From an uncultured Candidatus Saccharibacteria bacterium (lineage in GTDB: Bacteria; Patescibacteriota; Minisyncoccia; Phycocordibacterales; UBA9973): a stretch of 64,000 bases of DNA. Both the position numbers and the translations under genes were made by a program. Below the pieces are notes generated by a model. That model worked only from the letters and a program-made list of their open reading frames with translations, made no database searches and was not told where the DNA came from. Below, in pieces: positions 1-64,000 of the stretch (the first letter of the stretch is position 1; each line of letters starts with the position of its first letter). The stretch spans positions 26,727 through 90,726 of the forward strand of contig CAYIBP010000001.1 in the NCBI GenBank assembly GCA_964361705.1, written 5' to 3'.

Positions 1-139
1 TGACTGAAAAGAACCGCGTAGAAAGTATTAGCATTTTTTGCCAGAATTCCTAAAGAAGCAGAAATAAAAACAGCAACACCAATAAAAACCAAAAGAGAAA
101 CTATAATCAAGAAAAATTTATTTACTTTTTTTCTTTTCA
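1..139 (-). CDS. 5'-partial membrane protein (only N-terminus in window; gene continues beyond window start); possibly SEDS family FtsW/RodA-like
   Basis: Reverse-strand ATG at 137-139 gives MKRKKVNKFFLIIVSLLVFIGVAVFISASLGILAKN..., a hydrophobic TM helix with the SAS-like motif. It lies directly downstream of mraY on the same strand, where ftsW often lies in dcw clusters. Family assignment is inference. Confidence 0.3.
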
Positions 140-155
140 TTTATTATTTATTCAT

Positions 156-1214
156 TTATCTACTTATTATAGCCAAAATCACGCCCAGGATAGCAAAAGC
201 AAAAGAAAAAATCCAAAAACGCATAGTCACTTTATAAGAAGGCCAACCGATGGCTTCAAAGTGATGATGTATAGGTGAAATTCTAAAAAGTTTTTTACCA
301 TTACGCAGTTTCCTTGAAAGAGTTTGCAAGATCACTGAACCAGAAGTTATCACGAGTGCCATAGCCACTACAGGTAAAATAAGCACCGAATCAGTAAGGA
401 ATGCTAAGGTCGCCAGCGTAACCGTAAGCCCCATTATACCCGTCTCTCCCATATAAAATCTGGCGGGAGGAATATTAAACCAGAGAAATGCCAAAATGCC
501 TCCGGTGATTACGCCTGAAAAAGCCGCAATGTCTATTTGATTGTTGGTGTAGGCTATGACCGCATAAGCGCCAAATATTGAAGCTAGTACTCCACCAGAG
601 AGTCCGTCTATACCATCTATGATTCCCCCTGAAAATGTGGCAAGAGTTACGAAGATAAAGAAAGGTATGAAAAGAAAACCTAATTCAAGTTCTCCTCCGA
701 AAGGTATATGTATTGAATGCACACCAAGTTTATTAAAAAACCAAAAGGCAACCAATAAAGACATAAATGAAATCAGAAGTGCTTTCCACTTACGCCAAGA
801 CGAGTGATCATGAGCAACTTTGCCATGACCATATATTTGTATCAGATCGTCCCAAAGACCAAGCAAAGAGCCAAAAAGTAAAGTAAAAAATAAAATGATT
901 GTCTGATTGCGACTCAGAAAATTTAGCTTTTCCGTGAATGGTGAAGGAAAAAGAACAGAAAGCAGATAAAATAAAAGTGTAGTAACTAGTATGGAAACCC
1001 AAATGATAATGCCTCCTACCCTAGGGGTACGCAACTCTTCTTTTTCATTATGAATCTTCTGAAAATCAGAACCAGGGGTGACGACACTACTTCTCGAATA
1101 CTTCTTCCACATTTTGTGTTTGTAAAAAAAATGTGTCGCAAAAGGCGTAATAAAAAGACCTATGAATAAGGCCACTATGGTCGGCAAGAAAATTTTGATC
1201 AAATCTATATACAT
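156..1214 (-). CDS. mraY: phospho-N-acetylmuramoyl-pentapeptide transferase (glycosyltransferase family 4)
   Basis: 352 aa polytopic membrane protein. It has the conserved PIHHHFE motif (ISPIHHHFEAIGW) and a DDxxD-like motif (LWDDLIQIYGHGK) typical of MraY/WecA. Confidence 0.8.
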   Translation of the reverse strand: MYIDLIKIFLPTIVALFIGLFITPFATHFFYKHKMWKKYSRSSVVTPGSDFQKIHNEKEELRTPRVGGIIIWVSILVTTLLFYLLSVLFPSPFTEKLNFLSRNQTIILFFTLLFGSLLGLWDDLIQIYGHGKVAHDHSSWRKWKALLISFMSLLVAFWFFNKLGVHSIHIPFGGELELGFLFIPFFIFVTLATFSGGIIDGIDGLSGGVLASIFGAYAVIAYTNNQIDIAAFSGVITGGILAFLWFNIPPARFYMGETGIMGLTVTLATLAFLTDSVLILPVVAMALVITSGSVILQTLSRKLRNGKKLFRISPIHHHFEAIGWPSYKVTMRFWIFSFAFAILGVILAIISR

Positions 1215-1314
1215 TTAAACATTATAATACCCTCTTGGAGGGATATATCTTATATTATATCACATTATATTTATACCATTTTTTGATTAAAAAATATCCT
1301 TATGTTATCCTGTT

Positions 1315-2163
1315 ATGATGAATGGAAACACTTTCAAAAAAACCCTTATTATTTGCGTCTTTTTCTTGATGAGCGTCATCATAATCCAATTTTCATTTTA
1401 TTACTTTAATGAACTTAAAAAGGAGAAAAAGGCCGAAGCAGCTTATCAAGAAATACTCATTGAAGAGCTTGCACAAGAGGAAGAAAAAGCAAGACAAGAA
1501 AAATTCTTATATATCACGGGCAAATTTAATCCAGCAGAAAGAGAAGACTTTATACTCATACCCTCAAAATACGCTTTGTATGGAAGCAAAATATATACAC
1601 ATAAAGAAACTTATGCGGCATTTTTGACGATGGAAAGCGCGGCACGTAGAGATGATATAAAACTTATAGTGGCTTCAGCTACAAGAAATTTTGATTATCA
1701 AAAAGATATATGGAGTAGCAAATGGTCTGGCGCAACTCTCGTAGATGGCAAGAATTTGTCAAAGAGTATTCCCGACGAGCTCGCAAGATTTAAGAAAATT
1801 TTAGAATACAGCGCAGCTCCGACCACATCGCGACATCACTGGGGCACGGATATAGATATAAATGACGCTGATCCGGAATACTTTGAAACAGAACAAGGTA
1901 AGAAAGAGTATGAGTGGTTAAAAGCCAACGCTCCAGAATTTGGATTCTGTCAGGTATATAATACAAAAGACGAAGGCAGAATGTCCGGTTATAACGAAGA
2001 AAAATGGCACTGGTCTTATTTGCCTCTAGCTATCACGCTGACACAAGAATACAAAGAAATTGTAAAAGAAAAAGATATTTTTGGATTTCCCGGAGACGAG
2101 TTTGTGGCAGAACAAAATCTGATAGAGGATTATGTGCTTAGCATTAATCCTGCATGCCTTTAA
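1315..2163 (+). CDS. peptidase M15 family (VanY / D-Ala-D-Ala carboxypeptidase-like) with N-terminal membrane anchor
   Basis: N-terminal TM helix. Motif SRHHWGTDIDIND matches the SxHxxGxAxD zinc-binding signature of LAS/M15 peptidases. Confidence 0.55.
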   Translation: MMNGNTFKKTLIICVFFLMSVIIIQFSFYYFNELKKEKKAEAAYQEILIEELAQEEEKARQEKFLYITGKFNPAEREDFILIPSKYALYGSKIYTHKETYAAFLTMESAARRDDIKLIVASATRNFDYQKDIWSSKWSGATLVDGKNLSKSIPDELARFKKILEYSAAPTTSRHHWGTDIDINDADPEYFETEQGKKEYEWLKANAPEFGFCQVYNTKDEGRMSGYNEEKWHWSYLPLAITLTQEYKEIVKEKDIFGFPGDEFVAEQNLIEDYVLSINPACL

Positions 2164-2695
2164 TTTCTTTTTCTAAATTCTCTGCGTTGATATCTATAGA
2201 ATTTTTTATCTCTTTATATTCTGGCAACTCTTCTATTGATTTTATACCTAAAAACGAAAGTGTTCCAAAGGTTGTCCTGTAAATATACTTGCGGTTATCT
2301 GAAGGATCAATAATCTTCTCGACAAGACCCCTTATCGAAAGCGCCCGCAAAGTAAAACTTGAGTTTACTCCTCGTATATAATCTATCTCCGCTCTGTTTG
2401 CGCCATTTTTGTAAAGTATAATGGAAAGAGTCTCCAATGACGCTTTGGATAAATCTTTGTTCAGTTCTTCTTTCCATAGACTTTCTATTAAATCAGAAAA
2501 TTCTCCAGGTGTGCCAAGAGTGACCTCGTTATCTTTTTCTTGAAGTACTATTCCCCTACTACGCAAACTTTCTTTCAATTTTTCTATACTTTCAGATATC
2601 TCACTTTCTGAAACTTTCAAAAAATCAGAAAGTCTTTTCTTTGACATTGGTTCTCCCTTGAAAAAAAGTATTGCTTCTATTTTTTGTTCTAGCAT
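2144..2695 (-). CDS. scpB: segregation and condensation protein B
   Basis: 183 aa with typical ScpB N-terminus (EAILFFKGEPMSKKRLSDFL) and two winged-helix repeats. Immediately downstream of scpA. Confidence 0.85.
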   Translation of the reverse strand: MLEQKIEAILFFKGEPMSKKRLSDFLKVSESEISESIEKLKESLRSRGIVLQEKDNEVTLGTPGEFSDLIESLWKEELNKDLSKASLETLSIILYKNGANRAEIDYIRGVNSSFTLRALSIRGLVEKIIDPSDNRKYIYRTTFGTLSFLGIKSIEELPEYKEIKNSIDINAENLEKEIKGMQD

Positions 2696-2707
2696 ATTAT
2701 CAAAATT

Positions 2708-3493
2708 TTAAGAATAAATTATTTCTTTCTGTTCTTCGCTCGTGTTTTTATTTATAAGAATATCTCCAAAACTTCCCTCTTGCGCCACATGAAGTATCCC
2801 CTGTCTCACAAGCTCTAGCATAGCAAGAAAACTTATAATTACAATGACTTTTTCTTCTTTTGTCTTTGCCTTACCTGAAAAATCGCTAAAACTCATCTGA
2901 AGGGTTTTTTCTATCCTCTCAGTGAGCTTGGAAATCATCTCCTCAATACTTATAACCTTTTTAACTTCAACCTCTGGTAATGAGATTTTCTTTGGTATTT
3001 TGCCCAATACTTCATGAGCAAGCATCATCATCTTTTCCTTTGTGATTTGATTATCCGGTAAAAAAACAAGAAGCTCGTTCTTTTTTTCTAGTGGCGCAAA
3101 GATAATCTGTCCGCCAAATAAATCTTTGATATGAGTTGATAGTTTTGTATAAAATTCGTATTGCTTTAATCTATCTTCAAGAATTGAGATATCACCTTTC
3201 TCCTCATCAGTCAGAGCGAGATTCGGCAGAAGTGATTTTGATTTTATAAGTATTAGAGTAGCGGCTACAACTATGAAACTAGAAACTTCATGTGTTTTTT
3301 TATCTGTAGACATATCTGAATTTTCCTTTATGGAATTCAGATAATTAATATAATCTTCTGTAACCTGCGCAAGAGATAAATCATTGATGAAAAATTTCTT
3401 TTCTTCTATGAGCGAAAGAAGCAAATGGAAAGGTCCTTCAAAAACACCTGTCTTGACCGTGTACGTATTCTTTTGTATAGCATCAGCTTCCAC
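2708..3493 (-). CDS. scpA: segregation and condensation protein A
   Basis: 261 aa with N-terminal FEGPFHLLLSLIEEKK (kleisin ScpA signature). Forms a scpA-scpB operon. Confidence 0.85.
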   Translation of the reverse strand: MEADAIQKNTYTVKTGVFEGPFHLLLSLIEEKKFFINDLSLAQVTEDYINYLNSIKENSDMSTDKKTHEVSSFIVVAATLILIKSKSLLPNLALTDEEKGDISILEDRLKQYEFYTKLSTHIKDLFGGQIIFAPLEKKNELLVFLPDNQITKEKMMMLAHEVLGKIPKKISLPEVEVKKVISIEEMISKLTERIEKTLQMSFSDFSGKAKTKEEKVIVIISFLAMLELVRQGILHVAQEGSFGDILINKNTSEEQKEIIYS

Positions 3494-3514
3494 TTGTGAT
3501 TACAAAATCATGTT

Positions 3515-4210
3515 TTACTTCAAAGTAATTTTTTCCAAGACTACTGGTTTGAGAGGCCTGTCATTATCATCTACACTAACTGTATTTATAGACGTAACGA
3601 CATTCATGCCAGATGTGACTTTGCCAAAGACTGTGTGTTTTGTATCTAGAAAATTATTTGGAGCGACGTTTATAAAAAACTGACTGCCATTTGTATTTGG
3701 CCCTGCATTCGCCATAGAGATAGTGCCTACGTCGTTTTTATTTGATGCTGTTATCTCGTCTTCAAATTTATAACCCGGACCTCCTGTACCCCAAAAATCT
3801 TTCTTAGAATCATCTTTTGACAGAGGGTCACCACCTTGATTCATAAAACCTTTTATAACTCGATGAAATTTTGTACCATCATAAAAACCGCTCTTTGCCA
3901 ATTTTACAAAATTCTCTGTCGTCTTTGGAGTATTAGCATTTAATTCAATAGTAATGTCGCCTTTGTTTGTGTGTAATATAGCTATCATAACTTTTTTATT
4001 ATCTTGTGTATTATTTGTAATTTGTCCATCAACTTGACCAATAGCAATAGATTGCCCTGATCCGTCGACTGTAGCGTCATCGCTGTATTGATTATCCAAG
4101 GAAGCATCTGAAGTCATTTTGAGTGAATCCTCCACAGTATCCCCTTTCAAAAAATAATAACCAATACCTAACACGCATATAATCAAAAGAATCGTTAACG
4201 TTGTTTTCAT
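3515..4210 (-). CDS. ppiB: peptidyl-prolyl cis-trans isomerase, cyclophilin type, with signal peptide
   Basis: Signal peptide MKTTLTILLIICVLGIGYY, then HTNKGDITIELNANTPKTTENFVKLAKSGFYDGTKFHRVIKGFMNQGGDP, the canonical cyclophilin core. Confidence 0.85.
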   Translation of the reverse strand: MKTTLTILLIICVLGIGYYFLKGDTVEDSLKMTSDASLDNQYSDDATVDGSGQSIAIGQVDGQITNNTQDNKKVMIAILHTNKGDITIELNANTPKTTENFVKLAKSGFYDGTKFHRVIKGFMNQGGDPLSKDDSKKDFWGTGGPGYKFEDEITASNKNDVGTISMANAGPNTNGSQFFINVAPNNFLDTKHTVFGKVTSGMNVVTSINTVSVDDNDRPLKPVVLEKITLK

Positions 4211-4259
4211 AATTGCAAATTATTATATACTTTTTTAAAATTTTAGCGAACTATTAATT

Positions 4260-4628
4260 TTATTTTCCCGAAACAAATTTCATTGATATAGAATTCACAC
4301 AGTGTCGGATGTTTTTGTCTGTCAGACCTTCGCCCTCAAACACATGTCCGAGATGACCTCCACATCTAGCGCAGGTAATCTCTGTGCGTGCTCCGTCTTT
4401 ATCCACAGTTTTTTTAACAGCGCCTTTTATTTCATCATCAAAACTCGGCCATCCACAAGTGGATTCAAATTTATCTTTGGAATCATACAGCGGAGCATCG
4501 CATTGTCGGCATACATAAACGCCAGTTTCTTTGTTGTTCACATATTCGCCAGTAAAAGGCATCTCTGTGCCTTTGTCCACGATCACTCTCTTTTCTTCTT
4601 CTGTTAATTCATTTAGTTGCATAATCAT
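4260..4628 (-). CDS. msrB: peptide-methionine (R)-S-oxide reductase
   Basis: 122 aa with CxxC...CxxC zinc site and catalytic [17 protein letters not shown] motif of MsrB/SelR. Confidence 0.9.
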
Positions 4629-4733
4629 GTCTATACTTAATAAATAATATCATTTATACCCCTATACTACAAAACAATTACATTTTTAATGGCTTATTTT
4701 ATCTAAGATAACGGATTGAAAGCTATAGCTACT

Positions 4734-4754
4734 ATAATGTTATTATAACATTAT
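4734..4754. promoter_or_regulatory. perfect 21-bp palindrome (aTAATGTTATtATAACATTAt) upstream of msrB
   Basis: Read directly from sequence. Located ~105 bp upstream of the msrB start on the reverse strand. Operator-like dyad symmetry; function not established. Confidence 0.3.
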
Positions 4755-4788
4755 TATAATAAACATTCATTTTTTACCTTTTTAAAAT

Positions 4789-5349
4789 TTACAAATTAAA
4801 TGTCTTTTCTAACAAATCTCTATTTGTAATATCTTTCGCTAAAATAAAATGAACATATTTCGCTACTCCCCAATAATTTGCTATGAAATCAATTTCTTTT
4901 TGACACGGATACGGGTAAACCCAAACACTATCGTTGAATCGAATACAACCTAATTCTTTCATTTTTTCTCTTAAAGAATCTCTTGCTGGTTTCTTTTTTT
5001 CTGGAATATCAAAAACAATCACACGAAAAAACCTATCCCAAATCTTTGGGAATTTGAACTCCATGTTTTCATAGTTAAAACGCAAAAATATTTCTCTGCC
5101 ATTTTCTGTAAGAACAACTTTATGAAAGTCTCCTTCTTCCTTAAAACTTATAAAATTTAATTTTCTTAATTTTAAAAAATAATGTGGAATATTTTTTGGT
5201 TTTTTATTTAATCCGAAAATTTCTTTCACCAATATTTTAGTGATTTTGTAACTTGTTCTCCTATTAGACAAAGCAACAGCAATACCTATCCCCATTCCTA
5301 AAGCGCGAATTATCTTACCCGTATTTGATTCTTGATCTATTATTTTCAT
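4789..5349 (-). CDS. uncharacterised winged-helix + Cas2/VapD-like fold protein (paralog of 41081-41614)
   Basis: 186 aa. C-terminal block WDRFFRVIVFDIPEKKKPARDSLREKMKELGCIRFNDSVWVYPYP follows the Cas2 core pattern (hydrophobic-x-[YF]D[IL]... basic patch ... G-x-R-x-Q/N-SV[FW]). N-terminal helical/wHTH-like region. No CRISPR repeats nearby. Confidence 0.45.
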   Translation of the reverse strand: MKIIDQESNTGKIIRALGMGIGIAVALSNRRTSYKITKILVKEIFGLNKKPKNIPHYFLKLRKLNFISFKEEGDFHKVVLTENGREIFLRFNYENMEFKFPKIWDRFFRVIVFDIPEKKKPARDSLREKMKELGCIRFNDSVWVYPYPCQKEIDFIANYWGVAKYVHFILAKDITNRDLLEKTFNL

Positions 5350-5459
5350 AAAATGATGATAACATATTGATAGCGGTAGCGTCCAATCCGTTAGGATGGT
5401 TTATTTGAAATTATATGATTATATGGAAGAAATTGTATTTATTAAGCATCTTATTTTAT

Positions 5460-5684
5460 TTATTCAATATCTATAGACAAAAGTTTGGTCGGAGTGTGAT
5501 GTCCGTTTATAATACGCGCTTTGTTTTTAGAAATTTTAAAATGGAGAGATACTAAATCAAGTACGCGATCATTTGCCATATTATTTTTGGCTTTTTCTTT
5601 TACAGAAATTAAAAAATGATTTTGGTCTTTTTGTTCAAATTTTTCTGTTCGAGCGGAAGTTATGACTTTGATATGTATGTACAT
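5460..5684 (-). CDS. DUF167 (YggU-like) small protein
   Basis: Pattern IKVITSARTEKFEQ...ISVKEKAKNNMANDRVLDLVSLHFKISKNKARIINGHHTPTKLLSIDIE matches DUF167 (A-N-x-A-L...G-x-x-S/T-R-x-K). The listed longer ORF (5460-5717) would overlap the ABC-F gene, so start taken at internal Met (MYIHIK). Confidence 0.55.
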   Translation of the reverse strand: MYIHIKVITSARTEKFEQKDQNHFLISVKEKAKNNMANDRVLDLVSLHFKISKNKARIINGHHTPTKLLSIDIE

Positions 5685-5688
5685 AACC

Positions 5689-7182
5689 TTATTTCTCCAA
5701 ATCCAAAATCTCATCAATGCGAATCTTGGCGACGAATTCTGGCACGTGAGACACTAAAATCAGAGCTCCCTTGTATTGATTCACAGCTTCGGCAATGATC
5801 GGAATATGGCGAAAATTTATATGGTTTGTCGGTTCATCTAAGATAAGCAATCCAGGACGCTCCAAAACTAAACGCGCAAAAGCCAGCAATCCTTTCTGCC
5901 CTTCTGACAAACTCCCAACTTTTGTATTCATTAATTCCGCGGTAATCAAAAAACTCGCTGCAGTCGCGCGCATTTTTTCTTCATAAAGAGGCACACCACC
6001 TGCGATCATCGCGCTAGCCAAGGATTGATACACGGTATGTTCAAAATTTAAAGTGGAAAAATCTTGTCTATAATATCCTACACGAATACCAGATAGTATC
6101 TGCGATCCTTCAGCTGTGTCGTTTGCCAAATGTTCGAGCAGAGTGCTCTTGCCTATGCCGTTTGGACCTTTCAAAAGTAAGTGTTGATTCTTTTTTAATT
6201 TTATATTTGCTTTGTGTTTTACGAGTTTACCGGTCTTTGCATTCATCGTGGAAAAAGATGTGATGGTAATGATATCTCCATTTATGTCCTCTTGTACTGG
6301 AATAGTAAAATCTCTGATTGTTTTATCTTCTTTTCTGACATCCACCATTTCTTCTTCGAGTTCTTCGGCTTTTTCACGCATTCTTTTTGCTACGAGACGA
6401 AGTTGTCCGCCTTTGTGAGCAAAGACATTTGACTGATCTTTTTTTGCTTGAATCTCTTTTGCCAGCTGAGCATTCTTCATGTTTTCTTTCTCCACTCGCG
6501 CGGTTATTTCTTTTAACACATTTTTATAGTTACCGACATATTGCTCTACTTTGCGAGTATGCACATCGAGATATAAAACACCGTCCGAAAAAGCATTTAA
6601 GAATTCTGCATCATGAGATATCACCACCATGGTCTTTTTATAATCAACCAAGAATTTTGTCAGGTGTAAAATACCGGCATGATCTAGATTATTTGTCGGC
6701 TCATCTAGTAAAAGTAAATCTGGATCCAAAATCAAAGCCGAGGCGAGTAGTATTCTAGCGAGCTGTCCGCCCGAAAAAGTGCCCAGTGTTTTATCGTGGA
6801 GTTTCGTATGACCTTTCAGATTTACCACTTCGAGAACCTCATCTATACGCGGATCTATGTCATAAATTTTCGTAGTAAAACCATTCTCAAGAAAAGATTT
6901 CTCAAAAAATTCTCGCACCGTCAACACTAGATCTTCTCTTGGTATCACTTGCTTTGCTGTAGCGATACTCAATTTATTATTCATAATAACCAGACCGGAT
7001 TCGGGCTTCAATACTCCACGCATAAGACCAAAGATTGTCGTCTTGCCTGCGCCGTTTTGCCCCATAATCGTGATTTTTGAACCTCTTCGCAAGGGGAAAT
7101 AAACCTCTTCTAAAATAGGTTTATTGGGCCCATGTTCAAATGAAACCTTGTCGAATCGCAAGATTACTTCTTCTTTTGCCAT
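5689..7182 (-). CDS. ABC-F family ATPase (two tandem ABC domains, no TMD)
   Basis: Two Walker A motifs (GQNGAGKTT; GPNGIGKST) and two signature motifs (FSGGQLARILLASAL; LSEGQKGLLAFARLVL), with a charged linker between domains. Architecture of ABC-F translation factors (EttA/Uup class). Confidence 0.85.
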   Translation of the reverse strand: MAKEEVILRFDKVSFEHGPNKPILEEVYFPLRRGSKITIMGQNGAGKTTIFGLMRGVLKPESGLVIMNNKLSIATAKQVIPREDLVLTVREFFEKSFLENGFTTKIYDIDPRIDEVLEVVNLKGHTKLHDKTLGTFSGGQLARILLASALILDPDLLLLDEPTNNLDHAGILHLTKFLVDYKKTMVVISHDAEFLNAFSDGVLYLDVHTRKVEQYVGNYKNVLKEITARVEKENMKNAQLAKEIQAKKDQSNVFAHKGGQLRLVAKRMREKAEELEEEMVDVRKEDKTIRDFTIPVQEDINGDIITITSFSTMNAKTGKLVKHKANIKLKKNQHLLLKGPNGIGKSTLLEHLANDTAEGSQILSGIRVGYYRQDFSTLNFEHTVYQSLASAMIAGGVPLYEEKMRATAASFLITAELMNTKVGSLSEGQKGLLAFARLVLERPGLLILDEPTNHINFRHIPIIAEAVNQYKGALILVSHVPEFVAKIRIDEILDLEK

Positions 7183-7237
7183 ATTTTATGAGAATACAGT
7201 ATTTTATAATAAATAGAAAGTATGTTAAATTATACCC

Positions 7238-8464
7238 ATGCAAGATAAAGCTAAAGAGAGGAATTGGAAACTACCAAAGATCATCATCCTCTTCACTATA
7301 TTCCTAGACGCGCTCGGTATTGGCTTTATCACTCCAGTCCTCCCCTACTTTGTCGAATCCTTTGATGTGCCAAAAATAGTCGTCACCTCGCTCTTTGCCA
7401 CATTTTCTATTTTTGCTTTTTTCAGCGCGCCGATACTCGGAATGATTTCCGACAGAAAAGGCAGGAGACCGATTTTGATGTTGAGTCTTTTTTCTTCTGC
7501 TGTTGGCTGGGCAGTTTTTGCATTCTCACACTCTATACTAGGACTTTTCATCGGTAGAATCATAGACGGAGCTGCTGCAGGAAATATTTCCACCGCACAA
7601 AATTACTTGGTGGATATATCAAAAGATCAAAAAGACTTAAACAAAAATCTCGGCTGGATTGGGGCGGTGTTTGGTGTGGGATTTGTCATAGGCCCTCTGG
7701 CAAGCGGAATACTTTTTGATTTTGACAAAAGACTGCCTTTTATCATAGTGGGAATAATGGCATTACTCAATACCATTCTCGCCTATTTTTTCTTACCTGA
7801 AACCAACGGACATAAAAGTGAGAAAAAAATATCTATCAACCCCTTTGCTCCTATAATAAATGGATTTAAGAATAAAAGACTTTTACCTCTGTATCTGGCA
7901 TGGCTCTTCTTTGGAATATCCATCGCCCTCTCGCAAGCTATCTTGGGTCTATATGTGGATGCGCTGTTCTCTTGGCGAGCACTGACGGCCGGCCTGGTGA
8001 TGACGATGATCGGAGTAATAATATTTTTAAACCAAACTGTCCTGACTCATAAAGTGTGGCTCCGATATTTCAAAGAAGCTAAATTGATGGTGTATATGAT
8101 CGTCCCTTTTGCGTTAGGTTTCTTTATAATGACATTGCCCTACAAATTCGCTTTTATTTTTGGTATTATCATAGCAAGCCTTGCGTACTCTACTCTTCGC
8201 ATAATAACAAATAGTCAAGTATTGAATTTATGCCACAAAGAAGAACAGGGTGAAGTGATGGGAATATTGGCCTCTTTAATTTCTTTTTCCCTTGTTCTAG
8301 GCCCTATGATAGGTGGTTCAGCCTATGAAATATCTACAGGACTACCATTTATACTCACGGGTACATTGCTTCTGGTTACTTTCATTTTCATATTTAATAC
8401 TTACAAGCATATAAAGCCACATAGCCACACGCACGATCCAGAAGAATCCACAAATATCGTTTGA
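7238..8464 (+). CDS. MFS transporter
   Basis: 12 predicted TM helices; MFS motif A GMISDRKGRRP between TM2 and TM3. Confidence 0.8.
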   Translation: MQDKAKERNWKLPKIIILFTIFLDALGIGFITPVLPYFVESFDVPKIVVTSLFATFSIFAFFSAPILGMISDRKGRRPILMLSLFSSAVGWAVFAFSHSILGLFIGRIIDGAAAGNISTAQNYLVDISKDQKDLNKNLGWIGAVFGVGFVIGPLASGILFDFDKRLPFIIVGIMALLNTILAYFFLPETNGHKSEKKISINPFAPIINGFKNKRLLPLYLAWLFFGISIALSQAILGLYVDALFSWRALTAGLVMTMIGVIIFLNQTVLTHKVWLRYFKEAKLMVYMIVPFALGFFIMTLPYKFAFIFGIIIASLAYSTLRIITNSQVLNLCHKEEQGEVMGILASLISFSLVLGPMIGGSAYEISTGLPFILTGTLLLVTFIFIFNTYKHIKPHSHTHDPEESTNIV

Positions 8465-8520
8465 TACTTATTAATATGATTGATACAAAACAGAAAAAAT
8501 AATAGAAAATAAAAAATCAC

Positions 8521-11076
8521 ATGAAATCAGATAACAAAAAATCAGTCAGATTGCCTGATCACATAGTCCCAAAAGAATACGACATCACTCTAAAGCCAGA
8601 CCTCAAGAATTTCACTTTTGAAGGCTCTGAATATATTTACATAGATATAGAAAAACCCACGAAAACTATCACATTGCACAGTAAGGAGATAGATATAGAA
8701 ACAGTGCACATAGATATAAATAAAGAAAAAGTTTTCACTAATAAAATCTCTTACGATCAAAAAAATGATACAGCGACTTTTTATTTTCCTAAAACTATAA
8801 ATAAAGGCAAACACAAACTGCACATCGTATTCAAAGGCATACTCAACGACAAAATGCGCGGATTTTATAGCAGTAAATATTTATTACACGAAAAAGAACA
8901 TCATTTAGCCACAACTCAATTTGAATCTACCGATGCGCGTAGAGCCTTCCCTTGTTTTGATGAACCAGCCAAAAAAGCAATCTTTACGGTTTCACTGGTA
9001 GTTCCAAAAGGAAAAACTGCTATTTCAAACACATTGCCTGTCAGCGTAGAAGAGCACGAAAGTGGTTTTGAAGTTATCCGCTTTGCGCCGACACCCTTGA
9101 TGTCCACATATCTCCTCGCCTTCATTGTAGGTGATTTTGAATTTATAGAATCAAAAAGCAAAAGAAATGTAAAAGTTCGTATCTTTACAACTCCCGGAAA
9201 ATTACATCAAGCAAAGTTTGCTCTTGAATGCGCCATAAAAACTTTAGAATTTTACGAAGAATATTTCGACATCCACTATCCTTTAAATACACTAGATATG
9301 ATAGCCATACCAGATTTCCAAGCCGGCGCAATGGAAAACTGGGGCGCAATAACATATAGAGAAAATGCCATATTGGTAGACGAAACTCATTCTTCCACCA
9401 TGAACAAACAATGGGTAGCGCTGGTCATAGCACACGAGATAGCGCATCAATGGTTTGGTAACTTGGTAACAATGGAATGGTGGACCCATCTATGGCTCAA
9501 CGAAGGTTTTGCTGAATACATAGAATTCATGGCAGTAGATAAAATGTTTCCTCACTGGGATATTTGGACTCAATTTTCTACTCACGACTTTGGTGTAGCG
9601 CTACAACTAGATGGATTGACTAACACGCATCCTGTCGAGATCACAGTACATCATCCAGATGAGATAGGAGAAATATTCGATGAAGTTTCTTATTCAAAAG
9701 GCGCGTCTATCATAAAAATGCTTGCAAGTTATCTGGGAGAAAAAGATTTTAGAGATGGCTTGCGATATTATCTAAAAAAACACAGTTATAAAAATACAGA
9801 AACAATCCACCTATGGGACGCGTTTGAAAAAATATCCAAAAAACCTGTAGCGAAAGTAATGCGCAATTGGACCAGTCTCCCCGGTTACCCAATAATAAAA
9901 GCAAAGGAAGAAAAAGGTTATTTGTCTTTGACTCAAAACAGGTTCTTCTCAAGTCCTATATCGCGCAAGAAAAATAAAAAGAAAACACTCTGGCAAGTGC
10001 CAGTAGTTTTGGGCAATGAAAAAGATAAAAATGTACTGTTACTGACAAAAGAAAATGAAAAGATAGAAAGCAAAGATGGTTGGCTAAAAATAAACCTGGG
10101 TGAAAGCGGATTTTTCCGTGTTGCATACTCAAAAGAACTTTTGGATCAATTGATAGAGCCGGTACTAAACAAGACTTTGTCAGCCCGTGACAGATTGGGT
10201 ATAGCGCGTGATTTGTTTGCTTTGTCTGAATCAGGAGATATTCAAACAAGCGAGGCATTGTCATTCTTGAAAGCTTTTAGAAATGAAGAAGATTATACGG
10301 TCTGGCTTGAAATATCTACTGGCCTATCAAAATTGGAGCAAATATTTCATAACACAAAAATATCAAAGTCTTTAGACTCACTCAATATCGAATTGTTTTC
10401 TGCGCCATTTAAAAGACTTGGTTGGGATAAAAAAGAAAACGAATCCCACACTGATCCAATGCTCCGATCTCTATGTATATCTAGATTAGGCAAAGCTGGA
10501 GATAAAAAAGTAATTAGCGAAGCCAAAAAAAGATTTAATAGTCTAAAAAAAGGTAAATATCTAGAACCAGATTTGAGAAGCGCTGTATACAAAATAATAG
10601 CCAGCGTGGGAAGTATGAAAGAATACAATTATTTCATAGAAAGATACAAGCAAGAAACTTTGCACGAAGAAAAGTACAGAATAGGCGCTGGATTGGCAGA
10701 TTTCAAGCAAGATAAAATCTTGTCTCTAGTTGCCCATTTTGCAATATCTACAGATGTCCGCACACAAGACACAGTCTATTTATTGTCTGCTCTGGCACAC
10801 AACCCTCTCGGTAGAAATGTCTGGTTCAAGTGTTTAAAACTAAACTGGAAAATGTTTGTATCAAAATATGGCGACGGAGGACATACTTTAGCTAGACTAG
10901 TGAAATCAATATCAAATAGCGCAGAAGCAAAACACCTAAAATCTTTTAAAACATTTTTCAAAACTCACGAAGCCCCCGGAGCAACCCGCGCCATCGAACA
11001 AGTGATCGAAAAAATTGAATCAAATATCTTGTGGCTGGAAAGAGACAAAAAGAGTATAAAGAGGTATTTTAATTAG
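8521..11076 (+). CDS. pepN: aminopeptidase N, M1 family metallopeptidase
   Basis: GAMEN exopeptidase motif (QAGAMENWG), HExxH-x18-E zinc motif (VIAHEIAHQWFGNLVTMEWW...LWLNEGFAEY), and ERAP1-like C-terminal helical domain. Confidence 0.9.
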   Translation: MKSDNKKSVRLPDHIVPKEYDITLKPDLKNFTFEGSEYIYIDIEKPTKTITLHSKEIDIETVHIDINKEKVFTNKISYDQKNDTATFYFPKTINKGKHKLHIVFKGILNDKMRGFYSSKYLLHEKEHHLATTQFESTDARRAFPCFDEPAKKAIFTVSLVVPKGKTAISNTLPVSVEEHESGFEVIRFAPTPLMSTYLLAFIVGDFEFIESKSKRNVKVRIFTTPGKLHQAKFALECAIKTLEFYEEYFDIHYPLNTLDMIAIPDFQAGAMENWGAITYRENAILVDETHSSTMNKQWVALVIAHEIAHQWFGNLVTMEWWTHLWLNEGFAEYIEFMAVDKMFPHWDIWTQFSTHDFGVALQLDGLTNTHPVEITVHHPDEIGEIFDEVSYSKGASIIKMLASYLGEKDFRDGLRYYLKKHSYKNTETIHLWDAFEKISKKPVAKVMRNWTSLPGYPIIKAKEEKGYLSLTQNRFFSSPISRKKNKKKTLWQVPVVLGNEKDKNVLLLTKENEKIESKDGWLKINLGESGFFRVAYSKELLDQLIEPVLNKTLSARDRLGIARDLFALSESGDIQTSEALSFLKAFRNEEDYTVWLEISTGLSKLEQIFHNTKISKSLDSLNIELFSAPFKRLGWDKKENESHTDPMLRSLCISRLGKAGDKKVISEAKKRFNSLKKGKYLEPDLRSAVYKIIASVGSMKEYNYFIERYKQETLHEEKYRIGAGLADFKQDKILSLVAHFAISTDVRTQDTVYLLSALAHNPLGRNVWFKCLKLNWKMFVSKYGDGGHTLARLVKSISNSAEAKHLKSFKTFFKTHEAPGATRAIEQVIEKIESNILWLERDKKSIKRYFN

Positions 11077-11981
11077 TATCTGTAGTTATCGCCTTCTTTA
11101 AAAATAGGTTTTTTCATTTCTTTCTGTGCAGAGTGACCCATACAAGCGCGAGTTAAACCATACATTTCTAGTGAAGTCGGAGAAACTCCTGATCTAATTT
11201 TTTCTAACATATTTCTTGCAAATTCTAAATTCAATGAATCTTCTTTAGATATTGCACGGCTTATAACAACATAAGAGATGTCGAGGTCTTTTTCGCCAGA
11301 AAAATTATTTATTTGATAAATGGTATCTATCGATACATAGCTAGATTTTAAATTGGTACCAGTCACATTGGAAATATACCAGGCAAACTGCTGTCCCTTC
11401 ATTTGAATAAATTTACCATTCTCATTTTTTTCCGTGAATTTCTCTTTTTGTATTTCCCACTGGGGCTTCGCTTCATAATTGAAACCAATGAGAGCTATCC
11501 CTTTTGAATCCCTAACTATCAAACCTCTTTCAAAAGGAAATTTTTGATCACGAATAAATACTGAATCTTTTTCTGGACTCAAAAAACCAGCGAAATTAAA
11601 CTCATTCATCAACAATTCACCAAAGACACGCCCTGTCACATTTATACGTTTTGTCTTATCAAGATAATCAACATCGTTGTCTTTTTTCACACACGCAGAA
11701 AAAAATAAAAGTATAGCACATAGGTATGCTTTATGAAAAAATGAATGGTGTTCCTTCTTTAAATCTTTCCATCTTCTAGATATCAGTAATTCTATCCCAT
11801 TGATAGTTGACCCCAACTTTTTATTTTCAAATCGAGACATCTTGTGAATAACTTTTGAAATATCTTCCGCTCCGCCAATTCTTTTTACCAAACTTTCAAT
11901 TTGACTTAAAATATCATTAAATCTCTTGCGTTCGTGGTTTAGTATTGTTTCTTTGTCTTTATTGTTTCTGCTTGTTTCCAT
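11073..11981 (-). CDS. hypothetical membrane-anchored protein
   Basis: 302 aa; N-terminal charged/coiled region, one TM helix (AYLCAILLFFSACV), then a globular domain with no recognisable motif. Long ORF with good coding-like composition. Confidence 0.4.
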   Translation of the reverse strand: METSRNNKDKETILNHERKRFNDILSQIESLVKRIGGAEDISKVIHKMSRFENKKLGSTINGIELLISRRWKDLKKEHHSFFHKAYLCAILLFFSACVKKDNDVDYLDKTKRINVTGRVFGELLMNEFNFAGFLSPEKDSVFIRDQKFPFERGLIVRDSKGIALIGFNYEAKPQWEIQKEKFTEKNENGKFIQMKGQQFAWYISNVTGTNLKSSYVSIDTIYQINNFSGEKDLDISYVVISRAISKEDSLNLEFARNMLEKIRSGVSPTSLEMYGLTRACMGHSAQKEMKKPIFKEGDNYRY

Positions 11982-12139
11982 TTGCTTTATTTTTATCCTT
12001 GAACACTTCTATTTCAGTTAAAAACGATTTGATTAACTCCAAGTAATCATTGAGCACAAATAGTGCTTCTGCGTTCTCTTTAATTTTTTCTTTATTCTTT
12101 AACATCTTGTTTGTATTATTTATTACAAAGATGAATATG

Positions 12140-12469
12140 TCATAACATCACATCAATCTTCTTCGCTAAAATAAAATCGTTCTCGGAAAGGCCGTTTATG
12201 GCATGAGTAGAGAGGTCTAAGGTGACTTTGTTGTAATGAATATGTATATCCGGATGGTGAACTTCTTCTTCGGCTATATCTGCCACACGATCCACAAAAT
12301 CCATTGATTCCAAAAAATTCTTGAATTTAAATTCTTTACTTATATCTTTTGCATCAGTAGACAATACCCAAGTATGCACTTCATCTAAATAATCTTGTAA
12401 ATCAGAACCAGAGAGAGGTATCACTCCCCCTTCGCATGGCACGCATTTTTTGTTTAATAAATCTTTCAT
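12140..12469 (-). CDS. phhB: pterin-4a-carbinolamine dehydratase (PCD/DCoH)
   Basis: 109 aa with the diagnostic EEVHHPDIHIHYNKVTLDLSTH block ([E]-x-x-HHP-x5,6-Y-x-V-x-L-x-TH). Confidence 0.8.
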   Translation of the reverse strand: MKDLLNKKCVPCEGGVIPLSGSDLQDYLDEVHTWVLSTDAKDISKEFKFKNFLESMDFVDRVADIAEEEVHHPDIHIHYNKVTLDLSTHAINGLSENDFILAKKIDVML

Positions 12470-12492
12470 CTTAATTTATATTCTTTAGAATT

Positions 12493-13425
12493 TTAAGCCG
12501 TAGCAACAATTTGATTTTCTTTTTGCAACTCTGTAATTTTATAAATACTAAATACTAATGCCAATGCCGCTATCCATTGCGTAAAAGAAAGACTTTGTTT
12601 GAAAATTATCATATCCAAGAATACTGCTATAAATGGAAATGTAAGTTCTAGAATAGTAGAGATATGTACTGGGGTTTTTGAGAGCCCTTTATAATAGATA
12701 AGTAGGGCCACCATACCAGTGGAGACAGCAATCAATGCCAAGTAGCCAAACTGGGCAGTAGTCGGCGCGGACAAACTTGAACCGTATCCAAACAAAAGTA
12801 TCACTGGCAAGGCTACAATAGTGGCAAACAAGAATCTATAAAAAGTGCTGACTTGCGCGCTCACCTTTCCTAAAAGCATTTTGGAAAATGTAGTGGAAGA
12901 CCCCCAAGCAAAGGCTGCACCGAGCGCATATAAAGCCGCTATCACTGTGCCTGCGCCAGTTGATAGATTAATGTAACCATTTTTAAATGTAATAAAGTAC
13001 GCCGACACTATAGCGAGCACCGCCCAGACGGCGTACCTCTTGTCCATCTTTTCTTTCAAAAATATTCTGGCTGAAACTATCGCAAAGAGAGGCTGCAACT
13101 TTTGCAAGAGAAATACGACAGAAAGAGTGATGAAATTCACTTTGAGCAACGCTGTAGTGAACCACATAGTACCCAAGACTCCACTAAATGCTGATATCCA
13201 AATGATAAGCCAAAATTCTTTTTTTGTGAATCTAGTCGTAAAAACTTTTTTGTAAATAAAAGGAAAGAGAATCACAAGACCTATCAAATGCTCAAAGAAT
13301 ATGATCGTGATCGGTGGCAAGCTATACAAATGCCGGCGAATTATCCCATCAAACGCCCACAAAAACGCGGCGACTAATATAAGCACGGGACCCTGAACTT
13401 TTAAATTTTTTATAGTTTCTAACAT
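12493..13425 (-). CDS. EamA/DMT superfamily transporter
   Basis: 310 aa, 10 TM helices arranged as two EamA-like 5-TM repeats. Confidence 0.7.
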   Translation of the reverse strand: MLETIKNLKVQGPVLILVAAFLWAFDGIIRRHLYSLPPITIIFFEHLIGLVILFPFIYKKVFTTRFTKKEFWLIIWISAFSGVLGTMWFTTALLKVNFITLSVVFLLQKLQPLFAIVSARIFLKEKMDKRYAVWAVLAIVSAYFITFKNGYINLSTGAGTVIAALYALGAAFAWGSSTTFSKMLLGKVSAQVSTFYRFLFATIVALPVILLFGYGSSLSAPTTAQFGYLALIAVSTGMVALLIYYKGLSKTPVHISTILELTFPFIAVFLDMIIFKQSLSFTQWIAALALVFSIYKITELQKENQIVATA

Positions 13426-13778
13426 TTTTTTAAATCTTTTTTAATTTGAATAATCAATTCTTTTTCAGTTTCGAAATTCATAAACTTTCTGATGAATTTT
13501 TCAAGCCTGAGCTCTATCTTTTCTCCGTAAATATCTTTTTTGAAACCAATCAAATGCGCCTCTATCTTTGGCAGATTATTTTTATCTACTGGGCCAATGA
13601 TTATTCCCGCTTTGTATATTTTATCACTAATTTCGACATTCCCAGCATATATTCCAAGTTTAGGCTTTGTTTTTAAGTTAGCAAAACCGCGCCTTTCGAT
13701 ATTAGCCGTAGGAAAACCTATTTTTCTGCCATAGCCATCGCCTTTTATTACCTTGCCAGATATTGTATAAATTTTCAT
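13419..13778 (-). CDS. riboflavin kinase (monofunctional, RibF C-terminal-domain type)
   Basis: GKVIKGDGYGRKIGFPTANIE ... LIGFKKDIYGEKIELRLEKFIR matches flavokinase domain motifs (G-x-G-R-x-x-G-[FY]PTAN; E-x-H; PTAN). No FAD-synthetase domain attached. Confidence 0.8.
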   Translation of the reverse strand: MKIYTISGKVIKGDGYGRKIGFPTANIERRGFANLKTKPKLGIYAGNVEISDKIYKAGIIIGPVDKNNLPKIEAHLIGFKKDIYGEKIELRLEKFIRKFMNFETEKELIIQIKKDLKKC

Positions 13779-13781
13779 TTT

Positions 13782-15128
13782 CTAGTACCCTTCATTGTTT
13801 AATCTCTCATCTATTCTGTTCATATCACGAGGAAACATACAAGCCTCGCGGATATTTTTCAATCCCAATAATTGCATTGTAATGCGCTCAGCTCCAAAAG
13901 CAAAACCGCCTTCGGGCGGAACCCCGTATTTAAAAGCATCAAGAAACATTTTTATTTTTTGCGGATCCATTTTCCATATTTCGACATGCTTCATCAATTG
14001 ATCATAATCATTTATTCTTCTACCTCCAGAGAGCCATTCGACACCTCGGCAGATCAAGTCCATACCTTCATTGAATTCAGGATTTTCAGGATTCGGATAA
14101 ACATAAAAAGGTTTTTTCCTCGTAGGGTAACCATAAATAAAAACGAAATCAGAACCAGTTTCTTCTTTGATTATTTCACAAATTTCCCTCTCGTCCTGAG
14201 GATTTGTATCTTTCTCGCCTCGTACATCTCGTCCATTTTTCTCAAATATCTTCTGTTGAACTTCCGTCAAAGACAAAGTGGGTGTTTTTTCCAACATCAC
14301 AGGAAGTGTGGCATTCAAGACTTTCAAATGTTCGGCATTTTTTGATGCAACTTGTTTCAATATAAATCTCACAGTTTCTTCTGCCATATCGCGTACATCT
14401 TTCCAGGATTCAATAAAACTCATTTCAGCATCGAGAGAAACTATTTCCGTCAGATGTCTAGTGGTAGATGAAGGTTCAGCGCGAAAAACTTTATTCACAG
14501 AAAAACATCTTTCAAAAGCGGACATCACTATTTGCTTGTAAAGTTGCGGAGATTGTGTCAGGTATGCTTTTTTGTCAAAATAATCAACTTGAAAAACTTC
14601 TGCTCCACCTTCGGCTGTCGCTGGGGCGATAGAAGGCGCTTGAAATTCAAAAAAATTATTCTGCTTCATGAATTCTCGGAAAGAATCGATGATAGTTTCT
14701 TGCACTTTAAAAATAGCCTGCACTTTCGGCTGTCTCAAAACGAGAGATCTATTGTCTAACTCAGTTGTCAAATCAAGATTGTAACCATCCATTGACATGT
14801 CAAAAGGAAGAGGTGCCGCTTTTGCCAATACTACAATACCAAGCACCTCGAGCTCGAGATCACCGTTTGCCACACCAGCTTTTATATTTTTTTCTGGACG
14901 CTTGTTGACAATACCAGTCATTTTCAAAACCCATTCTGGTCTCACCTCTTTAGCTTTTTCAATTGCTTCAACATGACTAGGCAGGACCACGCACTGCACG
15001 CGACCTGTCATATCGCGCATATCAAAAAACACCATCTTGCCTTGATCGCGCCTCACATCCACCCAACCCGAAATACTTATCTCCTCGCCTATATGATCTT
15101 TGAGATCTTTGATGTATGTTCTTTGCAT
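13782..15128 (-). CDS. aspartyl/asparaginyl-tRNA synthetase, class IIb (archaeal/compact type)
   Basis: OB-fold anticodon-binding N-terminus (ISGWVDVRRDQGKMVFFDMRDMTGRVQCVV) and class II motifs (FRAEPSSTTRHLTE; GGFAFGAERI). The listed ORF extends to 15338, but the upstream 70 codons are low-complexity, so start assigned to ATG at 15126-15128 (MQRTYIKDL). Confidence 0.8.
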   Translation of the reverse strand: MQRTYIKDLKDHIGEEISISGWVDVRRDQGKMVFFDMRDMTGRVQCVVLPSHVEAIEKAKEVRPEWVLKMTGIVNKRPEKNIKAGVANGDLELEVLGIVVLAKAAPLPFDMSMDGYNLDLTTELDNRSLVLRQPKVQAIFKVQETIIDSFREFMKQNNFFEFQAPSIAPATAEGGAEVFQVDYFDKKAYLTQSPQLYKQIVMSAFERCFSVNKVFRAEPSSTTRHLTEIVSLDAEMSFIESWKDVRDMAEETVRFILKQVASKNAEHLKVLNATLPVMLEKTPTLSLTEVQQKIFEKNGRDVRGEKDTNPQDEREICEIIKEETGSDFVFIYGYPTRKKPFYVYPNPENPEFNEGMDLICRGVEWLSGGRRINDYDQLMKHVEIWKMDPQKIKMFLDAFKYGVPPEGGFAFGAERITMQLLGLKNIREACMFPRDMNRIDERLNNEGY

Positions 15129-15385
15129 AAAAATTAAATTCTTGGAGAAATAAAAAATCGCCTCTCCAAACTTAACCAACTTAAACGCACAGTTGATAAA
15201 TTTGCAGGGGCGATTTTTCAAACCGCGGTGCCACCCTACTTTATGCTTGATTCTAAATCTTTTCGCGATTTCTTCGGAGGATTCTACTCGCCAAACAATG
15301 GCTTTCCTTCCCCACCTCCCCAGTGTCAACTGGTTCAAAGGCTATGTATATATGTTAATACATTTAAAATAAATAGCAATGCCAT

Positions 15386-15844
15386 TTAGACATTGCTATT
15401 TTTGATAATGGGCAGAATCCCCACCCTGGGACTCGCCCGCCTCTCAGCATAGTAGTCATATATATCAACAAGACCATTTCTGGTCTTACCAACACATACG
15501 ACAAACCTTGCTCTCCCCAGCAGAAAAAAGGTTTGTGTCCTGGTCCATTCTCCTAAAAGACACGAATTCTCCGAAGGTCCGAGGATCAAATCAACAACTT
15601 CCTCGGCTGAAGGAACAACTGATCCCTTGGGCAAAAAGATCATTTGTTCCTTCATGACTTTATATCTGGTAACATTCAGCATGTTACCTTCATCAGGCAC
15701 AGTAAAAGATCCTTGTGTTCTAGTTTTCGAGAATCTTTTATTGTGCCACCAAGGCTTGGGACCAGGGTCAATCACAAACCTTTCTGGATTAGCGTCATAC
15801 CAATCCAGAATGCTTTTACCTGTACAAACGTGAAGGATTTCCAT
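15386..15844 (-). CDS. hypothetical protein (GC-rich ORF)
   Basis: 152-161 aa ORF, no recognisable motif. Local GC content clearly higher than surrounding genome (e.g. ccaccctgggactcgcccgcctctcagc), suggesting foreign origin. Confidence 0.4.
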   Translation of the reverse strand: MEILHVCTGKSILDWYDANPERFVIDPGPKPWWHNKRFSKTRTQGSFTVPDEGNMLNVTRYKVMKEQMIFLPKGSVVPSAEEVVDLILGPSENSCLLGEWTRTQTFFLLGRARFVVCVGKTRNGLVDIYDYYAERRASPRVGILPIIKNSNV

Positions 15845-15886
15845 GCATCCTCCTTTGTTTATTAAGAACATAGGGTCTTATAGCAA

Positions 15887-15917
15887 AACCCCTTCCCAAA
15901 CTTGGGAAGGGGTTAAA
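15887..15917. terminator. GC-rich hairpin (aaCCCCTTCCCAaacTTGGGAAGGGGtt) with flanking T/A runs; putative bidirectional intrinsic terminator
   Basis: 12-bp perfect stem read from sequence, followed by gcttttt on + strand and ttttgct on - strand. Lies between two reverse-strand genes. Confidence 0.4.
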
Positions 15918-16230
15918 TTGCTTTTTAAGTATTTATACAAAAAGAAACACAACCCTCTCTCAAGTTTGAAAGTTTGAAAGGGTTTCTTATAAATATTTCT
16001 TGTATCTATAAAAAATTTCATAAAATTAGTGAGTTAAAATAATAAAAGCCCCTTTCGAGGGCTCATCTTTGGTATCGTTTTTTGTTGGGCTTTACTTTTT
16101 AACAATAGCAAATATGGGCTCTCGAGAGAGTTTTAAAATAAAAGAAAGCCCCAAATTTATTTACCATATTTAACATCACGAATATATTGTAATCCTATTA
16201 AAAAATATGTCAATATGTCCAGAAAAATCA

Positions 16231-17217
16231 CTATTTTTGTTTACCAATACCTTTTTCTAATCCTTCATTTAATATTTGCTCCAACAATTCTCCGTTCTCG
16301 TAATTATGTAAAGCGTTTTCATCAGAATGCATCACATAACGATCAACATACTCAAAAAGTTCTCCAGCTAAATGTTCTTTTCCTTGCCTCTTAGCAAAAC
16401 CACCCAAATTATCTTCAACTATTTTGGTTGGAAATGTAGCATCTTTATTTGATGTAACAAGAGAGACTTGGGTTTTACCATGAGTATGAATATCGTACAA
16501 TAATAGCAATAGATTCATTTTTACTAATCCAGGTATTTCTTTCAAAAGTCTAAAGAGTTTATATTTTCTGCCTTCATAATATTTATTATGAGTCTGAGCA
16601 TGATTTTGCATCTTTTGTTTTTTATCTTTATCTAGTTCATTACTAATAGCTAATTTGAGTTCTTCTTTCTCTTTTAAAGATCTTTTTATCAATCCTATCG
16701 TAGAATCTTTTCCGTATAAACCCGCAGGGTTTAAAAGAATCAATTTATCAACCAAATTCGGCAGAGCTGTCGCCAACACTGTCCCCAGCACACCACCTTG
16801 TGAATGCCCTACAACATCAGCATTCTCTATGTTTAAGTGTTGAACCACAGCCAAAAGTTCATTTGTTTTATTTTTAATCACCTCAGGCAGATCTTTCATA
16901 TTACCCCTTTCTTCAAACAAAGAGCTCTTGTTTTTTATTTTTATTCCATACAAAGGATTCACAAAAATAACCTTGCGCCCAGAAATTACTAATTTCAATA
17001 TCTCTTTTTGATACGCACCAGCATCTTTGCCAAAACCACCTATGAATATGATTGGTTTTTGTGAGATTAAATCTTGTTTTGGTGAAAACTCATAATATTT
17101 TATCTCATGATTTTCAAAATCAAAATATTCTGGTTCCTTAAAATTTTTTGCGTATTCGCCACTTATCTTTTTTAATTCACTAGCAGGAAGTCCTGAAGCT
17201 TCAATTCCTGTCATCAT
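16231..17217 (-). CDS. alpha/beta-hydrolase, lipase/esterase-like
   Basis: Nucleophile elbow VVGHSQGGVLG (GxSxG). Typical alpha/beta hydrolase length and strand pattern (IIFIGGFG...). Same GHSxGG flavour as the lipase-like domain of the large surface proteins at 47-62 kb. Confidence 0.6.
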   Translation of the reverse strand: MMTGIEASGLPASELKKISGEYAKNFKEPEYFDFENHEIKYYEFSPKQDLISQKPIIFIGGFGKDAGAYQKEILKLVISGRKVIFVNPLYGIKIKNKSSLFEERGNMKDLPEVIKNKTNELLAVVQHLNIENADVVGHSQGGVLGTVLATALPNLVDKLILLNPAGLYGKDSTIGLIKRSLKEKEELKLAISNELDKDKKQKMQNHAQTHNKYYEGRKYKLFRLLKEIPGLVKMNLLLLLYDIHTHGKTQVSLVTSNKDATFPTKIVEDNLGGFAKRQGKEHLAGELFEYVDRYVMHSDENALHNYENGELLEQILNEGLEKGIGKQK

Positions 17218-17222
17218 AAAAA

Positions 17223-18173
17223 TTAGCTTATTTTTACCCCGACCTTTTCCTTAACTTCTTTCATTTTACTTGAAGCCACCAGTTTTGCTTTTTCGCTGCC
17301 TTGTTTTAAGATCTCAAAAACTCTCGGTATGTCTTTTTCAAGCCCTCTTCTCCTCTCTCGCATAGGCGCTATAAATTTCTCCAAATCTTCTATGAGCATT
17401 TCTTTCAATTCTTTGTATTTGCCTGCCTTACTCTCGTAAATAGCTAAAAGTTCTGGCGCGGAACGAAGCAGACTGTGTATCGCGTAAACATTCTTTGGGA
17501 TACCTTCGCCTGAGTCTGTAACTATGCCCATCACGCATTTTTTTATTTCTTCATATTCAGCAAAAAGAGGAATGGTATTGCCGTAGCTCTTTGACATCTT
17601 TCTGCCGTCGAGCCCAGGGACCACGGAGACATCTTGCAGAATTATTGGCTTTGGTAATTTAAATTCCTCGCTGTATGTGTTGTTAAACTTTTCTGCTATA
17701 TCACGCGCTATTTCCACATGTTGTTTTTGATCGGCTCCCACAGGCACAACATCAGTATCATAAAGCAAGATATCCGCCGCCATAAGTACTGGGTAATTAA
17801 AAGTCCCCACATCTATTTCTTTATTTTTTGCCTCGGCGTCTTTGAAGGCATGCGCTCGCATCAGAAAAGGCATCGTGGTGATGGTATCAAAAATCCAAGC
17901 GAGCTCTGTGTGTTCGGAAATACTGCTCTGTTGAAAAAAAGTAGCTTTTTCAGGATCGAGTCCAACAGCCAAGAAATCCAAGGTGACATTTATTATATTT
18001 TCCCGCATTTCTTTTGGTTTGCGTAAAGAATGAAGCGCATGATAATCCGCAATCATCATAAAACACTCATAATCGTCTTGCATATCTACGAGTTGTTTCA
18101 TCATGCTGAAATAATTGCCGATATGAGGCTTGCCAGAGGGCTGTATTCCCGATAAAAGTATTTTTTTGGGCAT
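17223..18173 (-). CDS. trpS: tryptophanyl-tRNA synthetase
   Basis: Class I aaRS with HIGH-type motif (GIQPSGKPHIGNYF) and KMSKS motif (RKMSKSYGNTI). Confidence 0.9.
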   Translation of the reverse strand: MPKKILLSGIQPSGKPHIGNYFSMMKQLVDMQDDYECFMMIADYHALHSLRKPKEMRENIINVTLDFLAVGLDPEKATFFQQSSISEHTELAWIFDTITTMPFLMRAHAFKDAEAKNKEIDVGTFNYPVLMAADILLYDTDVVPVGADQKQHVEIARDIAEKFNNTYSEEFKLPKPIILQDVSVVPGLDGRKMSKSYGNTIPLFAEYEEIKKCVMGIVTDSGEGIPKNVYAIHSLLRSAPELLAIYESKAGKYKELKEMLIEDLEKFIAPMRERRRGLEKDIPRVFEILKQGSEKAKLVASSKMKEVKEKVGVKIS

Positions 18174-18195
18174 ATGATTCTATATTAACACAAAA

Positions 18196-18310
18196 TGTAA
18201 AGTCAGGGAAATGCTATTTTTGGGTCGCTGTCTGGCGTTCCTACGCCAGCGCTGCCTCTCGGCCCGTCGGCCTGCGAGACACCCAAAAATAGCATTTCCC
18301 TGACTTTACA
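18196..18310. repeat. perfect 30-bp inverted repeat (tgtaaagtcagggaaatgctatttttgggt / revcomp) flanking a 55-bp GC-rich internally palindromic core
   Basis: Read directly. Arms 18196-18225 and 18281-18310 are exact reverse complements. Core (cgctgtctggcgttcctacgccagcgctgcctctcggcccgtcggcctgcgagac) is ~70% GC in a ~33% GC genome and contains sub-hairpins ctggcg/cgccag and ggcc/ggcc. Sits in the divergent trpS-dnaB intergenic region. Confidence 0.6.
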
Positions 18311-18362
18311 TTTCTCCACACTTTAATAACACCTTACCCACTTTTGTGGTTTTTGACATAGT

Positions 18363-19781
18363 TTGCACTGTGCTAAAATGCACTCAATGAAACAACAAAC
18401 AAGAAATGGTGATATACGCCTGCCCCCTCAACACACGACTTCTGAGCAAGCCGTTCTGGGTTCTATTATGCTCCGCAAAGATGCTGTACACGAAGTTGAA
18501 GACATGATAACTCCGGATTCTTTTTATGCTGAAAAAAATAAAATAATTTTTCAAGCGATGCTCGACCTGTCAATGAAAAGCGAACCGATAGATATGCTCT
18601 CGCTTTCTACTAAGCTAAGCGAACAAAAACTTTTAGAAAGAATAGGAGGCAATCAATATTTGGCAGAACTCGTAAATACTGTTCCCTCTTCCGCAAATAT
18701 AAAACACTACGCAAACATAGTACAAAAAAAATATGTACTGCGCAGTCTGATAGAAGCCGCAGATTATGTATCGGAACTGGCTTTTGAAGAAGGTGATGAT
18801 CATATGGACGATATTTTGGATCTAGCAGAAAAAAGAATGTTTAGCGTTGTGTCTTCGCCTAAAAATCAAAAATACACAAACTTGAAAGACGCATTGCCAG
18901 AAGCTTGGGAGAGACTCGAAAAACTGCATGAACACAAAGGCGCCTTGCGCGGACTGCCTACAGGATTCAAAGATCTGGATTCAATGCTTTCTGGATTACA
19001 AAATTCCGACCTCGTCATCTTGGCGGCAAGACCTTCAATGGGTAAGACCACGCTAGCTCTTGATATCGCCCGCATATCAGCCGTTACTCATGATAAATCT
19101 ATTTTAATATTCTCTCTTGAAATGTCTTCACAGCAACTTGTAGATAGAATGCTATCCGCTCAATCTCGTGTGAATGCTTGGAATTTGCGTACTGGGCACC
19201 TTTCTTCTGATCGAGATTTTTCACAACTCCGTGATTCTTTAGATAAACTTGCGAAAGCAAAAATATATATAGATGATCAACCAGGCAATTCTATAGTTAA
19301 AATGAAAGCTCTGGCTCGCAGATTAAAAGCTGAAAAAGGATTGGATTTGGTCGTGGTAGATTATCTTCAACTTATGACAACTTCCAAAAATTACGACTCT
19401 ATGGTCAACCAAGTTACTGAAATTTCTCGCTCTCTAAAAAGTTTAGCGAAGGAGCTTGATATACCGGTGCTTGCCCTTTCTCAGCTGTCTCGCGCAGTCG
19501 AATCCCGCGGAGGTAAACCTCGACTCTCTGATCTACGAGACTCTGGATCCATCGAACAAGATGCAGATGTGGTAATGTTTATACATAGAGAAGATAAAGG
19601 CAAAGATGAATCCGAACGCACGAACATCGCCGAAATATTGATAGAAAAACACAGAAACGGACCGACCGGCAAAGTGGATTTGTACTTTGACGAAAAAACT
19701 ACTACTTTCCTAAACCTTGAGAAAAGTAGTTTGAGTGAATTTTCTCAAGCAAAGGTCAGTGATGATTTGGAAGCATTTTAA
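18363..19781 (+). CDS. dnaB: replicative DNA helicase
   Basis: N-terminal DnaB domain (PPQHTTSEQAVLGSIM), Walker A (GKTT), RecA-like core, Walker B (DLVVVDYLQLM) and the ALSQLSR arginine-finger region. Exact start uncertain (several Met codons in first 10 residues). Confidence 0.9.
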   Translation: MHCAKMHSMKQQTRNGDIRLPPQHTTSEQAVLGSIMLRKDAVHEVEDMITPDSFYAEKNKIIFQAMLDLSMKSEPIDMLSLSTKLSEQKLLERIGGNQYLAELVNTVPSSANIKHYANIVQKKYVLRSLIEAADYVSELAFEEGDDHMDDILDLAEKRMFSVVSSPKNQKYTNLKDALPEAWERLEKLHEHKGALRGLPTGFKDLDSMLSGLQNSDLVILAARPSMGKTTLALDIARISAVTHDKSILIFSLEMSSQQLVDRMLSAQSRVNAWNLRTGHLSSDRDFSQLRDSLDKLAKAKIYIDDQPGNSIVKMKALARRLKAEKGLDLVVVDYLQLMTTSKNYDSMVNQVTEISRSLKSLAKELDIPVLALSQLSRAVESRGGKPRLSDLRDSGSIEQDADVVMFIHREDKGKDESERTNIAEILIEKHRNGPTGKVDLYFDEKTTTFLNLEKSSLSEFSQAKVSDDLEAF

Positions 19782-20392
19782 TGAACACTATAGAAAAATT
19801 AACAGAAATATTTAAGGAATTCCCTGGCATAGGAGAACGTCAAGCTAAACGCTTTGTGTATTTTTTGATGGGCAGACAAAATGGCTATACTACCCTACTC
19901 TCTGATCTCATAAAAGAATTAAAAAAAGAAGTAATGCAATGCAGTGAATGTTTCAAATTCTTTTTACTCAAAGACAATAATGCCAAAATCTGCGAGATAT
20001 GCAGTTCGAGCAACACAGATGATGCGGTATTGATGATAGTAGAAAAAGATTCTGATTTAGAGAGTGTAAATAAAAGCAGGGTCTATGCTGGTAAATATTT
20101 CATTCTTGGCGGACTCGTGCCGATAGTCGAGAAAAACACAAACAGCAGGATCAGAGTAAACGAACTTTTAAGTAAAATAAATAGAGAAAAAAATCTGCGA
20201 GAAATCATCTTGGCTTTTTCTCTTTCTCCCCAAGGCAATCATACAGATTTTTATATACGAAATCAGTTGAAAAATCTCACAGAAGAAAAAAATATAAAAA
20301 TATCCTCTCTCGGCCGAGGCCTCTCCACCGGCACCGAACTGGAATATTCCGATAACGACACTCTCAGAAATGCGTTAAAAAATAGACAATAA
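19781..20392 (+). CDS. recR: recombination protein RecR
   Basis: HhH motif (FPGIGERQAKRFVYFL), C4 zinc finger (CSECFKFF...CEICSS) and Toprim domain. Translationally coupled to dnaB (start overlaps dnaB stop). Confidence 0.9.
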   Translation: MNTIEKLTEIFKEFPGIGERQAKRFVYFLMGRQNGYTTLLSDLIKELKKEVMQCSECFKFFLLKDNNAKICEICSSSNTDDAVLMIVEKDSDLESVNKSRVYAGKYFILGGLVPIVEKNTNSRIRVNELLSKINREKNLREIILAFSLSPQGNHTDFYIRNQLKNLTEEKNIKISSLGRGLSTGTELEYSDNDTLRNALKNRQ

Positions 20393-20418
20393 AAAATTCC
20401 GCTTTAGCGGAATTTTTT
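20391..20418. terminator. intrinsic terminator hairpin aaaaaaTTCCGCtttaGCGGAAtttttt (bidirectional)
   Basis: Perfect stem with A-run 5' and T-run 3'. Located between convergent recR (+) and rplU (-). Confidence 0.6.
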
Positions 20419-20734
20419 ATTTTATAGAAATTATTTTTACTTTGAAGAAAGGCTGGCGATGGCCATTTCTGCGTAGATAACGAGATTTTTGTTTGTATTT
20501 TATCACCATCACTTTGCGTGCGCGTCCGATACCGACTATTTCTGCGTCAACTTTTGCACCTGTGATATAAGGAGCACCGATAGTAGTATCTTTGCCATTA
20601 TCAACAAGTAAAACCTGATCAAAAGACACTTTGTCTCCAACTTTGTATTCGCCTTTCATTTTCTCAATAGAAACAAGAGTGCCTGCTGACACCTTGTATT
20701 GTTTTCCCCCTGTTTGTATAACTGCAAATTCCAT
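20417..20734 (-). CDS. rplU: 50S ribosomal protein L21 (bL21)
   Basis: MEFAVIQTGGKQYKVSAGTLVSIEKM... matches bL21 N-terminus (AVIxTGGKQYKV). The listed ORF has a 12-codon upstream extension; start assigned to the MEFAV Met. Confidence 0.85.
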   Translation of the reverse strand: MEFAVIQTGGKQYKVSAGTLVSIEKMKGEYKVGDKVSFDQVLLVDNGKDTTIGAPYITGAKVDAEIVGIGRARKVMVIKYKQKSRYLRRNGHRQPFFKVKIISIK

Positions 20735-20788
20735 GAGTTTGATAATATATGATTTCCCCAAAAAAAGCAAGCTTTGCCTTGATATATT

Positions 20789-22591
20789 GTGTTACAATTA
20801 GACCCAGATATGAAAAGTATATTCAATAACCCTGTTTTATACCTTGCTCGAAAGATGTATCATTACGCCGGGAAAAGACGCAGAAAGATCTCCTGGACCA
20901 CCACTATGTTCATAATGTCCGGCTTGATATATGCTGCTCAGCCTTTGGTATTTGCCTATTTCCTAAACTCAATTCAAAAAAATGGAATAACCAAAGAAAA
21001 CATACTGACTTTATTCTCAGCATTATTACTTTTTCTCTTATGCGAGCTTGGATCTTGGGCATTTTGGGGTCCAGGCAGAATCATAGAGCAAGACACGGCT
21101 TTTACAATAAAAAAGAACTACAAAGAATATTTACTTCGCGGGGTGATGGCTTTGCCACTCTCTTGGCATACAGATCACCATTCTGGAGATACAATAGACA
21201 AAGTGGAAAAAGGCACAAATGCGATATTTTATTTTTCTGAAAGTACTTTCGAATTCATCGATGCGTTCATTAGAATCATCATTTCGTTTGTGGCTCTAAT
21301 CTTTCTAGATTTGTATTCAGCAATAGTAGTAATTGTGACATCTCTGTTTATCTTTTATATCATGATCTATTACGACAAGATGATAATTCCTGGATACAGT
21401 ATAGTAAACAAACTGGAAAATAAAACCTCCGCCAAAATATTTGACATCATCAGCAATATCACTACTGTCATCATACTGCGTATAGAGAATCTAGTCTTCA
21501 AATCCATCAGCAAAGCCATCGATCTGCCTTTTTCTCAATTCAGGAAAAATAACATAAACAACGAATTCAAGTGGTTTTGGGCAGCGGTTTTAGGTCAATC
21601 TTCCATAGTCATAGCTCTCGCTATTTATTTATTTTCAAACATTAGTACAGGCAAGGTCATACTCGTGGGTTCTATTTATATACTGTATAGCTATGCTTCC
21701 CGAGTACGAGAGACTTTCTTTAGTTTTGCACATCTTTACAACAGAGCCGTACGATGGAAATCAAACATAATAAACGCTGAAGAAATTTCGAAAGATTTTA
21801 TGCAAACTGCTTTGCTTGAAGACAGATATCTTCCAAAAAAATGGCAACACATATCCATAAACAATCTTTCTTTTTCTTACCATGATGAAGAGGGCGCAGA
21901 GTTACATCTAAATGATGTAAATGTGGACTTCGAAAGAGGTAGCAAAATAGCCGTGATTGGAGAGTCTGGAGGAGGCAAGACCACATTCCTCAAACTTTTC
22001 CGCGGGCTTTATATGCCAAAACAAATCAACCTCATGATTGATAAGAAGCAATTTGCCGAAGATTTCAATCTAATCAGCGATTCGATCTCTCTGATCCCTC
22101 AAGACCCTGAAATATTTTCTACGACAATTCGTGAAAACATAACTTTGGGTGTAGATTATACGGATAGAGAGATCAAAAAATTCATGGACATGGCTGCATT
22201 TTCTGATGTGTTAAAACGTCTACCAAAAGGCCTTGAGTCAAATATCGTAGAAAAGGGAGTAAACCTAAGCGGTGGCGAAAAACAGCGCTTGGCTCTCGCT
22301 CGCGGATTACTCGCATCAAAGGATAAAGACATCATACTATTAGATGAACCGACAAGTAGCGTAGACTTTCATAATGAACTTTATATATATGAAAATATCT
22401 TTGCCAGCTTTCCAAAGAAAACTGTCATCTCATCTATCCACAGACTCCATCTGCTTTCTCTTTTTGATGAGATCTTCTTTTTCAAAGATGGCAAGATAAT
22501 AACACGTGGCACACTGGAAGAACTGAAAACAAATTCTCCAGAATTCATGTCTCTTTGGGACAAATACTTGAAGACACAAGAAAATTCGTGA
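20789..22591 (+). CDS. ABC exporter, fused permease/ATPase
   Basis: N-terminal 6-TM domain; C-terminal NBD with Walker A (GESGGGKTT), signature (LSGGEKQRLALARGLL) and Walker B (ILLDEPTSSVD). Confidence 0.8.
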   Translation: MLQLDPDMKSIFNNPVLYLARKMYHYAGKRRRKISWTTTMFIMSGLIYAAQPLVFAYFLNSIQKNGITKENILTLFSALLLFLLCELGSWAFWGPGRIIEQDTAFTIKKNYKEYLLRGVMALPLSWHTDHHSGDTIDKVEKGTNAIFYFSESTFEFIDAFIRIIISFVALIFLDLYSAIVVIVTSLFIFYIMIYYDKMIIPGYSIVNKLENKTSAKIFDIISNITTVIILRIENLVFKSISKAIDLPFSQFRKNNINNEFKWFWAAVLGQSSIVIALAIYLFSNISTGKVILVGSIYILYSYASRVRETFFSFAHLYNRAVRWKSNIINAEEISKDFMQTALLEDRYLPKKWQHISINNLSFSYHDEEGAELHLNDVNVDFERGSKIAVIGESGGGKTTFLKLFRGLYMPKQINLMIDKKQFAEDFNLISDSISLIPQDPEIFSTTIRENITLGVDYTDREIKKFMDMAAFSDVLKRLPKGLESNIVEKGVNLSGGEKQRLALARGLLASKDKDIILLDEPTSSVDFHNELYIYENIFASFPKKTVISSIHRLHLLSLFDEIFFFKDGKIITRGTLEELKTNSPEFMSLWDKYLKTQENS

Positions 22592-22595
22592 TATA

Positions 22596-23630
22596 ATGAA
22601 ATTTATGCAAACAAAAATTATTGAGAGATATTTTTTCTTCGCTTTATTATTCGTAACTTTCGTTTTTTCTGTTCTAATCTTCCGCCCTTTCTGGGTAGTT
22701 CTTGTGTTGGGAGTATCTTTCTCTGTTGTACTTTATCCTGTATACGAGTGGCTTAAAGAAAAGATGAAAACGCCAGATTGGCTGTCTTCCGCGCTCACCG
22801 TACTTTTGTTTGTGTTTATTGTAGCCATTCCCCTGTTTGGGATAGGAGTGATGGTATTCAATCAAAGCCAAGACGCCTATCATGTCATAGTGAACAATGT
22901 CGACTCCTTGTCATTCTTGGATACTGTCAATGTTTCAATAAACAAAATTCTGCCTGAAAATATGTCCTTTGATTTATACGACAAACTTTCTGGCTTTATT
23001 TCATTTGTAGTAAGCAACATAACCGGCATTTTTACTTTTACACTTTCCGCTATTTTTTCAGCTCTGTTGACTCTGCTTGCAGTTTTTTATTTCTTGAAAG
23101 ATGGTGCAAGCTGGAAGAAATCTTTAATAACATTGAGCCCTCTTGCAGATATAGATGATGAGAAAATCATACAGAAATTATCAAACGGAATAAATGGCAT
23201 ATTAAAGCAATACCTTCTTATGGCGCTTGTTCAAGGTATCCTGATGGGAGTAGGCCTTACATTGTTCGGTGTTCCTAATCCGGCATTATGGGGATTGGTC
23301 ACAATATTTGCCGCGCTAGTGCCTACCATCGGTACAGCTTTGATATCAATACCCGCAATCATATTCCTTTATGCTACAGGCCACGCCATGGCAGCGGCCG
23401 GACTCTTGGTATGGTCAATATCTATGGTGGGAATGATAGACAACTTACTAAGCCCTGTCATAGTGGGTAAAAAAATAAATCTGCCTCCTTTCCTGATTCT
23501 TTTCTCTGTGCTGGGTGGACTGTCTCTTTTAGGACCTATCGGAATACTTATGGGTCCACTTACCGTCAGCTTATTGCACTCTTTGCTTTCTATATATAGA
23601 CATGAATTCCAGCCAAAAAGTATAACCTAA
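22596..23630 (+). CDS. AI-2E family (PerM/UPF0118) membrane transporter
   Basis: 344 aa, ~8 TM helices, topology and size typical of AI-2E family. Assignment by overall pattern; no single diagnostic motif. Confidence 0.6.
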   Translation: MKFMQTKIIERYFFFALLFVTFVFSVLIFRPFWVVLVLGVSFSVVLYPVYEWLKEKMKTPDWLSSALTVLLFVFIVAIPLFGIGVMVFNQSQDAYHVIVNNVDSLSFLDTVNVSINKILPENMSFDLYDKLSGFISFVVSNITGIFTFTLSAIFSALLTLLAVFYFLKDGASWKKSLITLSPLADIDDEKIIQKLSNGINGILKQYLLMALVQGILMGVGLTLFGVPNPALWGLVTIFAALVPTIGTALISIPAIIFLYATGHAMAAAGLLVWSISMVGMIDNLLSPVIVGKKINLPPFLILFSVLGGLSLLGPIGILMGPLTVSLLHSLLSIYRHEFQPKSIT

Positions 23631-23635
23631 CCACC

Positions 23636-25006
23636 ATGCCTCTCTCATTCTTTAATACTCTTACAAAAGAAAAAGAAAGCTTCGTTCCGATAAAAAAAGA
23701 TGAGGTCAGTATGTATACTTGTGGACCGACTGTCTACAACTTTGCCCACATCGGCAATCACAGAGCTTATGTTTTTGCTGACATCTTGAAAAGAGTACTA
23801 TTGTACAATGACTTCAAAGTCAAACATGTTATGAATTTGACTGATGTGGATGATAAAACGATTCGCGATTCTCAAAAAGAAAACAAAAAATTAGCAGAGT
23901 TTACAGAGTTTTATTCACAAAAATTTTTTGAAGATATTAAATCGCTAGGAATATTGGAACCTTCCGTGTTTACCAAAGCTACCGACAATATACAGCAAAT
24001 GGTAGATCTGACAGATATATTACTCAAAAAAAGTATTGCCTACAAGAGTGAAGATGGAAGCATTTATTTTAACATCAGAAAGTTTGAAAATTATGGCAAT
24101 CTCTCCAGACTTTCTTTAGAAAACCAGAAAGAAAATGCTTCGGGTAGAATAAAAAAAGACGAATACGAAAAAGATAATGTTGAAGATTTCGCATTATGGA
24201 AAGCATGGGATGAAAATGACGGCGATGTATTTTGGGAAACCCATCTGGGCAAAGGTCGTCCGGGATGGCATATAGAATGTTCTGCGATGAGTATGCGATT
24301 TCTAGGAGAAACTTTGGACATACACACAGGCGGAGTGGATTTGATATTCCCCCACCACGAAAACGAAATAGCTCAATCCGAAGGCGCCACGGAAAAACAA
24401 TTCGTAAAATACTGGGTGCACAATGAATGGGTATTGGTAGATGGCAAAAAAATGTCAAAATCTCTCGGCAATTTTTACACTTTGCGCGATATTGTCGCGA
24501 AAGATATTAATCCTCTCGCTTTTAGATTGTGGCTATTGATGGCGCATTACAGGACAAAAATAAATTTTGTCTGGGAGGCACTAGAAGGCGCAGATACAGC
24601 CCTAAATAGGCTTTACGCCCTTTATAATTCTCTAGGAGAAGATATGGGTACAGTTGACCAAAACTACAGAGAAAAATTTAAACAATACATCAATGATGAT
24701 CTAGACACTCCTCGCGCTCTAACAGTGTTATGGGAAGTGCTAAAAGACGAATCACTGTCTCCTTCTGATAAAAAAGCTACAGTTCTAGATTTCGATAAAG
24801 TTTTAGGTCTTGGCTTTGTAGATGCAAAAACTAAGACAAAAGAAGAAGTTACGATCCCGGACAATATTGCTATTCTTTTGGAAGAACGTAAAAAAAGCAA
24901 AGCAGATAAAGATTTTAAAAAATCCGACGAATTACGCGCGGAAATAAACAGCTTGGGATACGAAGTCAAAGACACAAAAGACGGACAGGAAATTTACAGC
25001 ATCTAA
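23636..25006 (+). CDS. cysS: cysteinyl-tRNA synthetase
   Basis: CGPTVYNFAHIGNHR (HIGH region with zinc-binding Cys), KMSKSLGN motif, and C-terminal DALR-like anticodon-binding domain. Confidence 0.9.
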   Translation: MPLSFFNTLTKEKESFVPIKKDEVSMYTCGPTVYNFAHIGNHRAYVFADILKRVLLYNDFKVKHVMNLTDVDDKTIRDSQKENKKLAEFTEFYSQKFFEDIKSLGILEPSVFTKATDNIQQMVDLTDILLKKSIAYKSEDGSIYFNIRKFENYGNLSRLSLENQKENASGRIKKDEYEKDNVEDFALWKAWDENDGDVFWETHLGKGRPGWHIECSAMSMRFLGETLDIHTGGVDLIFPHHENEIAQSEGATEKQFVKYWVHNEWVLVDGKKMSKSLGNFYTLRDIVAKDINPLAFRLWLLMAHYRTKINFVWEALEGADTALNRLYALYNSLGEDMGTVDQNYREKFKQYINDDLDTPRALTVLWEVLKDESLSPSDKKATVLDFDKVLGLGFVDAKTKTKEEVTIPDNIAILLEERKKSKADKDFKKSDELRAEINSLGYEVKDTKDGQEIYSI

Positions 25007-25013
25007 TAAGAAT

Positions 25014-25934
25014 CTAGTTTTTCTTTGGGAAAATCACAGACATCAGTAAAGATATTCCAAAGACCAGCATAATAACAGAAAAAGAAACTAATGAGGACAA
25101 ATGAAGTCCAACCATACCAAAAAGCATTTTGGCCCCAACAAATACAAGTATAAAGGCAAGGCCTTTCTGTAAATGATGAAACTTGTGTAGAACATTTTCT
25201 ATCAAGAAAAAGAGCGCGCGAAGTCCCATAACGGCAAAAATATTTGAAGTGAATATGATAAATGTGTTTTGAGTTATTGAAAACGCTGCCGGTATTGAAT
25301 CTATGGCAAAAACTATATCTGCACTTTCCACAATCAACAACACCATAAACATTATGGTAGCGTGCAGTTTGCCATTGTCTTTAATGAAAAACTTGCCTTC
25401 ATGGGGAGCTGTAGTAAAAGGTAAAAAGTGTCTGGCAAATTTTATTATTCTACTCTCGTGAAAATTTATATGCTCTTCTTTTTTTTCAAAAAACAATTTG
25501 AAACCTGTATAAATCAAAATTGCCCCAAAAACATAAAGCACAAAATGAAACTGACTGATAACCAAAGACCCGATGCCGATAAATAATGCTCGGAAAATAA
25601 TCGCTCCCAATATGCCCCAAAACAAAACCTTGTGATAGTATTTTTCTTCTAGCTTAAAAAAACTGAAAATAAGGAGTATAACAAATAGGTTGTCTACCGA
25701 AAGCATCTTTTCTGTAACATAAGCACTCAAAAATTCTATGGCCATTATCTTATCCATGAACAAAAATAAGCCTAATGCGAATAAGAGTGCTAAAACTATC
25801 CAAAATATAGATTGGCTCAGCGCCTCTTTTATGCCTATTCTGTGAGCTTTCTTGTTTAGAAATCCCAGATCAAAAACCAAGAAGCCTACAATCAGAATTG
25901 TAAAGACTATTGAAAAAATACTTTGAATTTCCAT
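25014..25934 (-). CDS. TerC family integral membrane protein
   Basis: 306 aa polytopic membrane protein containing the conserved LSVDN motif (MLSVDNLFVILLIF). Confidence 0.7.
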   Translation of the reverse strand: MEIQSIFSIVFTILIVGFLVFDLGFLNKKAHRIGIKEALSQSIFWIVLALLFALGLFLFMDKIMAIEFLSAYVTEKMLSVDNLFVILLIFSFFKLEEKYYHKVLFWGILGAIIFRALFIGIGSLVISQFHFVLYVFGAILIYTGFKLFFEKKEEHINFHESRIIKFARHFLPFTTAPHEGKFFIKDNGKLHATIMFMVLLIVESADIVFAIDSIPAAFSITQNTFIIFTSNIFAVMGLRALFFLIENVLHKFHHLQKGLAFILVFVGAKMLFGMVGLHLSSLVSFSVIMLVFGISLLMSVIFPKKN

Positions 25935-26845
25935 CGTTAGATGATAGCATATATCTCATGATAGATAAAATCATAAATACAAAAAATATAAAAGGGGCCG
26001 ATGTGGTCTTACTCAGTGCTCCTTATGAAGGAGGTATTTCTTTTATGGGAGGCACCTCAAAAGCTCCGAGAAAAATCATAGATTGTTTGGACAGCAAACT
26101 TGAACTTTTTGATAGAGATTTCCTTTGCGAACCTGCGAAAAAAATAAAAACTGCACACAAAGAGATAAAAGGATTAGAAAAACTCTCTCCCGAAAAAGCA
26201 GCCAAAAAGATCAGCACTGAATACCAGTCTGTATTAAAAGAGAATAAATTTATTATCTTGCTCGGTGGTGAACACGGAGTTTCTTTTGGAGCTCTAGACG
26301 CAATAGCTAAAAATGAAAACCCGAAAGATATCACAATACTACAAATAGACGCCCACCAAGACCTGCGTGATGATAATAGCGATTATAGTGATGAAAAAGA
26401 AAAATTCGCGCATTCTTGCGTAATCAGACGCGCGCACGAGATGGGCTACAATCTAGTCCAAGTGGGCATACGAGTTTATTCAAGATACGAATACGATTAT
26501 TGGCAAAAAAACAAAGACACTATCACGGTCTTTGAATGGAACGGAGATAAAATTCCAGATATTTCAGAAATCTTAAAATCAATAAAAACAAAAAAAGTTT
26601 ATCTGTCTATAGATGTGGATGGATTTGATCCTGCTCATATGCCCGGCACCGGTACCCCAGTGCAAGGTGGTCTGGAATGGAATTATGGGCTTTCATTAAT
26701 AAAAGAAACAATAAAACAAAGAGATGTCGTTGGCGCAGATATAGTAGAAGTTTCCCCACAAAAAGATTCCGTCATCACCGAAGCCGGCGCCGCATTTCTG
26801 GTCTACAAAATAATGGCGCAGAAATTCGCAAATAAACTCAAATAG
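25910..26845 (+). CDS. ureohydrolase (agmatinase/arginase family)
   Basis: Mn-binding motifs GGEHGVSFGALDAI, QIDAHQDLRDD and SIDVDGFDP. The first ~16 codons overlap the TerC start, so the true start may be the internal Met near 25958. Confidence 0.75.
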   Translation: MKKYFEFPSLDDSIYLMIDKIINTKNIKGADVVLLSAPYEGGISFMGGTSKAPRKIIDCLDSKLELFDRDFLCEPAKKIKTAHKEIKGLEKLSPEKAAKKISTEYQSVLKENKFIILLGGEHGVSFGALDAIAKNENPKDITILQIDAHQDLRDDNSDYSDEKEKFAHSCVIRRAHEMGYNLVQVGIRVYSRYEYDYWQKNKDTITVFEWNGDKIPDISEILKSIKTKKVYLSIDVDGFDPAHMPGTGTPVQGGLEWNYGLSLIKETIKQRDVVGADIVEVSPQKDSVITEAGAAFLVYKIMAQKFANKLK

Positions 26846-26859
26846 AAATCTATAAAGCT

Positions 26860-27963
26860 TTATATCCCCTCTTTCTTTAATTCCCCTATTATTTCTCTTT
26901 CTTTGCGGGAAAGTTTTTTGGGAAGTTTTATTTCAAGTTTTATTAGTAAGTCTCCGCGTTTACTCTTTGATACGGGCACGCCTCTGCCTCTGACACGCAA
27001 TATCTCGCCTATGGATACGCCTTCGGGAATCTTTACATCTATCTTGCCGTCTAGAGTTTCTATCTCGTATTCTGCGCCGAGCAGAGCATCTGTGAGCTTG
27101 AGGTCCAGATCCATCACCAAATCACTACCTTCTCTTTTAAAAACTGGATGACTCGCAACATTTATCTTTATATACAAGTCTCCTGCTGTGCCTTTTGACA
27201 CCGCTTCGCCTACACCTGTCATGCGCACCATTTCACCATTGCGAATACCAGATGGCACATTAATAGTTATTTCTTCTTGGCGACGCAAGACACCTTTGCC
27301 TTTACAAGTATCGCATTTTTCTTTTGGCACAGTACCGGAGCCCAGACACTCTTCGCAAAGCTTCGTACTTGAAATAGTACCTAGAATCGTGCGTTTTGCT
27401 TCGCGTATTTTTCCCTGGCCATTGCAATATTTGCAAGTTTCCATTTTCGTATCTTTCTTTGCTCCAGAACCACTGCAAGTCGCACAAGTCGAAGTCTTTG
27501 TTATCAAAATCTTTCTTGTTACACCAAATACAGCGTCAGCAAAAGAAATCTGTATTTCAGTAGAAACATCCCTGCCTCTTCGTTCTTGTGTCCTGCCCCC
27601 ACCCATACCGCCAGTGAAAAAATCACTAAAGATATCATTTAAATTTCCAAAATCAAATTCTGCTCCGCCATTTTGAAATCCCTGAGAAAAACCACCGAAA
27701 TCAAACCCTTCAAATCCGCCAAAGCCCTGACCTTGTCCACCTCCGCCCATGTTTGCATAGTTTGCGCCAAATTGATCGTATTTTGATCTCTTGCCGTCAT
27801 CAGAAAGAGTTTGGTACGCCTCATTTACTTCTTTAAATTTTTTTTCATCTCCTTCTTTTTTGTCGGGATGATATTTGTGCGCCATTTTATAGAACGCTTT
27901 TTTTATTTCGTCTTTCGATGCGCCCTTATTTACACCTAAAATTTCATAGTAATCCTTGCTCAT
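26860..27963 (-). CDS. dnaJ: chaperone DnaJ
   Basis: J domain with HPD (DYYEILGV...[11 protein letters not shown]), G/F-rich linker, four CxxCxGxG zinc-finger repeats, and C-terminal substrate-binding domains. ATG at 27961-27963 chosen over the upstream GTG listed in the ORF track. Confidence 0.9.
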
Positions 27964-27970
27964 ACGCACA

Positions 27971-29437
27971 CTATATCATAGGTTCGGCTTCTTGTGAAAT
28001 TGCTTTCTGTATTTTTTCTTCATTAGAATCTTTGCCTTTGTTGGTGATAGCGGCCTTTTCTTCCGCGCTTCGGATGATAGTAGATTCTTCTTCCTCAATC
28101 AATTTCTTGGCATCTCCTCTTGATATGGCAAACTTTTTGCGTGAAGCCGCGATGATTTCTGCTTTGTATGAAGGATGCGTTGGTGGCAATATGCGCAGAG
28201 TCTCGGCAGAAAATGGATCATAACTTTCTCCATCTATTGTCATTTTTATATATATTTCCCCCACTGCCAGATTGATCATATCCTTCACACCGAAAAGCGG
28301 ATCGAATTCTGGTTTTAGTTTTACAGCGTCCTCCCCCCCCACACGAAATGAAATAATACTTCCAGTATTTCCTAGCACCGCCTGATATATTTTCGGATTT
28401 ATTTGGCCGACATATTGGTGCGCCATGGTCAGATTGAGTCCGTATTTTCGCGCCTCTGACAAAATGTTTTCAAATGTTTGCGTCACGACATTTTGAAACT
28501 CATCAACATATATGTAAAAATCAACACGATCTTTCTCTGGAATATTGGCACGCTCCATACCCGCCTGTTTTATCTTGGTCAAGAACATAGATCCAAAGAA
28601 AGAAGAATTTTCTTCACCTATGCGTCCTTTAGAAAGATTGATAAAGATTATTTTCTTCTCGTTCATCAACTTGCTTATGTCTATGCGGTTTTCCTTTTGC
28701 CCGAAAATATTTCGAAGCAATGGATCAGATAAAAACTGCCCGAGTTTGTTGACGAGCGGTATGATAGCGTCCGTGTCGAACTTTTCAGACCAATCGGCGA
28801 ATTCGATAGCGAAGAATCTTTTCACCATATCGTCTTGGATGTACTCCACCACTTTCTGTCTGTAATTTCTATCCGTCAACATCGAAATCATTCCACGCAT
28901 AGTGGCGTATGGGTAGTCTAGGAGCGCCAGACAAGTAAAACGAAAAACGTGCTCCAAACGCGGAGTCCAGTTGGCACCGAATTGCTTTTGCAAAACTTCG
29001 ATCAAACCCTGCGTCAATTGGAATTTGAACTGCGGATCGACATTCGACAGTGGGTTGAATGATGCGGGATATTCTGTGTCAGATGGATCAATAATGCACA
29101 CATCTTCAATGCGTTCTTTGGGTATATAATCAAGCATTGCCTCTATCACATCACCGTGCGGGTCGATAAGACAAAGACCGTGCCCATAAGTCACATCTTG
29201 ACGAAGCATCAGCTCGAGGAGCTTGGTCTTGCCGACACCAGACTTGCCTATGATATACAAGTGCCTGCGTCTGTCCACGCGCTTGATACCGAAAATAAAT
29301 TTCTTTTCTTCAAGAGCCGCGACATAATTGGTACGCCCGATAAAAGAAACCTCTTCAGGCTTGACCTTGCCAAAAACAGGTAGCTCTGGCGGAGGCGGAC
29401 CGTATTTTATTATCTGCACTCGATTGGGCTTAGACAT
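27971..29437 (-). CDS. soluble P-loop ATPase of the FtsK/HerA/VirD4-TraD (T4CP-like, AAA_10/DUF87-type) superfamily, paralog 1
   Basis: Walker [12 protein letters not shown], Walker [11 protein letters not shown]-terminal TMAHQY...[16 protein letters not shown] block resembling T4 coupling proteins. No TM helices. Stop lies 7 nt from the dnaJ start. Confidence 0.6.
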
Positions 29438-29442
29438 AAATT

Positions 29443-29736
29443 TTAAGAAAACTGCCTCATAAATTTATAAGAAAAAGGTTCTGCGTATTTTTCCAAAATA
29501 TTTCTCTCGTATTTATCCAATTTATCATATCCTAAGATAAAATTCTTGATCACGCTCCATTCTTCCCTGCCCGCTGGTTTGATGTCTCTAAAAGTCAAAA
29601 TCTGATCAACAATACCTAAAGCGCGTGTTTTAGCATTATTAGCAGCTTCTATTTTTTTTGAATCAAAAAAAGAAAAAAGTCTTCCTATTTCAGGATGCAA
29701 ATTTGCCATATAAAAAAGAGAATCTTTCTCAATCAT
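29443..29736 (-). CDS. hypothetical protein
   Basis: 97 aa ORF. 4-nt overlap with upstream ORF and 5-nt spacing to the ATPase suggest an operon. No recognisable motifs. Confidence 0.35.
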   Translation of the reverse strand: MIEKDSLFYMANLHPEIGRLFSFFDSKKIEAANNAKTRALGIVDQILTFRDIKPAGREEWSVIKNFILGYDKLDKYERNILEKYAEPFSYKFMRQFS

Positions 29737-30089
29737 TTCAAATCAATATATTTATGAATAACTTTAGTTCCTTTTTTTATTACTTCCTGATTATCAATAG
29801 ACCGTGTTCTGTTGCCTTGATTCGGTTTAATATTCACCATCGAGTCAAATTCTAAAACACCATCAGGGTTTTCTTCAAAACGAATATTAAAACCCCAAAT
29901 ATTTTCAAATTTTGATCCTGTACTGGTTAGAAGTTCAGAACTTTCAATATGATAATCTCCCCCCAATGCTACCCTTTCTAGTTCTATGTCAACGGTTCCT
30001 TTTATCATCGTGCTATACCAAAATAGGGCCATTTTTTTAACTTCATCTATTGAAACCTTGTGATCTAAAACAATTATCTGTCCGTTCAT
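29733..30089 (-). CDS. hypothetical protein
   Basis: 118 aa ORF, first gene of the apparent 30089->26860 reverse-strand transcription unit ending in dnaJ. No recognisable motifs. Confidence 0.4.
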   Translation of the reverse strand: MNGQIIVLDHKVSIDEVKKMALFWYSTMIKGTVDIELERVALGGDYHIESSELLTSTGSKFENIWGFNIRFEENPDGVLEFDSMVNIKPNQGNRTRSIDNQEVIKKGTKVIHKYIDLK

Positions 30090-30136
30090 ATATAGATGTA
30101 TTTTAACACAAAATCAGGAAGCGCGCTTGCAGGATA

Positions 30137-30186
30137 ATACCAAAGGTGCCCTTTCGCACCACAGTGCGAAAGGGCACCTTTGGTAT
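30137..30186. promoter_or_regulatory. perfect 23-bp-stem hairpin/palindrome ATACCAAAGGTGCCCTTTCGCAC-caca-GTGCGAAAGGGCACCTTTGGTAT
   Basis: Read directly; followed by a 10-bp direct repeat of cctttggtat. Lies between the stop of the GC-rich ORF 30324-30899 and the start of ORF 29733-30089, so it could be a terminator, an operator, or both. Confidence 0.5.
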
Positions 30187-30323
30187 CCTTTGGTATGTCT
30201 TAGTAAATTCTAGTACTTTTGCTTTTCAAAACCATCAAGAAAATCTTGATAACTTTGAAAAGCATAAGAGAAATGAACATTCCTGTTCAAATCTCCTAGC
30301 TTTGATGGTGATGCCCTCCAACA

Positions 30324-30899
30324 TCACTTTTTGGATGAATCGGGCAGAGATCCTACCTTTTCGTCGAATTCTTGAAGCTGAAGCTCAAGGTTAGTTTTTC
30401 CCCTTATAGCTCTTTCCTTCCTTCCCAAAATCTCGATTTGGGCTTCGAGATGTTTTTCTCTCATCCGCAAAAAAGGTTTGTTGTCTTCAACAACCGATTT
30501 TCTCACCTTGTCGACAACAAAAGAGGTGTCCACGGTGGTAGCTTCAGCTTGGGGAGCTGGAGATTCGACTTGAGGGAGCGGAGCTACCGTGGTCAAAGCA
30601 GAGGTGTCGGGAAGGGCTTCGGCTTGGGGGACCGGAGAGAACGTCGAGTCGTGGGAGACCGAGGCTTTGGGGGTCAGAACCTCCTGCGTGGCAAGATTGG
30701 CCCAAAACTGCGGGCAATCCATGGTTCTGCACCATCCTTGGTGAGAGCCATGAGGTGTCGGATTCTGTTCGAATGGGTAGGCCGAGGTGGGCAGGGCGAT
30801 GGAAGAGATTTCGCGTTTCTTTGTCACGGCAAAGAAAAGCAAAGAAAACGCGAGAGCTACCATTCCAATCACTACCCAGAGTAGGGGGTTTTTCCTCAT
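30324..30899 (-). CDS. signal-anchored Pro/Ala/Thr-rich protein with C-terminal coiled coil (GC-rich ORF)
   Basis: N-terminal TM helix (LLWVVIGMVALAFSLLFFAV); repetitive PQAEA-containing linker; coiled-coil tail. About 50% GC, against ~33% background. The overlapping +strand ORF 30372-30884 is Gly/Arg low-complexity and judged less likely. Confidence 0.45.
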   Translation of the reverse strand: MRKNPLLWVVIGMVALAFSLLFFAVTKKREISSIALPTSAYPFEQNPTPHGSHQGWCRTMDCPQFWANLATQEVLTPKASVSHDSTFSPVPQAEALPDTSALTTVAPLPQVESPAPQAEATTVDTSFVVDKVRKSVVEDNKPFLRMREKHLEAQIEILGRKERAIRGKTNLELQLQEFDEKVGSLPDSSKK

Positions 30900-31074
30900 A
30901 AAATTTCTCCTAAAAAGATGGTTTGAAAAAGTTCTGAAACATTGATTAACGCGCTCTTTGCACGAAGCTTAGATTACAAAGAGCGATATGTTTGTAATAT
31001 AGCACACATCTAAGGTAAAAGTCAATAGCTGTAAACCCTTGTAAAATAAGGATTTTAGGGGTATATTTGGGTTT

Positions 31075-31770
31075 ATGAGATTACATAGGTTTATTGGGGA
31101 GTTTGATTTATCTAAAAGTGAGATCGAGATAAAAGACTCGGAAATCATAAAACAGGTCAGAAATGTCTTGCGTTTGAACGTAGGTGATTTTTTAATACTT
31201 TCAGATGGCAAAGGTATGGAAAAAGAAACCACGATCACTTCCCTATCTAAAGAAAACATAATAGTTGAGGTAATAAAAGATATACCTTTAAATGAACCAA
31301 CCAAAAAAGTCAGCTTGTATTTGGCAGTATTGAAGAAAGAAAATTTTGAGCTAGCTGTACAAAAAGCTGTCGAGTGCGGAGTGTCAGAAATAATTCCCAT
31401 CATCACAGAACGCACAGTAAAAACTGGTTTGAATAAAACTCGTTTAGAAAAAATAATAAAAGAGTCCTGCGAACAATCTGGTCGAGGGATACTTCCCCAC
31501 CTTTCTGAAACTATATCTTTCGACGACGCACTACAAGACGGCACGAAAAACGAAGAGAGGGTAGTTTTTCATTTTGTTGATAAACAATATGAATCAAAAA
31601 AGAATACAACAAACGCAAGTATTTTCATCGGTCCTGAAGGTGGTTTTACCGAACATGAAATATCTCTGACTAAAGATACCGGCTATACTGTTACCTCTTT
31701 AGGATCCCTCACCCTCCGCGCTGAGACAGCCGCGATGATAAGCACATACAGAGTAGTACAGAATATATAA
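31075..31770 (+). CDS. rsmE: 16S rRNA (uracil1498-N3)-methyltransferase
   Basis: MRLHRFIGEF N-terminus (PUA-like) and C-terminal SPOUT knot motifs (FIGPEGGFTEHEI...SLGSLTLRAETAAM). Confidence 0.85.
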   Translation: MRLHRFIGEFDLSKSEIEIKDSEIIKQVRNVLRLNVGDFLILSDGKGMEKETTITSLSKENIIVEVIKDIPLNEPTKKVSLYLAVLKKENFELAVQKAVECGVSEIIPIITERTVKTGLNKTRLEKIIKESCEQSGRGILPHLSETISFDDALQDGTKNEERVVFHFVDKQYESKKNTTNASIFIGPEGGFTEHEISLTKDTGYTVTSLGSLTLRAETAAMISTYRVVQNI

Positions 31771-31851
31771 ACACGAAAAACCGTCGAGTACATAATGACA
31801 GCTATAGCGTCTATTATGTTATTATCATTTTAGTTTAAAATCTAATATCTT

Positions 31852-33522
31852 CTAATAAACCTCCTGTTGGTAACAACTCTCGCAGTACACTATCTCTTTG
31901 TTCTCTGGTGAATAATTTGTATTTATTTCCTTTTTGCATTTATCACACTGTCGCTTCCAGAATTTATATGGTCCACGAATATTTATCCTTTCTTTATGTC
32001 TGCAATAAAAACATTTGCGCGGAATAGGCAGGATCATCTTTCTGTAAAACAAGAATTCTTGCGCTGTAATTTTATAATTCCTCTTGCAATCTATACAGGC
32101 AAGTACTTCAGCCAAAATACCATCCGTCACATCTTTTATATGGTCTGGTATTTGTTCTGATTGCACTGTTTCTTTGCCTTCCGTTTTCTGCAGATCATCC
32201 TCCCATCTAAAACCTTGCGCCAGCACTTCTTCTTTTGTCATCGGCATATTGTCCTGCCCTATCGTTTCATTATAAGCAAAGGGAGCAAGATCTGGGGGCA
32301 TCATTAAGCCATATAGATTTTTTGATTTTAATTCTTGTATGATTAGATTTTTTAACTTTTCATATTCTTCCTTGCTGTATTCTTTGTTGAATATGGCATA
32401 TTTAGTGTTTTTAAGCGCATCACATCCTACACAATCTTGGCAATTTGTAGTGTAAAAACAGTAAAGCATATTATTGCCATGCTCAAGACCATAAGAACCT
32501 ATAATATTGCTCGAATGCCCCACTGCCACTACTTCGAGCAATCTTTCGCAGGAGGTACCATAGCCTATGGTACCATAAGAATCTTTAATTTCTTTTGAAG
32601 AAAATAAATATCGGCAATCCTCACCTCTTGCCACCTCGAAAGAATCTTTGACGTTTTTACAGTTAAAAAGATAATCTCCAGAGGAATCTATACTTTTTGG
32701 ATCATTATTTTCTTTTACTGGATATTTCAAACATAAATCTTTAAACTCTTTTTTAAAAGATTTCGTTTTTGAGAAACTTCCTTGTATTTCTTTGACTTTG
32801 TTCCAGTATTCTTCTTGGGTATATGGTTCATTTAGAAAGTGATAAGACTTATTGTTTAAATTTACACAACCAAAGCAATTCATCACTCCCCTGCAATTTT
32901 GGACAAAAGCGCTATCCACCGATCCAAAAACATTTTTTCCCCATAGAATGCCCGAAGATTCTTGAACATTGACACTTTCATAACATCGTTCGGTTTTTGT
33001 GGCAAAATACATATCCGAACAATCCTTGATATCTTTCGCTCCTCTAGTATAGAGAGTTTCTTCGGCAGGCCCGGTATTGAAAACGAGATAGCAATTCTTG
33101 CATCCGCCTGCCATATTCGTATATTCGCTGTTTTGATTTGGTCCGTATCCAGAAGAAAGATATGTGGTGATCTTCGGTACTTTTATCAAAAATTCTTTCA
33201 TCTGCTCTAAAAAAGAATGGCTTGGGTCATAATCCATGGCGTAATCTTTTGGATCCCATTTGTCGGAATAAAAACATTCGTGACAATATATCTTGTAAGG
33301 AGATTTTGGATTGTACATCGATATTATGCTCTTGTCGCATAAATCACAACGTCTGCCTGAATAAAGAGTGGTTTCGTTTCTCCACAGCGCACGCATTTTA
33401 AATCTGCAAGACGGACAAACCTTTGGGTTCGGCACTTGCATCTTTTCATAAAAAGAAATTTCGTCCTGATCTAGAAAAAAATCAGTGAGGCATTTAGTGC
33501 ATTTTTTCGTTTCTGTACGCAT
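31852..33522 (-). CDS. cysteine-rich multi-zinc-ribbon protein, novel family, paralog A
   Basis: 556 aa, >45 Cys, no signal peptide. N-terminal module CxxC...FYEKMQVPNPKVCPSCR...RCDLCDKS...YCHECF. C-terminal module of the same pattern (CIDCKRNY...FYRKMILPIPRKCFYCR...QCDKCKKE...YCESCYQQEVY). Internal repeats C-x2-C-x-G-C...Y-x-KEEY. Paralogous to 35576-37288, 37255-39012 and 41611-43377. Confidence 0.6.
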   Translation of the reverse strand: MRTETKKCTKCLTDFFLDQDEISFYEKMQVPNPKVCPSCRFKMRALWRNETTLYSGRRCDLCDKSIISMYNPKSPYKIYCHECFYSDKWDPKDYAMDYDPSHSFLEQMKEFLIKVPKITTYLSSGYGPNQNSEYTNMAGGCKNCYLVFNTGPAEETLYTRGAKDIKDCSDMYFATKTERCYESVNVQESSGILWGKNVFGSVDSAFVQNCRGVMNCFGCVNLNNKSYHFLNEPYTQEEYWNKVKEIQGSFSKTKSFKKEFKDLCLKYPVKENNDPKSIDSSGDYLFNCKNVKDSFEVARGEDCRYLFSSKEIKDSYGTIGYGTSCERLLEVVAVGHSSNIIGSYGLEHGNNMLYCFYTTNCQDCVGCDALKNTKYAIFNKEYSKEEYEKLKNLIIQELKSKNLYGLMMPPDLAPFAYNETIGQDNMPMTKEEVLAQGFRWEDDLQKTEGKETVQSEQIPDHIKDVTDGILAEVLACIDCKRNYKITAQEFLFYRKMILPIPRKCFYCRHKERINIRGPYKFWKRQCDKCKKEINTNYSPENKEIVYCESCYQQEVY

Positions 33523-33526
33523 AATT

Positions 33527-35536
33527 TTATTCCAATATCTTTCTCAGCACATCTTCAGGCACTTCTTTTATTTTTGTCTTGGGTGTTTCTTCTTCTTTTA
33601 TTTCTTCTTTTTTTATATTTTTAGATTCTATAAAACTTTTCAATTTATCCATATCTTCTGCGCTCGCTGCGCGATCTTTTGATGATTTTTCTTTTTTAAT
33701 TATACTAGGTGCTTGTTCTTCTTTTAAAATACTCAGGGGCACGGGTGCATGCACAGCAGGTCTCACAAGGGTAACGAGGTCAGACTTTTTTTCTACTTCC
33801 TCTGATTTTACCTTTGATTCTTCTGCGATAGTTTTATTTAAAATATCCCTTAGAGCTGGGTTGCCATTTTCTGTACGAGCTATTTTTAGTTTGTTACCAG
33901 TAAACACCTTCTTCATTCTTGAAAATACACCCTCTCGCACAGGCGCTATATTCCTCGTCGTACTGTCTCTTTCTTCTTCTTTCTTGGGCTCGAATTCTAT
34001 ACCCAGATCGGCCAGTGGTTTATAAAACTTAGCATCATCTCTTTTGTTTTCTCTTGAAAAACCCGTAGCGACTTTTAATTCCCCTGTCTTTATTTTATCC
34101 ATACAATCCTTACAATACACAGGCCTGCCTGGCGTAGGCTTGAAAGGCACTGTGGTTTCTTTTTTGCAATTAGAACAAATGATCGGGAATTTCTCTCCGG
34201 TCATATTATCTCCATCATTGCCTAGAGACATTCCGCTCCAATCATTGATCTCTTGCTCCACTACTTCTCTTGGTCTGCAATACAGCGCGCGCGAAGACCT
34301 AATCACTTCTTGTTCTATCTCCTTGTTACCCGACTTTACTAAAGGCGATAAGGTCTTGGCTGAAAAAGGTCTCGATGTCGTACCATCAATCATAAGCTTC
34401 AAATAAATTTTGAAATTCGGTAAGTTTAAAATATCTTGCGGTGTGAATTCTGGCTCAAATTCTTTTTCCAAAAACTTTGCATCATCAGCGCCGACTCTGA
34501 AAACAATCATCGTGCCCACGTTGCCAAATACTGCATCTCGAACACTAGAATTCTTATCAGCTATCAACTGTGCCGTGTACTGATGGGCCACAGTCAAATT
34601 GAGTCTATATTTTCGAGCTTCAGACAAAATACCTGCAAAAGACTCCGTAACGAAATTTTGGAATTCATCAACATATAGATAGAAATCTTTTCTCTCGTCT
34701 TCGGGTATGCGCACACGTTCCATAGCGGCGAGCTGAATCTTGGTAATTATCATTCCCCCTAAAAGCGAAGAATTGTCTTCACCTATGCGCCCTTTTGATA
34801 CATTTACAAGAAATATTTTTTCTTGATTCATTAAATCAAAAATATCCACTGTGCTTTTAGCCTGACCAACGATATTTCTGATGATAGAGGTAGAAAGAAA
34901 CTGCCCAACTTTGTTTTGTATCGGCGCAATGGCTTCATTTCTAAATTTATCCTGCCAAGCTTCGTATTCGTGAATCCAGAATGCTTTAATAACAGGGTCC
35001 TTCAAGTTTGCTATTACCTTTTGACGATAATCTTTATCCACCAAGAGCCTCGGTATACCGAGCAATGTCGAACCTGGAGTATCAAGCAGTGCCAAGATAG
35101 CATTGTTCAAAATATATTCCATTCTGGCGCTCCAAGCATTTGCCCAAATCTTTGTGAAAATACCCATCAAACCCGAAGCTACGAGATGTTTATATTTTGG
35201 ATCCAAAAGTTCGAGAACATTAAAACCTATATGATACTCCGTATCAGCAGGATTGAAATACACCACATCTTTCATTCGATGTGGAGGAATAGCCGAGAGT
35301 ACTGCTTCGACATTTTCTCCGTGAGGATCAACCATACACACACCATCGCCATTTTCGATGTTCTGAATAATCATGTTGAACATCAGGGCGGATTTACCTG
35401 TACCGGATTTTCCAAGTATGTACACATGCTGACGGCGATCTTTACGCTTTATGCCAAAGAGAGTATTCTTGTCCCTATAAGTAGTCTGACCTACATAAGT
35501 AATCTCTTTATTTTTTGGGATTCCCAAGAGTTCCAT
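33527..35536 (-). CDS. soluble FtsK/HerA/VirD4-TraD-like P-loop ATPase, paralog 2, with C-terminal zinc ribbon and K/E-rich tail
   Basis: Walker A ILGKSGTGKSA, Walker B YLYVDEFQNF, LTVAHQY...GNVGTMIVFRVGADDA block. Extra C-terminal CSNCKKETTVPFKPTPGRPVYCKDC zinc ribbon followed by a ~200 aa lysine/glutamate-rich tail. No TM helices. Confidence 0.6.
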   Translation of the reverse strand: MELLGIPKNKEITYVGQTTYRDKNTLFGIKRKDRRQHVYILGKSGTGKSALMFNMIIQNIENGDGVCMVDPHGENVEAVLSAIPPHRMKDVVYFNPADTEYHIGFNVLELLDPKYKHLVASGLMGIFTKIWANAWSARMEYILNNAILALLDTPGSTLLGIPRLLVDKDYRQKVIANLKDPVIKAFWIHEYEAWQDKFRNEAIAPIQNKVGQFLSTSIIRNIVGQAKSTVDIFDLMNQEKIFLVNVSKGRIGEDNSSLLGGMIITKIQLAAMERVRIPEDERKDFYLYVDEFQNFVTESFAGILSEARKYRLNLTVAHQYTAQLIADKNSSVRDAVFGNVGTMIVFRVGADDAKFLEKEFEPEFTPQDILNLPNFKIYLKLMIDGTTSRPFSAKTLSPLVKSGNKEIEQEVIRSSRALYCRPREVVEQEINDWSGMSLGNDGDNMTGEKFPIICSNCKKETTVPFKPTPGRPVYCKDCMDKIKTGELKVATGFSRENKRDDAKFYKPLADLGIEFEPKKEEERDSTTRNIAPVREGVFSRMKKVFTGNKLKIARTENGNPALRDILNKTIAEESKVKSEEVEKKSDLVTLVRPAVHAPVPLSILKEEQAPSIIKKEKSSKDRAASAEDMDKLKSFIESKNIKKEEIKEEETPKTKIKEVPEDVLRKILE

Positions 35537-35575
35537 ATGTGTATATTATACAAGAAAAACAAGCTTTTACCATAT

Positions 35576-37288
35576 TTAGTATATTTCCTTCTGATAGCAA
35601 CTTTCACAATACACTATTTCTGGTCTATCTAGTGAATATGAGGTTTCAAATTCGTTAGAGCACCTTTCCTTCATGCATTTCCGATGCCATAGTTTTAAAG
35701 GATTGCGCGATTTCATCCTCCTATCATTCCGGCAGAAAAAACAATTCCTAGGCAAAGGTACCTGCATTCTCTTATAAAAAAGCAATTCTTGATTTGTAAT
35801 CTTAAAATTACGATCACAAGACCCACAAACCAGAACTTCGTTTATAATGTCTTCCACAACATCATTGATATCATCTGGTATGTTTTCTTGTGACATCGTT
35901 TCTTTGCCTACGGTACGTTTGAAATCATTCTGCCATTTCAAGCCACGAGCCTCTGCCTCGCTCTGTGTAAGAGGAAACATTGAGAGGGCCTCTGTTTCGT
36001 TGTAATTAAAATAAGACATTCGAGCGGGGAAAAATTCTCCCCACTCTTTTGTTTTTTTCATTAGCTCAATGATCTCATTTTTTAGTTTAAAATATTCTTC
36101 TTTTGTGTATCTTTTATTCAAAATTACATACTCTCCTTTTTTGACACTCGCACATCCAAAGATATTGTTGCACGAATGGCAATTGTCACAATAAGCAATA
36201 TCTTTATCCTTCCATGAATAAATACTAAAAAGATTATTATAAGATTGGTCTGGTGTTGCCGCCTCATAAGAATATTCCACCTCTCCACCACCGGACAAAT
36301 CGTAACAATCCTTAAACTTTACACCATTGTAGACGAATCTTGATTCCTCGCTAAACGGGGCAAAGAAAGAATCTCTGGTGTGTTTTGCCTCTATCAGATC
36401 ATTCCCCGTACAATTCAGACAATTACGAAACATCGCAAACCGACGCGGATATTTTAAAATAAATTCCTTAAACTCCTTCTCAGCCCTCTGCCAACCAGTA
36501 AAAGTATTCAAGGCGTAAGATTTCAAAATATCTTCATACTCTTCCTTGCTGTATTGTTTGTTACGAAAATAATATCTCTTGCTTCTCAAGCCAAAAGACA
36601 TAAAACAATCGCTACAATCACGACAGTCATAACAAAAATCACAGTTTTGTAGCGAATTACCATATATCACATATCTGCACTTATAACACTTATCAATCAA
36701 AATTGACTCGTACATGAATTCATTAAAATCATAAGCACCAAGACAATCGCACAGTTCCCTGCCCTCATTTAGAAAACAAGAATACATCACGCTCTCTAAT
36801 TTCCAAGAAATAAAAGTCATGTAACAATTTTTAGAAAATGCAACATCGTGACAATAAGGACTATTCATACTGGAAATACCATCATCGTTCATCAGGGCGA
36901 TCTTTGGCACTTTGTGATTTAGTTCCATGTACTGTTCAAAAAAAGATTTGTTCGGATCAAAATCCTGTCCGTATTTGTATGGATCCCAGTTGTCGTTCCA
37001 GAAACACTTGACGCAATAAACGACCAAATCAGAGTCAGGTTTGTAAATAGAAAGAGTGCTCTTGCCACACAGATCGCACGAACGATTGTACAGATTGTAT
37101 GTATTCCTCCAAGCCAACCTGCGTTGACTTCTACAATCTGGACAAAAAGTCGGGGGTGGCACTTTGATTTTTTCATAAAACCCAAAATCGTCAGATTCTA
37201 TAGTGAAATCTTTTTTACAGTTTTGACAATTGCGGGTTTCGGATTGCATATATTTTAATATACCTCTTTTTTGTAACAATCTTCGCAA
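35576..37288 (-). CDS. cysteine-rich multi-zinc-ribbon protein, novel family, paralog B
   Basis: 570 aa, same architecture as paralog A: N-term CQNCKKDF...FYEKIKVPPPTFCPDCRSQRR...CDLCGKS...YCVKCF; C-term CGSCDRNFKI...FYKRMQVPLPRNCFFCR...CSNEFETSYS...VYCESCYQKEIY. Confidence 0.6.
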   Translation of the reverse strand: MRRLLQKRGILKYMQSETRNCQNCKKDFTIESDDFGFYEKIKVPPPTFCPDCRSQRRLAWRNTYNLYNRSCDLCGKSTLSIYKPDSDLVVYCVKCFWNDNWDPYKYGQDFDPNKSFFEQYMELNHKVPKIALMNDDGISSMNSPYCHDVAFSKNCYMTFISWKLESVMYSCFLNEGRELCDCLGAYDFNEFMYESILIDKCYKCRYVIYGNSLQNCDFCYDCRDCSDCFMSFGLRSKRYYFRNKQYSKEEYEDILKSYALNTFTGWQRAEKEFKEFILKYPRRFAMFRNCLNCTGNDLIEAKHTRDSFFAPFSEESRFVYNGVKFKDCYDLSGGGEVEYSYEAATPDQSYNNLFSIYSWKDKDIAYCDNCHSCNNIFGCASVKKGEYVILNKRYTKEEYFKLKNEIIELMKKTKEWGEFFPARMSYFNYNETEALSMFPLTQSEAEARGLKWQNDFKRTVGKETMSQENIPDDINDVVEDIINEVLVCGSCDRNFKITNQELLFYKRMQVPLPRNCFFCRNDRRMKSRNPLKLWHRKCMKERCSNEFETSYSLDRPEIVYCESCYQKEIY

Positions 37289-39012
37289 TAAAGCATGTTA
37301 TACCCTTCTTCTAGGTTAAACACAGACTCTATCTTTTTATTGCATTTTTTACAAGAAGTCTGATATTTTTTGGCAGTCAAAAACATGGCGAGTTCTTCTT
37401 GCATGCGTATCATCGGATGCGTGTCCGGTAGCGGAATTTTCATTTTTCTTAGAAATTGAAGTTCAGATTGGATAATCCTAAACGGTCTGCCTGTGACTTT
37501 ACACTCTATGGCTTTTTCCACAATATCATCATTCACATCATCTATATATTTTGGTATATCTGCATTCGTCAGTATTTGTTCGTTTGATATATTGGTTTCT
37601 GGCTCCTCGGCTATATAACCACCTAGTTTTATAATTTGTTCCTCACTCAAAGGGAAAACAATTTGGCTCAATGAAAAATTGTATGCTTGAGCAGAAAATT
37701 CCATACCTAAACCATCGCCATACTCGCCTATCTTTAACATTTCATATTTAATTTTATCCAGTAGTTTATAATATTCTTCTGCAGAATATTGTTTATTCAA
37801 AATACAATAGGATTTATCCCTTAAACCAAAACACATAAAACAATTGCTCAAATTACTGCAATTAAAAACAAATTCGCAATCAAGAAGTATTTTTGAATGT
37901 GAAGAAAATTTCACATTGCTGGAATGATTGCCAGTATTTATAGTGCTATACAACAAACTGGAATGCCCTCCAGAAAACAGCGTATCCATAGAATCATTCA
38001 GAAAAAAACTTCCATCTATATGCCGTACATTTTCTGTGTCTTTTGAAGCAGTAGCATCAAAAATATTTTTAGCATCTCTGAGCAACACACCATTACAATT
38101 TTCTATGTTTGTATTAGCAGAAGCATTTATTGGCGAAGATTTAACGAGCAACCAAAATTTATCTTCCATATCTTTTATTTTCTCTCGCGACAGAGGATAA
38201 ATGGATTTGATAAAATCTTTGTATTCTTTTTCCGAAAGTTGTTTATTCCAAACACAATATTTCGCATTTCTAAGGTTCACTGAACCAAAACACTTGTCAC
38301 AGTTTCGACATCCAAATAAAAATATACTATCTGTGCAATCTTTTGAAAAATAAACAAAAGAAGATTTATAAATATGATCAGAATAAACACTACCATAAAC
38401 ATGATCAGATTCATCTATAACTCTGGAATCCATGCCGTCTTTGACTTTATTCATTGAATTGCAATACCAAAGATTTTCAGAAAAAAAGCAACCTGTCACA
38501 TAATAACCATTCTTTAGGTTTCTACCGCCATTTGAATATTCACTATTTATTGTCGAAGGATCTTTGTTTAGAAAAGATGGCATGGGAAAAACTTTTCGAA
38601 GCGCAAAAAGTATAGCCAAAGGACTTGCGCCGTCCTTGTACTCCAAGCCAAAAGAAAAAGCATCGAAACTATCACCCATAAAATATTTATAATCATAAAC
38701 AGGAAAAGGACACTCTTTCGGAAATATAGATATCATTGATTCGTTGTGGTTAGATACATTGCAAGATCTTTTAAAAAGTCGGGAGCTATCTTTTTGTGTT
38801 AATCTTCTGATTCTCCTACAAGTAGGACAAAAGTTTGGAGCTGGAACTCGAAGCATTTTTAAAAATTCTATATCGCCTTTTGATATTTCAAACTCTCCCT
38901 CGCAGTGTATATGCAAACCCGCCCATCTGCAAACACGAGAGTGAGGAGTAAGATTTGCCAAAATTTCGTCTAGCAACTTATCAAATCTGGGTGTTTTTGA
39001 CACTGATTGCAT
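37255..39012 (-). CDS. cysteine-rich multi-zinc-ribbon protein, novel family, paralog C (most divergent)
   Basis: 585 aa; internal CRNCDKCFG...KEY and CSNLSNCFMCFGLRDKSYCILNKQYSAEEY repeats; C-terminal ...KKCNKKIESVFNLEEGYNMLYCEDCYKKEVY. N-terminal module degenerate (HxxC...CPTCRR). Confidence 0.55.
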   Translation of the reverse strand: MQSVSKTPRFDKLLDEILANLTPHSRVCRWAGLHIHCEGEFEISKGDIEFLKMLRVPAPNFCPTCRRIRRLTQKDSSRLFKRSCNVSNHNESMISIFPKECPFPVYDYKYFMGDSFDAFSFGLEYKDGASPLAILFALRKVFPMPSFLNKDPSTINSEYSNGGRNLKNGYYVTGCFFSENLWYCNSMNKVKDGMDSRVIDESDHVYGSVYSDHIYKSSFVYFSKDCTDSIFLFGCRNCDKCFGSVNLRNAKYCVWNKQLSEKEYKDFIKSIYPLSREKIKDMEDKFWLLVKSSPINASANTNIENCNGVLLRDAKNIFDATASKDTENVRHIDGSFFLNDSMDTLFSGGHSSLLYSTINTGNHSSNVKFSSHSKILLDCEFVFNCSNLSNCFMCFGLRDKSYCILNKQYSAEEYYKLLDKIKYEMLKIGEYGDGLGMEFSAQAYNFSLSQIVFPLSEEQIIKLGGYIAEEPETNISNEQILTNADIPKYIDDVNDDIVEKAIECKVTGRPFRIIQSELQFLRKMKIPLPDTHPMIRMQEELAMFLTAKKYQTSCKKCNKKIESVFNLEEGYNMLYCEDCYKKEVY

Positions 39013-39024
39013 AAAGATATCATA

Positions 39025-39057
39025 GCAAAAAACCTCGTAAATTACGAGGTTTTTTGC
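39025..39057. terminator. intrinsic terminator hairpin gcaaaaaaCCTCGTaaattACGAGGttttttgc downstream of dnaK
   Basis: Perfect 14-bp stem (including A/T extensions) with T-run, read from sequence. Lies between the dnaK stop (39073) and the start of Cys-rich paralog C (39012) on the reverse strand. Confidence 0.55.
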
Positions 39058-39072
39058 TGAAGTTTGAGATTT

Positions 39073-40977
39073 TTATTTTTTATCCTCCCCTTCTTTAAAT
39101 TCCACATCGTGAACTTCTGGTGGTTGTTCTTCGGCAGTAGTCCCCGTATTAGGATTTGCCTGTCCTGCTTCAGCATTAGCTTTCTGCATGGCTTCGCCTA
39201 TTTTTGACATTTCAGCAGAAAGCTCTTCGGTTGCTTTCTTTATTTTCTCTCCATCAGTACCATCTTTTACTTCTTTCAAACCAGCGATCTTTTTATTCAC
39301 ATTTTCTTTTACATCTGCTGGAAGTTTTGCCTCATTGTCTTTTAGAGCTTTCTCCGCAGTGTACATCATCATCTCTGCAGTATTTTTCACATCAACCAAC
39401 TCTCTCTTTTTCTTGTCTTCCTCTGCGTGAACCTCTGCATCTTGCTGCATTTTCTTTATATCTTCATCTTTGAGTCCAGAGCTTGCCTCTATTCTGATAG
39501 ATTGAGTTTTACCGGAAGCTTTTTCCATGGCTTTCACATTCAATATTCCATTTGCATCTATGTCAAAAGTTACTTCGACTTGAGGCATACCACGTGGAGC
39601 AGGTGGTACACCGTCTAGCACAAAGCGACCGAGGGATTTGTTGTCGGACGCCATTGGACGCTCACCTTGAACTACGTGTATCTCTACAGAAGTCTGATTG
39701 TCTGCGGCGGTAGAAAATACTTGAGATTTTGAAGCAGGGATTGTAGTATTTTTTTCTATCAACTTTGTAGCCACACCTCCCAATGTCTCAATACCCATAG
39801 ATAGAGGTATGACATCCAAGAGCAAGACATCTCGTACATCTCCTGCTAGCACTCCACCCTGGACAGCCGCGCCGAGCGCCACGACTTCGTCTGGGTTGAT
39901 AGACATATTTGGTGTTTTACCAAAAAGATTTTTCACAGCTTCCACCATCATCGGCATTCTGGTCTGACCTCCGACCATGATGATCTCGTTTATTTCATTC
40001 ATTTTGAAAGGAGAAGCTTCCACAGCTCTCTTTGTAATCTCAATAGATCTATCCACGAATTCTTTTGCCAAAGATTCCAATGTCGCGCGAGACATCTTGA
40101 GTAACAAGTGCTTTGGCCCTTCGGCATCAGAAGTAATAAAAGGAATATTTACTTCCGCTTCCATCGTGGTAGAGAGTTCATGTTTCGCCTTTTCAGCTGC
40201 TTCTTTCAGTCTCTGTAATGCGAGTGAATCTTTACGCACATCCACGCCTGATTCCTTTTTGTACTCATCTGCTATCCAATCAATGATCTTGCTATCTATG
40301 TCTTCACCACCCATATGACTGTCGCCATCAGTAGATTTTACTTCGATTACATCTTCTCCTATTTCAAGCACCGACACATCGAATGTTCCACCACCGAAGT
40401 CATATACCACAATCTTTTCATTTTTCTTTTTATTAAAACCATAGGCAAGCGCTGCCGCGGTAGGCTCGTTTATTATTCTCTTTACATCAAGACCGGCTAT
40501 TTGTCCGGCATCTTTTGTCGCCTTTCTTTGCGCGTCGTTGAAATACGCAGGCACAGTGATCACCGCTTCGGTAATCTTAACACCAAGCTTTGCTTCTACA
40601 TCAGCTTTTATTTTCTGCAAGATCATCGCGGAAACTTCTTCAGGACGATAAAACTTGTCGAGCATTTTTACTTTTACACCACCATCTTCACCCGCTTCTA
40701 TTTCGTAAGGAGCGCTCCCTTTGTCTTTTTGAACTCCTGGATCGCTGAACAGATGACCCATAAAACGCTTGATGCCGTAAATGGTATTTTTAGGATTCGT
40801 GACTGCTTGCCTCTTTGCCACTTGTCCCACCACACGACCTCCGCTTTTTGTAATAGCAACTATCGAAGGCGTGGTCCTGTTGCCCTCGACATTTTCAATA
40901 ATCTTTGGCGCGCCACCCTCAATGATAGACACCGCCGAATTTGTTGTACCCAAATCTATTCCTATTATTTTACTCAT
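39073..40977 (-). CDS. dnaK: chaperone DnaK (Hsp70)
   Basis: [33 protein letters not shown] motifs and C-terminal lid with EEVD-like acidic tail. Confidence 0.95.
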
Positions 40978-41017
40978 ATTCTTAATATATTATTAATAAT
41001 GCTTGATAATTAAAGAT

Positions 41018-41053
41018 TTAGCAGGCTTTTCGCGGTCGCAAAAAACTTGCTAA
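41018..41053. promoter_or_regulatory. imperfect CIRCE-like palindrome TTAGCAggcttttcgc-ggtc-gcaaaaaacTTGCTAA in dnaK upstream/divergent promoter region
   Basis: Outer half-sites TTAGCA / TGCTAA match CIRCE half-sites (TTAGCACTC-N9-GAGTGCTAA), but spacer and inner arms differ. Located 41-76 bp upstream of the dnaK start. Confidence 0.35.
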
Positions 41054-41080
41054 AAACAGTATATATGATAAGATATCCAC

Positions 41081-41614
41081 ATGTCAAGCAAATCTGGATA
41101 TTCCAGTAAAATACTTAAAATATTGGCTGAAAAACCGGCACTTTCTCTGGAAGCTGTAAAAGAAAACTCGAACAAAAAAGACAAAAGAGAAGAGTATTCT
41201 TTAAACAGATCTGTCAAAAGTCTCACTGAAGCCGGCTGTGTTGAAATAATACGCTCAGAACACAAGGATTATTTACGACTCACTAAAAAAGGAAAAAATA
41301 GATTGAATAGTTTGCGTATCGGAGACACAGATGCCTTGGTACCACAAACTTGGGATGGGTTTTGGCGAATTGTGATATTGGATTTACCCGAAGACAGAAA
41401 AAACGAACGCGAATCTTTGCGATACCTTTTGAAAAAAGCAAACTTCGTTTGTGTGAAAAATACTGTTTGGATTTCGCCACACCCATACGAACATCTTTTT
41501 ACAAATATAAAAAAAGATTTAGGACTCTCTACAGAAATGATGATAATAACGACAAACAACCTAGATGAAGAAACTCATAAAGCATTCCTCAAAGAGATAG
41601 GTGGGCAATCTTAA
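41081..41614 (+). CDS. uncharacterised winged-helix + Cas2/VapD-like fold protein (paralog of 4789-5349)
   Basis: 177 aa; WDGFWRIVILDLPEDRKNERESLRYLLKKANFVCVKNTVWISPHP aligns with the C-terminal block of 4789-5349. Divergently transcribed from dnaK. Confidence 0.45.
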   Translation: MSSKSGYSSKILKILAEKPALSLEAVKENSNKKDKREEYSLNRSVKSLTEAGCVEIIRSEHKDYLRLTKKGKNRLNSLRIGDTDALVPQTWDGFWRIVILDLPEDRKNERESLRYLLKKANFVCVKNTVWISPHPYEHLFTNIKKDLGLSTEMMIITTNNLDEETHKAFLKEIGGQS

Positions 41615-43377
41615 TACACTTCCCTTTTATAACATTCTTCGCAATAAACTTTTTCGGTTCTGTCTGGAGAATACGGAGTTTCAAATTCGTTTGAGCATTT
41701 TTGATCGTGTCCGTGAGTGGTATTATCGCAAACACAAACTCTGTGCCATAAATTCCTAGGCGTGCGAAGCTTTTGTCTCTCTAAATATCTGCAATCAGGA
41801 CAAAATTCTGGTATCGGAACACTCATTCTTTTGTATAAATCGAATTCAGCTAAAACAATGTTGTAATTTTTGCTACATTTTTTGCAAGCAAGAACTTCTT
41901 TTGTTATTGTATCTGGCGTATTTGAAATACTATCAGGCAAAGTCTTTAAAGTTTCTTTACCAAAAGTACCTCCCAAATCATCTGCCCATTTAAAACCCTT
42001 CTCTAAAGTGTCTTCTTTAGTCAGTGGCATATATACATTGCCCTGCGTTTCGTTGTAACAAATAGGTGAATACTTCGGCGGGAAAAATTCTCCCCATTCG
42101 CCTGTATTCTTCATATGTTCTTTTATCTTTTGTACAAGTTTTTCATATTCTTCTTTGGTGTATTGCTTGTTGAATATACAATAAGAATTCTTTTTCAAGG
42201 CTACGCACCCGAAAAGATTTTGACCGTTGTGACAAGAATCGCAATAATACGCAAAAGTATTGTCGTAGGACAAATTGCAAGAAATCAGGTTAGATGAGCG
42301 CACTATCGCGTGAGAATTATACACGAGTTCTGTTTGTAGCCCCACATGATACACATCCATACAATCTTTTGTATCTGGAGACATCGCAGCAAAATGCACA
42401 TTTTCAGCTCGCTCTATATCAAACACCCTTTTGGAATTCTTGGAATTTAGCACAATATTGCCTGTGCAATCCACCGACTTATCTATCACAGCACACCTGT
42501 GCACCGCCTTTTGTTTTATCATATTTATATACTCCGCGTATAATTTATCTCGCGTAGCTCTGGAACCCAGATACATTTCTTCCATTTTTTTCTTATAGTC
42601 TTCTCTCGTGTATTGTTCATTATTTATACAGTAACTCTTATTGCGCAAGTTGTAACACATAAAACAATTTGAGCAATTCCTGCAATCATAAGAATAAAAA
42701 CAATCAGAACAATCCTTTAAAAACTTTCCGTACTGGCAATTGTAAAGATTCTCTCCATCTATACATTCATAACACATCGAGATATTCATAGGGTTGTAAA
42801 GGCAATCCACGCAGTCTCTGCCCTTCTCCCAAGTATTTGTACAGTAGAGCATATTTTCGCAATTGAACATGCAAAAAGACAGGTAGCAATCTTTATTGTC
42901 GCCAGCGTGATTTGTATAGTCAGAGTTAATAGTATTCTTATTGAGCAAAGCTATCCTCGGACACTCTAGTAACAGATCATAAAACTGTTCAAAAAATGGT
43001 TTTGTAAAATCAAAATCGCGCCCATAGTCAAGCGCGCTCCATTTGTCGCTCCAAAAACACGAAGTGCAAAAAACCTTAAAAGGCTTATCTGGAGAATACA
43101 CTGTCACTATAGACTTGTTGCATAAATTGCACACACCCCTATACAGCCTCCTTTCATTCCTAAAAGCATATCTGATCTGTTGCCTGCAATCAGGGCATTT
43201 GTCCGGCACCGGCACATCCATCTTTTTATAAAAAGCAAAATGATCCGGCTCGATGGTAAAGCTAGCCTTGCAACTCTGACAAGTCGCGGACACTGAGTTT
43301 GACGAATGTGTTTTAGTTTCCTGTTTCTCCATTGTATTCAAAAACATTGACGCGTGCTGGACGCAAAACTCTTTCAC
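41611..43377 (-). CDS. cysteine-rich multi-zinc-ribbon protein, novel family, paralog D
   Basis: 588 aa; N-term CQSCKASF...FYKKMDVPVPDKCPDCR...CNLCNKS...FCTSCF; C-term CKKCSKNYNI...LYKRMSVPIPEFCPDCR...CSNEFETPYS...VYCEECYKREVY. The 5' end overlaps the grpE 3' end, so the true start is probably an internal Met (MEKQETK). Confidence 0.6.
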   Translation of the reverse strand: MKEFCVQHASMFLNTMEKQETKTHSSNSVSATCQSCKASFTIEPDHFAFYKKMDVPVPDKCPDCRQQIRYAFRNERRLYRGVCNLCNKSIVTVYSPDKPFKVFCTSCFWSDKWSALDYGRDFDFTKPFFEQFYDLLLECPRIALLNKNTINSDYTNHAGDNKDCYLSFCMFNCENMLYCTNTWEKGRDCVDCLYNPMNISMCYECIDGENLYNCQYGKFLKDCSDCFYSYDCRNCSNCFMCYNLRNKSYCINNEQYTREDYKKKMEEMYLGSRATRDKLYAEYINMIKQKAVHRCAVIDKSVDCTGNIVLNSKNSKRVFDIERAENVHFAAMSPDTKDCMDVYHVGLQTELVYNSHAIVRSSNLISCNLSYDNTFAYYCDSCHNGQNLFGCVALKKNSYCIFNKQYTKEEYEKLVQKIKEHMKNTGEWGEFFPPKYSPICYNETQGNVYMPLTKEDTLEKGFKWADDLGGTFGKETLKTLPDSISNTPDTITKEVLACKKCSKNYNIVLAEFDLYKRMSVPIPEFCPDCRYLERQKLRTPRNLWHRVCVCDNTTHGHDQKCSNEFETPYSPDRTEKVYCEECYKREVY

Positions 43378-43966
43378 CCAGCTTGTAACCCTTTTGAATC
43401 ACTACGGAAATTTTATGATTGTCTTCTTGTTTATCGGTAGCAGTAATATCCATAGATTGATGAAGATTTGGATCAAAATCCTCGCCCACACGACCTATCT
43501 CTTTCACACCATATTCTTCAAAAATAGTATTGAGTTGAGAGTAAATATATTCCACTCCCTTGCGCCAATTTTGATCTACTTTTTCCCATGCTTCTTTGTT
43601 GGCAAAAGCCATATTAAAACTATCAATCACGGACAAAAATCTGGTCAACATGCGCTCACGCATAGCTTCTGAGAAGACTGCTTTTCTGTCTTCCTCTTGT
43701 TTCTTGAAATTCGCAAAATCTGCCCGCTCTTTCTGCCAACCTGTCAAATATTCTTCTTTTTCAGATTTTACCTGTTTCAGATCAGCTCGCAATTTCTTGA
43801 TAGTCTTTTTCAAGTCTTCTTCGCCGTCTTCATTGAACTCGAATTCGAGCACCTCTGTATCATCAGAAACACCAGAGGCGCCATCATCTGTTTCTTTCCC
43901 CTCTCCCGCGGGAGAAGAGCTTTGTATTTCATCGTCTGTTATTTCCTTAGAATCTTCGTCTGCCAT
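43313..43966 (-). CDS. grpE: nucleotide exchange factor GrpE
   Basis: 217 aa: acidic N-terminus, long paired helix, C-terminal beta domain (…HQSMDITATDKQEDNHKISVVIQKGYKLGERVLRPARVNV). Confidence 0.9.
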   Translation of the reverse strand: MADEDSKEITDDEIQSSSPAGEGKETDDGASGVSDDTEVLEFEFNEDGEEDLKKTIKKLRADLKQVKSEKEEYLTGWQKERADFANFKKQEEDRKAVFSEAMRERMLTRFLSVIDSFNMAFANKEAWEKVDQNWRKGVEYIYSQLNTIFEEYGVKEIGRVGEDFDPNLHQSMDITATDKQEDNHKISVVIQKGYKLGERVLRPARVNVFEYNGETGN

Positions 43967-43975
43967 ACAAGCATA

Positions 43976-44022
43976 TTAACACAAAAATCCCTCTTTTTTC
44001 AAGAGGGATTTTTGTGCGTTAA
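43976..44022. promoter_or_regulatory. extended CIRCE-like inverted repeat TTAACACAAAAATCCCTC-N9-GAGGGATTTTTGTGCGTTAA immediately upstream of grpE
   Basis: Read directly. 18/20-bp arms with 9-nt spacer (ttttttcaa). Outer and inner bases follow CIRCE (TTAGCAC..CTC-N9-GAG..GTGCTAA), with an 8-bp AAAAATCC/GGATTTTT insertion in each arm. Starts 10 bp upstream of the grpE ATG. Confidence 0.55.
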
Positions 44023-44065
44023 AACCAAAATATTTATCTTTACAAATCAAAGATACTTGACCTAT

Positions 44066-44710
44066 TTATTCTATTTTTACACTTTCTTTAAACACAGGGA
44101 TCACATCGAGGTATTTTGAAAAATGATTTTGACAGACATATACCCACTTGAGCTTCATTTCTTCATCACAAAGTACAGGTACGACCATGTGACCATTCTT
44201 CATGCGAGCAATAGACTTAAATAAAATTATCCTTCTGTTTTCACGATGATGTTTGAGATATTTTCTTATAATTTTAAACCATTCTATTCTTTTCTTGTAG
44301 ACTTCCTCAGGATCGCCATCTTTTGAAATGTCCTCTCCCTGCATTAAAGCGATTCCTTCTCTTATCCCGAGACATTTATCAAGCAATCCTTTATCTTTGA
44401 TATATTCATATACTTTATTGATATATAAAACTGTTAAGGCTTCCGGAATCTGACAGGTGTCAATATCTGAAAGAGAAAATTCACTTGGACCGACAGATTT
44501 AATATCTGGATGAACGAGTCTATTGATCCCAGTATAATATATGGGGTTAGGAAATAAAATTTCTGGGACTTTTAGTCTCATATTAAAAATCGCAGAGTGT
44601 TGCTCCTTTAGTTTCAACCTTCCTGCCTTTATTTTCTCTTTATTTTTAGCATCAATAATTGAAACAACGTCAATACTTTCATCCATATTGGTATAATAGC
44701 TCCGATTCAA
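44066..44710 (-). CDS. hypothetical protein
   Basis: 214 aa ORF with no recognisable motifs. Lies between the two copies of the CIRCE-like element. Confidence 0.4.
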   Translation of the reverse strand: MNRSYYTNMDESIDVVSIIDAKNKEKIKAGRLKLKEQHSAIFNMRLKVPEILFPNPIYYTGINRLVHPDIKSVGPSEFSLSDIDTCQIPEALTVLYINKVYEYIKDKGLLDKCLGIREGIALMQGEDISKDGDPEEVYKKRIEWFKIIRKYLKHHRENRRIILFKSIARMKNGHMVVPVLCDEEMKLKWVYVCQNHFSKYLDVIPVFKESVKIE

Positions 44711-44848
44711 CTATAAGGCAACGATGTCGCGGAAGTCCGACTTCCGCAAATCTTTCGCAAATTCAAAAGAATAAAAGAATAAGATAAGAGATAAGGAGAT
44801 AAGGGGACAGCCACCATTCTTTTTCCACTCTTTATTAATGTTACCCTT

Positions 44849-45028
44849 TTAAATTATTAAAAACAATGGTGGCTGACCCCAATATCTGACCCCAATATCC
44901 CCTTCCTCACCGTCTTCATTAAACTCGAAGTCCAAAACTTCAGAGTCATCTACCTCTTTTTCACTAACTTCACTGTCCTTTGCAGTTTCCTCTATTTCCT
45001 CTTCATTTGTGTCCTTTTCGTCTGTCAT
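44849..45028 (-). pseudogene. duplicated grpE 5' fragment (59 codons) fused to unrelated sequence
   Basis: Translation MTDEKDTNEEEIEETAKDSEVSEKEVDDSEVLDFEFNEDGEEGDIGVRYWGQPPLFLII*; residues 27-42 match the grpE N-terminus (…DDTEVLEFEFNEDGEE…). Preceded by a second copy of the CIRCE-like element. Confidence 0.5.
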
Positions 45029-45037
45029 ACAAGCATA

Positions 45038-45084
45038 TTAGCACAAAAATCCCTCTTTTTTCAAGAGGGATTTTTGTGCGTTAA
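45038..45084. promoter_or_regulatory. second copy of extended CIRCE-like inverted repeat (TTAGCACAAAAATCCCTC-N9-GAGGGATTTTTGTGCGTTAA)
   Basis: Near-identical to 43976-44022; left half-site here is the canonical TTAGCAC. Same distance from the ATG of the grpE fragment. Confidence 0.55.
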
Positions 45085-45115
45085 AATAAATTTAAGTTTA
45101 TAAATCCAAGTTGCA

Positions 45116-45994
45116 TTAGATAGGACAAACCGTTATTCCAGTTTTTCTTTTTAAAAGTTTCTGCATATTACCAAGTCCTTCTACTACGGCATCTATCCGA
45201 TCTTGAGAATCCTCCTCAGTTACTTTATTTTGAGCTATAAATTCTTTATACGCATTCCAACTTTCTTCGGTAAGACGACAAGAAGACGATTCGGTGTACG
45301 CCAACAAAACTCCGTTATAAGAATTCAAATTACCTTTTCTTACCAATTTACTTTGTCCTATTTTTAGATTATTTGAAGCTTGATCTACTTCATCTTGAGT
45401 ATTATCTTCTGTAACCAAATTAGATTTTATAACTTCCTGATATTCAGCCCAACTTTTTTTGGTATATCTTTCTGAAGGTAATTGATCATATTTGTAACCA
45501 GGAATTAAAGTATAATCATAATTTGCCAAAACTGCTTGGTATTCAGATAAATCTGGGATAGGTTGATCGCACGATAAACGCCTTATTCTTAATCTTGTTT
45601 TTAAATCTGCTAAACCACTAATTTCTAAATTGTTACTCTTTTGGAAAGACTTAACCGCTCTCAAAGTCATTGGGCCAAACACACCATCATTTTTACCGCT
45701 TAAATATTTTTTTGATTTAAGAAATTTCTGTAAGAAATATACAGGTCCATTGGCATTTTTGTCCCTATCTTTGTAGGTAATGTCTTGAGTAAGATCGATG
45801 CAACTCTCATCGTAACCTGAAACTACAATGTTTGACACTGAAGGATATGCAGCGCAAGGCATACCTGTCAAGTTGCTGTATTTATAACCCATGGAACAAG
45901 AATCTATTTCTGCTGCCTTTGTTTGACCAGCAAATGTGAATAAAACAAAAAGCAAAAGCACTAATGAAATATTCTTTTTCATATTATTTTTCAA
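45116..45994 (-). CDS. secreted protein with peptidoglycan-binding (PG_binding_1-like) domain and two FIVAR-like repeats
   Basis: Signal peptide MKKNISLVLLLFVLFTFAGQTKA. PG-binding-like VYFLQKFLKSKKYLSGKNDGVFGPMTLRAVKSFQKSNNL. Two repeats of type YTKKSWAEYQEVIKSNLVTEDNTQDEVDQASNNL, similar to repeats in the N-terminus of the 2367-aa protein. Confidence 0.55.
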   Translation of the reverse strand: MKNNMKKNISLVLLLFVLFTFAGQTKAAEIDSCSMGYKYSNLTGMPCAAYPSVSNIVVSGYDESCIDLTQDITYKDRDKNANGPVYFLQKFLKSKKYLSGKNDGVFGPMTLRAVKSFQKSNNLEISGLADLKTRLRIRRLSCDQPIPDLSEYQAVLANYDYTLIPGYKYDQLPSERYTKKSWAEYQEVIKSNLVTEDNTQDEVDQASNNLKIGQSKLVRKGNLNSYNGVLLAYTESSSCRLTEESWNAYKEFIAQNKVTEEDSQDRIDAVVEGLGNMQKLLKRKTGITVCPI

Positions 45995-46154
45995 TCGAAT
46001 TATTTGATAATGCGTCTGTTTTTTCTTTTTTGAGGGATTTTGAAATTATCAGAGAGAGAGAGAGCCATGTACACAAAACAAAACCCGAAAGCGATAGCTT
46101 CCTTATCTAGACTAATAAATTGATCTCTAATACTCCAAGGGGTAATAATAACGA

Positions 46155-46439
46155 TTATAATATATATATATATATATTAGTAAACCTTCTCCAGAAAATA
46201 AAAACTGATTCTTTTAATTTTAAGACAATCAAAGAAAAGACAAGAATTGGAACAGAAATCATCGTAAATATTAAAAACAAATCGAAAGCTTTATTGCATA
46301 TATTATAGATATTTGTTTTTTGACAAAAATCGAAAAAATAATATGGCATTATAAAACGAAAAACAATAAACACTATAGATAAAACAAAGGAAATTGTAGT
46401 TATCTTTTCTTTTGTAAACCACTCAAGTAATTTCTTCAT
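46155..46439 (-). CDS. small membrane protein S1 (paralog of S2/S3, truncated), C-terminus encoded by (TA)8
   Basis: MKKLLEWFTKEKITTISF... aligns with the S2/S3 N-termini (MDKLLEWFTRKRI…). Ends NIYIYIL* where S2/S3 have FIYLFIYLFIYLF. Confidence 0.45.
   Translation of the reverse strand: MKKLLEWFTKEKITTISFVLSIVFIVFRFIMPYYFFDFCQKTNIYNICNKAFDLFLIFTMISVPILVFSLIVLKLKESVFIFWRRFTNIYIYIL
46161..46176. repeat. (TA)8 dinucleotide repeat inside the 3' end of S1
   Basis: Read directly: tatatatatatatata. Confidence 0.8.
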
Positions 46440-46445
46440 AAAATT

Positions 46446-47114
46446 TTAGTTAAATATTAATGTCTGCAAATCAAAAGAAACTGGTAAATATAGTGTGGTA
46501 TTTTCTTTCGGTTCGACTTCTAATTTTTTTGTCTCTGAAATGATTCCGTTAATTTCTTTATCTACATCTAATAATATCATTTCTTGGTTGTTTCCATCTA
46601 TGTTTACTGTGTATTGAACTCCTTCTTTTACAGATATATATTTAGTATTTCCTACTTCCATATATCTTGAATTTGGTATTTCTTCAAATACTTGATTGGT
46701 AGCTTTGTCAAAACCTGTTTTCTTGCCTGTACTGTCCACGATATACATATCACCACCGGAATAGAGATTTAGAACGATGTCAGTGTTTATTTCTGAGAGC
46801 AAGGTTGTGGGACGAGAATTTATTACAATACTTTCTGGATCAGAAAAAGTGTTATTTTGTATTTTTGCCTTTATAAAATTTCTTAGGTTTGAAATTTCCA
46901 AGATATCTTTGTGAGTTCTGTCCTTTGGAAAACTATCCTCTTTCTTCAAATCCACCCACCACCTCTCTACTTTATCAGATGCATTCATCCATAGAGCAGA
47001 TGAAGTGGCTACTGTCTGATCTCCTTCAAAAGTAGTTTTTGTTTTCGAATGAAATTTATCTTTATCAACAATATAATCTATCCCCGCCAAGGTCTTTTCC
47101 CCCCCATCCACCAA
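46446..47114 (-). pseudogene. out-of-frame C-terminal continuation (222 codons) of surface protein A
   Basis: Translation VDGGEKTLAGIDY…DRTHKDILEISNLRNFIKAKIQ… is collinear with the C-termini of proteins B and C, but in a different frame from 47065-49935. Frames diverge at the C7 (plus-strand) homopolymer at 47099-47105. Confidence 0.6.
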
Positions 47115-49912
47115 CTTGTATCACTTTCGTATTTTCTGGAGCTTGCCAGTTATCAAGTATTTGATGCACTTGTTCCGCGTTGTTGTACAAAGTTTCGTTT
47201 CCATTGTTTGGATTGTCCAAATCATCTCCTGTTGGTTTTTCTCTCCCCTCTTTACCAAGAATGAAATCTTTAAACTCCGTGAAATTTGATATTTCATTTC
47301 CGTATTTTTCTGTTTGTTTTGAAAAAAGTTCGTGATTTGGGAAAGTAATTATCTTGTTTAGATTTAAACTAGGATCACCTTGAATATCGAAATATTCCTT
47401 TGAAGGAAGGAGGTTGTATGTTGTGGGCATATTTTCTGCGAGGTATCTTTGGTTTGTGGCAGTCATAACAACACCGTATACTAACCTAGTTCCATGCAGA
47501 AGAGAAAGAAATCCCTCCGGCGTTCCCACTTGTGGTGTAGCTACGAATATCACTTTATCTATTTTATCATACAGTGGATCGTTTTGATCTTTGAGTTTCT
47601 GTATTAATGCCTTGATGACTAGTCCACCATTTGAGTGTCCTATCAGTGTGACTTTTCCTGATTTTGAATTTGATTGCAAATCTCGAAGTTTCTTGAGTAT
47701 GAAAGATTCTGAGAAAGTTTGATCTTCTGTGTATGAGAGTTTGCCTCTTTCTTTTACTTTTCCGTTTGTGATAATGTCATCTAGTGATAAACGCCAATCG
47801 TAAGGAATAAAAGCATAATCATTTATGGTCTTATCTTTTTCTTTCCAGTCTCGTAGATCATCTATGAATGACTGGTAAATATTAATACCATAAGCATCAT
47901 CAACGATTCCTGTTTCATCTGAAAATGAATCGTTTACTGTATCATTTTTAGTGTAAAGGTCTAAAACCTTTTTGCCATTTTCATTCAACGCCATTCTCTT
48001 TTGTTCATCGGGTAAAATTCTGATGGAAACCCACAACTCTTTATCTTCAACGCAATTCATAAACAGATCTTCACAATAATCGGCTGATGGTCCTGGCAGA
48101 GCCTTTACCTCCTCATACAACCTCGAACCCATGATCCCAGGGAAGAACATTACATTTGAGAAACAATCTGTGGTGCAAATAACAGGTGCGACTTCTTGTT
48201 GTTTAGTTTTAAAGTATAGTTTTTCTGACAACCATCCACCTTGGTTTTGAGCGTCTTTCGCTCTGACATGCCAATAGTACAATGATCCTGGATTAAGATT
48301 TGCTGTGTATGAATTTGTGGATATGTCTTCCTTGTCTACTTCAAGGTTTCCTGTAGTCATGTTGCGGACATACAAAGCATATTTTGAAGCTCCGGGTACA
48401 GTGTTCCATGAGAATGCTTGGGTGGTACTTGATATTTCTGGAACAGATGAATTTTTTGCTGTTTCATCTGATGAGAAATACTTACCTGGGGATATTTGTT
48501 CTGGATTCGGTAAATATATATTCTTTGGAGTACAAAGACCATTTAATTCAAATTGGTTCAGATCAAACTCTGATAGAGTAGATGAACAAGCAGGTAACAC
48601 CTTGAATTCATTCGATGTTGCTGTAGCAGAATTGTATGTCGCTGTTAGTTTTACTTGATTTATAGCAGAAGTGAGTTTTACTTTTCCAGAATATTGATTG
48701 CTCTGTATTGTTACAGATTTTGGGTAGATATTTCCCATACTAGATGACAGAGAAATATTTGAACCATTTGGGATATTTTGAGTGTTCAAAATGATATCAA
48801 ATTCAGAACCATTTTGAACTTGAGAAATGTTGTTCCAAGATACTGTGGAGACTCCTGGAGGTGGTGGTGGAATTTCTTTCTTGTTCACAGTGATTGTGAT
48901 GTCTTGTGTGACAGCTTGGCTATTTGATCCTAAACATCTAAAAGTAAATGTCGTAGTCTGATACATCGGTCCGATGTTGTAAGTGGTATTGTGCAAAGGG
49001 TAATTTACTAATCCTGCCCCAGAAATATCACAGGAAGAAGTGTTGGTGCTAGAAAGGGTAAATGTTCCATTCTGTCCTTCTTCCACTGTTTGAGTGGTTG
49101 GAGTTACAGAGATGGTAGGAGTAGCAGGTTCATTGTTTACTATGTAAAAATACCATCTATCTGTGAACCATCCAGAACGACCGAGTGAGTCGTGAGCGTT
49201 TGCGTTCCAGCCGTAACTATGTCCTTTTTGAAGATTTACTGTGCAAGAAGTGGTAGCCAGATTTTGACATACAGGTAATAGTAATCCTCCGTTGTAATAA
49301 TCACGAATATTAATATCGTAAGTGGAAGCTCCTACTGAAGGAGTGATAGTGAATGTTTGGGTTGAAGTCATGACTGAAGCACCATCATCGGGAGAAATTA
49401 GAAATGGTTCCTTTAGATTTGGGTTTGCAGGAGCACAGAGGCCTTCGAGTTTGAATGTTTTCTTTTTGTTTAGATCTATTTTTAATGTTTCCTGTTCTTT
49501 GTTTAAATGTTCATATTCCCCTTCTTCTGCTAGACAGCTTAAGCTAGAGGAAGCGGTGAAGGAGGAGGTACCTACTGTTTGGCCGTTGTATTTTGCTGTG
49601 ATAGTGACGGGTCCATAGGCTGAAGTGATTGTAAACTCTTCGTAGTAGTTCGGATATGGTGGACGGATTGAATTCGGAGAAAGATTGCCCATCGAAAGGT
49701 GTAGGGTTATCTCCTCGGACTGGCTTTCATTTACGGGGATGCCTTCCGTTTTAAAATTGATGAGAAATGTGTCTCCGTTTCTTATGTTTCCAATGTTACC
49801 AAAGGTGACCTTTGGTGTGGTGTTTGAGACATTTACGGTGAAGGGTTGCTGGGCAAAGACTTGTAGTGGTGAAAGTATGAATATGAGAAGAAGGAATGTG
49901 GAAAGGAGATTT

Positions 49913-49935
<23 letters not shown>
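47065..49935 (-). CDS. secreted multidomain surface protein A (Ig/FN3-like repeats + lipase-like alpha/beta-hydrolase domain), frameshifted near 3' end
   Basis: Signal peptide MSQLPKTKNLLSTFLLLIFILSPLQVFA. Lipase-like nucleophile elbow LIGHSNGGLVIKALIQKL and FVATPQVGTPEGF. Homologous to B and to the C-terminal ~1100 aa of C. ORF terminates prematurely after …VIQVGGWGGKDLGGDRLYC* owing to a +1 G in a G-run relative to B. Confidence 0.6.
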
Positions 49936-50344
<409 letters not shown>

Positions 50345-50350
50345 AAAATT

Positions 50351-53293
50351 TTAGTTAAAAGTTAATGCTTGCAAATCAAAAGAAACTGGTAAATCTAATG
50401 TAATCTTTTCTTTTGATTCTATTTGTAATGTCTTTGTTTCTGAAACAATTCCATTCATTTCTTTATCTACATCTAATAGTATCATTTCTTGGTTATTTAC
50501 ATCTATGTGTACTGTGTATTTAGTACCTTCTTGTACAGAGATATACTTAGTATTTCCTATTTCCATGTATCTGGAATTTGGTATTTCTTCAAAAACCTGA
50601 CCTGTGGTTTTATCGAAACCTGTCTTTCTGCCGTCATTATCAGTGACATACATTTCACCCCCAGAATATAGGTTTAGAACTATATCAGTATTTACCTCTG
50701 AAAGAGAGGTTGCGGGACGGGAGTTTATGACGATGTTTTCTGGGTCAGAAAAAGAAGTATCTTGTATTCTTGCCTTTAAAAAATTTCTTAGATTTGAGAC
50801 TTCTAGAATGTTTTTATGTGACTTGTCTGGAAAACTTTCTTCATTATAACTCTTCAAATCCACCCACCACCTCTCTACCCTGTCAGAGGTATTAATCCAC
50901 AAAGAAGATGAAATAGCCACGGTTTCATCTCCTTCCTTTGTCGTTCTAGCCTTTGGATACATAGTCCTATTGGAAGGAGGACAGTTGAGAGGTAAACAAC
51001 CAGTTGATTTTGTTCCATACTCTATCCCTGCCAATGTCTTCTCCCCCCATCCCCCTACCTGTATCACTTTTGTATTTTCCGGTGCTTGCCAGTTATCAAG
51101 TATTTGATGCACTTGTTCCGCGTTGTTGTACAGATTTTCATTGCCATTGTTTGCATTGTCTAGGTCATCCCCTGTTGGTTTTTCTCTTCCTTCTTTACCT
51201 AGAATGAAATCTTTAAACTCTGTGAAATTTGATATTTCTGTACCATATTTCTCTGTTTGTTTGGAAAATAGTTCGTGATTTGGGAAAGTTATTATCTTGT
51301 TCAGATTTAATGAAGGATCACCTTGGATGTCGAAGTACCCTTTTGATGGGAGTAGATTGTATGTGGTGGGCATATTCTCTGCGAGATACCTATTGTTTGT
51401 GGCGGTCATCACAGCTCCAAAAGCAGCTAATCTAGTGCCATGTAATAAAGAAAGAAATCCTTCCGGAGTTCCCACTTGCGGAGTGGCTACTAATATTACT
51501 TTATCTATCTGATTGTAAAGAGGATCGTTTGCATCTTTTAATTTTTGTATTAAGGCTTTGATCACCAATCCTCCGTTTGAATGGCCTATCAATGTGACTT
51601 TACCTGATTTTGAATTTGATTGCAGATCTCGAAGTTTCTTAAGAATGAAAGACTCGGAAAAGTTTTGTGAGTCAGCATATGATAGCTTGTTTCTTTCCCC
51701 CACTTTTCCATTAGTGATGATATCTTCGAGTGATAATCTCCAATCGTAAGGCACTAATGAGTAGTCTGTTATCACATTACTATTTTTCAAATCCTTCAGA
51801 TCATCAGCAAAAGATTTGTAAATATTAAGACCTATGAAGCCTGGAACTTCTTCTACTAATCCTTTGTCTTCTTTTGTGTAAATATCGTAGATCTTCTTGC
51901 CATTCGAATCTAATGCCATTCTTCTATGATCATCATGCAAGGCAGCAAGAGAGACCCACAACTCTTTATCCCAGAAACATTCACTGCCGTTTAGTACTTC
52001 ACCACAATCCAATGAACCTTTCTCCTCATACAACCTCGACCCCATAATCCCAGGAAAGAACATAACATTTGAAAAACAGTCTGTGGTGCAGGTAGTAGGG
52101 ACAATTTCTTGGGATTTAGTTTTAAAGTATAGTTTTTCTGATAACCATCCACCTTGATTGTTGCTGTCTTTAGCTCTGATGTGCCAGTAGTACAATGATC
52201 CTGGATTTAGATTTGCTGTATATGAGTTTGTAGATATGTCTTCTTTGTCTACTTCAAGGTTTCCTGTTGTCATATTACGAACATACAGTGCATATTTTGT
52301 AGCTCCGGAGACTGTTGTCCATTTGAAAGTCTGGGTTGTAGAGTCTACTTCCTCCCCTGTCCAGGCCTTGCCTGGACTTAGGGGTTCCGGATTCTGTAGA
52401 TATATATTCTTCGGAGTACACAAACCAGAAAGCTCAAATTCAGATAGTTCGAGTTCTGAAAGAGAAGAATAACATGTAGGATCAATATCGAATGTATTTG
52501 AAGTTGTTAAAACATTTCCATTGTACGAGACTTTTAATTTCACTTTGTTGATAGCTGAAGTTACTTTGATATTTCCTGTATAAGTATTGTTCTGTATTGT
52601 TACTGTCTTTGGAATCACAGTCCCCATAGCAAAAAGTGGTTGGTCTTCATCATTTGGGACACCGAAAGAAGTGAGTTCAAGATTCGTTCCATCTGCAATA
52701 TTTGTGGTATTGATCGTTATCGGAAAAAGTTCGCTCGTTTTGGTATTTAAGATTTGAGAGATGATGGCTGTGGGGATGCCTGGTGGTGGTACCACTTCTT
52801 TCTTGTTCACAGTGATAATGATGTCTTGAGATACTGCTTGGCCATTTGATCCAATACATCTGAAAGTAAATATGGCAGTTCGATACATAGGTCCAATACC
52901 GTAATCACCATTAGCAAGACGGTGGTTTACGAGTCCAGCTCCTGTTATGTCACAAGAAGTGGTATTAGTGGAAGAAAGAACAAAGCTTCCGTCTGTTCCT
53001 TCCTCTATTGTTTGAGTTGTGGGAGTTACTGATATTGTAGGTGGAGTGTTGGGATTTTGAGATCTAACATTAAAATACTTTCTGTCTGCAAACCATCCTG
53101 ATCTATTTTGAGAATCAAAGGCATTAGCATTCCATGTGTAGTTGTGTCCTTCTTTTAAGACTACATCTACAAATTGACCTGTAGTTTTGTAGACAGTGAG
53201 TTCATTGTTTACAGAGATGTCTCTGATATTTACTTCATATCTGATAGCGTTGGGGACATATGCTATCTCTAGGGTTTGATTTGGTCCATACAC
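50351..53293 (-). CDS. secreted multidomain surface protein B (5'-truncated copy of the C-terminal half of C)
   Basis: Listed ORF starts at GTG, but the frame stays open upstream into the adjacent IS-like element, so there is no native signal peptide. Contains GHSNGG lipase-like domain and Ig/FN3-like repeats. Residues ~1-730 are identical or nearly identical to the corresponding part of C. Confidence 0.5.
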   Translation of the reverse strand: MYGPNQTLEIAYVPNAIRYEVNIRDISVNNELTVYKTTGQFVDVVLKEGHNYTWNANAFDSQNRSGWFADRKYFNVRSQNPNTPPTISVTPTTQTIEEGTDGSFVLSSTNTTSCDITGAGLVNHRLANGDYGIGPMYRTAIFTFRCIGSNGQAVSQDIIITVNKKEVVPPPGIPTAIISQILNTKTSELFPITINTTNIADGTNLELTSFGVPNDEDQPLFAMGTVIPKTVTIQNNTYTGNIKVTSAINKVKLKVSYNGNVLTTSNTFDIDPTCYSSLSELELSEFELSGLCTPKNIYLQNPEPLSPGKAWTGEEVDSTTQTFKWTTVSGATKYALYVRNMTTGNLEVDKEDISTNSYTANLNPGSLYYWHIRAKDSNNQGGWLSEKLYFKTKSQEIVPTTCTTDCFSNVMFFPGIMGSRLYEEKGSLDCGEVLNGSECFWDKELWVSLAALHDDHRRMALDSNGKKIYDIYTKEDKGLVEEVPGFIGLNIYKSFADDLKDLKNSNVITDYSLVPYDWRLSLEDIITNGKVGERNKLSYADSQNFSESFILKKLRDLQSNSKSGKVTLIGHSNGGLVIKALIQKLKDANDPLYNQIDKVILVATPQVGTPEGFLSLLHGTRLAAFGAVMTATNNRYLAENMPTTYNLLPSKGYFDIQGDPSLNLNKIITFPNHELFSKQTEKYGTEISNFTEFKDFILGKEGREKPTGDDLDNANNGNENLYNNAEQVHQILDNWQAPENTKVIQVGGWGEKTLAGIEYGTKSTGCLPLNCPPSNRTMYPKARTTKEGDETVAISSSLWINTSDRVERWWVDLKSYNEESFPDKSHKNILEVSNLRNFLKARIQDTSFSDPENIVINSRPATSLSEVNTDIVLNLYSGGEMYVTDNDGRKTGFDKTTGQVFEEIPNSRYMEIGNTKYISVQEGTKYTVHIDVNNQEMILLDVDKEMNGIVSETKTLQIESKEKITLDLPVSFDLQALTFN

Positions 53294-53305
53294 TATTTCA
53301 GGATT
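51112..53305. repeat. ~2.2-kb near-identical direct repeat, copy 1 (matches 55424-57617)
   Basis: Constant offset of 4312 bp; identical sub-ORFs (51229-51435 = 55541-55747; 52236-52472 = 56548-56784). Boundaries judged by eye from flanking mismatches. Confidence 0.75.
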
Positions 53306-53428
53306 GTTTTTGTCTTCTGAACCAGGACTTACTAGATATGGTTCTGCTAGATTTGGGTTTGGTGGAACGCAGAGACCTTCGAGTCCATACCGGGTATGGA
53401 CAGTGTTGGTGTTTAGGTTGATGAGAAG

Positions 53429-54156
53429 AAGGGTGTCAGGTACCCTTTCTAGGTCTCCAGGGTAAACGAATTGTCGCTTCCAATCTAAATTTCTTAATAA
53501 TCTTCATCGACCAATCATCACTTCCATAAGGCTTCCCTTTCGTCACCGAATGTCTAATAGTTTCTTCCTCTTCACTAGGTTGTGATTCATTGACTAGTGA
53601 TAGATAATTATTGGGTTTTGATATAGGCCAATCTGATAACAATTTCTTTTGTTCGGTACTTCCATGTATTTTACGCCACAAACTAGAGAATCTCCAATTT
53701 TCTGCCTTTCGTACCAATTTAGCGCGAAGAGGATTACGTTCAACATAACGAATGACTGAGAGCAGATGATTATCTTTTTCAACAATAAATGATTTGTAAC
53801 GACCTTGATAAAGATGGCCTGTACCCTTTGTGTTTTTTTCTTGGTGCCAACGCTGAGTATGTGTCAATGTAAGCCATTGCATAAATTTACATAGATCTCC
53901 GTCACTTTTTGGATAAAGGACAAGATGAAAATGATTTGGCATTAGTATGTATGCAAGAATACGCATATTATACTTATCTTTTGCTTCTTCTAAGACATTT
54001 TCAAATAGAGTGTAATCTTCTTCTTTAAAGAAGATCGGTAGACGCGCGTTTGCGCGATTGATAACATGATAACAATATTCACCAATATCTGTACGTAGAA
54101 CTCTTCCCATATTTTGATTATATCAGATTTTAATTAAAAGGGTACCTGACACCCTT
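53429..54156. mobile_element. compact IS-like unit: HUH/Y1 transposase gene flanked by perfect 20-bp terminal inverted repeats
   Basis: Left end AAGGGTGTCAGGTACCCTTT (53429-53448) and right end AAAGGGTACCTGACACCCTT (54137-54156) are exact reverse complements. They enclose the transposase ORF 53436-54110. Confidence 0.65.
53436..54110 (-). CDS. IS200/IS605-family-like Y1 (HUH) transposase, RAYT/TnpA_REP-like
   Basis: HUH motif MPNHFHLVLYP and catalytic Tyr region GHLYQGRYKSFIV; 224 aa, in the size range of REP-associated tyrosine transposases. Confidence 0.7.
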   Translation of the reverse strand: MGRVLRTDIGEYCYHVINRANARLPIFFKEEDYTLFENVLEEAKDKYNMRILAYILMPNHFHLVLYPKSDGDLCKFMQWLTLTHTQRWHQEKNTKGTGHLYQGRYKSFIVEKDNHLLSVIRYVERNPLRAKLVRKAENWRFSSLWRKIHGSTEQKKLLSDWPISKPNNYLSLVNESQPSEEEETIRHSVTKGKPYGSDDWSMKIIKKFRLEATIRLPWRPRKGT

Positions 54157-54239
54157 ACCTTCAGCAACTTGTATTATTTTGATCCATACTTTTTCATTCT
54201 AATTATTATTAATCTAAATTTATTGCAGAAAAAAGATTT

Positions 54240-54656
<417 letters not shown>

Positions 54657-54662
54657 TGTATT

Positions 54663-57600
54663 TTAGTTAATTGTTAATGCTTGCAAATCAAAAGTAGCAG
54701 ACAAGTCTAGTGTAATTCTTTCTTTTGATTCTGTTTGTAATGACTTCGTTTCTGAAACAATTCCATTTATTTCTTTATCTACATCTAATAATATCATTTC
54801 TTGGTTATTTCCATCTATGTGTACTGTGTATTTAATGCCTTCTTCTACAGAAATGTATTTTGTATTTCCTACTTCCATGTATCTGGAGTTTGGAATTTCT
54901 TCTTTCGTCTCTCCATTTACTATACCTGTAATTCTACCTGTACTATCTGATATATACACATAGCCTCCAGAATAAAGATTCAGAACAATGTCTGTTTTCA
55001 TTTCTGAAAGAGAATAATTGGGTTTTGAATTTACAATTATATTTTCTGGATCGGAAAATGAAGCATCTTTAATCTCTGCCTTTATAAAATTTCTTAAATT
55101 AGAAACCTCGAGGATATCTTTATGCGTTCTGTCTTTTTCAAAAAATCCTCCCTCTTTCTTCAAATCTACCCACCATCGTTCTGTGTTAGCATCTGTATTC
55201 ATCCAAAGGGCAGAGGATGTTACTACTGTTTCATCGCCTTCAAAGGAGGTCTTTGTTTTAGGGAAAGGTTTTATAATTGGAATCCCGCAAATACCAAACT
55301 CACATTTTTCACCATATTTTTTAGCCATATACTCTATACCTGCAAATGTTTTTATCCCCCACCCCGCAACCTGTATCACCTTCGTATTTTCTGGAGCTTG
55401 CCAATTATCTAGCATTTGATGAATCTTTTCAGCGTTGTTGTACAGATTTTCATTGCCATTGTTTGCATTGTCTAGGTCATCCCCTGTTGGTTTTTCTCTT
55501 CCTTCTTTACCTAGAATGAAATCTTTAAACTCTGTGAAATTTGATATTTCTGTACCATATTTCTCTGTTTGTTTGGAAAATAGTTCGTGATTTGGGAAAG
55601 TTATTATCTTGTTCAGATTTAATGAAGGATCACCTTGGATGTCGAAGTACCCTTTTGATGGGAGTAGATTGTATGTGGTGGGCATATTCTCTGCGAGATA
55701 CCTATTGTTTGTGGCGGTCATCACAGCTCCAAAAGCAGCTAATCTAGTGCCATGTAATAAAGAAAGAAATCCTTCCGGAGTTCCCACTTGCGGAGTGGCT
55801 ACTAATATTACTTTATCTATCTGATTGTAAAGAGGATCGTTTGCATCTTTTAATTTTTGTATTAAGGCTTTGATCACCAATCCTCCGTTTGAATGGCCTA
55901 TCAATGTGACTTTACCTGATTTTGAATTTGATTGCAGATCTCGAAGTTTCTTAAGAATGAAAGACTCGGAAAAGTTTTGTGAGTCAGCATATGATAGCTT
56001 GTTTCTTTCCCCCACTTTTCCATTAGTGATGATATCTTCGAGTGATAATCTCCAATCGTAAGGCACTAATGAGTAGTCTGTTATCACATTACTATTTTTC
56101 AAATCCTTCAGATCATCAGCAAAAGATTTGTAAATATTAAGACCTATGAAGCCTGGAACTTCTTCTACTAATCCTTTGTCTTCTTTTGTGTAAATATCGT
56201 AGATCTTCTTGCCATTCGAATCTAATGCCATTCTTCTATGATCATCATGCAAGGCAGCAAGAGAGACCCACAACTCTTTATCCCAGAAACATTCACTGCC
56301 GTTTAGTACTTCACCACAATCCAATGAACCTTTCTCCTCATACAACCTCGACCCCATAATCCCAGGAAAGAACATAACATTTGAAAAACAGTCTGTGGTG
56401 CAGGTAGTAGGGACAATTTCTTGGGATTTAGTTTTAAAGTATAGTTTTTCTGATAACCATCCACCTTGATTGTTGCTGTCTTTAGCTCTGATGTGCCAGT
56501 AGTACAATGATCCTGGATTTAGATTTGCTGTATATGAGTTTGTAGATATGTCTTCTTTGTCTACTTCAAGGTTTCCTGTTGTCATATTACGAACATACAG
56601 TGCATATTTTGTAGCTCCGGAGACTGTTGTCCATTTGAAAGTCTGGGTTGTAGAGTCTACTTCCTCCCCTGTCCAGGCCTTGCCTGGACTTAGGGGTTCC
56701 GGATTCTGTAGATATATATTCTTCGGAGTACACAAACCAGAAAGCTCAAATTCAGATAGTTCGAGTTCTGAAAGAGAAGAATAACATGTAGGATCAATAT
56801 CGAATGTATTTGAAGTTGTTAAAACATTTCCATTGTACGAGACTTTTAATTTCACTTTGTTGATAGCTGAAGTTACTTTGATATTTCCTGTATAAGTATT
56901 GTTCTGTATTGTTACTGTCTTTGGAATCACAGTCCCCATAGCAAAAAGTGGTTGGTCTTCATCATTTGGGACACCGAAAGAAGTGAGTTCAAGATTCGTT
57001 CCATCTGCAATATTTGTGGTATTGATCGTTATCGGAAAAAGTTCGCTCGTTTTGGTATTTAAGATTTGAGAGATGATGGCTGTGGGGATGCCTGGTGGTG
57101 GTACCACTTCTTTCTTGTTCACAGTGATAATGATGTCTTGAGATACTGCTTGGCCATTTGATCCAATACATCTGAAAGTAAATATGGCAGTTCGATACAT
57201 AGGTCCAATACCGTAATCACCATTAGCAAGACGGTGGTTTACGAGTCCAGCTCCTGTTATGTCACAAGAAGTGGTATTAGTGGAAGAAAGAACAAAGCTT
57301 CCGTCTGTTCCTTCCTCTATTGTTTGAGTTGTGGGAGTTACTGATATTGTAGGTGGAGTGTTGGGATTTTGAGATCTAACATTAAAATACTTTCTGTCTG
57401 CAAACCATCCTGATCTATTTTGAGAATCAAAGGCATTAGCATTCCATGTGTAGTTGTGTCCTTCTTTTAAGACTACATCTACAAATTGACCTGTAGTTTT
57501 GTAGACAGTGAGTTCATTGTTTACAGAGATGTCTCTGATATTTACTTCATATCTGATAGCGTTGGGGACATATGCTATCTCTAGGGTTTGATTTGGTCCA

Positions 57601-60600
57601 TACACTATTTCAGGATTATTCTTGTCTTCTCTACCAGGACTGACTAGATACGGCTCCCCTAGGTCAGGATTCTGTGGAAGGCACAGACCTTCGAGTGAAG
57701 ATAAGGATTTGATTTCTCCTTTTTCAAGATCAATGAAACTTGCTAGGTCTTGCCTAGCAAGATCTGTATCTGCTAGACATCCTGCTCCGCTTGAGACGGT
57801 GAAAGAATTTGAAATGCCTACAAGCTCAAATTTACTGCCAGCTGTGTTTGCTCTGTAATATGCTCCTATTATGATGCTTCCTGTAGCTGAAGTGATGGTA
57901 AAAGGAACGGTATTTACTGTACCTGTGGTAATGATATGTTGAGGGTTAATATTTCCCATCAATGGAACGATATCAATGACTGATCCAACTGGAATGTTTT
58001 GAGTTGTGAGGGTTATCGTGTTTGTGTCGCCATTTCTTGTGTTTGGGATATTGCTAAAGGTCACCTTTGGTAAGGTGTTTGAGACATTTACGGTGAAATT
58101 TTGCTGTATAGAGGAACCATTTAATCCTACACATTTCATGGTAAAGGTCTTACTCGTGAACATAGCACGTGTAGGATAGCGTCCGTTTAGCGAACCAGCA
58201 AGAGTGTACAAAAATCCTGTCGCGTCCCAGACAGAGCAAGAAGATGTGTATGTAGTCGTCAAATCATACAGAGCCTGTTCTCCATAACCCACAGTCTGTA
58301 CAGCAGGAGTAACGGACATAGTAGGTGGTTGCAGTGGAGGGGTTTTTACCGTGACATAATTACAAGGAGAATATCCCAAAGTTAATCCAGGATAGTCAAA
58401 AGCTCTGACAGAAATGCAATAGCTCCCGACAGCACTATATGTGTGTCCAGCAAACTCTGGAGTTCCGGAAGAATTGAAAGCAGTAGAACCCATAGTGCCG
58501 TCACCCCAGTTGATCTGATACCAGATTCTATCGCCTTCTCCATCTGTGGAGACCATAGAAATATTGTAGTTGTTGTTTACATTCACACTGCCCGATCCAG
58601 AGATAGTTGGCACAGAAGGTGGAGTGTTTTGTGAAGGTTGTGTTTGGAAATAGTAATAAGGTGGATAAAGAGAAGTACCGACAGCATTCACGCTTCTGAC
58701 ACCCCAAACATATCTGTGACCTAGAGCAAGCGCAGGCGAAGTGGTAGATGTGCCATACACAGTTCTATCTTTAAAAATATCTAAACCTGTAGTGAGATCA
58801 GCTATATATGCTAAATAATGAGTAGCATTTGAAACAGGATTCCAAGAAATGGTCACAGTATTTCCTGAAAGTATAGGACCGTAAGCAGAAGTATAACCAG
58901 GAGTGAGACCTGTCGGTGTCGCAGGTACTGTGGCAGGATTTATGACAGTGAAATAAAATAATGAAGAAAAAACTCCCTTTGTGCCGTTGGACTCATAGGC
59001 TACCATATTCCATCGGTATGATCTGCCGGGGATGAAAGAATAATTTGGAGTAAAATTCGTACCATAATTGCACGAAGGCCAATTGCAATCCACTATCAAT
59101 TCATTTGTTACATTATCTCTGACATGTACACCGTATTGCAAAGCACCGGAAACAGCAGACCAATAAAATGTAACTTTACCATTTGTATGTGCGACAGATA
59201 TCCCCGGCTGAACTACACTACCCGGAGCGAGGAGTTGTGGCGCAGACAATGCTTGCAGGCTAAAAGTATCCGGCACAAATGTTTTTGGATCGATTATCTC
59301 GCCTGCTTTGGATTGAGGATTTATAGAGTTGCCTTCAGTGTCTTTTTTGAGTTTTATATCTATCTCACTTTGTGAAAGTTTTGCGCCAGAGAGAGAACGA
59401 CCGCCACCGAATACTTTTCCGTTTTTAGAATAGCTGGCAAGAGTGGGAATTTTCGGTAATTGTTCTATCGCTTTTTTGGCATCAATATTGTCATTTGATT
59501 TTGCCACCAAATAAGCGGAAATTATCGGTGCGGAAAATGAAGTACCATTCATTTCTCCATATTCGCCTCCTGATTTTGCAGAGAGTATTCCCACACCTTC
59601 AGCAAACACATCCACTGTTTTTCCATAGTTTGAAAATGAAGCTATGTTTCCAGAACCATCGAGTGCGCCGACTGTAATCAGGTTGCCATTATTGAAACTC
59701 GCTGGATATATTTTTGTCTCATCAATATTGAAACCATAATTTCCAGCAGAAGTCACCATATATACTCCGTGATCCTGCGCATACCTTATCGCTTCTTCGA
59801 GTTGCTTTGAATATGTAGGCCCTGCAAAAGACATGTTTATTATTTCCGCTCCGTTGTGCACCGCGAAAAGTATCGCTCGCACTATATCATCTGTCTGTAA
59901 TAGTCCATAATCCGCCACGCGTAGAGACATTATCTTTACATTGCCTCTGGATACAGAAGATATGCCCATACCATCATCAGCCGATGCTCCGATGATAGAT
60001 GCCACCGCCGTGCCGTGTGAATATCCGTCTGTCGGATATGGGTCTTTGTCATCCCCTACGAAATCATACCCACCATCGCAAGAACCTATTGCTTCTGTTT
60101 TTTCATTTACACAATTCTGTGTCGTCCATTTTGAAAGAAATAGATCGGGGTGAGAAAAATCCACTCCAGCATCTATCACCGCCACCACAGGCAATGAACC
60201 TGTATTTGCTTTTGTATTCCAAATCTTTTTATTTGTTTCTAAAATACGATGCAGATATGTCTGCTTGTGCCACAGAGGGTCGTTGGGAGTATAGTCCCCC
60301 GCCTTCTCCGGGGCAAGTTGCAAAGCCATAAAATACGGGCTTTCCACTGCACCACCCCCTTCTTTTTCCACTTCTGTTGCAAGCTGTTGGTTGATTTGTT
60401 TTAGGGTTTCAAAGGCTCCAGCATCACTGATTTTTTGTCCTTGCGCCCTTCCCTCGATTACAGGGGCGGATCCCTCGGGCAGCAAAAAATCAGTAATGCT
60501 TGCGCTTGCCTTTATTTTCGCATTTTCTTTTATTATTTGTATTTCTTTTTCAACGCTCGCAACTTCGCTCGCTTTCATTTTGTTCACATCGAGAGCCTGC

Positions 60601-61766
60601 AAACCGTTTAAAATATTGAAAAGTCTGTTTGCTTTCTCGGAATTTATATCCCGTTCCTCTTTTGGAGTTTTCTTGTTTTTTGGAATTTTTGTTTTTACGG
60701 CAACAGGAATAGTTGGATCGTAAAAACCCTGTAGTTCACCATCACTATTTTTCACCAAAAGGCTTTGCGCTTTTTTCAAGAGATCGACAACATTGTCCAC
60801 TTCGGCTTGCGTATTCTCTGTAGTTAATTTGTTGTTAGCTTCCAATACTAATATATATGCATTCCAAGAGTCTTCTGTATAACTATTCTTGGCTTCTGTC
60901 GGCACTTGTTCTAATACTTTTCTGTATTCTGTTAGATCCGCTTTGATAACGATAGAATTTTGTGCTTCGGATATTTTTTGTGTTGCTTCATCTACCCTAT
61001 TTTGAGTATCTTCTGTGTTTACTGCGTTAGTATCTAAAACATTTTTGTATATATTCCAGCTAGTATTTGTATATAGATATGAAAAAGATTCTGGATATGC
61101 CAAGAGCACACCGTTGTATGAATTCAGGTTTGATTTTTTTAGAAGTAAGCTCTGCCCTATTTTGATATTGTTTACTGCTGTGTCTATTTCAGCTTGAGTA
61201 TTGTCTGTGGTAACGATGTTTGTATTCAAGGCTTGCTGATATGTTTGCCAGCTCGTATTGGTATAATTTACGGATGCAGTATCGGGATAATTCAAAATCA
61301 CAGCGCTATATTCTGACAAATCCCCCTTTGGTTTCGGAGGAATTATCTCTCCCTCTATTACTATGCCATCTGTTAGAACAATAATAGGAGAACCGTGGTG
61401 AGCGGTACAATCATTGCCACCGTAAGCTTTCAGTAATACAGTATATTTTCCTGGTCTAGATGGAGCCTTTATCTGAAACTTTATTGTGGCTGTAGTACCT
61501 GCTTTGTGGTTTGCTGTATCTATGCATATCCATTCGTTGTTGCCTATTTTGTATTTAGTGGAGAACCAGTTTGACGGAGAGGTGGAGGTTACCGTCATAT
61601 TCACATTTACCATAGCGTTTCCCTTTACTATTACGCTTTGTTTGCCTCCGAGGTTGGCAGAGTCTATGATGCGAGCGGCAGAAACCTGGGGAACGATGGA
61701 TACCAAAGGGCTAAAAGCTGTAATAAGCAACAAAACCGAAATCGAAAAATTCTTGAAAATACGCAT
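54663..61766 (-). CDS. giant secreted multidomain protein C (2367 aa): Ig-like N-terminal domain, 3 FIVAR-like repeats, subtilisin-like S8 peptidase domain, FN3-like and PKD-like domains, lipase-like alpha/beta-hydrolase domain
   Basis: Signal peptide MRIFKNFSISVLLLITAFSPLVSIVPQVSA. S8 catalytic triad context (VAVIDAGVDFSHPD; GYSHGTAVASIIGA; NGTSFSAPIISAYL). PKD-like YQINWGDGTMG…GHTYSAVGSYCISVRAFDY. Lipase-like LIGHSNGGLVIKALIQKL and LVATPQVGTPEGF. FIVAR-like YTNTSWQTYQQALNTNIVTTDNTQAEIDTAVNNI. Confidence 0.7.
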   Translation of the reverse strand: MRIFKNFSISVLLLITAFSPLVSIVPQVSAARIIDSANLGGKQSVIVKGNAMVNVNMTVTSTSPSNWFSTKYKIGNNEWICIDTANHKAGTTATIKFQIKAPSRPGKYTVLLKAYGGNDCTAHHGSPIIVLTDGIVIEGEIIPPKPKGDLSEYSAVILNYPDTASVNYTNTSWQTYQQALNTNIVTTDNTQAEIDTAVNNIKIGQSLLLKKSNLNSYNGVLLAYPESFSYLYTNTSWNIYKNVLDTNAVNTEDTQNRVDEATQKISEAQNSIVIKADLTEYRKVLEQVPTEAKNSYTEDSWNAYILVLEANNKLTTENTQAEVDNVVDLLKKAQSLLVKNSDGELQGFYDPTIPVAVKTKIPKNKKTPKEERDINSEKANRLFNILNGLQALDVNKMKASEVASVEKEIQIIKENAKIKASASITDFLLPEGSAPVIEGRAQGQKISDAGAFETLKQINQQLATEVEKEGGGAVESPYFMALQLAPEKAGDYTPNDPLWHKQTYLHRILETNKKIWNTKANTGSLPVVAVIDAGVDFSHPDLFLSKWTTQNCVNEKTEAIGSCDGGYDFVGDDKDPYPTDGYSHGTAVASIIGASADDGMGISSVSRGNVKIMSLRVADYGLLQTDDIVRAILFAVHNGAEIINMSFAGPTYSKQLEEAIRYAQDHGVYMVTSAGNYGFNIDETKIYPASFNNGNLITVGALDGSGNIASFSNYGKTVDVFAEGVGILSAKSGGEYGEMNGTSFSAPIISAYLVAKSNDNIDAKKAIEQLPKIPTLASYSKNGKVFGGGRSLSGAKLSQSEIDIKLKKDTEGNSINPQSKAGEIIDPKTFVPDTFSLQALSAPQLLAPGSVVQPGISVAHTNGKVTFYWSAVSGALQYGVHVRDNVTNELIVDCNWPSCNYGTNFTPNYSFIPGRSYRWNMVAYESNGTKGVFSSLFYFTVINPATVPATPTGLTPGYTSAYGPILSGNTVTISWNPVSNATHYLAYIADLTTGLDIFKDRTVYGTSTTSPALALGHRYVWGVRSVNAVGTSLYPPYYYFQTQPSQNTPPSVPTISGSGSVNVNNNYNISMVSTDGEGDRIWYQINWGDGTMGSTAFNSSGTPEFAGHTYSAVGSYCISVRAFDYPGLTLGYSPCNYVTVKTPPLQPPTMSVTPAVQTVGYGEQALYDLTTTYTSSCSVWDATGFLYTLAGSLNGRYPTRAMFTSKTFTMKCVGLNGSSIQQNFTVNVSNTLPKVTFSNIPNTRNGDTNTITLTTQNIPVGSVIDIVPLMGNINPQHIITTGTVNTVPFTITSATGSIIIGAYYRANTAGSKFELVGISNSFTVSSGAGCLADTDLARQDLASFIDLEKGEIKSLSSLEGLCLPQNPDLGEPYLVSPGREDKNNPEIVYGPNQTLEIAYVPNAIRYEVNIRDISVNNELTVYKTTGQFVDVVLKEGHNYTWNANAFDSQNRSGWFADRKYFNVRSQNPNTPPTISVTPTTQTIEEGTDGSFVLSSTNTTSCDITGAGLVNHRLANGDYGIGPMYRTAIFTFRCIGSNGQAVSQDIIITVNKKEVVPPPGIPTAIISQILNTKTSELFPITINTTNIADGTNLELTSFGVPNDEDQPLFAMGTVIPKTVTIQNNTYTGNIKVTSAINKVKLKVSYNGNVLTTSNTFDIDPTCYSSLSELELSEFELSGLCTPKNIYLQNPEPLSPGKAWTGEEVDSTTQTFKWTTVSGATKYALYVRNMTTGNLEVDKEDISTNSYTANLNPGSLYYWHIRAKDSNNQGGWLSEKLYFKTKSQEIVPTTCTTDCFSNVMFFPGIMGSRLYEEKGSLDCGEVLNGSECFWDKELWVSLAALHDDHRRMALDSNGKKIYDIYTKEDKGLVEEVPGFIGLNIYKSFADDLKDLKNSNVITDYSLVPYDWRLSLEDIITNGKVGERNKLSYADSQNFSESFILKKLRDLQSNSKSGKVTLIGHSNGGLVIKALIQKLKDANDPLYNQIDKVILVATPQVGTPEGFLSLLHGTRLAAFGAVMTATNNRYLAENMPTTYNLLPSKGYFDIQGDPSLNLNKIITFPNHELFSKQTEKYGTEISNFTEFKDFILGKEGREKPTGDDLDNANNGNENLYNNAEKIHQMLDNWQAPENTKVIQVAGWGIKTFAGIEYMAKKYGEKCEFGICGIPIIKPFPKTKTSFEGDETVVTSSALWMNTDANTERWWVDLKKEGGFFEKDRTHKDILEVSNLRNFIKAEIKDASFSDPENIIVNSKPNYSLSEMKTDIVLNLYSGGYVYISDSTGRITGIVNGETKEEIPNSRYMEVGNTKYISVEEGIKYTVHIDGNNQEMILLDVDKEINGIVSETKSLQTESKERITLDLSATFDLQALTIN
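55424..57617. repeat. ~2.2-kb near-identical direct repeat, copy 2 (matches 51112-53305)
   Basis: See copy 1. Confidence 0.75.
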
Positions 61767-61829
61767 AAATGTATTGGGTTTTTAATAATATTAAGAGCTT
61801 TTATGATAGGACTTATTCAATGAAAAGTC

Positions 61830-61856
61830 AAATGCCAAGGATTTCCCTTGGCATTT
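61830..61856 (-). terminator. intrinsic terminator-like hairpin AAATGCCAAGG-atttc-CCTTGGCATTT downstream of rpsI
   Basis: Perfect 11-bp stem; T-rich 3' flank on both strands; 8 bp beyond the rpsI stop. Confidence 0.5.
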
Positions 61857-61863
61857 TTGCATT

Positions 61864-62289
61864 TTAACGTTTTGACCACTTTGGAGCTTTGCGGGCTTTT
61901 TTGAGACCGAATTTTCGGCGTTCTTTTGCGCGAGGATCACGCTTGAGGTAACCAAGATCTTTGAGTTGAGGACGTAGGTTTATGTCAAATTTAGATAATG
62001 CTCGAGCAATACCATGTCTAACTGCTTCGGCTTGAGAATGTATACCTCCGCCGGAAACCTTTGCTTCTACCTTCCATTTGTACTCCATTTTTTCTGTACC
62101 TTCTAAACCTTTTGTGATACTGTCTGATACCAAACGACGCTGTTCTTCAGTTTGAAAATAGTCTTTTGCATCTTTGCCATTCACAGTAAAGGAAGATTTG
62201 GAAGATTGGTAAATGCGCACTCTAGCAGTGGAAGTTTTCCTTCTGCCTATAGCTTCTATATATTCCTCTTTTGATATTTTCTTTTCCAT
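61864..62289 (-). CDS. rpsI: 30S ribosomal protein S9 (uS9)
   Basis: GGGIHSQAEAVRHGIARAL core and basic C-terminus ending …KWSKR. Confidence 0.85.
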   Translation of the reverse strand: MEKKISKEEYIEAIGRRKTSTARVRIYQSSKSSFTVNGKDAKDYFQTEEQRRLVSDSITKGLEGTEKMEYKWKVEAKVSGGGIHSQAEAVRHGIARALSKFDINLRPQLKDLGYLKRDPRAKERRKFGLKKARKAPKWSKR

Positions 62290-62303
62290 TTATTTCTCTC
62301 TGA

Positions 62304-62672
62304 TTAATCTTCTATTTTTAAATGTTTCATCATTTCCTTTTTTAATTTATTGTCTGGAAGCATACTATAGACAGCCAATCTGACGAGTTCTTTCATTCCT
62401 TTCTTTTCTTTTGTCTCTGTGCCTTTCAAAATACGAAGTCCTCCACGCTCTCCTGAATATCTGACATGATAAAGACTTTCAAGTTTCTTGGCGGTAATTT
62501 TGATTTTAGAAGCGTTTATGACTTTGACATCAACACCTGAATACACATTCCTCTCAAAAGAAGGTTTGTTCTTGCCCATCAAATATATGGCGGTTTCGCT
62601 TGCCACTCTGCCTAGGGTTCTGCCTTCAGCATTTATTTTTTTTTCTTCTTTTGTTTTCTCGTCTTTTTTCAT
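62304..62672 (-). CDS. rplM: 50S ribosomal protein L13 (uL13)
   Basis: GRVASETAIYLMGKNKPSF…GVDVKVINASKIKITAKK matches the uL13 N-terminal pattern (GRLAS…LxGKHKP…). Standard rplM-rpsI order. Confidence 0.8.
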   Translation of the reverse strand: MKKDEKTKEEKKINAEGRTLGRVASETAIYLMGKNKPSFERNVYSGVDVKVINASKIKITAKKLESLYHVRYSGERGGLRILKGTETKEKKGMKELVRLAVYSMLPDNKLKKEMMKHLKIED

Positions 62673-62710
62673 TGGTTTTTATACTAAATCATTTACTGAC
62701 TAAAAACAAG

Positions 62711-63064
62711 CTATACAAATTCTATCTGTGCCATTTCCGCTCCGTCTGATTTTCTTACGCCTAATTTTAGAATCCTCGTATAACCTCCTTTTTTGTCTAT
62801 ATATTTTGGAGCTATGATATCAAAGAGTTTCTTGGTTTCTTTTGCTCTATTGGACAAGGAAGAAATAACCAGTCTGCGAGTAGCAATATCATTCTTTTTT
62901 GCCTTAGTAACAATCTTTTCCACAAAAGGACGAAGCTCTTTTGCCTTTGGCAAAGTGGTTTTGATTTTCTCTCGTACGATCAAACTCAAGGCCAAAGAAC
63001 TCATAAGGGCTTTCCTTTGATTTTTATCCAGACCGAATTTTCTTTTGTTGTTGTGGTGTCGCAT
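62711..63064 (-). CDS. rplQ: 50S ribosomal protein L17 (bL17)
   Basis: MRHHNNKRKFGLDKNQRKALMSSLALSLIVREKIKTTLPKAKELRPFVEKIVT closely follows the bL17 consensus. Confidence 0.85.
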   Translation of the reverse strand: MRHHNNKRKFGLDKNQRKALMSSLALSLIVREKIKTTLPKAKELRPFVEKIVTKAKKNDIATRRLVISSLSNRAKETKKLFDIIAPKYIDKKGGYTRILKLGVRKSDGAEMAQIEFV

Positions 63065-63100
63065 ATGTTTTTAAACTTTCTGTTTTTTATTTTATATAAA

Positions 63101-64000
63101 CTATTCCTTTAGATTAAGGCCAAACTTGCCTAAAACCTTTTTTATTTCGCTGATACCCTTTTCGCCCATGCCTTCTATCTCAAGAAGATCTTCTCTCTTC
63201 TTTCTGGCAAGTCCGCCAAGTGTGCGGATATTCGCGCCAGTGAGAGCATTTAAGGTTCTAGTGGACAAATCAAGACTATCAGTGCGAGTCTTTAGCACAT
63301 CAGTAAAATCTTCAGTTTTCTTTGTCTCGACATTTGTATCTGATGATGCACTTGAGGAGCTATGCGCGGACTTTTTTTCTAATACAACTTCTTCTTCCGG
63401 TTCTTTGAAATCGATAACTGACTTGAGTTGATTAATCATTATCTCTATTGATTTTGTAAAGGCTTCGCGAGGAGTCAAAGTGCCGTCTGTCTCTATAGAC
63501 ATCCTCAAGCGATTGTAGTTTGTATTATCGCCAACACGCATATTTTCTACTTCATAAGAAACACGACGAATCGGAGTAAAGATTCCGTCTACAGCGATAG
63601 TGCCTATATCAACCTTGTCTTTCTGTAACACTTCTTTAGGGATAAAACCAAGCCCCTTCTCTATCCTCATTTCAATATTCAAATTAACCTTGCCTGTAAC
63701 CTCAACTATATGCAAATCGCTATTTAATATCTCTACCTGACCGCCTGTCTTTATATCTCCGGCTTTGACTTCTTTTGGACCCTTTATTGAAAGAGTAACC
63801 ATTTGTGGCTCATCGGTTAGCATTTTATAACGAGCCTTCTTCAAATTTAGAATCATAACAATCACATCTTCTTTGATACCTTCCAAGGTTTCAAATTCAT
63901 GGGAAACTCCTTCTATTTTGATAGAGGTTACGCTCGCACCTGGAAGAGAAGAAAGAATAATCCTTCTTAGACTGTTGCCTAAGGTGTGTCCATATCCGGG
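63101..64000 (-). CDS. rpoA: DNA-directed RNA polymerase subunit alpha (5' end beyond window)
   Basis: Listed ORF starts at an internal Met, but the frame continues to the window edge, encoding PGYGHTLGNSLRRIILSSLPGASVTSIKIEGVSHEF (canonical RpoA N-terminal domain). C-terminal alpha-CTD (…LSTRTLNALTGANIRTLGGL) present. Confidence 0.85.
   Translation of the reverse strand, partial: PGYGHTLGNSLRRIILSSLPGASVTSIKIEGVSHEFETLEGIKEDVIVMILNLKKARYKMLTDEPQMVTLSIKGPKEVKAGDIKTGGQVEILNSDLHIVEVTGKVNLNIEMRIEKGLGFIPKEVLQKDKVDIGTIAVDGIFTPIRRVSYEVENMRVGDNTNYNRLRMSIETDGTLTPREAFTKSIEIMINQLKSVIDFKEPEEEVVLEKKSAHSSSSASSDTNVETKKTEDFTDVLKTRTDSLDLSTRTLNALTGANIRTLGGLARKKREDLLEIEGMGEKGISEIKKVLGKFGLNLKE

Follow-up and report, generated by a model that had tools for sequence, protein, structure and literature searches.

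A hydrolase gene array with small membrane-protein partners in a Patescibacteria contig: a putative system for attacking or harvesting membrane lipids

The 64-kb stretch of DNA analysed here (the window) holds three related large genes in tandem, named C, B and A, each followed by a small gene for a membrane protein (S3, S2 and S1). What does such a pair of genes do, and how many of the three pairs are still whole? The initial annotation described three giant secreted proteins and proposed that they serve to degrade the envelope of another cell.

The array probably arose as a lineage-specific expansion of a module of two genes, itself conserved across Patescibacteria. There is moderate confidence that this module encodes an exported enzyme, which attacks or harvests lipids, and its cognate partner in the membrane; the enzyme's substrate and target cell, like the role of the partner, are putative.

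Table 1. Features of the array, by position in the window
Feature	Position	Strand	Remarks
Promoter-like site TTGACT-17-TATCAT upstream of C, with the hairpin below	61803-61856	-	Consensus match only
Terminator-like hairpin after rpsI gene	61830-61856	-	Consensus match only
C	54663-61766	-	2367 aa; sole intact large gene (ORF and translation, Pfam)
Peptidase_S8 domain of C	59508-60191	-	Residues 526-753; Pfam E 7e-38
PKD domain of C	58392-58601	-	Residues 1056-1125; Pfam PF00801
Hydrolase module of C	54666-56414	-	Residues 1785-2367; LCAT/LPLA2-like alpha/beta hydrolase; Pfam LCAT
Catalytic triad of the module	55890-55892, 55233-55235, 55122-55124		Ser1959, Asp2178, His2215
C-terminal beta-sandwich of the module	about 54666-55076		
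S3	54240-54656	-	138 aa; four-TM partner of C (ORF, family HMM match)
(TTTA)10 tract in S3	54391-54432		Perfect (TRF); encodes TM3 (FIYLFIYL...)
Remnant of B's original start and first signal-peptide residues	54212-54262	-	MFQRLQTKNLFSAINLD*; direct repeat D10
REP-associated tyrosine transposase (RAYT/Y1)-type element	53431-54154	-	Stands in place of about 165 codons at the start of B
Y1 transposase gene	53436-54110	-	224 aa; Pfam Y1_Tnp E 2e-17
B	50351-53384	-	5'-truncated copy, open frame of 980+ codons; no start, no signal peptide
S2	49913-50344	-	143 aa; intact four-TM partner gene downstream of B
(TTTA)10 tract in S2	50062-50102		Perfect
A, whole frameshifted gene	46446-49935	-	Signal peptide residues 1-28, cleavage VFA|QQ
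G7 run in A	47099-47105		One extra G
S1, disrupted partner gene	46054-46439	-	ORF 46155-46439; family HMM
(TA)8-9 in S1	46160-46177		Frame lost
(CT)7 in S1	46051-46064		Frame lost again
PG_binding_1 protein	45116-45982	-	288 aa, exported; ORF 45116-45994; end of the array (Pfam)

The intact copy and its hydrolase

Open reading frames and their translations place all genes of the array on the minus strand, in the order and at the positions first described. Independent Hainich groundwater assemblies reproduce both the gene order and the lesions, so that neither chance nor a single faulty assembly accounts for the array. The order C-S3-transposase-B recurs at 100% identity in L089, an assembly of another Hainich groundwater sample, and the G7, (TA)8 and (CT)7 states recur in the independent assemblies L095-L100. 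A protein identical to C is encoded on ENA contig Hain_H51_01um_R2_58. The suspicion that this is a CPR organism, here an ultra-small groundwater bacterium, is borne out: the contig was recovered from a groundwater filter of 0.1 um, and proteins identical to those of the window carry the NCBI name "Patescibacteria group bacterium".

The description of three giant secreted proteins does not hold. The one intact pair is C with S3; B has neither start nor export signal, A is frameshifted, and S1 is broken. Two of the three copies being broken, and recently so, the array in full is not currently needed.

Protein C begins with a signal peptide (residues 1-30), a beta-sandwich, three helical FIVAR-like repeats and the S8 subtilase. 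Two FN3-like domains, the PKD domain and an Ig-like domain follow, and from residue ~1221 the protein resembles a mature A, closing with the LCAT/LPLA2-like hydrolase and a beta-sandwich. The PKD domain exceeds the Pfam cut-off of 23.5 bits, with 23.6 bits in the whole protein and 28.6 bits in a sub-sequence. The FIVAR and FN3 domains of the initial annotation are sub-threshold resemblances (15.8 vs 29.2 bits for FIVAR, 16-18 vs 25 bits for fn3 in Pfam). The S8 triad was correctly called intact at the sequence level: Asp (VIDAGVD), His (SHGTAVAS) and Ser (GTSFSAP), with the oxyanion Asn (SAGNYG), align to those of Ak.1 protease (1dbi, E 3e-39). The catalytic residues of the lipase-like domain of C are intact as well, and C, like A, carries a signal peptide of Sec type, as predicted from sequence. 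The large protein contains no sortase motif, lipobox or TM anchor.

Protease and lipase do occur together in C, as had been claimed; this is a lineage-specific fusion of an A-like mature protein behind an S8 protein, and not the family norm. Across the hydrolase family the usual length is 850-1050 aa, without an S8 domain.

The hydrolase is common to all three copies. LCAT (PF02450) exceeds the Pfam cut-off in A, B and C, and each has the lipase-like elbow GHSNGG together with VATPQVGTPEGF. The Ser, Asp and His of the triad are invariant among 53 homologues. The module was modelled with AF2 (pLDDT 89.8, pTM 0.92), and Foldseek ranks lysosomal phospholipase A2 (LPLA2; 4x97, E 3e-13, TMt 0.73) and LCAT first and the T6SS antibacterial lipase Tle4 (4r1d, E 1e-7) next; Tle4 was also matched in a profile search of PDB sequences through the motifs PGIMG and HSxGG. 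The fold is that of enzymes acting on membrane lipids (LPLA2, LCAT, Tle4).

The family comprises 1391 cluster representatives at E<=1e-30. All named matches belong to Patescibacteria lineages, bar one unclassified "bacterium". N-termini that resemble signal peptides are present in about 38 of 52 homologues.

The partner protein and the role of the pair

The small membrane proteins might have been taken for incidental neighbours. Instead, a four-TM gene lies directly 3' of the hydrolase ORF in 72 of 82 loci, at a median gap of about 10 nt, which makes it a conserved partner family-wide. The gap is 6 nt in all three window copies, S3 starting 6 nt past the stop codon of C. The AF2 model of S3 has four helices (pLDDT 83.8); no Pfam, NCBIfam or fold match to the partner was found. 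The three window proteins are 29-37% identical and form the fastest-evolving part of the array, with a dN/dS of 0.47 vs 0.09 for the hydrolase core. The most conserved residues (W-K/R-K-F) are predicted to face the cytoplasm, and the predicted extracellular loops are very short.

Extra diverged small genes, orphan 3' fragments of the hydrolase gene, or both occur in 19 of 86 loci. Most of these fragments have a small gene directly after them. The extra small genes are intact, with a mutual identity of only 19-47%. Such a layout appears toxin/immunity-like, as does the fast evolution of the small proteins in the window; the fragments with their small genes could also be decay products of tandem duplication, not functional cassettes. 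The adjacency of the partner and these additional genes are new observations, as are (TTTA)n tracts that are in frame or frameshifted depending on the lineage.

Gene 1 of the module encodes a Sec-exported multidomain protein whose N-terminal domains vary (beta-sandwich or adhesin-like) and whose C-terminal part holds an LCAT/LPLA2-type serine hydrolase, of the phospholipase A or acyltransferase class, and a beta-sandwich. A four-helix membrane protein of roughly 135 aa is encoded by gene 2, a few bases past the stop of gene 1. The proposed explanation is as follows. Once exported, C may be held at a surface through its repeat domains, where it would hydrolyse or transacylate phospholipids of a neighbouring (host) cell membrane and, with its S8 domain, cleave surface proteins. 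The outcome may be the contact-dependent attack on another cell's envelope that was first suggested. Lysolipids and fatty acids would be released and could be used by a bacterium that lacks lipid synthesis. The co-translated partner would sit in the producer's own membrane and most likely shield it from the enzyme. An immunity-like role is thus the most likely one for the partner, and that of an anchor for the enzyme less likely.

Patescibacteria lack lipid synthesis, and no mechanism by which they take up or break down lipids has been identified. CPR bacteria are enriched in lysolipids, which have been proposed as their lipid source (PMC11665869). If the proposed explanation is true, the pair may be the means by which CPR bacteria attack other cells' membrane lipids or harvest them.

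Several points, the loss of two window copies among them, count against the proposed explanation. Export is by a plain Sec signal, with no T5, T6 or T7 delivery system, and the nearest structural relatives, LPLA2 and LCAT, are not toxins. Such lipase immunity proteins (Tli) as are known are soluble or lipoproteins, not four-TM proteins. Since the W-K/R-K-F residues of the partner are predicted to be cytoplasmic, immunity by binding an extracellular enzyme is not an obvious fit.

An alternative model, in which the pair serves housekeeping lipid acquisition and there is no antagonism, is unlikely. A surface LCAT-like enzyme would move acyl chains from foreign phospholipids to acceptors in the cell's own membrane or free lysolipids for uptake, with the four-TM protein as its dock or as presenter of the acceptor. 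LCAT and LPLA2, the top fold matches, combine transacylase with phospholipase activity. In 67 of 86 loci the pair occurs as a single copy, and it is very widespread in Patescibacteria; the lysolipid enrichment of CPR bacteria also fits (PMC11665869). Because the large protein has none of the anchors searched for, a membrane dock would account for its retention on the cell. However, up to four diverged small genes can stand behind one hydrolase, and cassettes of orphan fragment and small gene occur, neither of which is expected of a one-to-one dock. The fast evolution of the partner and its short extracellular loops speak against a dock as well.

Known systems resemble the pair in part. With LPLA2 (PLA2G15) and LCAT the module shares PF02450, the GxSxG nucleophile elbow, an N-terminal PG-x-x-G-x-x-L, the order Ser-Asp-His and the best fold match (TM 0.73 over a 377-residue target). 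However, its sequence is only 13-16% identical, and its activity is putative. It also differs in being bacterial and Sec-exported, in lying at the C-terminus of multidomain proteins of 850-2400 aa with an extra beta-sandwich, and in being paired with a four-TM gene.

Tle4, a phospholipase effector of the T6SS, hydrolyses membrane lipids and is antibacterial. It has the broad fold of the module and the motifs PGIMG and HSxGGLV in common with it, and its gene adjoins that of a cognate protective protein, Tli4 (4r1d). The fold match is weaker (TM 0.37-0.40). The window locus has no T6SS, VgrG or PAAR context, with a Sec signal peptide instead, and its partner is an integral four-TM protein, whereas Tli4 is soluble and periplasmic.

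Polymorphic toxin loci (CDI cdiA-CT/cdiI, Rhs) offer another comparison. As in these, a full-length gene and a small gene are followed by 3' fragments that have lost the 5' part and mostly come with a small gene each, and diverged small genes form arrays. The truncated B shares a long identical tract with C, where recombination could exchange the tail and partner. In contrast to such toxins, the catalytic domain is the conserved part, with no hypervariable C-terminal toxin and no delivery system of the T5, T6 or T7 kind; toxicity and immunity are putative.

The immunity proteins of pore-forming colicins (Cai, Cei) and class II bacteriocins are small, have 3-4 TM segments, adjoin the gene of a membrane-acting exported toxin and guard the producer's membrane. 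The window partner is also a small multi-TM protein beside an exported, putatively membrane-acting enzyme. No similarity to these proteins was detected by sequence or fold, and its enzyme is a hydrolase, not a pore former.

Simple repeats and the fate of copies A and B

The three copies would be old tandem duplicates, separated by a dS of about 1 and kept under purifying selection. The first would have been fused behind an S8 subtilase protein to give C, paired with S3. The third, A with S1, would owe its inactivation to frameshifts that arose by slippage in the G7, (TA)n and (CT)n runs.

Copy A consists of 956 aa (47065-49935) and a frameshifted tail of 222 aa (ORF 46446-47114), as reported earlier. 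The cause is one extra G in the G7 run, between Ser768 and Asp972/His1008; with one G removed, the gene encodes an intact protein of 1162 aa without a stop. The same G7 run is found in L095 and L096. In S1 the frame is lost twice, other frames still reveal the C-terminal half, and the repeat lengths are the same in L095-L100.

These repeats raise the possibility, an improbable one, of a phase-variable contingency locus. In this model, individual genes would be toggled in the population by (TTTA)n within the partner genes and by G7, (TA)n and (CT)n within A and S1, and the broken copies would be OFF states and no pseudogenes. The two (TTTA)10 tracts are the sole perfect tetranucleotide arrays in the 64-kb window, and all nine perfect (TTTA)n tracts of at least four units, in about 0.9 Mb of the window and related loci, lie at the same small-gene site. 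Five are in frame; the other four genes are frameshifted exactly at the tract and keep the remaining 43-46 codons open in another frame; a change of one unit would restore full length. Simple repeats are enriched 5-fold in the small genes (34 vs 6.3 expected), all three frameshifts in A and S1 fall within such repeats, and A has an otherwise intact frame of 1162 codons.

On the other hand, (TTTA)10, G7, (TA)8 and (CT)7 are unchanged in three to seven independent assemblies, the window included. Predicted products of alternative length are absent from a collection of 15 billion proteins, a search of low power since the real S2 and S3 are absent too. The enrichment stems partly from the AT-rich, Phe/Lys-rich composition of the small genes. 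Repeat slippage is in any case the likeliest route of death for a redundant copy, and S1 is restored only by two corrections. Contingency loci with tetranucleotide phase variation in Haemophilus and Neisseria likewise have perfect tracts of 8-10 units within coding regions of surface-related genes, and relatives of the window partners include in-frame and out-of-frame alleles. They differ in that no variation in repeat number was observed within the window lineage and that the window tract also encodes a transmembrane helix, (FIYL)n.

The second copy, B, would have lost its start and signal peptide to the REP-type transposase element. Gene conversion would then have made B and C uniform over 2.2 kb. 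It had been called as a complete gene of 980 aa with a GTG start (50351-53293). Its homology to C continues upstream of the GTG, to 53384, and ends at the element; no start codon with a signal peptide was found in B. The triad is present (Ser572, Asp789, His826). Beyond the element, the remnant of the original start was matched by translation against MSQLPKTKNLLS of A. The 3' end of S3 overlaps this remnant, and in the same way the 3' end of S2 overlaps the start of A, there by 23 nt. The same junctions of B occur in the independent assemblies L089-L094.

Over 2186 bp (51120-53305 in B, 55432-57617 in C) the two copies match at every base, with flanks of 60-80% identity on either side and a dS between paralogues of about 1 outside the tract. 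By this pattern the segment is a gene-conversion tract, its 3' boundary falling between the catalytic Ser and Asp. That the identity and the tandem layout arose from a collapsed or mis-resolved repeat or from strain mixing is very improbable: the exact repeat does exceed short-read inserts, and contig L090 stops exactly at the repeat boundary (51120) and has a 34-mismatch patch inside the "identical" region, indicating strain heterogeneity, but L089, from a different well and sample, runs at 100% identity from about residue 406 of C through S3 and the transposase into B and out of the identical tract. B differs from C in its diverged 5' flank and 3' tail and has a partner gene of its own, and, by reasoning, a single path in the repeat graph uses every segment.

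The element itself resembles RAYT elements in its Y1_Tnp domain, in its best NCBIfam match (REP_Tyr_transpos, 78.6 bits, as against 20 bits for IS200) and in the perfect 15-nt inverted repeats GGGTGTCAGGTACCC that bound it (2 matches vs 0.01 expected). It differs in scoring 1.4 bits under the cut-off of 80 and in having no further copies of the 15-nt repeat within the 64-kb window. At the end of the array, the PG_binding_1 protein carries two helical repeats, which share 47% identity with the N-terminal repeats of C (BLASTP E 4e-39).

The hydrolase module and the proteins that carry it

The array consists of three paralogous large genes (A, B and C), each followed by a small gene (S1, S2 and S3). 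All open reading frames listed in the initial annotation were recovered in place, all of them on the minus strand. C, the intact copy, also keeps most of the domains that had been proposed for it. Its S8 protease domain is matched by Pfam (Peptidase_S8, E 7e-38) and has an intact triad, with D, H, N and S aligning with Ak.1 protease (1dbi), so that the oxyanion Asn is kept as well. A PKD domain is likewise found, at 23.6 bits in the whole protein and 28.6 bits in a sub-sequence against a cut-off of 23.5. Two further assignments fall below their cut-offs. The supposed FIVAR repeats score 15.8 bits against 29.2 (E 0.022, three stretches) and are helical, FIVAR-like by resemblance only, and the supposed FN3 domains reach 16-18 bits with fn3, for which the cut-off is 25.

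From about residue 1221 (IQQNFTVNVSN...), C matches A from exactly the predicted signal-peptidase site of A (VFA followed by QQPFTVNVSN...). Because the match begins at this site, C is a fusion in which an S8-bearing protein precedes the mature form of an A-like protein. A word-filtered protein search returned no further proteins that combine S8 and LCAT domains.

The alpha/beta-hydrolase domain that had been noticed in each large protein belongs to Pfam family PF02450 (LCAT). A, B, C and the isolated module (C residues 1785-2367) match this family at 44.5-49.6 bits, against a cut-off of 21. All 53 aligned homologues match the family as well. Three residues never vary in these 53 sequences: the Ser of H-S-x-G-G, the Asp of G-D-x-x-V and a His (S175, D394 and H431 in module numbering). 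In the AlphaFold2 model (pLDDT 89.8, pTM 0.92) the catalytic Ser lies between strand 169-174 and helix 176-190, in a GxSxG nucleophile elbow. All three copies carry the Ser-Asp-His triad, A once its frame is corrected.

Against the PDB, single-sequence phmmer with the module returned chance hits only, and a profile search gave a single, weak match, the T6SS antibacterial lipase Tle4. It took a comparison of folds to place the module. The best Foldseek match of the model is lysosomal phospholipase A2 (LPLA2; 4x97, E 3e-13, TMt 0.73). LCAT (5txf, E 2.5e-10) is also matched, and Tle4 ranks after these two. As modelled, the module is an alpha/beta hydrolase core with the inserted domains of the LCAT/LPLA2 family.

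Among 1.84 billion cluster representatives, 2388 match the module at E<=1e-3 and 1391 at E<=1e-30. With the exception of a single unclassified 'bacterium', all named relatives are Patescibacteria, from the lineages Nomurabacteria, Zambryskibacteria, Lloydbacteria, Moranbacteria, Paceibacterota and Minisyncoccia. Their existing annotation is 'alpha/beta hydrolase' or hypothetical, and nothing further. They are usually 850-1050 aa long, with signal-peptide-like N-termini in about 38 of 52 homologues and variable N-terminal regions (beta-helix, Ig-like, MBG, DUF5018). The window hydrolases stop at about profile position 720 of 906 and lack the additional C-terminal domain, some 180 residues long, of most relatives. 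That domain (alignment A2, profile positions ~727-906) has a D-x-N-G-D-G-x-x-D motif, dockerin or Ca-loop-like. It is this domain that turns up elsewhere, at other loci, in the form of orphan fragments. In a scan with one protein, the module's sole match among GTDB representatives is on a contig labelled 'uncultured Bdellovibrionales' (L002, CAZQLN010000002.1). It carries the same hydrolase and small-gene pair. The genes around the pair (G5/DUF348/DPBB Rpf-like, Fic, PNPase) leave the label unconfirmed, and it was set aside.

The small membrane partner and its repeat tracts

S1, S2 and S3 each start 6 nt past the stop codon of the large gene. This pairing is not confined to the window. Of 82 hydrolase ORFs with room for another gene behind them, 72 are followed directly by a homologue of the small protein, with a median gap of about 10 nt; the count covers three loci found by exact protein look-up and 80 metagenome loci.

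Four transmembrane helices are predicted for the small protein (AF2 pLDDT 83.8), which also has a conserved Cys in its first outer loop and, after TM2, a conserved W-K/R-K-F motif that is predicted to be cytoplasmic by the positive-inside rule. It has no match in Pfam or NCBIfam, and its fold finds nothing at E<1 among PDB structures. Within the window the small proteins are the fastest-evolving component of the array (29-37% identity, dN/dS 0.47). A role as lipase-specific foldase (Lif) was considered and rejected, since the protein consists of four helices only and has no soluble domain.

Some loci hold more than a simple pair. At 19 of 86 loci (L009, L021, L027 and L101 among them) there is more than one small gene and/or there are 5'-truncated 3' fragments of the hydrolase, most of which are directly followed by a small gene; one such locus (L083) has four small genes. 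Small genes that share a locus are intact, with a mutual identity of just 19-47%. An extended cassette array is seen in another Hainich CPR locus (L101 1-10279, Hain_H51_01um_R3), where a full-length hydrolase is succeeded by two small genes. Next come a 3' fragment of the hydrolase and a small gene whose frame is shifted at (TTTA)6, and after these three further hydrolase fragments and one more small gene.

Apart from the (TTTA)10 tracts of S2 and S3, the 64-kb window holds no perfect tetranucleotide array. Across about 0.9 Mb (the window and related loci), nine of nine perfect (TTTA) arrays of at least four units fall at one site in the small gene, after W-K/R-K-F/T-T, where they encode TM3. 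Five of the nine are in frame (n = 10, 10, 8, 8, 4). In the other four (n = 6, 5, 4, 4) the frame breaks precisely at the tract. The 43-46 codons that follow are open in a different frame, and altering the tract by one unit gives a full-length small protein. Simple repeats in the small genes number 34 where 6.3 are expected, a 5-fold enrichment for which base composition accounts in part. Within the reading frames of the window there are also G7 in A and (TA)8-9 and (CT)7 in S1.

Long simple repeats within reading frames are shared with phase-variable contingency loci, which differ in that repeat number varies within a lineage. Here no tract differs in length among the three to seven assemblies compared, the window included, a consensus-level comparison of low power, and ten predicted alternative-length products are absent from the protein collection, again at consensus level and with low power. 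Because no length variation was found within the lineage, phase variation is offered as a conjecture.

Decay and probable recombination among the copies

The initial annotation described three paralogous exported proteins. The paralogy stands, and C is intact; B is truncated and A is frameshifted between Ser and Asp/His. Sec signal peptides are found on C and A, and B has lost its start and signal peptide.

Homology between B and C extends upstream of the GTG of B as far as 53384, where it ends at a probable REP-type transposase element. The transposase gene is matched by Pfam (Y1_Tnp, E 2e-17) and scores 78.6 bits with NCBIfam REP_Tyr_transpos, just under the cut-off of 80. Its inverted repeat occurs within the 64 kb in just the two flanking copies. 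A remnant of the start codon of B (MFQRLQTKNLFSAINLD*) is preserved beyond the element. It overlaps S3 at the end of that gene, in the same layout as the start of A over the end of S2. Since the remnant and the body of B are on opposite sides of the element, B is without roughly the first 165 of its codons, including the signal peptide. In an unrelated Patescibacteria genome (L007/L008), a Y1_Tnp gene is found directly upstream of a hydrolase gene.

Over 2186 bp B and C are 100% identical, whereas both flanks are only 60-80% identical. So long an identical tract between diverged flanks indicates probable gene conversion of old paralogues rather than a fresh duplication. One boundary of the tract falls between the catalytic Ser and Asp. 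Recombination across the tract would delete the tail of C, S3 and the transposase, and C would gain the tail of B together with S2.

Copy A has one extra G in a G7 run where B has G6, and the resulting frameshift falls between Ser768 and Asp972/His1008. When one G is deleted from the run, A has 1162 codons free of stops. S1 has two breaks in its frame, the first at a (TA)n run and the second at a (CT)n run. A and B/C differ by a synonymous divergence of about 1-1.5, and dN/dS in the hydrolase core is 0.09. The old divergence and the low ratio together indicate that the copies were long kept functional and that the inactivations are recent. The window thus amounts to a natural experiment, with an intact protease-fused copy, a truncated and gene-converted copy, and a copy killed by slippage.

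Independent assemblies of samples from other wells and filters speak against an artefact. One of them (L089, well H52, 0.1 um) equals window 50844-60549 at 100% and covers C, S3, the transposase and B past the identical tract. Where the contigs cover them, G7 is present in L095 and L096, (TA)8 in L095-L099 and (CT)7 in L095-L100 (6/6). In a contig from the same well but the 0.2-um fraction (L090, Hain_H51_02um_R1), 34 differences, most of them synonymous, are packed into a patch of 142 bp that surrounds the GHSNGG codons of B. This patch is 87% identical to A and 81% to B or C, and matches none exactly, which suggests patchy (mosaic) recombination, whether between paralogues or between strains, or an additional donor copy.

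Features of the window and of homologous loci (L-numbers)
Feature	Position	Strand	Note
Gene C	54663-61766	-	
C N-terminal helical repeats	60732-61349	-	
S3	54240-54656	-	
(TTTA)10 in S3	54391-54432		
REP-type transposase element	53431-54154	-	724 bp; tyrosine transposase gene (probably of REP type) inside perfect 15-nt inverted repeats
Gene B	50351-53384	-	
B/C identical tract	51120-53305 = 55432-57617		
Patch in L090	51461-51602		
S2	49913-50344	-	
(TTTA)10 in S2	50062-50102		
Gene A	46446-49935	-	
G7 run in A	47099-47105		
S1	46054-46439	-	
PG_binding_1 protein	45116-45982	-	
Cys-rich protein	41611-43377		588 aa
550-590-aa proteins	31852-33522, 35576-37288, 37255-39012		
VirD4/TraG-like genes	27971-29437, 33527-35536		
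(TTTA)n tracts outside the window	L009 8516-8547; L016 8510-8541; L101 5249-5272; L103 697-716; L015 11950-11965		
Y1_Tnp gene in L007	5246-5869		

Possible roles and genomic setting

Much of the diversity of bacteria belongs to the Patescibacteria, which have no lipid synthesis of their own and live on other cells. The best-supported reading of the array is that it encodes an exported enzyme of LPLA2/LCAT type that would bind surfaces and act on membrane lipids, with a cognate membrane partner; in C this enzyme is fused to a subtilase. The membrane of a neighbouring cell is a likely substrate, given lipid auxotrophy and the lack of a described route of lipid acquisition in Patescibacteria (PMC11665869, PMC12455944). 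According to a recent perspective, no mechanism of lipid uptake or breakdown has so far been identified in the group (PMC11665869). The observation in the initial annotation is confirmed with corrections, and its interpretation, a tool for attaching to another cell's envelope and degrading it, is partly supported.

There are two main readings of the partner. The first is self-protection, which is favoured by the cassette architecture and by the fast divergence of the small proteins. Toxin/immunity loci with orphan cassettes have the same layout, but here the enzyme is the conserved part and there is no specialised secretion system. Orphan cassettes of polymorphic toxins similarly consist of a full-length gene and downstream 5'-truncated fragments with their own small gene, as B-S2 does in the window. 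Polymorphic toxins, however, carry a hypervariable C-terminal toxin on a conserved stalk, whereas conservation here is highest in the C-terminal hydrolase and the N-terminal domains vary. Nothing relevant on polymorphic toxins in Patescibacteria was found in the literature searched. In T6SS Tle/Tli pairs, the lipase is neutralised by a cognate protein encoded next to it; the conserved small gene next to the hydrolase is comparable in position and encodes a putative partner. The Tle lipases are delivered by the T6SS without a Sec signal, unlike C and A, and the loci inspected hold no T6SS genes (VgrG, PAAR, Hcp context). In the second reading, the partner is a dock or acceptor for the enzyme.

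A broader proposal is tentative and rather unlikely to hold: the hydrolase and its four-helix partner would form an undescribed Patescibacteria-wide system. This would be either the long-sought machinery of these lipid-auxotrophic epibionts for stripping and reusing host membrane lipids, or a Sec-dependent lipase toxin with its immunity protein, in which orphan cassettes are swapped by recombination (as in B/C) and (TTTA)n serves as an on/off switch of the partner gene. The enzyme class is already known. In the literature searched there was no account of the conserved module of two genes, of its cassette architecture or of the slippage tract, nor any paper linking LCAT-like proteins to Patescibacteria.

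The exported LPLA2/LCAT-like enzyme with its fixed membrane partner is a concrete candidate for the lipid acquisition step, or for an antagonistic weapon with self-protection. The enzyme is carried by about 1,400 sequence clusters, of which the named ones are almost all Patescibacteria. Minisyncoccia is a class with a cultivated member. The module is small enough for expression and assay and occurs in Minisyncoccia-named lineages, so that the question can be put to a direct test.

The window lies on ENA contig Hain_H51_01um_R2_58 (105.7 kb, coverage ~16), from the 0.1-um filter fraction of Hainich groundwater, and has a GC content of 32-42%. Identical proteins (ribosomal L13, transposase) bear the NCBI name 'Patescibacteria group bacterium'. 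The array comes after the rpoA-rplQ-rplM-rpsI genes, with a terminator-like hairpin and a promoter-like site, both consensus matches only, directly upstream of C. Its last gene encodes a 288-aa protein with a PG_binding_1 domain (Pfam). This protein and the N-terminus of C have common helical repeats (47% identity over 145 aa), so that the array is bracketed by one repeat type.

Elsewhere in the window there are two genes for VirD4/TraG-like type IV coupling proteins, with several 550-590-aa proteins without a Pfam match around them. This region, about 10-25 kb from the array, may be a Patescibacteria type IV secretion cluster. A further gene, flanked by grpE and a gene for a PaaX-like regulator, encodes a protein without a Pfam match that is very rich in Cys pairs and has many CxxC-like motifs at both ends.

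Follow-up and report, generated by a model that had tools for sequence, protein, structure and literature searches.

Gene A of this locus raises a question that a single base decides: is the surplus G that breaks its reading frame an error in the data, a switch, a site of programmed recoding, or a mutation that has silenced the gene? In the window, i.e., the whole stretch of 64,000 nucleotides that was analysed, gene A lies on the minus strand and is split over two open reading frames (ORFs). The upstream ORF (A_up, 47065..49935, minus strand) encodes 956 amino acids, ends at the stop codon 47065-47067 and carries an 11-residue out-of-frame tail at its end, and the downstream ORF (A_down, 46446..47114, minus strand) comprises 222 codons in the +1 frame and overlaps A_up by 50 nt. 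Within the overlap lies a homopolymer of seven G, followed by four A (G7 at 47099..47105 on the minus strand, CCCCCCC on the plus strand), which is one base above the in-frame state. The coding strand reads GGA TGG GGG GGA AAA GAC CTT GGC GGG GAT AGA TTA TAT TGT TGA, and the G7 covers the codons of a conserved Trp-Gly-Glu in the motif GGWGE. Sequence and ORFs bear out what the first-pass annotation had described here, namely the C7 run, a +1 frameshift that splits A, and termination 14 codons on (14 sense codons from the GGA that opens the quoted stretch to the stop).

Removal of one G turns gene A into a single uninterrupted ORF, reading ...GGWGEKTLAGIDYIVDKDK... / ...VIQVGGWGEKTLAGIDYIVDKDK.... 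The joining of both parts into one protein is thus as first described, although the length is 1162 amino acids and not the ~1180 then given. The frame can also be repaired by taking one A from the A4 or by adding two G (G9, 1163 amino acids). The break falls at codon 944 of the 1162 of repaired A, 81% along the gene. Repaired A is, as had been claimed, collinear with two paralogs, B (77% identity) and C (76%), over a 576-aa region that spans the hydrolase and the C-terminal part; upstream of this region, an alignment to B and C was made solely for the dN/dS estimate. Paralog B does have one G fewer, reading GGA TGG GGG GAG AAG ACA in frame. The G7 is not enriched in the window (37% G+C), where two G/C runs of at least seven account for three G7 matches compared with 1.62 ± 1.32 in shuffled sequences, and 24 of 100 shuffles contained three or more. 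What is non-random about the tract is that it coincides with the sole frame break in an otherwise conserved gene. A G8 run, longer than the G7 of A, occurs at 28333-28340 on the coding strand of gene 27971..29437 (minus strand); it is in frame (V-G-G-E-D) and does not disrupt its host, an intact TraG/VirD4-like type IV secretion coupling-protein gene.

The consequences of the break depend on the domain in which it falls. A_up begins with a signal-peptide-like N-terminus and continues through Ig/FN3-like repeats into an LCAT/LPLA2-like alpha/beta hydrolase, of which it contains the N-terminal part with the Ser nucleophile (GHSNGG, Ser768, codon 47632-47634). The remainder of the hydrolase is in A_down, with the Asp (GDQTV, codon 47019-47021) and the His (THKDIL, codon 46911-46913) that are invariant in the family, and so is a C-terminal beta-sandwich. 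Matches to the Pfam family LCAT (PF02450; 44-49 bits against a cut-off of 21, E values of 1e-11 to 1e-13) end at profile position 233 in A_up and at about position 359 of 392 in B and C. In alignments of 11 and 19 sequences, H170-S171, G387-D388 (GDxTV) and H425 in the numbering of the C-terminal part of B are invariant or nearly invariant, and the break corresponds to G347-W348-G349, between the Ser and the Asp and His. Modeled with AlphaFold (pLDDT 82.6, pTM 0.88), the B domain has the site at the close of the core strand 341-348, with further strands, the Asp and His positions and the C-terminal beta-sandwich downstream of it. A Foldseek search with this model gave as its best solved folds LPLA2 (4x90 and 4x97; target TM-score up to 0.71, E values between 3e-12 and 2e-11 in the top four hits), LCAT, and Tle4 (4r1d), a phospholipase effector of the T6SS. 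Identity of the hydrolase domain to the solved structures is 13-18%; a sequence search of the PDB matched the nucleophile-elbow region alone, and the domain was placed by the fold search. The affected domain is accordingly modeled as an LCAT/LPLA2-like alpha/beta hydrolase with a predicted Ser-Asp-His triad. Because the break lies between Ser and Asp/His, the 956-aa product would retain the Ser and lack two of the three catalytic residues along with the C-terminal domain, and judging from the fold model and the invariant residues the enzyme function of A is most likely lost. An independent functional half-enzyme encoded by A_down was considered and rejected: this ORF has neither a signal peptide nor an evident ribosome-binding site, and it shares its first 50 nt with A_up.

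The state of the site in related genes provides the reference against which the G7 can be read. Paralog C (54663..61766, minus strand) is intact and encodes 2367 amino acids with a signal peptide, an S8 subtilase, PKD, Ig/FN3-like repeats and the LCAT-like hydrolase; at 55347-55367 it reads GCG GGG TGG GGG ATA (G5) in frame. The protein is predicted to be exported and could plausibly serve an episymbiont of the Candidate Phyla Radiation (CPR) in attacking host membranes or scavenging lipids. Paralog B (50351..53293, minus strand; 980 codons open) duplicates the 3' part of C and is truncated at its own 5' end. Both paralogs are 100% identical over ~2 kb (about 53290 to 51250) and diverged from about 51250 onward; at the site, the Trp-Gly-Glu codons of B hold a G6 (51043..51048, minus strand), the in-frame state that becomes G7 by one added G. 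The frame of B stays open upstream but offers no start codon that a signal peptide would follow. The gene is adjoined by an IS200-like Y1 transposase gene (53436..54110), which together with a small gene parts it from C. B could be either a dead remnant or a copy that acts as a silent donor for gene conversion.

In other Patescibacteria MAGs, 9/9 homologs (27-56% identity) pass through the site in a single frame, and 12 of 12 family sequences keep the motif (A/G)GWG, with E, V, L or I as the next residue. The G-run at this position measures G4 in seven of the homologs and G6 in the remaining two (L005 and L010), while of the paralogs B has G6 and C has G5; a run of seven or more is found at the homologous site in none of the paralogs B and C and the nine homologs. 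A search of relatives for long G-tracts at the same codon, suggested by the first-pass annotation as a check, hence found G4 to G6 and no lengthening. Because the run is made up of TGG + GGN + G.., with a length that varies with codon choice (GGG is the rarest Gly codon at 10%, GGA makes up 33%), it is best read as an incidental coding by-product of the conserved Trp-Gly-Glu codons.

Homopolymers are classic places for indel error, and a one-base change restores a conserved ORF in A, as would be the case if the true sequence were G6, gene A intact and the extra G an artefact of sequencing or assembly. By exact-product look-ups we traced the gene A locus in per-sample assemblies of groundwater from Hainich (Germany), which carry the NCBI label 'Patescibacteria group bacterium'. 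In the Hainich study (PMC8672522), DNA was obtained from 0.2 and 0.1 µm filters, with wells sampled in triplicate, five of them in January 2019, and each filter gave one library for sequencing on the Illumina NextSeq 500 (2x150). The G7A4 is identical in five other contigs plus the window (L001-L004, L015-L017; separate libraries), with no indel relative to the window, and these five contigs cover wells H51 and H52, both filter sizes, replicates, and coverages from 2x to 16x. The exact truncated product of gene A, 875 amino acids long in the gene call, is encoded on five contigs and the exact 221-aa downstream product, at full length, on eight. A ninth contig of low coverage has both parts of gene A with one SNP, the downstream product being partial. 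Overall, the split products are found on nine contigs and an intact product on none. As controls within the window, the G6 of B and the G8 at 28333-28340 are both read in frame. The flanks of gene A are unique (82-89% identity to B), making a mixing of paralog reads unlikely; such mixing was rejected as the origin of the extra G, given that the flanks differ by 11-18% from B and C. Because the same G7A4 recurs in independent libraries and assemblies and the G6 and G8 controls are in frame, a sequencing or assembly error at the G7 is very unlikely, to the point that we attach next to no probability to an intact G6 gene, and the sequencing error offered as one alternative by the first-pass annotation can be set aside. 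The G7 is a genuine allele and the consensus of the whole sampled population.

If the allele is real, in-frame versions of it might circulate alongside. Four hypothetical in-frame products of A (G6 with either start, minus-A, and G9) had no exact match among ~15 billion proteins, and the positive controls of this look-up (B, C and the 221-aa product) were all found. The consensus sequences of the nine contigs, from separate libraries and two wells, contain no tract-length variant at A. A DNA pattern scan that allowed G5 to G9 gave 0 matches in JGI metagenome contigs, a collection evidently without Hainich data, and scanning metagenome contigs for the hydrolase family yielded one distant locus (L014), uninformative for the tract. 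Homology searches with repaired full-length A and with a 402-aa segment across the site returned family members; both missed C/P0007 and P0012, and the 402-aa search missed P0001 too, and the absence of an ON allele rests on the exact look-ups. The sampled population is almost clonal, with 0 SNPs in 22.9 kb of another sample outside one 140-nt patch, all samples compared derive from one site and one date, and the longer repeats near A, (TTTA)x10, (TA)x9 and (CT)x7, are likewise invariant across the Hainich assemblies. For these reasons the uniform consensus G7 is weak evidence against switching and says little on the switching rate.

The switch that the first-pass annotation had proposed would require the G-run to be hypermutable, with G6 and G9 as ON and G7 and G8 as OFF states of a full-length secreted phospholipase and the sampled population in the OFF state. 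The arithmetic of the frame agrees with this, as a change in tract length toggles the frame (1162 and 1163 amino acids for G6 and G9, termination at 956 amino acids for G7), and the downstream ORF of A is intact and conserved; no length variant was seen in the nine contigs, however, and no ON product in the protein collection. The product is exported and probably interacts with a host, and exported host-interacting proteins are a typical class of contingency genes. Simple sequence repeats (SSRs) cluster at the locus: two (TTTA)x10 arrays are found in neighboring small genes, (CT)x7 and (TA)x9 each lie in the spacer of a promoter-like site, and a related MAG has another in-frame copy number (7) of the TTTA array. 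The G7 also passes a permissive screening cut-off of at least seven G/C, as applied in the PhasomeIt screen of Campylobacter, where observed tracts peak at 9-10 and where, according to its authors, mutability at the cut-off may fall below 1e-5 (PMC6321876). The tract of A sits at the very lowest value of this cut-off, and experimentally variable Campylobacter tracts are mostly 9-10. A selected hypermutable site would be expected to show a lengthened tract in relatives; none of the paralogs or homologs does, the run arising from conserved W-G-E codons, and this counts against a switch. So do the late position of the tract, which falls 81% along the gene within the catalytic core and not close to the 5' end, the lack of over-representation of G7 runs in the window, and the in-frame G8 in an intact gene resembling that of a T4SS coupling protein. 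Of two signs named at the outset as jointly speaking against a switch, uniformity of the G7 is found and other decay in A is not. Altogether, the proposed phase variation is not supported by length variants, ON products or relatives, where runs span G4 to G6; we consider it unlikely, and nothing indicates an evolved switch at the G7.

Under programmed recoding, the G7 form would instead be the normal gene, and the full-length product would arise when ribosomes shift by +1 at GGG-G or when RNA polymerase slips on the G7/A4. If the peptidyl tRNA moved by +1 from one GGG to the next, overlapping one, the result would be exactly ...W-G-E-K-T-L...; an SD-like GGUGGA precedes the slip codon at a distance of 3 nt, and the reading frame beyond is intact. 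The overlap of A_up and A_down contains a single SNP (47088 G>A, from a contig of 3x coverage); it is synonymous once the frame is restored, as recoding would have it, and carries no weight. Yet the frameshift is absent from both paralogs and from 9/9 homologs, leaving no conserved recoding site, and the in-frame paralog B has the same G-rich sequence upstream. The zero-frame A-site codon GGA is common (33% of Gly codons), with neither a hungry codon nor a stop, and no stable downstream RNA structure is predicted (z = -0.2). Efficient transcriptional slippage is known for A/T runs of at least nine, and the G7 is shorter. We regard recoding as very improbable. A -1 frameshift was dismissed by direct reading, as it leads into the third frame and not into that of A_down.

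The explanation that we prefer, with a probability of about 0.6, is a recent slippage insertion (G6 to G7), fixed in the population, that inactivated the redundant paralog A. Encoding Gly-Trp-Gly-Glu as GGA TGG GGG GAR would have created an incidental G6 run, and A would then have gained one G, most simply by replication slippage. The slippage origin at a G-run that was claimed beforehand agrees with the excess of one G over the G6 of B and with the restoration of the frame upon repair. The resulting G7 would truncate the exported protein past the core beta-strand and leave behind a 222-codon ORF without an export signal. A G7 can slip back, and an occasional reversion would be possible. Two marks of a pseudogene are seen in A, an ORF broken relative to intact homologs and the loss of essential residues. 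A third, the presence of further lesions or relaxed selection, is not seen: apart from the G7 there is no other stop, frameshift or indel in 1162 codons, and omega between A and B, at a dS of about 0.9-1.4, is 0.09 for the part of the hydrolase ahead of the site and 0.17 beyond it. These values show that the downstream part was under strong purifying selection for essentially all of the divergence between A and B, and because omega is 0.17 downstream and no further lesion is present, the lesion appears to be recent. Measured against the time since A parted from B and C, the event is very recent; strictly, it would be either that the frameshift is very recent or that gene A is still in use. The absence of other decay, which would be expected also of a reversible or recoded gene, is one point against inactivation, and the SSR-rich locus and the exported, probably host-interacting product are others.

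Several known systems resemble gene A in part. With recent homopolymer-slippage pseudogenes of redundant families and reduced genomes, gene A shares a one-base insertion in a short homopolymer, intact paralogs and homologs, lost catalytic residues, fixation of the allele in a population that is clonal, and the truncation of a paralog (B) next to it; it differs in having no secondary lesions yet and in its poly-G tract, whereas poly-A is typical of endosymbionts. SSR-based phase variation at poly-G/C tracts in Campylobacter, Neisseria, Haemophilus and Helicobacter is similar in that an intragenic G-run lies in a gene for an exported protein and a change of one base in either direction toggles the frame, in an AT-rich genome and with other SSRs close by. 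Unlike the tracts of those contingency systems, that of A is just G7, derives from W-G-E codons, is located late in the gene, is not lengthened in relatives, and shows no observed polymorphism. The resemblance to prfB-type +1 frameshifting consists in the need for a +1 shift, the GGG-G quadruplet and an SD-like sequence at ~3 nt, but the site has no stop or rare codon and the shifted arrangement is not conserved in homologs. As for the enzyme itself, the model superposes on LCAT/LPLA2 (PF02450) and Tle4 and shares the GxSxG nucleophile and the invariant Asp and His with them; in contrast to these proteins, which it matches at the said 13-18% identity, the putative hydrolase domain is fused to a signal peptide, Ig-like repeats and a C-terminal beta-sandwich, and in C to an S8 protease.

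Simple repeats other than the G7 deserve separate attention. The coding SSRs that had been noted in adjacent small genes are two perfect (TTTA)x10 arrays, the strongest tandem repeats of the window. One (50062-50102) lies in gene 49913..50344 (minus strand), a small membrane protein gene after B, and the other (54391-54432) in gene 54240..54656 (minus strand), a small membrane protein gene after C; both encode FIYLFIYLFIYLF in frame, and their host genes are paralogous. A gain or loss of one unit would truncate the protein, and a gain or loss of three would keep the frame. In the related MAG, a small gene beside a hydrolase gene has seven TTTA units in frame (L006, 6465-6492), and the L008 homolog of the small gene contains no TTTA repeat. 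Copy-number variation of the TTTA arrays was not seen among the Hainich assemblies. A look-up of small-gene variants with 7, 9, 11 and 13 units is void, as the real 10-unit products are absent from the collection too. Further repeats occupy putative promoters: (CT)x7 (46051-46064, minus strand) falls in the 17-nt spacer of a promoter-like TGTACA-17-GATAAT upstream of a gene for a peptidoglycan-binding-domain protein (45116..45994), and (TA)x9 (46160-46177) in the spacer of a promoter-like TTTACT-16-TATTAT at the 3' end of ORF 46155..46439. Promoter-like matches are not enriched (13 found vs. 17 expected), and both sites remain putative. Six SSRs of the 64 kb satisfy cut-offs of the PhasomeIt type, and five of them, namely the G7, the two TTTA arrays, (CT)x7 and (TA)x9, are located within 46051-54430 (8.4 kb). 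The TTTA arrays are stronger candidates for phase variation than the G7, and the tetranucleotide and promoter-spacer repeats are the better leads.

On a wider reading, the G7 would be part of a contingency locus of a CPR episymbiont, in which slippage-prone repeats vary a host-interaction module around secreted phospholipases; the repeats concerned would be the G7, the (TTTA)x10 arrays in the two partner membrane-protein genes, and the (CT)x7 and (TA)x9 in promoter-like spacers. We hold this to be distinctly unlikely. A full-text literature search found no paper on homopolymeric phase variation in the CPR, and such a locus, if true, would be the first SSR 'phasome', or repeat-driven phase variation, in that group. 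Since no sign of on/off switching was found, the G7 most likely represents an ordinary and recent slippage mutation. A dependence on host lipids is assumed for CPR bacteria, and secreted LCAT/LPLA2-like phospholipases are for this reason plausible host-interaction factors. For annotation, 46446..49935 should be treated as one frameshifted gene, either a pseudogene or an OFF allele, and neither as two genes nor as an error for silent correction.

The hydrolase family as a whole is in flux, with C intact, B 5'-truncated and A frameshifted, which fits duplication followed by degeneration and shows a rapid turnover of the family within a clonal aquifer population. A separate observation concerns contig H51_01um_R2_58 (L003/L004), which differs from the window solely by 34 SNPs; these form a patch of ~140 nt about the codon of the catalytic Ser. 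In B the patch lies at 51461-51602 and in C at 55773-55914; it is identical in both, mostly synonymous, and closer to A (88.6% vs. 83.5%). This suggests gene conversion from another paralog or strain, and the placement of the patch in both B and C may be an effect of assembly, as these genes share a perfect 2-kb repeat.

Follow-up and report, generated by a model that had tools for sequence, protein, structure and literature searches.

We have found that two of the three tandem paralogs of a Patescibacteria locus, B and C, share an identical internal tract, and the sequence pattern in and around it indicates gene conversion between these two paralogs rather than a recent duplication. The conversion between B and C, together with a separate insertion of a RAYT element into B with the loss of about 450 bp, is in our view the best overall explanation of the locus, with a probability of roughly three in four. 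The conversion tract and the RAYT element are both real and both of known kinds. The locus provides a clean case of concerted evolution in a Patescibacteria genome, among tandemly arranged paralogs of a large secreted enzyme, and recombination in such reduced genomes is little documented.

Organization of the locus

The whole stretch of DNA analysed, referred to here as the window, is 64 kb long, and the features of interest are listed in Table 1. The locus consists of three tandem paralogous cassettes on the minus strand. In each of them a large secreted LCAT-like hydrolase with Ig-like domains comes first and a small membrane protein after it. Paralog C is the only complete copy of the three. 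The tail of paralog A continues past its frameshift in the ORF 47114-46446, and S1 contains in-frame stops. The gene order C-S3-RAYT-B-S2-A is spanned by contigs L066, L071, and L072, and the same order was found in at least five assemblies.

Table 1. Features of the A, B, and C locus, with positions in the window.
Feature	Position	Strand	Description
Paralog A	46446..49935	-	Signal peptide; frameshift at G7 run near 47095
S2, small membrane protein, B partner	49913..50344	-	In-frame perfect (TTTA)10 repeat
Paralog B, longest ORF of the truncated copy	50351..53293	-	980 aa, GTG start, without signal peptide
Identical tract, B copy	51120..53305	-	Ig-like repeats and most of the LCAT-like alpha/beta-hydrolase domain
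142-bp patch within the tract	51461..51602	-	Twin at 55773-55914; alternative allele in L072
Diverged homologous 5' tract flank in B	53306..53384	-	Last B sequence alignable to A and C
Segment between end of B homology and hairpin	53385..53428	.	44 bp; no alignment to A or C
Downstream hairpin arm, AAGGGTGTCAGGTACCCTTT	53429..53448	+	Gene strand holds K-G-T codons and TGA stop
Predicted RAYT-class Y1 HUH transposase	53436..54110	-	224 aa; HUH = PNHFHLV; Y---NP = RYVERNP
Upstream hairpin arm	54137..54156	-	26 nt before ATG; TGATATAAT between arm and ATG
Segment between hairpin and B start remnant	54157..54227	.	71 bp; no alignment to A
Remnant of the original B start	54228..54262	-	ATG and 11 codons (MFQRLQTKNLFS); homologous to A start 49935-49901
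S3, small membrane protein, C partner	54240..54656	-	In-frame perfect (TTTA)10 repeat
Paralog C	54663..61766	-	2367 aa; signal peptide, S8 peptidase, PKD/Ig-like domains, LCAT-like hydrolase
Identical tract, C copy	55432..57617	-	About codons 1384-2112 of C

Identical tract in paralogs B and C

The two copies of the tract (51120-53305 and 55432-57617) show 0 mismatches over 2186 bp at a constant offset of 4312. A repeat at this 4312-bp offset had been reported in the preliminary description as 51112-53305/55424-57617, and it is real, but it starts 8 nt later, at 51120, as there are mismatches at 51110-51119. Just outside the tract the identity between B and C drops abruptly to 77-84% on both flanks while the register is kept, and over the 87 bp from 53306 to 53392 it is 76.5% for B/C and likewise 76.5% for A/B. 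Paralog A is 73-82% identical to B and to C, both inside and outside the tract, which means that B and C are not young duplicates, and outside the tract the three paralogs are roughly equidistant. The arrangement that distinguishes gene conversion is present here, namely an identical tract with diverged homologous flanks in register on both sides and a third paralog equidistant from the other two. The identical core and its diverged flanks had been read as recent gene conversion or recent duplication; the first half of this reading stands, and the second is contradicted by the paralogs being about equally distant outside the tract.

According to this, a recent non-reciprocal homologous exchange between B and C would have homogenised a 2.2-kb internal tract, and the flanks would have remained at the older level of divergence between the paralogs (about 80%). 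Among the three copies, exchange is either recurrent or patchy. The comparison with A names no donor, as A is 73-82% identical to either copy everywhere. Homogenisation of tufA/tufB and the transfer from pilS to pilE in Neisseria are examples of ectopic gene conversion in bacteria. The B/C locus resembles ectopic conversion between bacterial paralogs in its internal identical tract, in its diverged flanks and in the mosaic patches that it has in common with a third copy, but it differs from both examples in that no dedicated mechanism or selected variation was found at the locus and in that one partner, B, is truncated and probably dead.

Comparison with independent assemblies

We compared the locus with contigs assembled from further samples of its aquifer population. 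Among about 10 assemblies we observed two alleles of a single patch of 142 bp, which spans the GHSNG nucleophile elbow, and the simple-repeat counts were identical in all contigs. Contig L072 carries 34 substitutions in this patch and the same 34 at +4312, with 0 other differences over about 12.1-12.4 kb, and the 3' half of this second allele is A-like. A neighbour look-up for further sequence of the L072 contig returned short contigs only, and the B product, looked up as an exact sequence beginning with either V or M, is not on record. Three other contigs (L001, L067, and L068) end exactly 55 nt inside both tract ends, and together with the contigs that span the gene order they make the two-copy arrangement reproducible.

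The presence of the alternative patch in both copies of L072 reflects either recurrent conversion or the assembly collapse of a real difference between B and C. As short-read assemblers write a collapsed repeat twice, with both copies taken from a single collapsed edge of the graph, the patch and any sparse SNPs could differ between B and C in the true genome. In such a partial collapse, B and C would be near-identical over most of the tract and differ in the patch and possibly in a few SNPs, a de Bruijn assembler having removed the bubble and written one branch into both copies, and the real structure would be an A-like island that escaped conversion, between two identical tracts of 341 bp and 1703 bp. 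We consider this quite conceivable, at somewhat less than even odds. The window and L072 differ just in the patch, and identically in both copies, which looks like the same strain with the other branch; contig L073 enters the tract and stops at the first patch positions with the allele-2 base; and the differences in the patch resemble paralog divergence, with mostly third-codon spacing. However, allele 1 comes from the assemblies of well H52 and allele 2 from those of well H51, so that a strain polymorphism fits these tiny numbers equally well, and no recovered contig has B and C differing in the patch. When a metagenome has been assembled from short reads, exact identity within long repeats calls for caution, and in this case it was the comparison of assemblies that brought the hidden patch to the surface.

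Interruption of paralog B

As the preliminary description had noted, B has neither a start codon nor a signal peptide of its own and its reading frame enters the element: the frame meets a TGA at 53504-53506, within the transposase gene, and the first start codon after it is the GTG at 53293. The homology between B and C had been followed to 53392, whereas local alignment places the end of the homology of B to both A and C at 53384. The 44 bp that come next contain a small palindrome, CCATACCGGGTATGG. On the other side of the element there is a remnant of the original B start, recognized by a local alignment that pairs 54295-54228 with 49968-49901, and the segment 49900-49451 of A has no counterpart in B. 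The proposal that the element truncated B is borne out by these data, since the ATG and 11 codons remain beyond it and about 450 bp are missing.

A 728-bp unit of RAYT gene and hairpins would have been inserted into the 5' coding part of B, with the loss of about 450 bp, and this insertion would have deprived B of its start codon and signal peptide. As the insertion sets the end of the homology between B and C, it also represents the outer limit for any conversion tract. We did not find an empty-site ortholog of B in a homology search that gave 20 relatives, the best of them 69% identical and partial, and for this reason the insertion with deletion is inferred from paralog A alone. A 7-nt direct repeat, TCCATAC, on either side of the inserted block was considered as a target-site duplication and judged compatible with chance.

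Relation between the element and the probable conversion

It had been claimed that the transposase lies exactly at the duplication breakpoint and that it probably mediated the rearrangement, and our results do not agree with this. The tract ends at 53305 and is followed by 79 bp of diverged homology between B, A, and C (53306-53384) and by the 44-bp segment before the hairpin is reached. Furthermore, the ATG and 11 codons of B on the far side (54262-54228) mark an interruption and not a duplication junction, and the other tract end (51120) has no element. No evidence in support of the RAYT element as the cause of the conversion was found at the locus. The corresponding mechanism, in which a nick at the downstream hairpin beside B would lead to a lesion repaired from C, is improbable. 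In its favour are the proximity of the tract, which begins 124 bp from the hairpin and extends in the direction away from it, the nicking of single-stranded DNA by HUH enzymes, and reports from enterobacteria of REP sequences at duplication join-points. Had the break occurred at the hairpin, the homologous bases closest to it should be the first to be converted, so the 79 bp left unconverted between the tract and the end of homology count against this mechanism, and so do the mosaic patch involving A at 1.8 kb distance, the far tract end without an element and the lack of homology across the putative break.

Slightly less probable still is a programmed variation of the surface enzyme, in which the truncated B and the frameshifted A would be silent donors recombining into the expressed C, with phase variation contributed in addition by the simple repeats of the partner genes. 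One complete gene is found beside two promoter- or start-deficient partial copies, there is mosaic exchange among the copies, a perfect (TTTA)10 is present in both S2 and S3 and the frameshift of A is at a G7 run, all of which would suit such a system. On the other hand, just two alleles of one patch were seen in about 10 assemblies, with the same repeat counts in all contigs, S1 has in-frame stops, A and B look like decaying genes and no dedicated recombination signal was found. We give very little credence to a surface-variation system of an ultra-small episymbiotic bacterium in which the RAYT would nick its own hairpin beside the truncated paralog and promote repeated conversion among the tandem surface-hydrolase cassettes, with a domesticated transposase, silent cassettes, and simple-repeat switches as its parts. 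Finally, the idea that the whole repeat is an artefact, a single copy duplicated by mis-assembly, has as its sole point that short reads cannot span a 2.2-kb exact repeat, and it is scarcely credible given that in the independent contig L001 the tract is attached to either end of the unique 2126-bp spacer (with S3, RAYT, the 5' flank of B, and the 3' flank of C), which needs two copies or a circle, that the outer flanks are distinct diverged paralog sequences and that the same order is found in five or more assemblies.

The transposase and its hairpin repeats

From its sequence, the 224-aa product (54110->53436) is a predicted RAYT-class Y1 HUH transposase. Its match to Pfam Y1_Tnp (64 bits, 1.7e-17) agrees with the HUH Y1 transposase enclosed by inverted repeats that had been recognized before. 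The protein covers the full length of the NCBIfam model NF047646 REP_Tyr_transpos with 78.6 bits (cutoff 80, E = 4e-22) and scores 20 bits with the IS200 profile (cutoff 55). The only PDB match is 4ER8, E. coli TnpAREP, and it is weak (E = 1e-3). Both the HUH motif and the class 2 tyrosine motif Y---NP are present; the tyrosine motif had been assigned to GRYKS, but the residue that aligns with Tyr115 of TnpAREP is Y122 in RYVERNP. Among the 120 closest homologs, PNHFH is found in 113, LYQGRY in 119 and a C-terminal KGT or KST in 112. The protein has a conserved C-terminal extension of about 75 aa, for which a Pfam search gave no match even at E = 10 and no HTH. A scan upstream of the gene detected no two-hexamer promoter, and a plasmid search with the transposase found matches at ≤40% identity only.

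The 20-nt inverted repeat (53429-53448/54137-54156) is perfect, as originally described, and over an extended length of 32 nt the complementarity is 84%. Both arms fold into a hairpin (AAGGGTGTCAGGTACCCTT) with a stem of 6-7 bp. Allowing up to 3 mismatches, the 64-kb window contains no further copies beyond the two arms, and 0 of 100 shuffles gave two. The stability of the hairpin (-4 to -5.7 kcal/mol) is not unusual compared to shuffles (z-scores -0.7 to -1.1), and no Rfam family matches in the window. The flanks are rich in purines 5' of the hairpin and in pyrimidines 3' of it; an extension of the stem by covarying flanks was rejected, because a shuffle test on 79 distinct copies revealed no excess pairing between positions -1 to -7 and +1 to +7. 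TAGG is enriched about 5-fold near the hairpin, yet it occurs in 10 of the 79 copies.

Relatives of the element and dispersal of the hairpin

We examined eight relatives, six from Patescibacteria and two from Acidobacteriota, and in all of them (8/8) a hairpin precedes the ATG and another lies across the stop codon, the upstream arm of L045 being degenerate. The stop codon is inside the downstream arm in the nine copies examined (9/9). Down to the single base, the 19-nt hairpin is the same in different phyla, and part of the reason is probably that its downstream copy specifies the final codons and the stop of the transposase. For three close relatives (L002, L006, and L009) the surroundings were examined, and each of the three lies in a different gene neighbourhood.

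The exact 19-mer was found at 54 loci in GTDB genomes. At 45 of them there is no RAYT-family match within a stretch of up to 8 kb, at seven a close homolog (49-65% identity) lies between or beside hairpin copies, and at the other two the match is only distant (26-28%). Several of these loci have inverted doublets 43-117 bp apart. Solo hairpins and doublets are found in Paceibacterota (L012, L019, L025, L027, and L060), Saccharibacteria (L022), and many Acidobacteriota, and one Acidobacteriota MAG has at least four copies of the whole unit of gene plus hairpins (L044 and L061). The REPtron-like character first proposed for a transposase with inverted palindromes is supported by the scores (REP_Tyr_transpos 78.6 versus IS200 20 bits) and by a hairpin that flanks the homologs and is solo or in doublets elsewhere. 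By analogy with E. coli TnpAREP, the enzyme would bind and cut the hairpin in single-stranded DNA, and would mobilise the solo hairpins and inverted doublets of related genomes.

All these data show that Patescibacteria, too, commonly have the TIR/hairpin-flanked RAYT family known from descriptions in Acidobacteria and Proteobacteria. It had been stated that such elements are rarely discussed outside Proteobacteria, which is only partly true, as papers of 2013 and 2018 (PMC3733652, PMC6006769) described TIR-flanked RAYT relatives from Acidobacteria and other phyla. In the literature we found no paper describing TIRtron-type elements in Patescibacteria.

Comparison with known element families

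The element matches the described TIRtron/REPtron kind. TIRtrons or TIRYTs (Di Nocera et al. 2013, PMC3733652) have been equated with TnpAY1 subclass 2.1 (Quentin et al. 2018, PMC6006769) and also with RAYT Group 1 (Bertels et al. 2017, PMC5581495). Their terminal repeats carry GGGG[AT][CG]A[CG] and the 3' repeat overlaps the gene end (PMC3733652, PMC6006769). Our element shares with them a RAYT-like tyrosine transposase longer than the core domain, flanking terminal inverted repeats at fixed distances with the 3' one overlapping the gene end, moderately abundant repeats as singles, dimers, and clusters, and a wide and patchy spread across phyla that includes the described Acidobacteria group. 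The motif is GGTGTCAG in the window, 7/8 with one mismatch, and GGGGTCAG in L002 and L006, 8/8; the likeness to subclass 2.1 is judged from the published motif and layout. There are differences too: the element here is hosted by a Patescibacteria genome, each repeat forms a short hairpin of its own with a stem of 6-7 bp, and the TIRtron C-terminal extension resembles HTH domains (Bac_DnaA_C, HTH_23, HTH_28) whereas the extension here has no Pfam HTH match.

The element shares with the IS200/IS605 family the superfamily of its transposase (Y1 HUH, Pfam Y1_Tnp) and the presence of hairpins at the ends. It differs in the score with the IS200 profile (20 bits against a cutoff of 55), in the tyrosine motif (Y----Q in IS200/IS605, class 2 Y---NP here), in its perfect true inverted repeats instead of two different same-strand subterminal hairpins and in being without tnpB. 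Membership in this family was rejected on the basis of the IS200 score and the perfect inverted-repeat ends.

The likeness to the E. coli REPtron (TnpAREP = YafM, PDB 4ER8; REP/BIME = REPIN) consists of the HUH and Y---NP motifs, a gene bracketed by inverted palindromic units and the existence of solo units and inverted doublets elsewhere, here in related genomes. In contrast, the sequence similarity is weak (E = 1e-3), copy numbers are modest, and the canonical REP foot GT[AG]G is absent as a consistent feature, GTAG being present in the 20 nt 5' of the hairpin for 4 of 79 copies and missing from both window arms. A further difference from E. coli-type RAYTs is the multicopy state of the whole unit in the Acidobacteriota MAG, which is IS-like.

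Gene conversion within an array of three tandem cassettes

The genes of the window between 44 and 64 kb are all on the minus strand and form three paralogous cassettes in series, each with a large secreted LCAT-like hydrolase (A, B or C) and a small membrane partner (S1, S2 or S3; Table). B and C share a tract of 2186 bp with 0 mismatches at a constant offset of 4312 bp. The first mismatches beyond it are at 51119 and 53306, and the adjoining 50-100 bp are only 66-88% identical. The repeat limits of the preliminary description, 51112-53305 and 55424-57617, are correct for all but the first 8 nt, as the tract starts at 51120.

Coordinates of the genes, the identical tract and the half-hairpin repeats
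Feature	Coordinates	Strand	Description
C	61766->54663	minus	2367 aa: signal peptide, S8 peptidase, PKD/Ig-like domains, LCAT-like alpha/beta hydrolase; partner S3
B	next after C	minus	partner S2
A	49935->47065	minus	own signal peptide; partner S1
Tract in B	51120-53305
Tract in C	55432-57617
Transposase ORF	54110->53436	minus	224 aa; Pfam Y1_Tnp, 1.7e-17
Half-hairpin repeats	flanks of 19-mer in L016, L017, L023, L028, L031, L036, L039, L047
Half-hairpin repeats	flanks of 19-mer in L048, L055-L059, L062
Half-hairpin repeats	L002 10680-10740; L006 5235-5340

Outside the tract, identity is 77-84% for B/C, 77-86% for A/B and about 79-80% for A/C, and inside it A is 73-81% identical to the common B/C sequence. 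Because these pairwise values are so similar, A, B and C are old, roughly equidistant copies. Homogenisation is confined to an internal segment of B and C whose two flanks align in register, which is the signature of non-reciprocal homologous exchange. We conclude that it is a gene-conversion tract among tandem paralogs. Gene conversion or duplication had been proposed previously; the diverged flanks in register and the equidistance of A uphold the former, while after a recent duplication identity would extend over the entire unit. A single unequal crossover, which would yield one junction only, was also rejected. The donor cannot be named, since A is equally distant from B and C.

An assembly artefact hiding a single copy is very unlikely, because the tract is joined at both ends of the spacer and the same gene order recurs in contigs from other samples. 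The transposase protein encoded in the spacer is present on ENA contigs of the Hainich groundwater series. Contig L001 (sample H52_01um_R2, 2236 bp) corresponds to 53251-55486 and contains the unique spacer (2126 bp) with exactly 55 nt of tract at either end; L067 and L068 begin at 51174, 55 nt inside the other tract end. Such 55-nt break points are those expected from a k = 55 graph at a true repeat boundary, and a spacer joined to the tract on both sides requires two tract copies. The order C-S3-RAYT-B-S2-A is spanned by L066/L071 (H52_01um_R3) and by L072 (H51_01um_R2, 105.7 kb).

Over 12.4 kb, 68 positions separate L072 from the window. They all fall into two clusters, with 34 changes in 51461-51602 and an identical set of 34 at +4312. 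This 142-bp patch (allele 1 in the window, allele 2 in L072) spans the GHSNG nucleophile elbow, and its changes, amounting to 24% divergence, mostly show multiple-of-three spacing. The 3' half of allele 2 has 1 mismatch to A, where allele 1 has 13, and its 5' half matches neither A nor allele 1. Contig L073 enters the tract from the spacer and breaks off at the first patch positions, where it has the allele-2 base. These data fit a real difference between B and C, merged by the assembler and written into both copies, a reading that is favoured by the fact that L072 and the window show no other difference in 12.1 kb; they also fit a strain polymorphism in which both copies have been re-homogenised within each strain. 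Under either reading, the patch is a further sign of mosaic exchange among A, B and C.

Only the C cassette is intact. A is frameshifted at a G7 run (about 47085-47100; G6 in B), its tail lying in the ORF 47114->46446, a frameshift that the independent contig L066 shares; in S1 there are two in-frame stops. A perfect tetranucleotide repeat, (TAAA)10 in plus-strand notation, lies in both S2 (50062-50102) and S3 (54391-54432). It is translated in frame as FIYLFIYLFIYLF within a hydrophobic segment, and outside it the two genes are only about 79% identical. The equivalent position of S1 is occupied by (TA)11 (46156-46177). The tetranucleotide repeat looks like a slipped-strand switch, and its count is constant in all contigs from other samples.

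A RAYT-class unit interrupts B

The 20-nt perfect inverted repeat reported at 53429-53448 and 54137-54156 is present and extends to 32 nt at 84% complementarity. It occurs only twice in the 64-kb window at <=3 mismatches (0/100 shuffles gave two), with no further hairpin copy there. Both arms can fold as AAGGGT-loop-ACCCTT, and the downstream arm reads AAG GGT ACC TGA on the gene strand, that is, the last three codons and the stop of the transposase. This protein covers the full length of the NCBIfam model REP_Tyr_transpos (78.6 bits; cutoff 80) and scores only 20 bits with the IS200 model. In the PDB it matches only E. coli TnpAREP (4ER8). The two proteins align at the HUH motif, and Tyr115 of 4ER8, which we take to be the nucleophile, aligns with Y122 (RYVERNP) and not with GRYKS, previously put forward as the tyrosine motif, which is part of a conserved LYQGRY.

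An extended -10 element resembling TGnTAnnAT (window: TGATATAAT, at 54111-54136) precedes the transposase ATG by 7-9 nt. It recurs at equivalent positions in L002, L006, L009, L020 and L044, in low-GC relatives as well as two high-GC ones, shortly after the upstream hairpin. A two-hexamer promoter scan returned nothing at this site. The element suggests a leaderless or near-leaderless transcript, and autoregulation at the upstream hairpin would be possible.

The alignment of B to A and C starts only at 53384 and continues downstream. Beyond the unit, 54295-54228 aligns to the S2/A junction and holds an ATG at 54262 plus 11 codons. A stretch of 450 bp in A (49900-49451) has no counterpart in B, which holds instead 843 bp (53385-54227), made up of the 728-bp unit and two unassigned segments of 44 bp and 71 bp. 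As had been noted, B has no start codon of its own and its frame runs into the element, where it meets a TGA inside the transposase gene; the first start codon is the GTG at 53293. Because a remnant of the B start lies on the far side, 450 bp are replaced and the TGA is in the transposase gene, the unit interrupts B and is not a duplication-junction marker.

The observation of the preliminary description is therefore confirmed and its interpretation is only partly right: conversion stands, and so does the truncation of B by the element, given the ATG and 11 codons that survive beyond it. The unit is not exactly at the duplication breakpoint, as the tract ends 79 bp before the end of B homology and 124 bp before the hairpin. 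Nor is it supported that the unit mediated the rearrangement or had a causal role in conversion: no element is present at the opposite end of the tract, 1.8 kb separate the unit from the A-like patch, and the unit interrupts B. The insertion limits the reach of any B/C exchange.

A small perfect palindrome (CCATAC-CGG-GTATGG, 53385-53400) lies exactly at the end of B homology to A/C, and TCCATAC occurs again at 54183-54189 on the opposite side of the inserted block; this recurrence may well be due to chance.

Relatives of the unit and dispersed hairpins

RAYT relatives with terminal inverted repeats instead of GTAG REPs have been named TIRtrons and their enzymes TIRYT; the repeats share a GGGGWSAS motif, the 3' ones overlap the gene, the families occur in moderate numbers as singles, dimers and clusters, and one group, from Acidobacteria, is sharply defined (Di Nocera et al., PMC3733652). 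Most TIRYTs belong to subclass 2.1, with a Y---NP motif and a C-terminal extension, to which Bertels' RAYT Group 1 was mapped (Quentin et al., PMC6006769); this group has the widest distribution and is the most IS-like among true RAYTs (Bertels et al., PMC5581495). The window element is a RAYT/TIRtron that fits these published descriptions, putatively of subclass 2.1. Unlike a canonical REP it has no GTAG foot, and at the GGGGWSAS motif the relatives carry GGGGTCAG whereas the window carries GGTGTCAG. Pfam revealed no HTH domain in the C-terminal extension. Neither the gene-conversion tract nor the RAYT/TIRtron is new in kind, and our literature search found no account of TIRtron/RAYT elements in Patescibacteria.

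Transposase homologs of equal length number thousands, the named ones being mostly from Patescibacteria, and copies about 80% identical are found in three unrelated gene neighbourhoods. A hairpin 25-45 nt before the ATG and another across the stop were found in 9/9 copies inspected (one from the window, six from other Patescibacteria and two from Acidobacteriota), the upstream arm of L045 being degenerate. The C-terminus is KGT or KST in 112/120 closest homologs.

The inverted repeat is not confined to this locus: an exact 19-mer search with one genome per species returned 54 loci in other genomes. At seven of them a homolog (49-65% identity) lies next to or between hairpin copies, and four of these gene copies come from a single Acidobacteriota MAG; two have a distant 26-28% match only, and the other 45 have no RAYT-family match within a stretch of up to 8 kb. 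The latter are mostly from Acidobacteriota, with others from Paceibacterota, Saccharibacteria and a few other lineages; among them are solo copies, clusters and inverted doublets with a spacing of 43-117 bp. Single matches came from Armatimonadia, a deltaproteobacterium and Neobacillus.

The 19-nt hairpin (window 53429-53447; L012-L065) is conserved base for base between Patescibacteria and Acidobacteriota, with transposases only 49-65% identical; the coding of K-G-T-stop by the downstream copy may explain part of this constraint. The Acidobacteriota MAG MFD01476.bin.2.37 carries the whole hairpin-gene-hairpin unit at least four times, as two tandem pairs (L044 5043-7353 and L061 2733-5309) with different outer flanks; here the unit itself has multiplied in the manner of an IS.

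Many hairpin copies have between one and four incomplete tandem copies of the 5' half (aaagggtgtcagg...) ahead of them, and at others the 3' half (caggtaccctt...) is repeated after the hairpin; the transposase stop in L006 is followed by three complete hairpins. The partial repeats may have arisen by slippage or by aborted cleavage and joining. In L025 (Paceibacteria) one 84-bp intergenic doublet occurs twice, 646 bp apart. GTAG is absent from most other hairpin copies, and the inverted doublet at L025 3731-3830 has a GTAG foot at either edge (GTAGGGGAT...ATCCCTAC), the TAG in it being the stop codon of the upstream gene.
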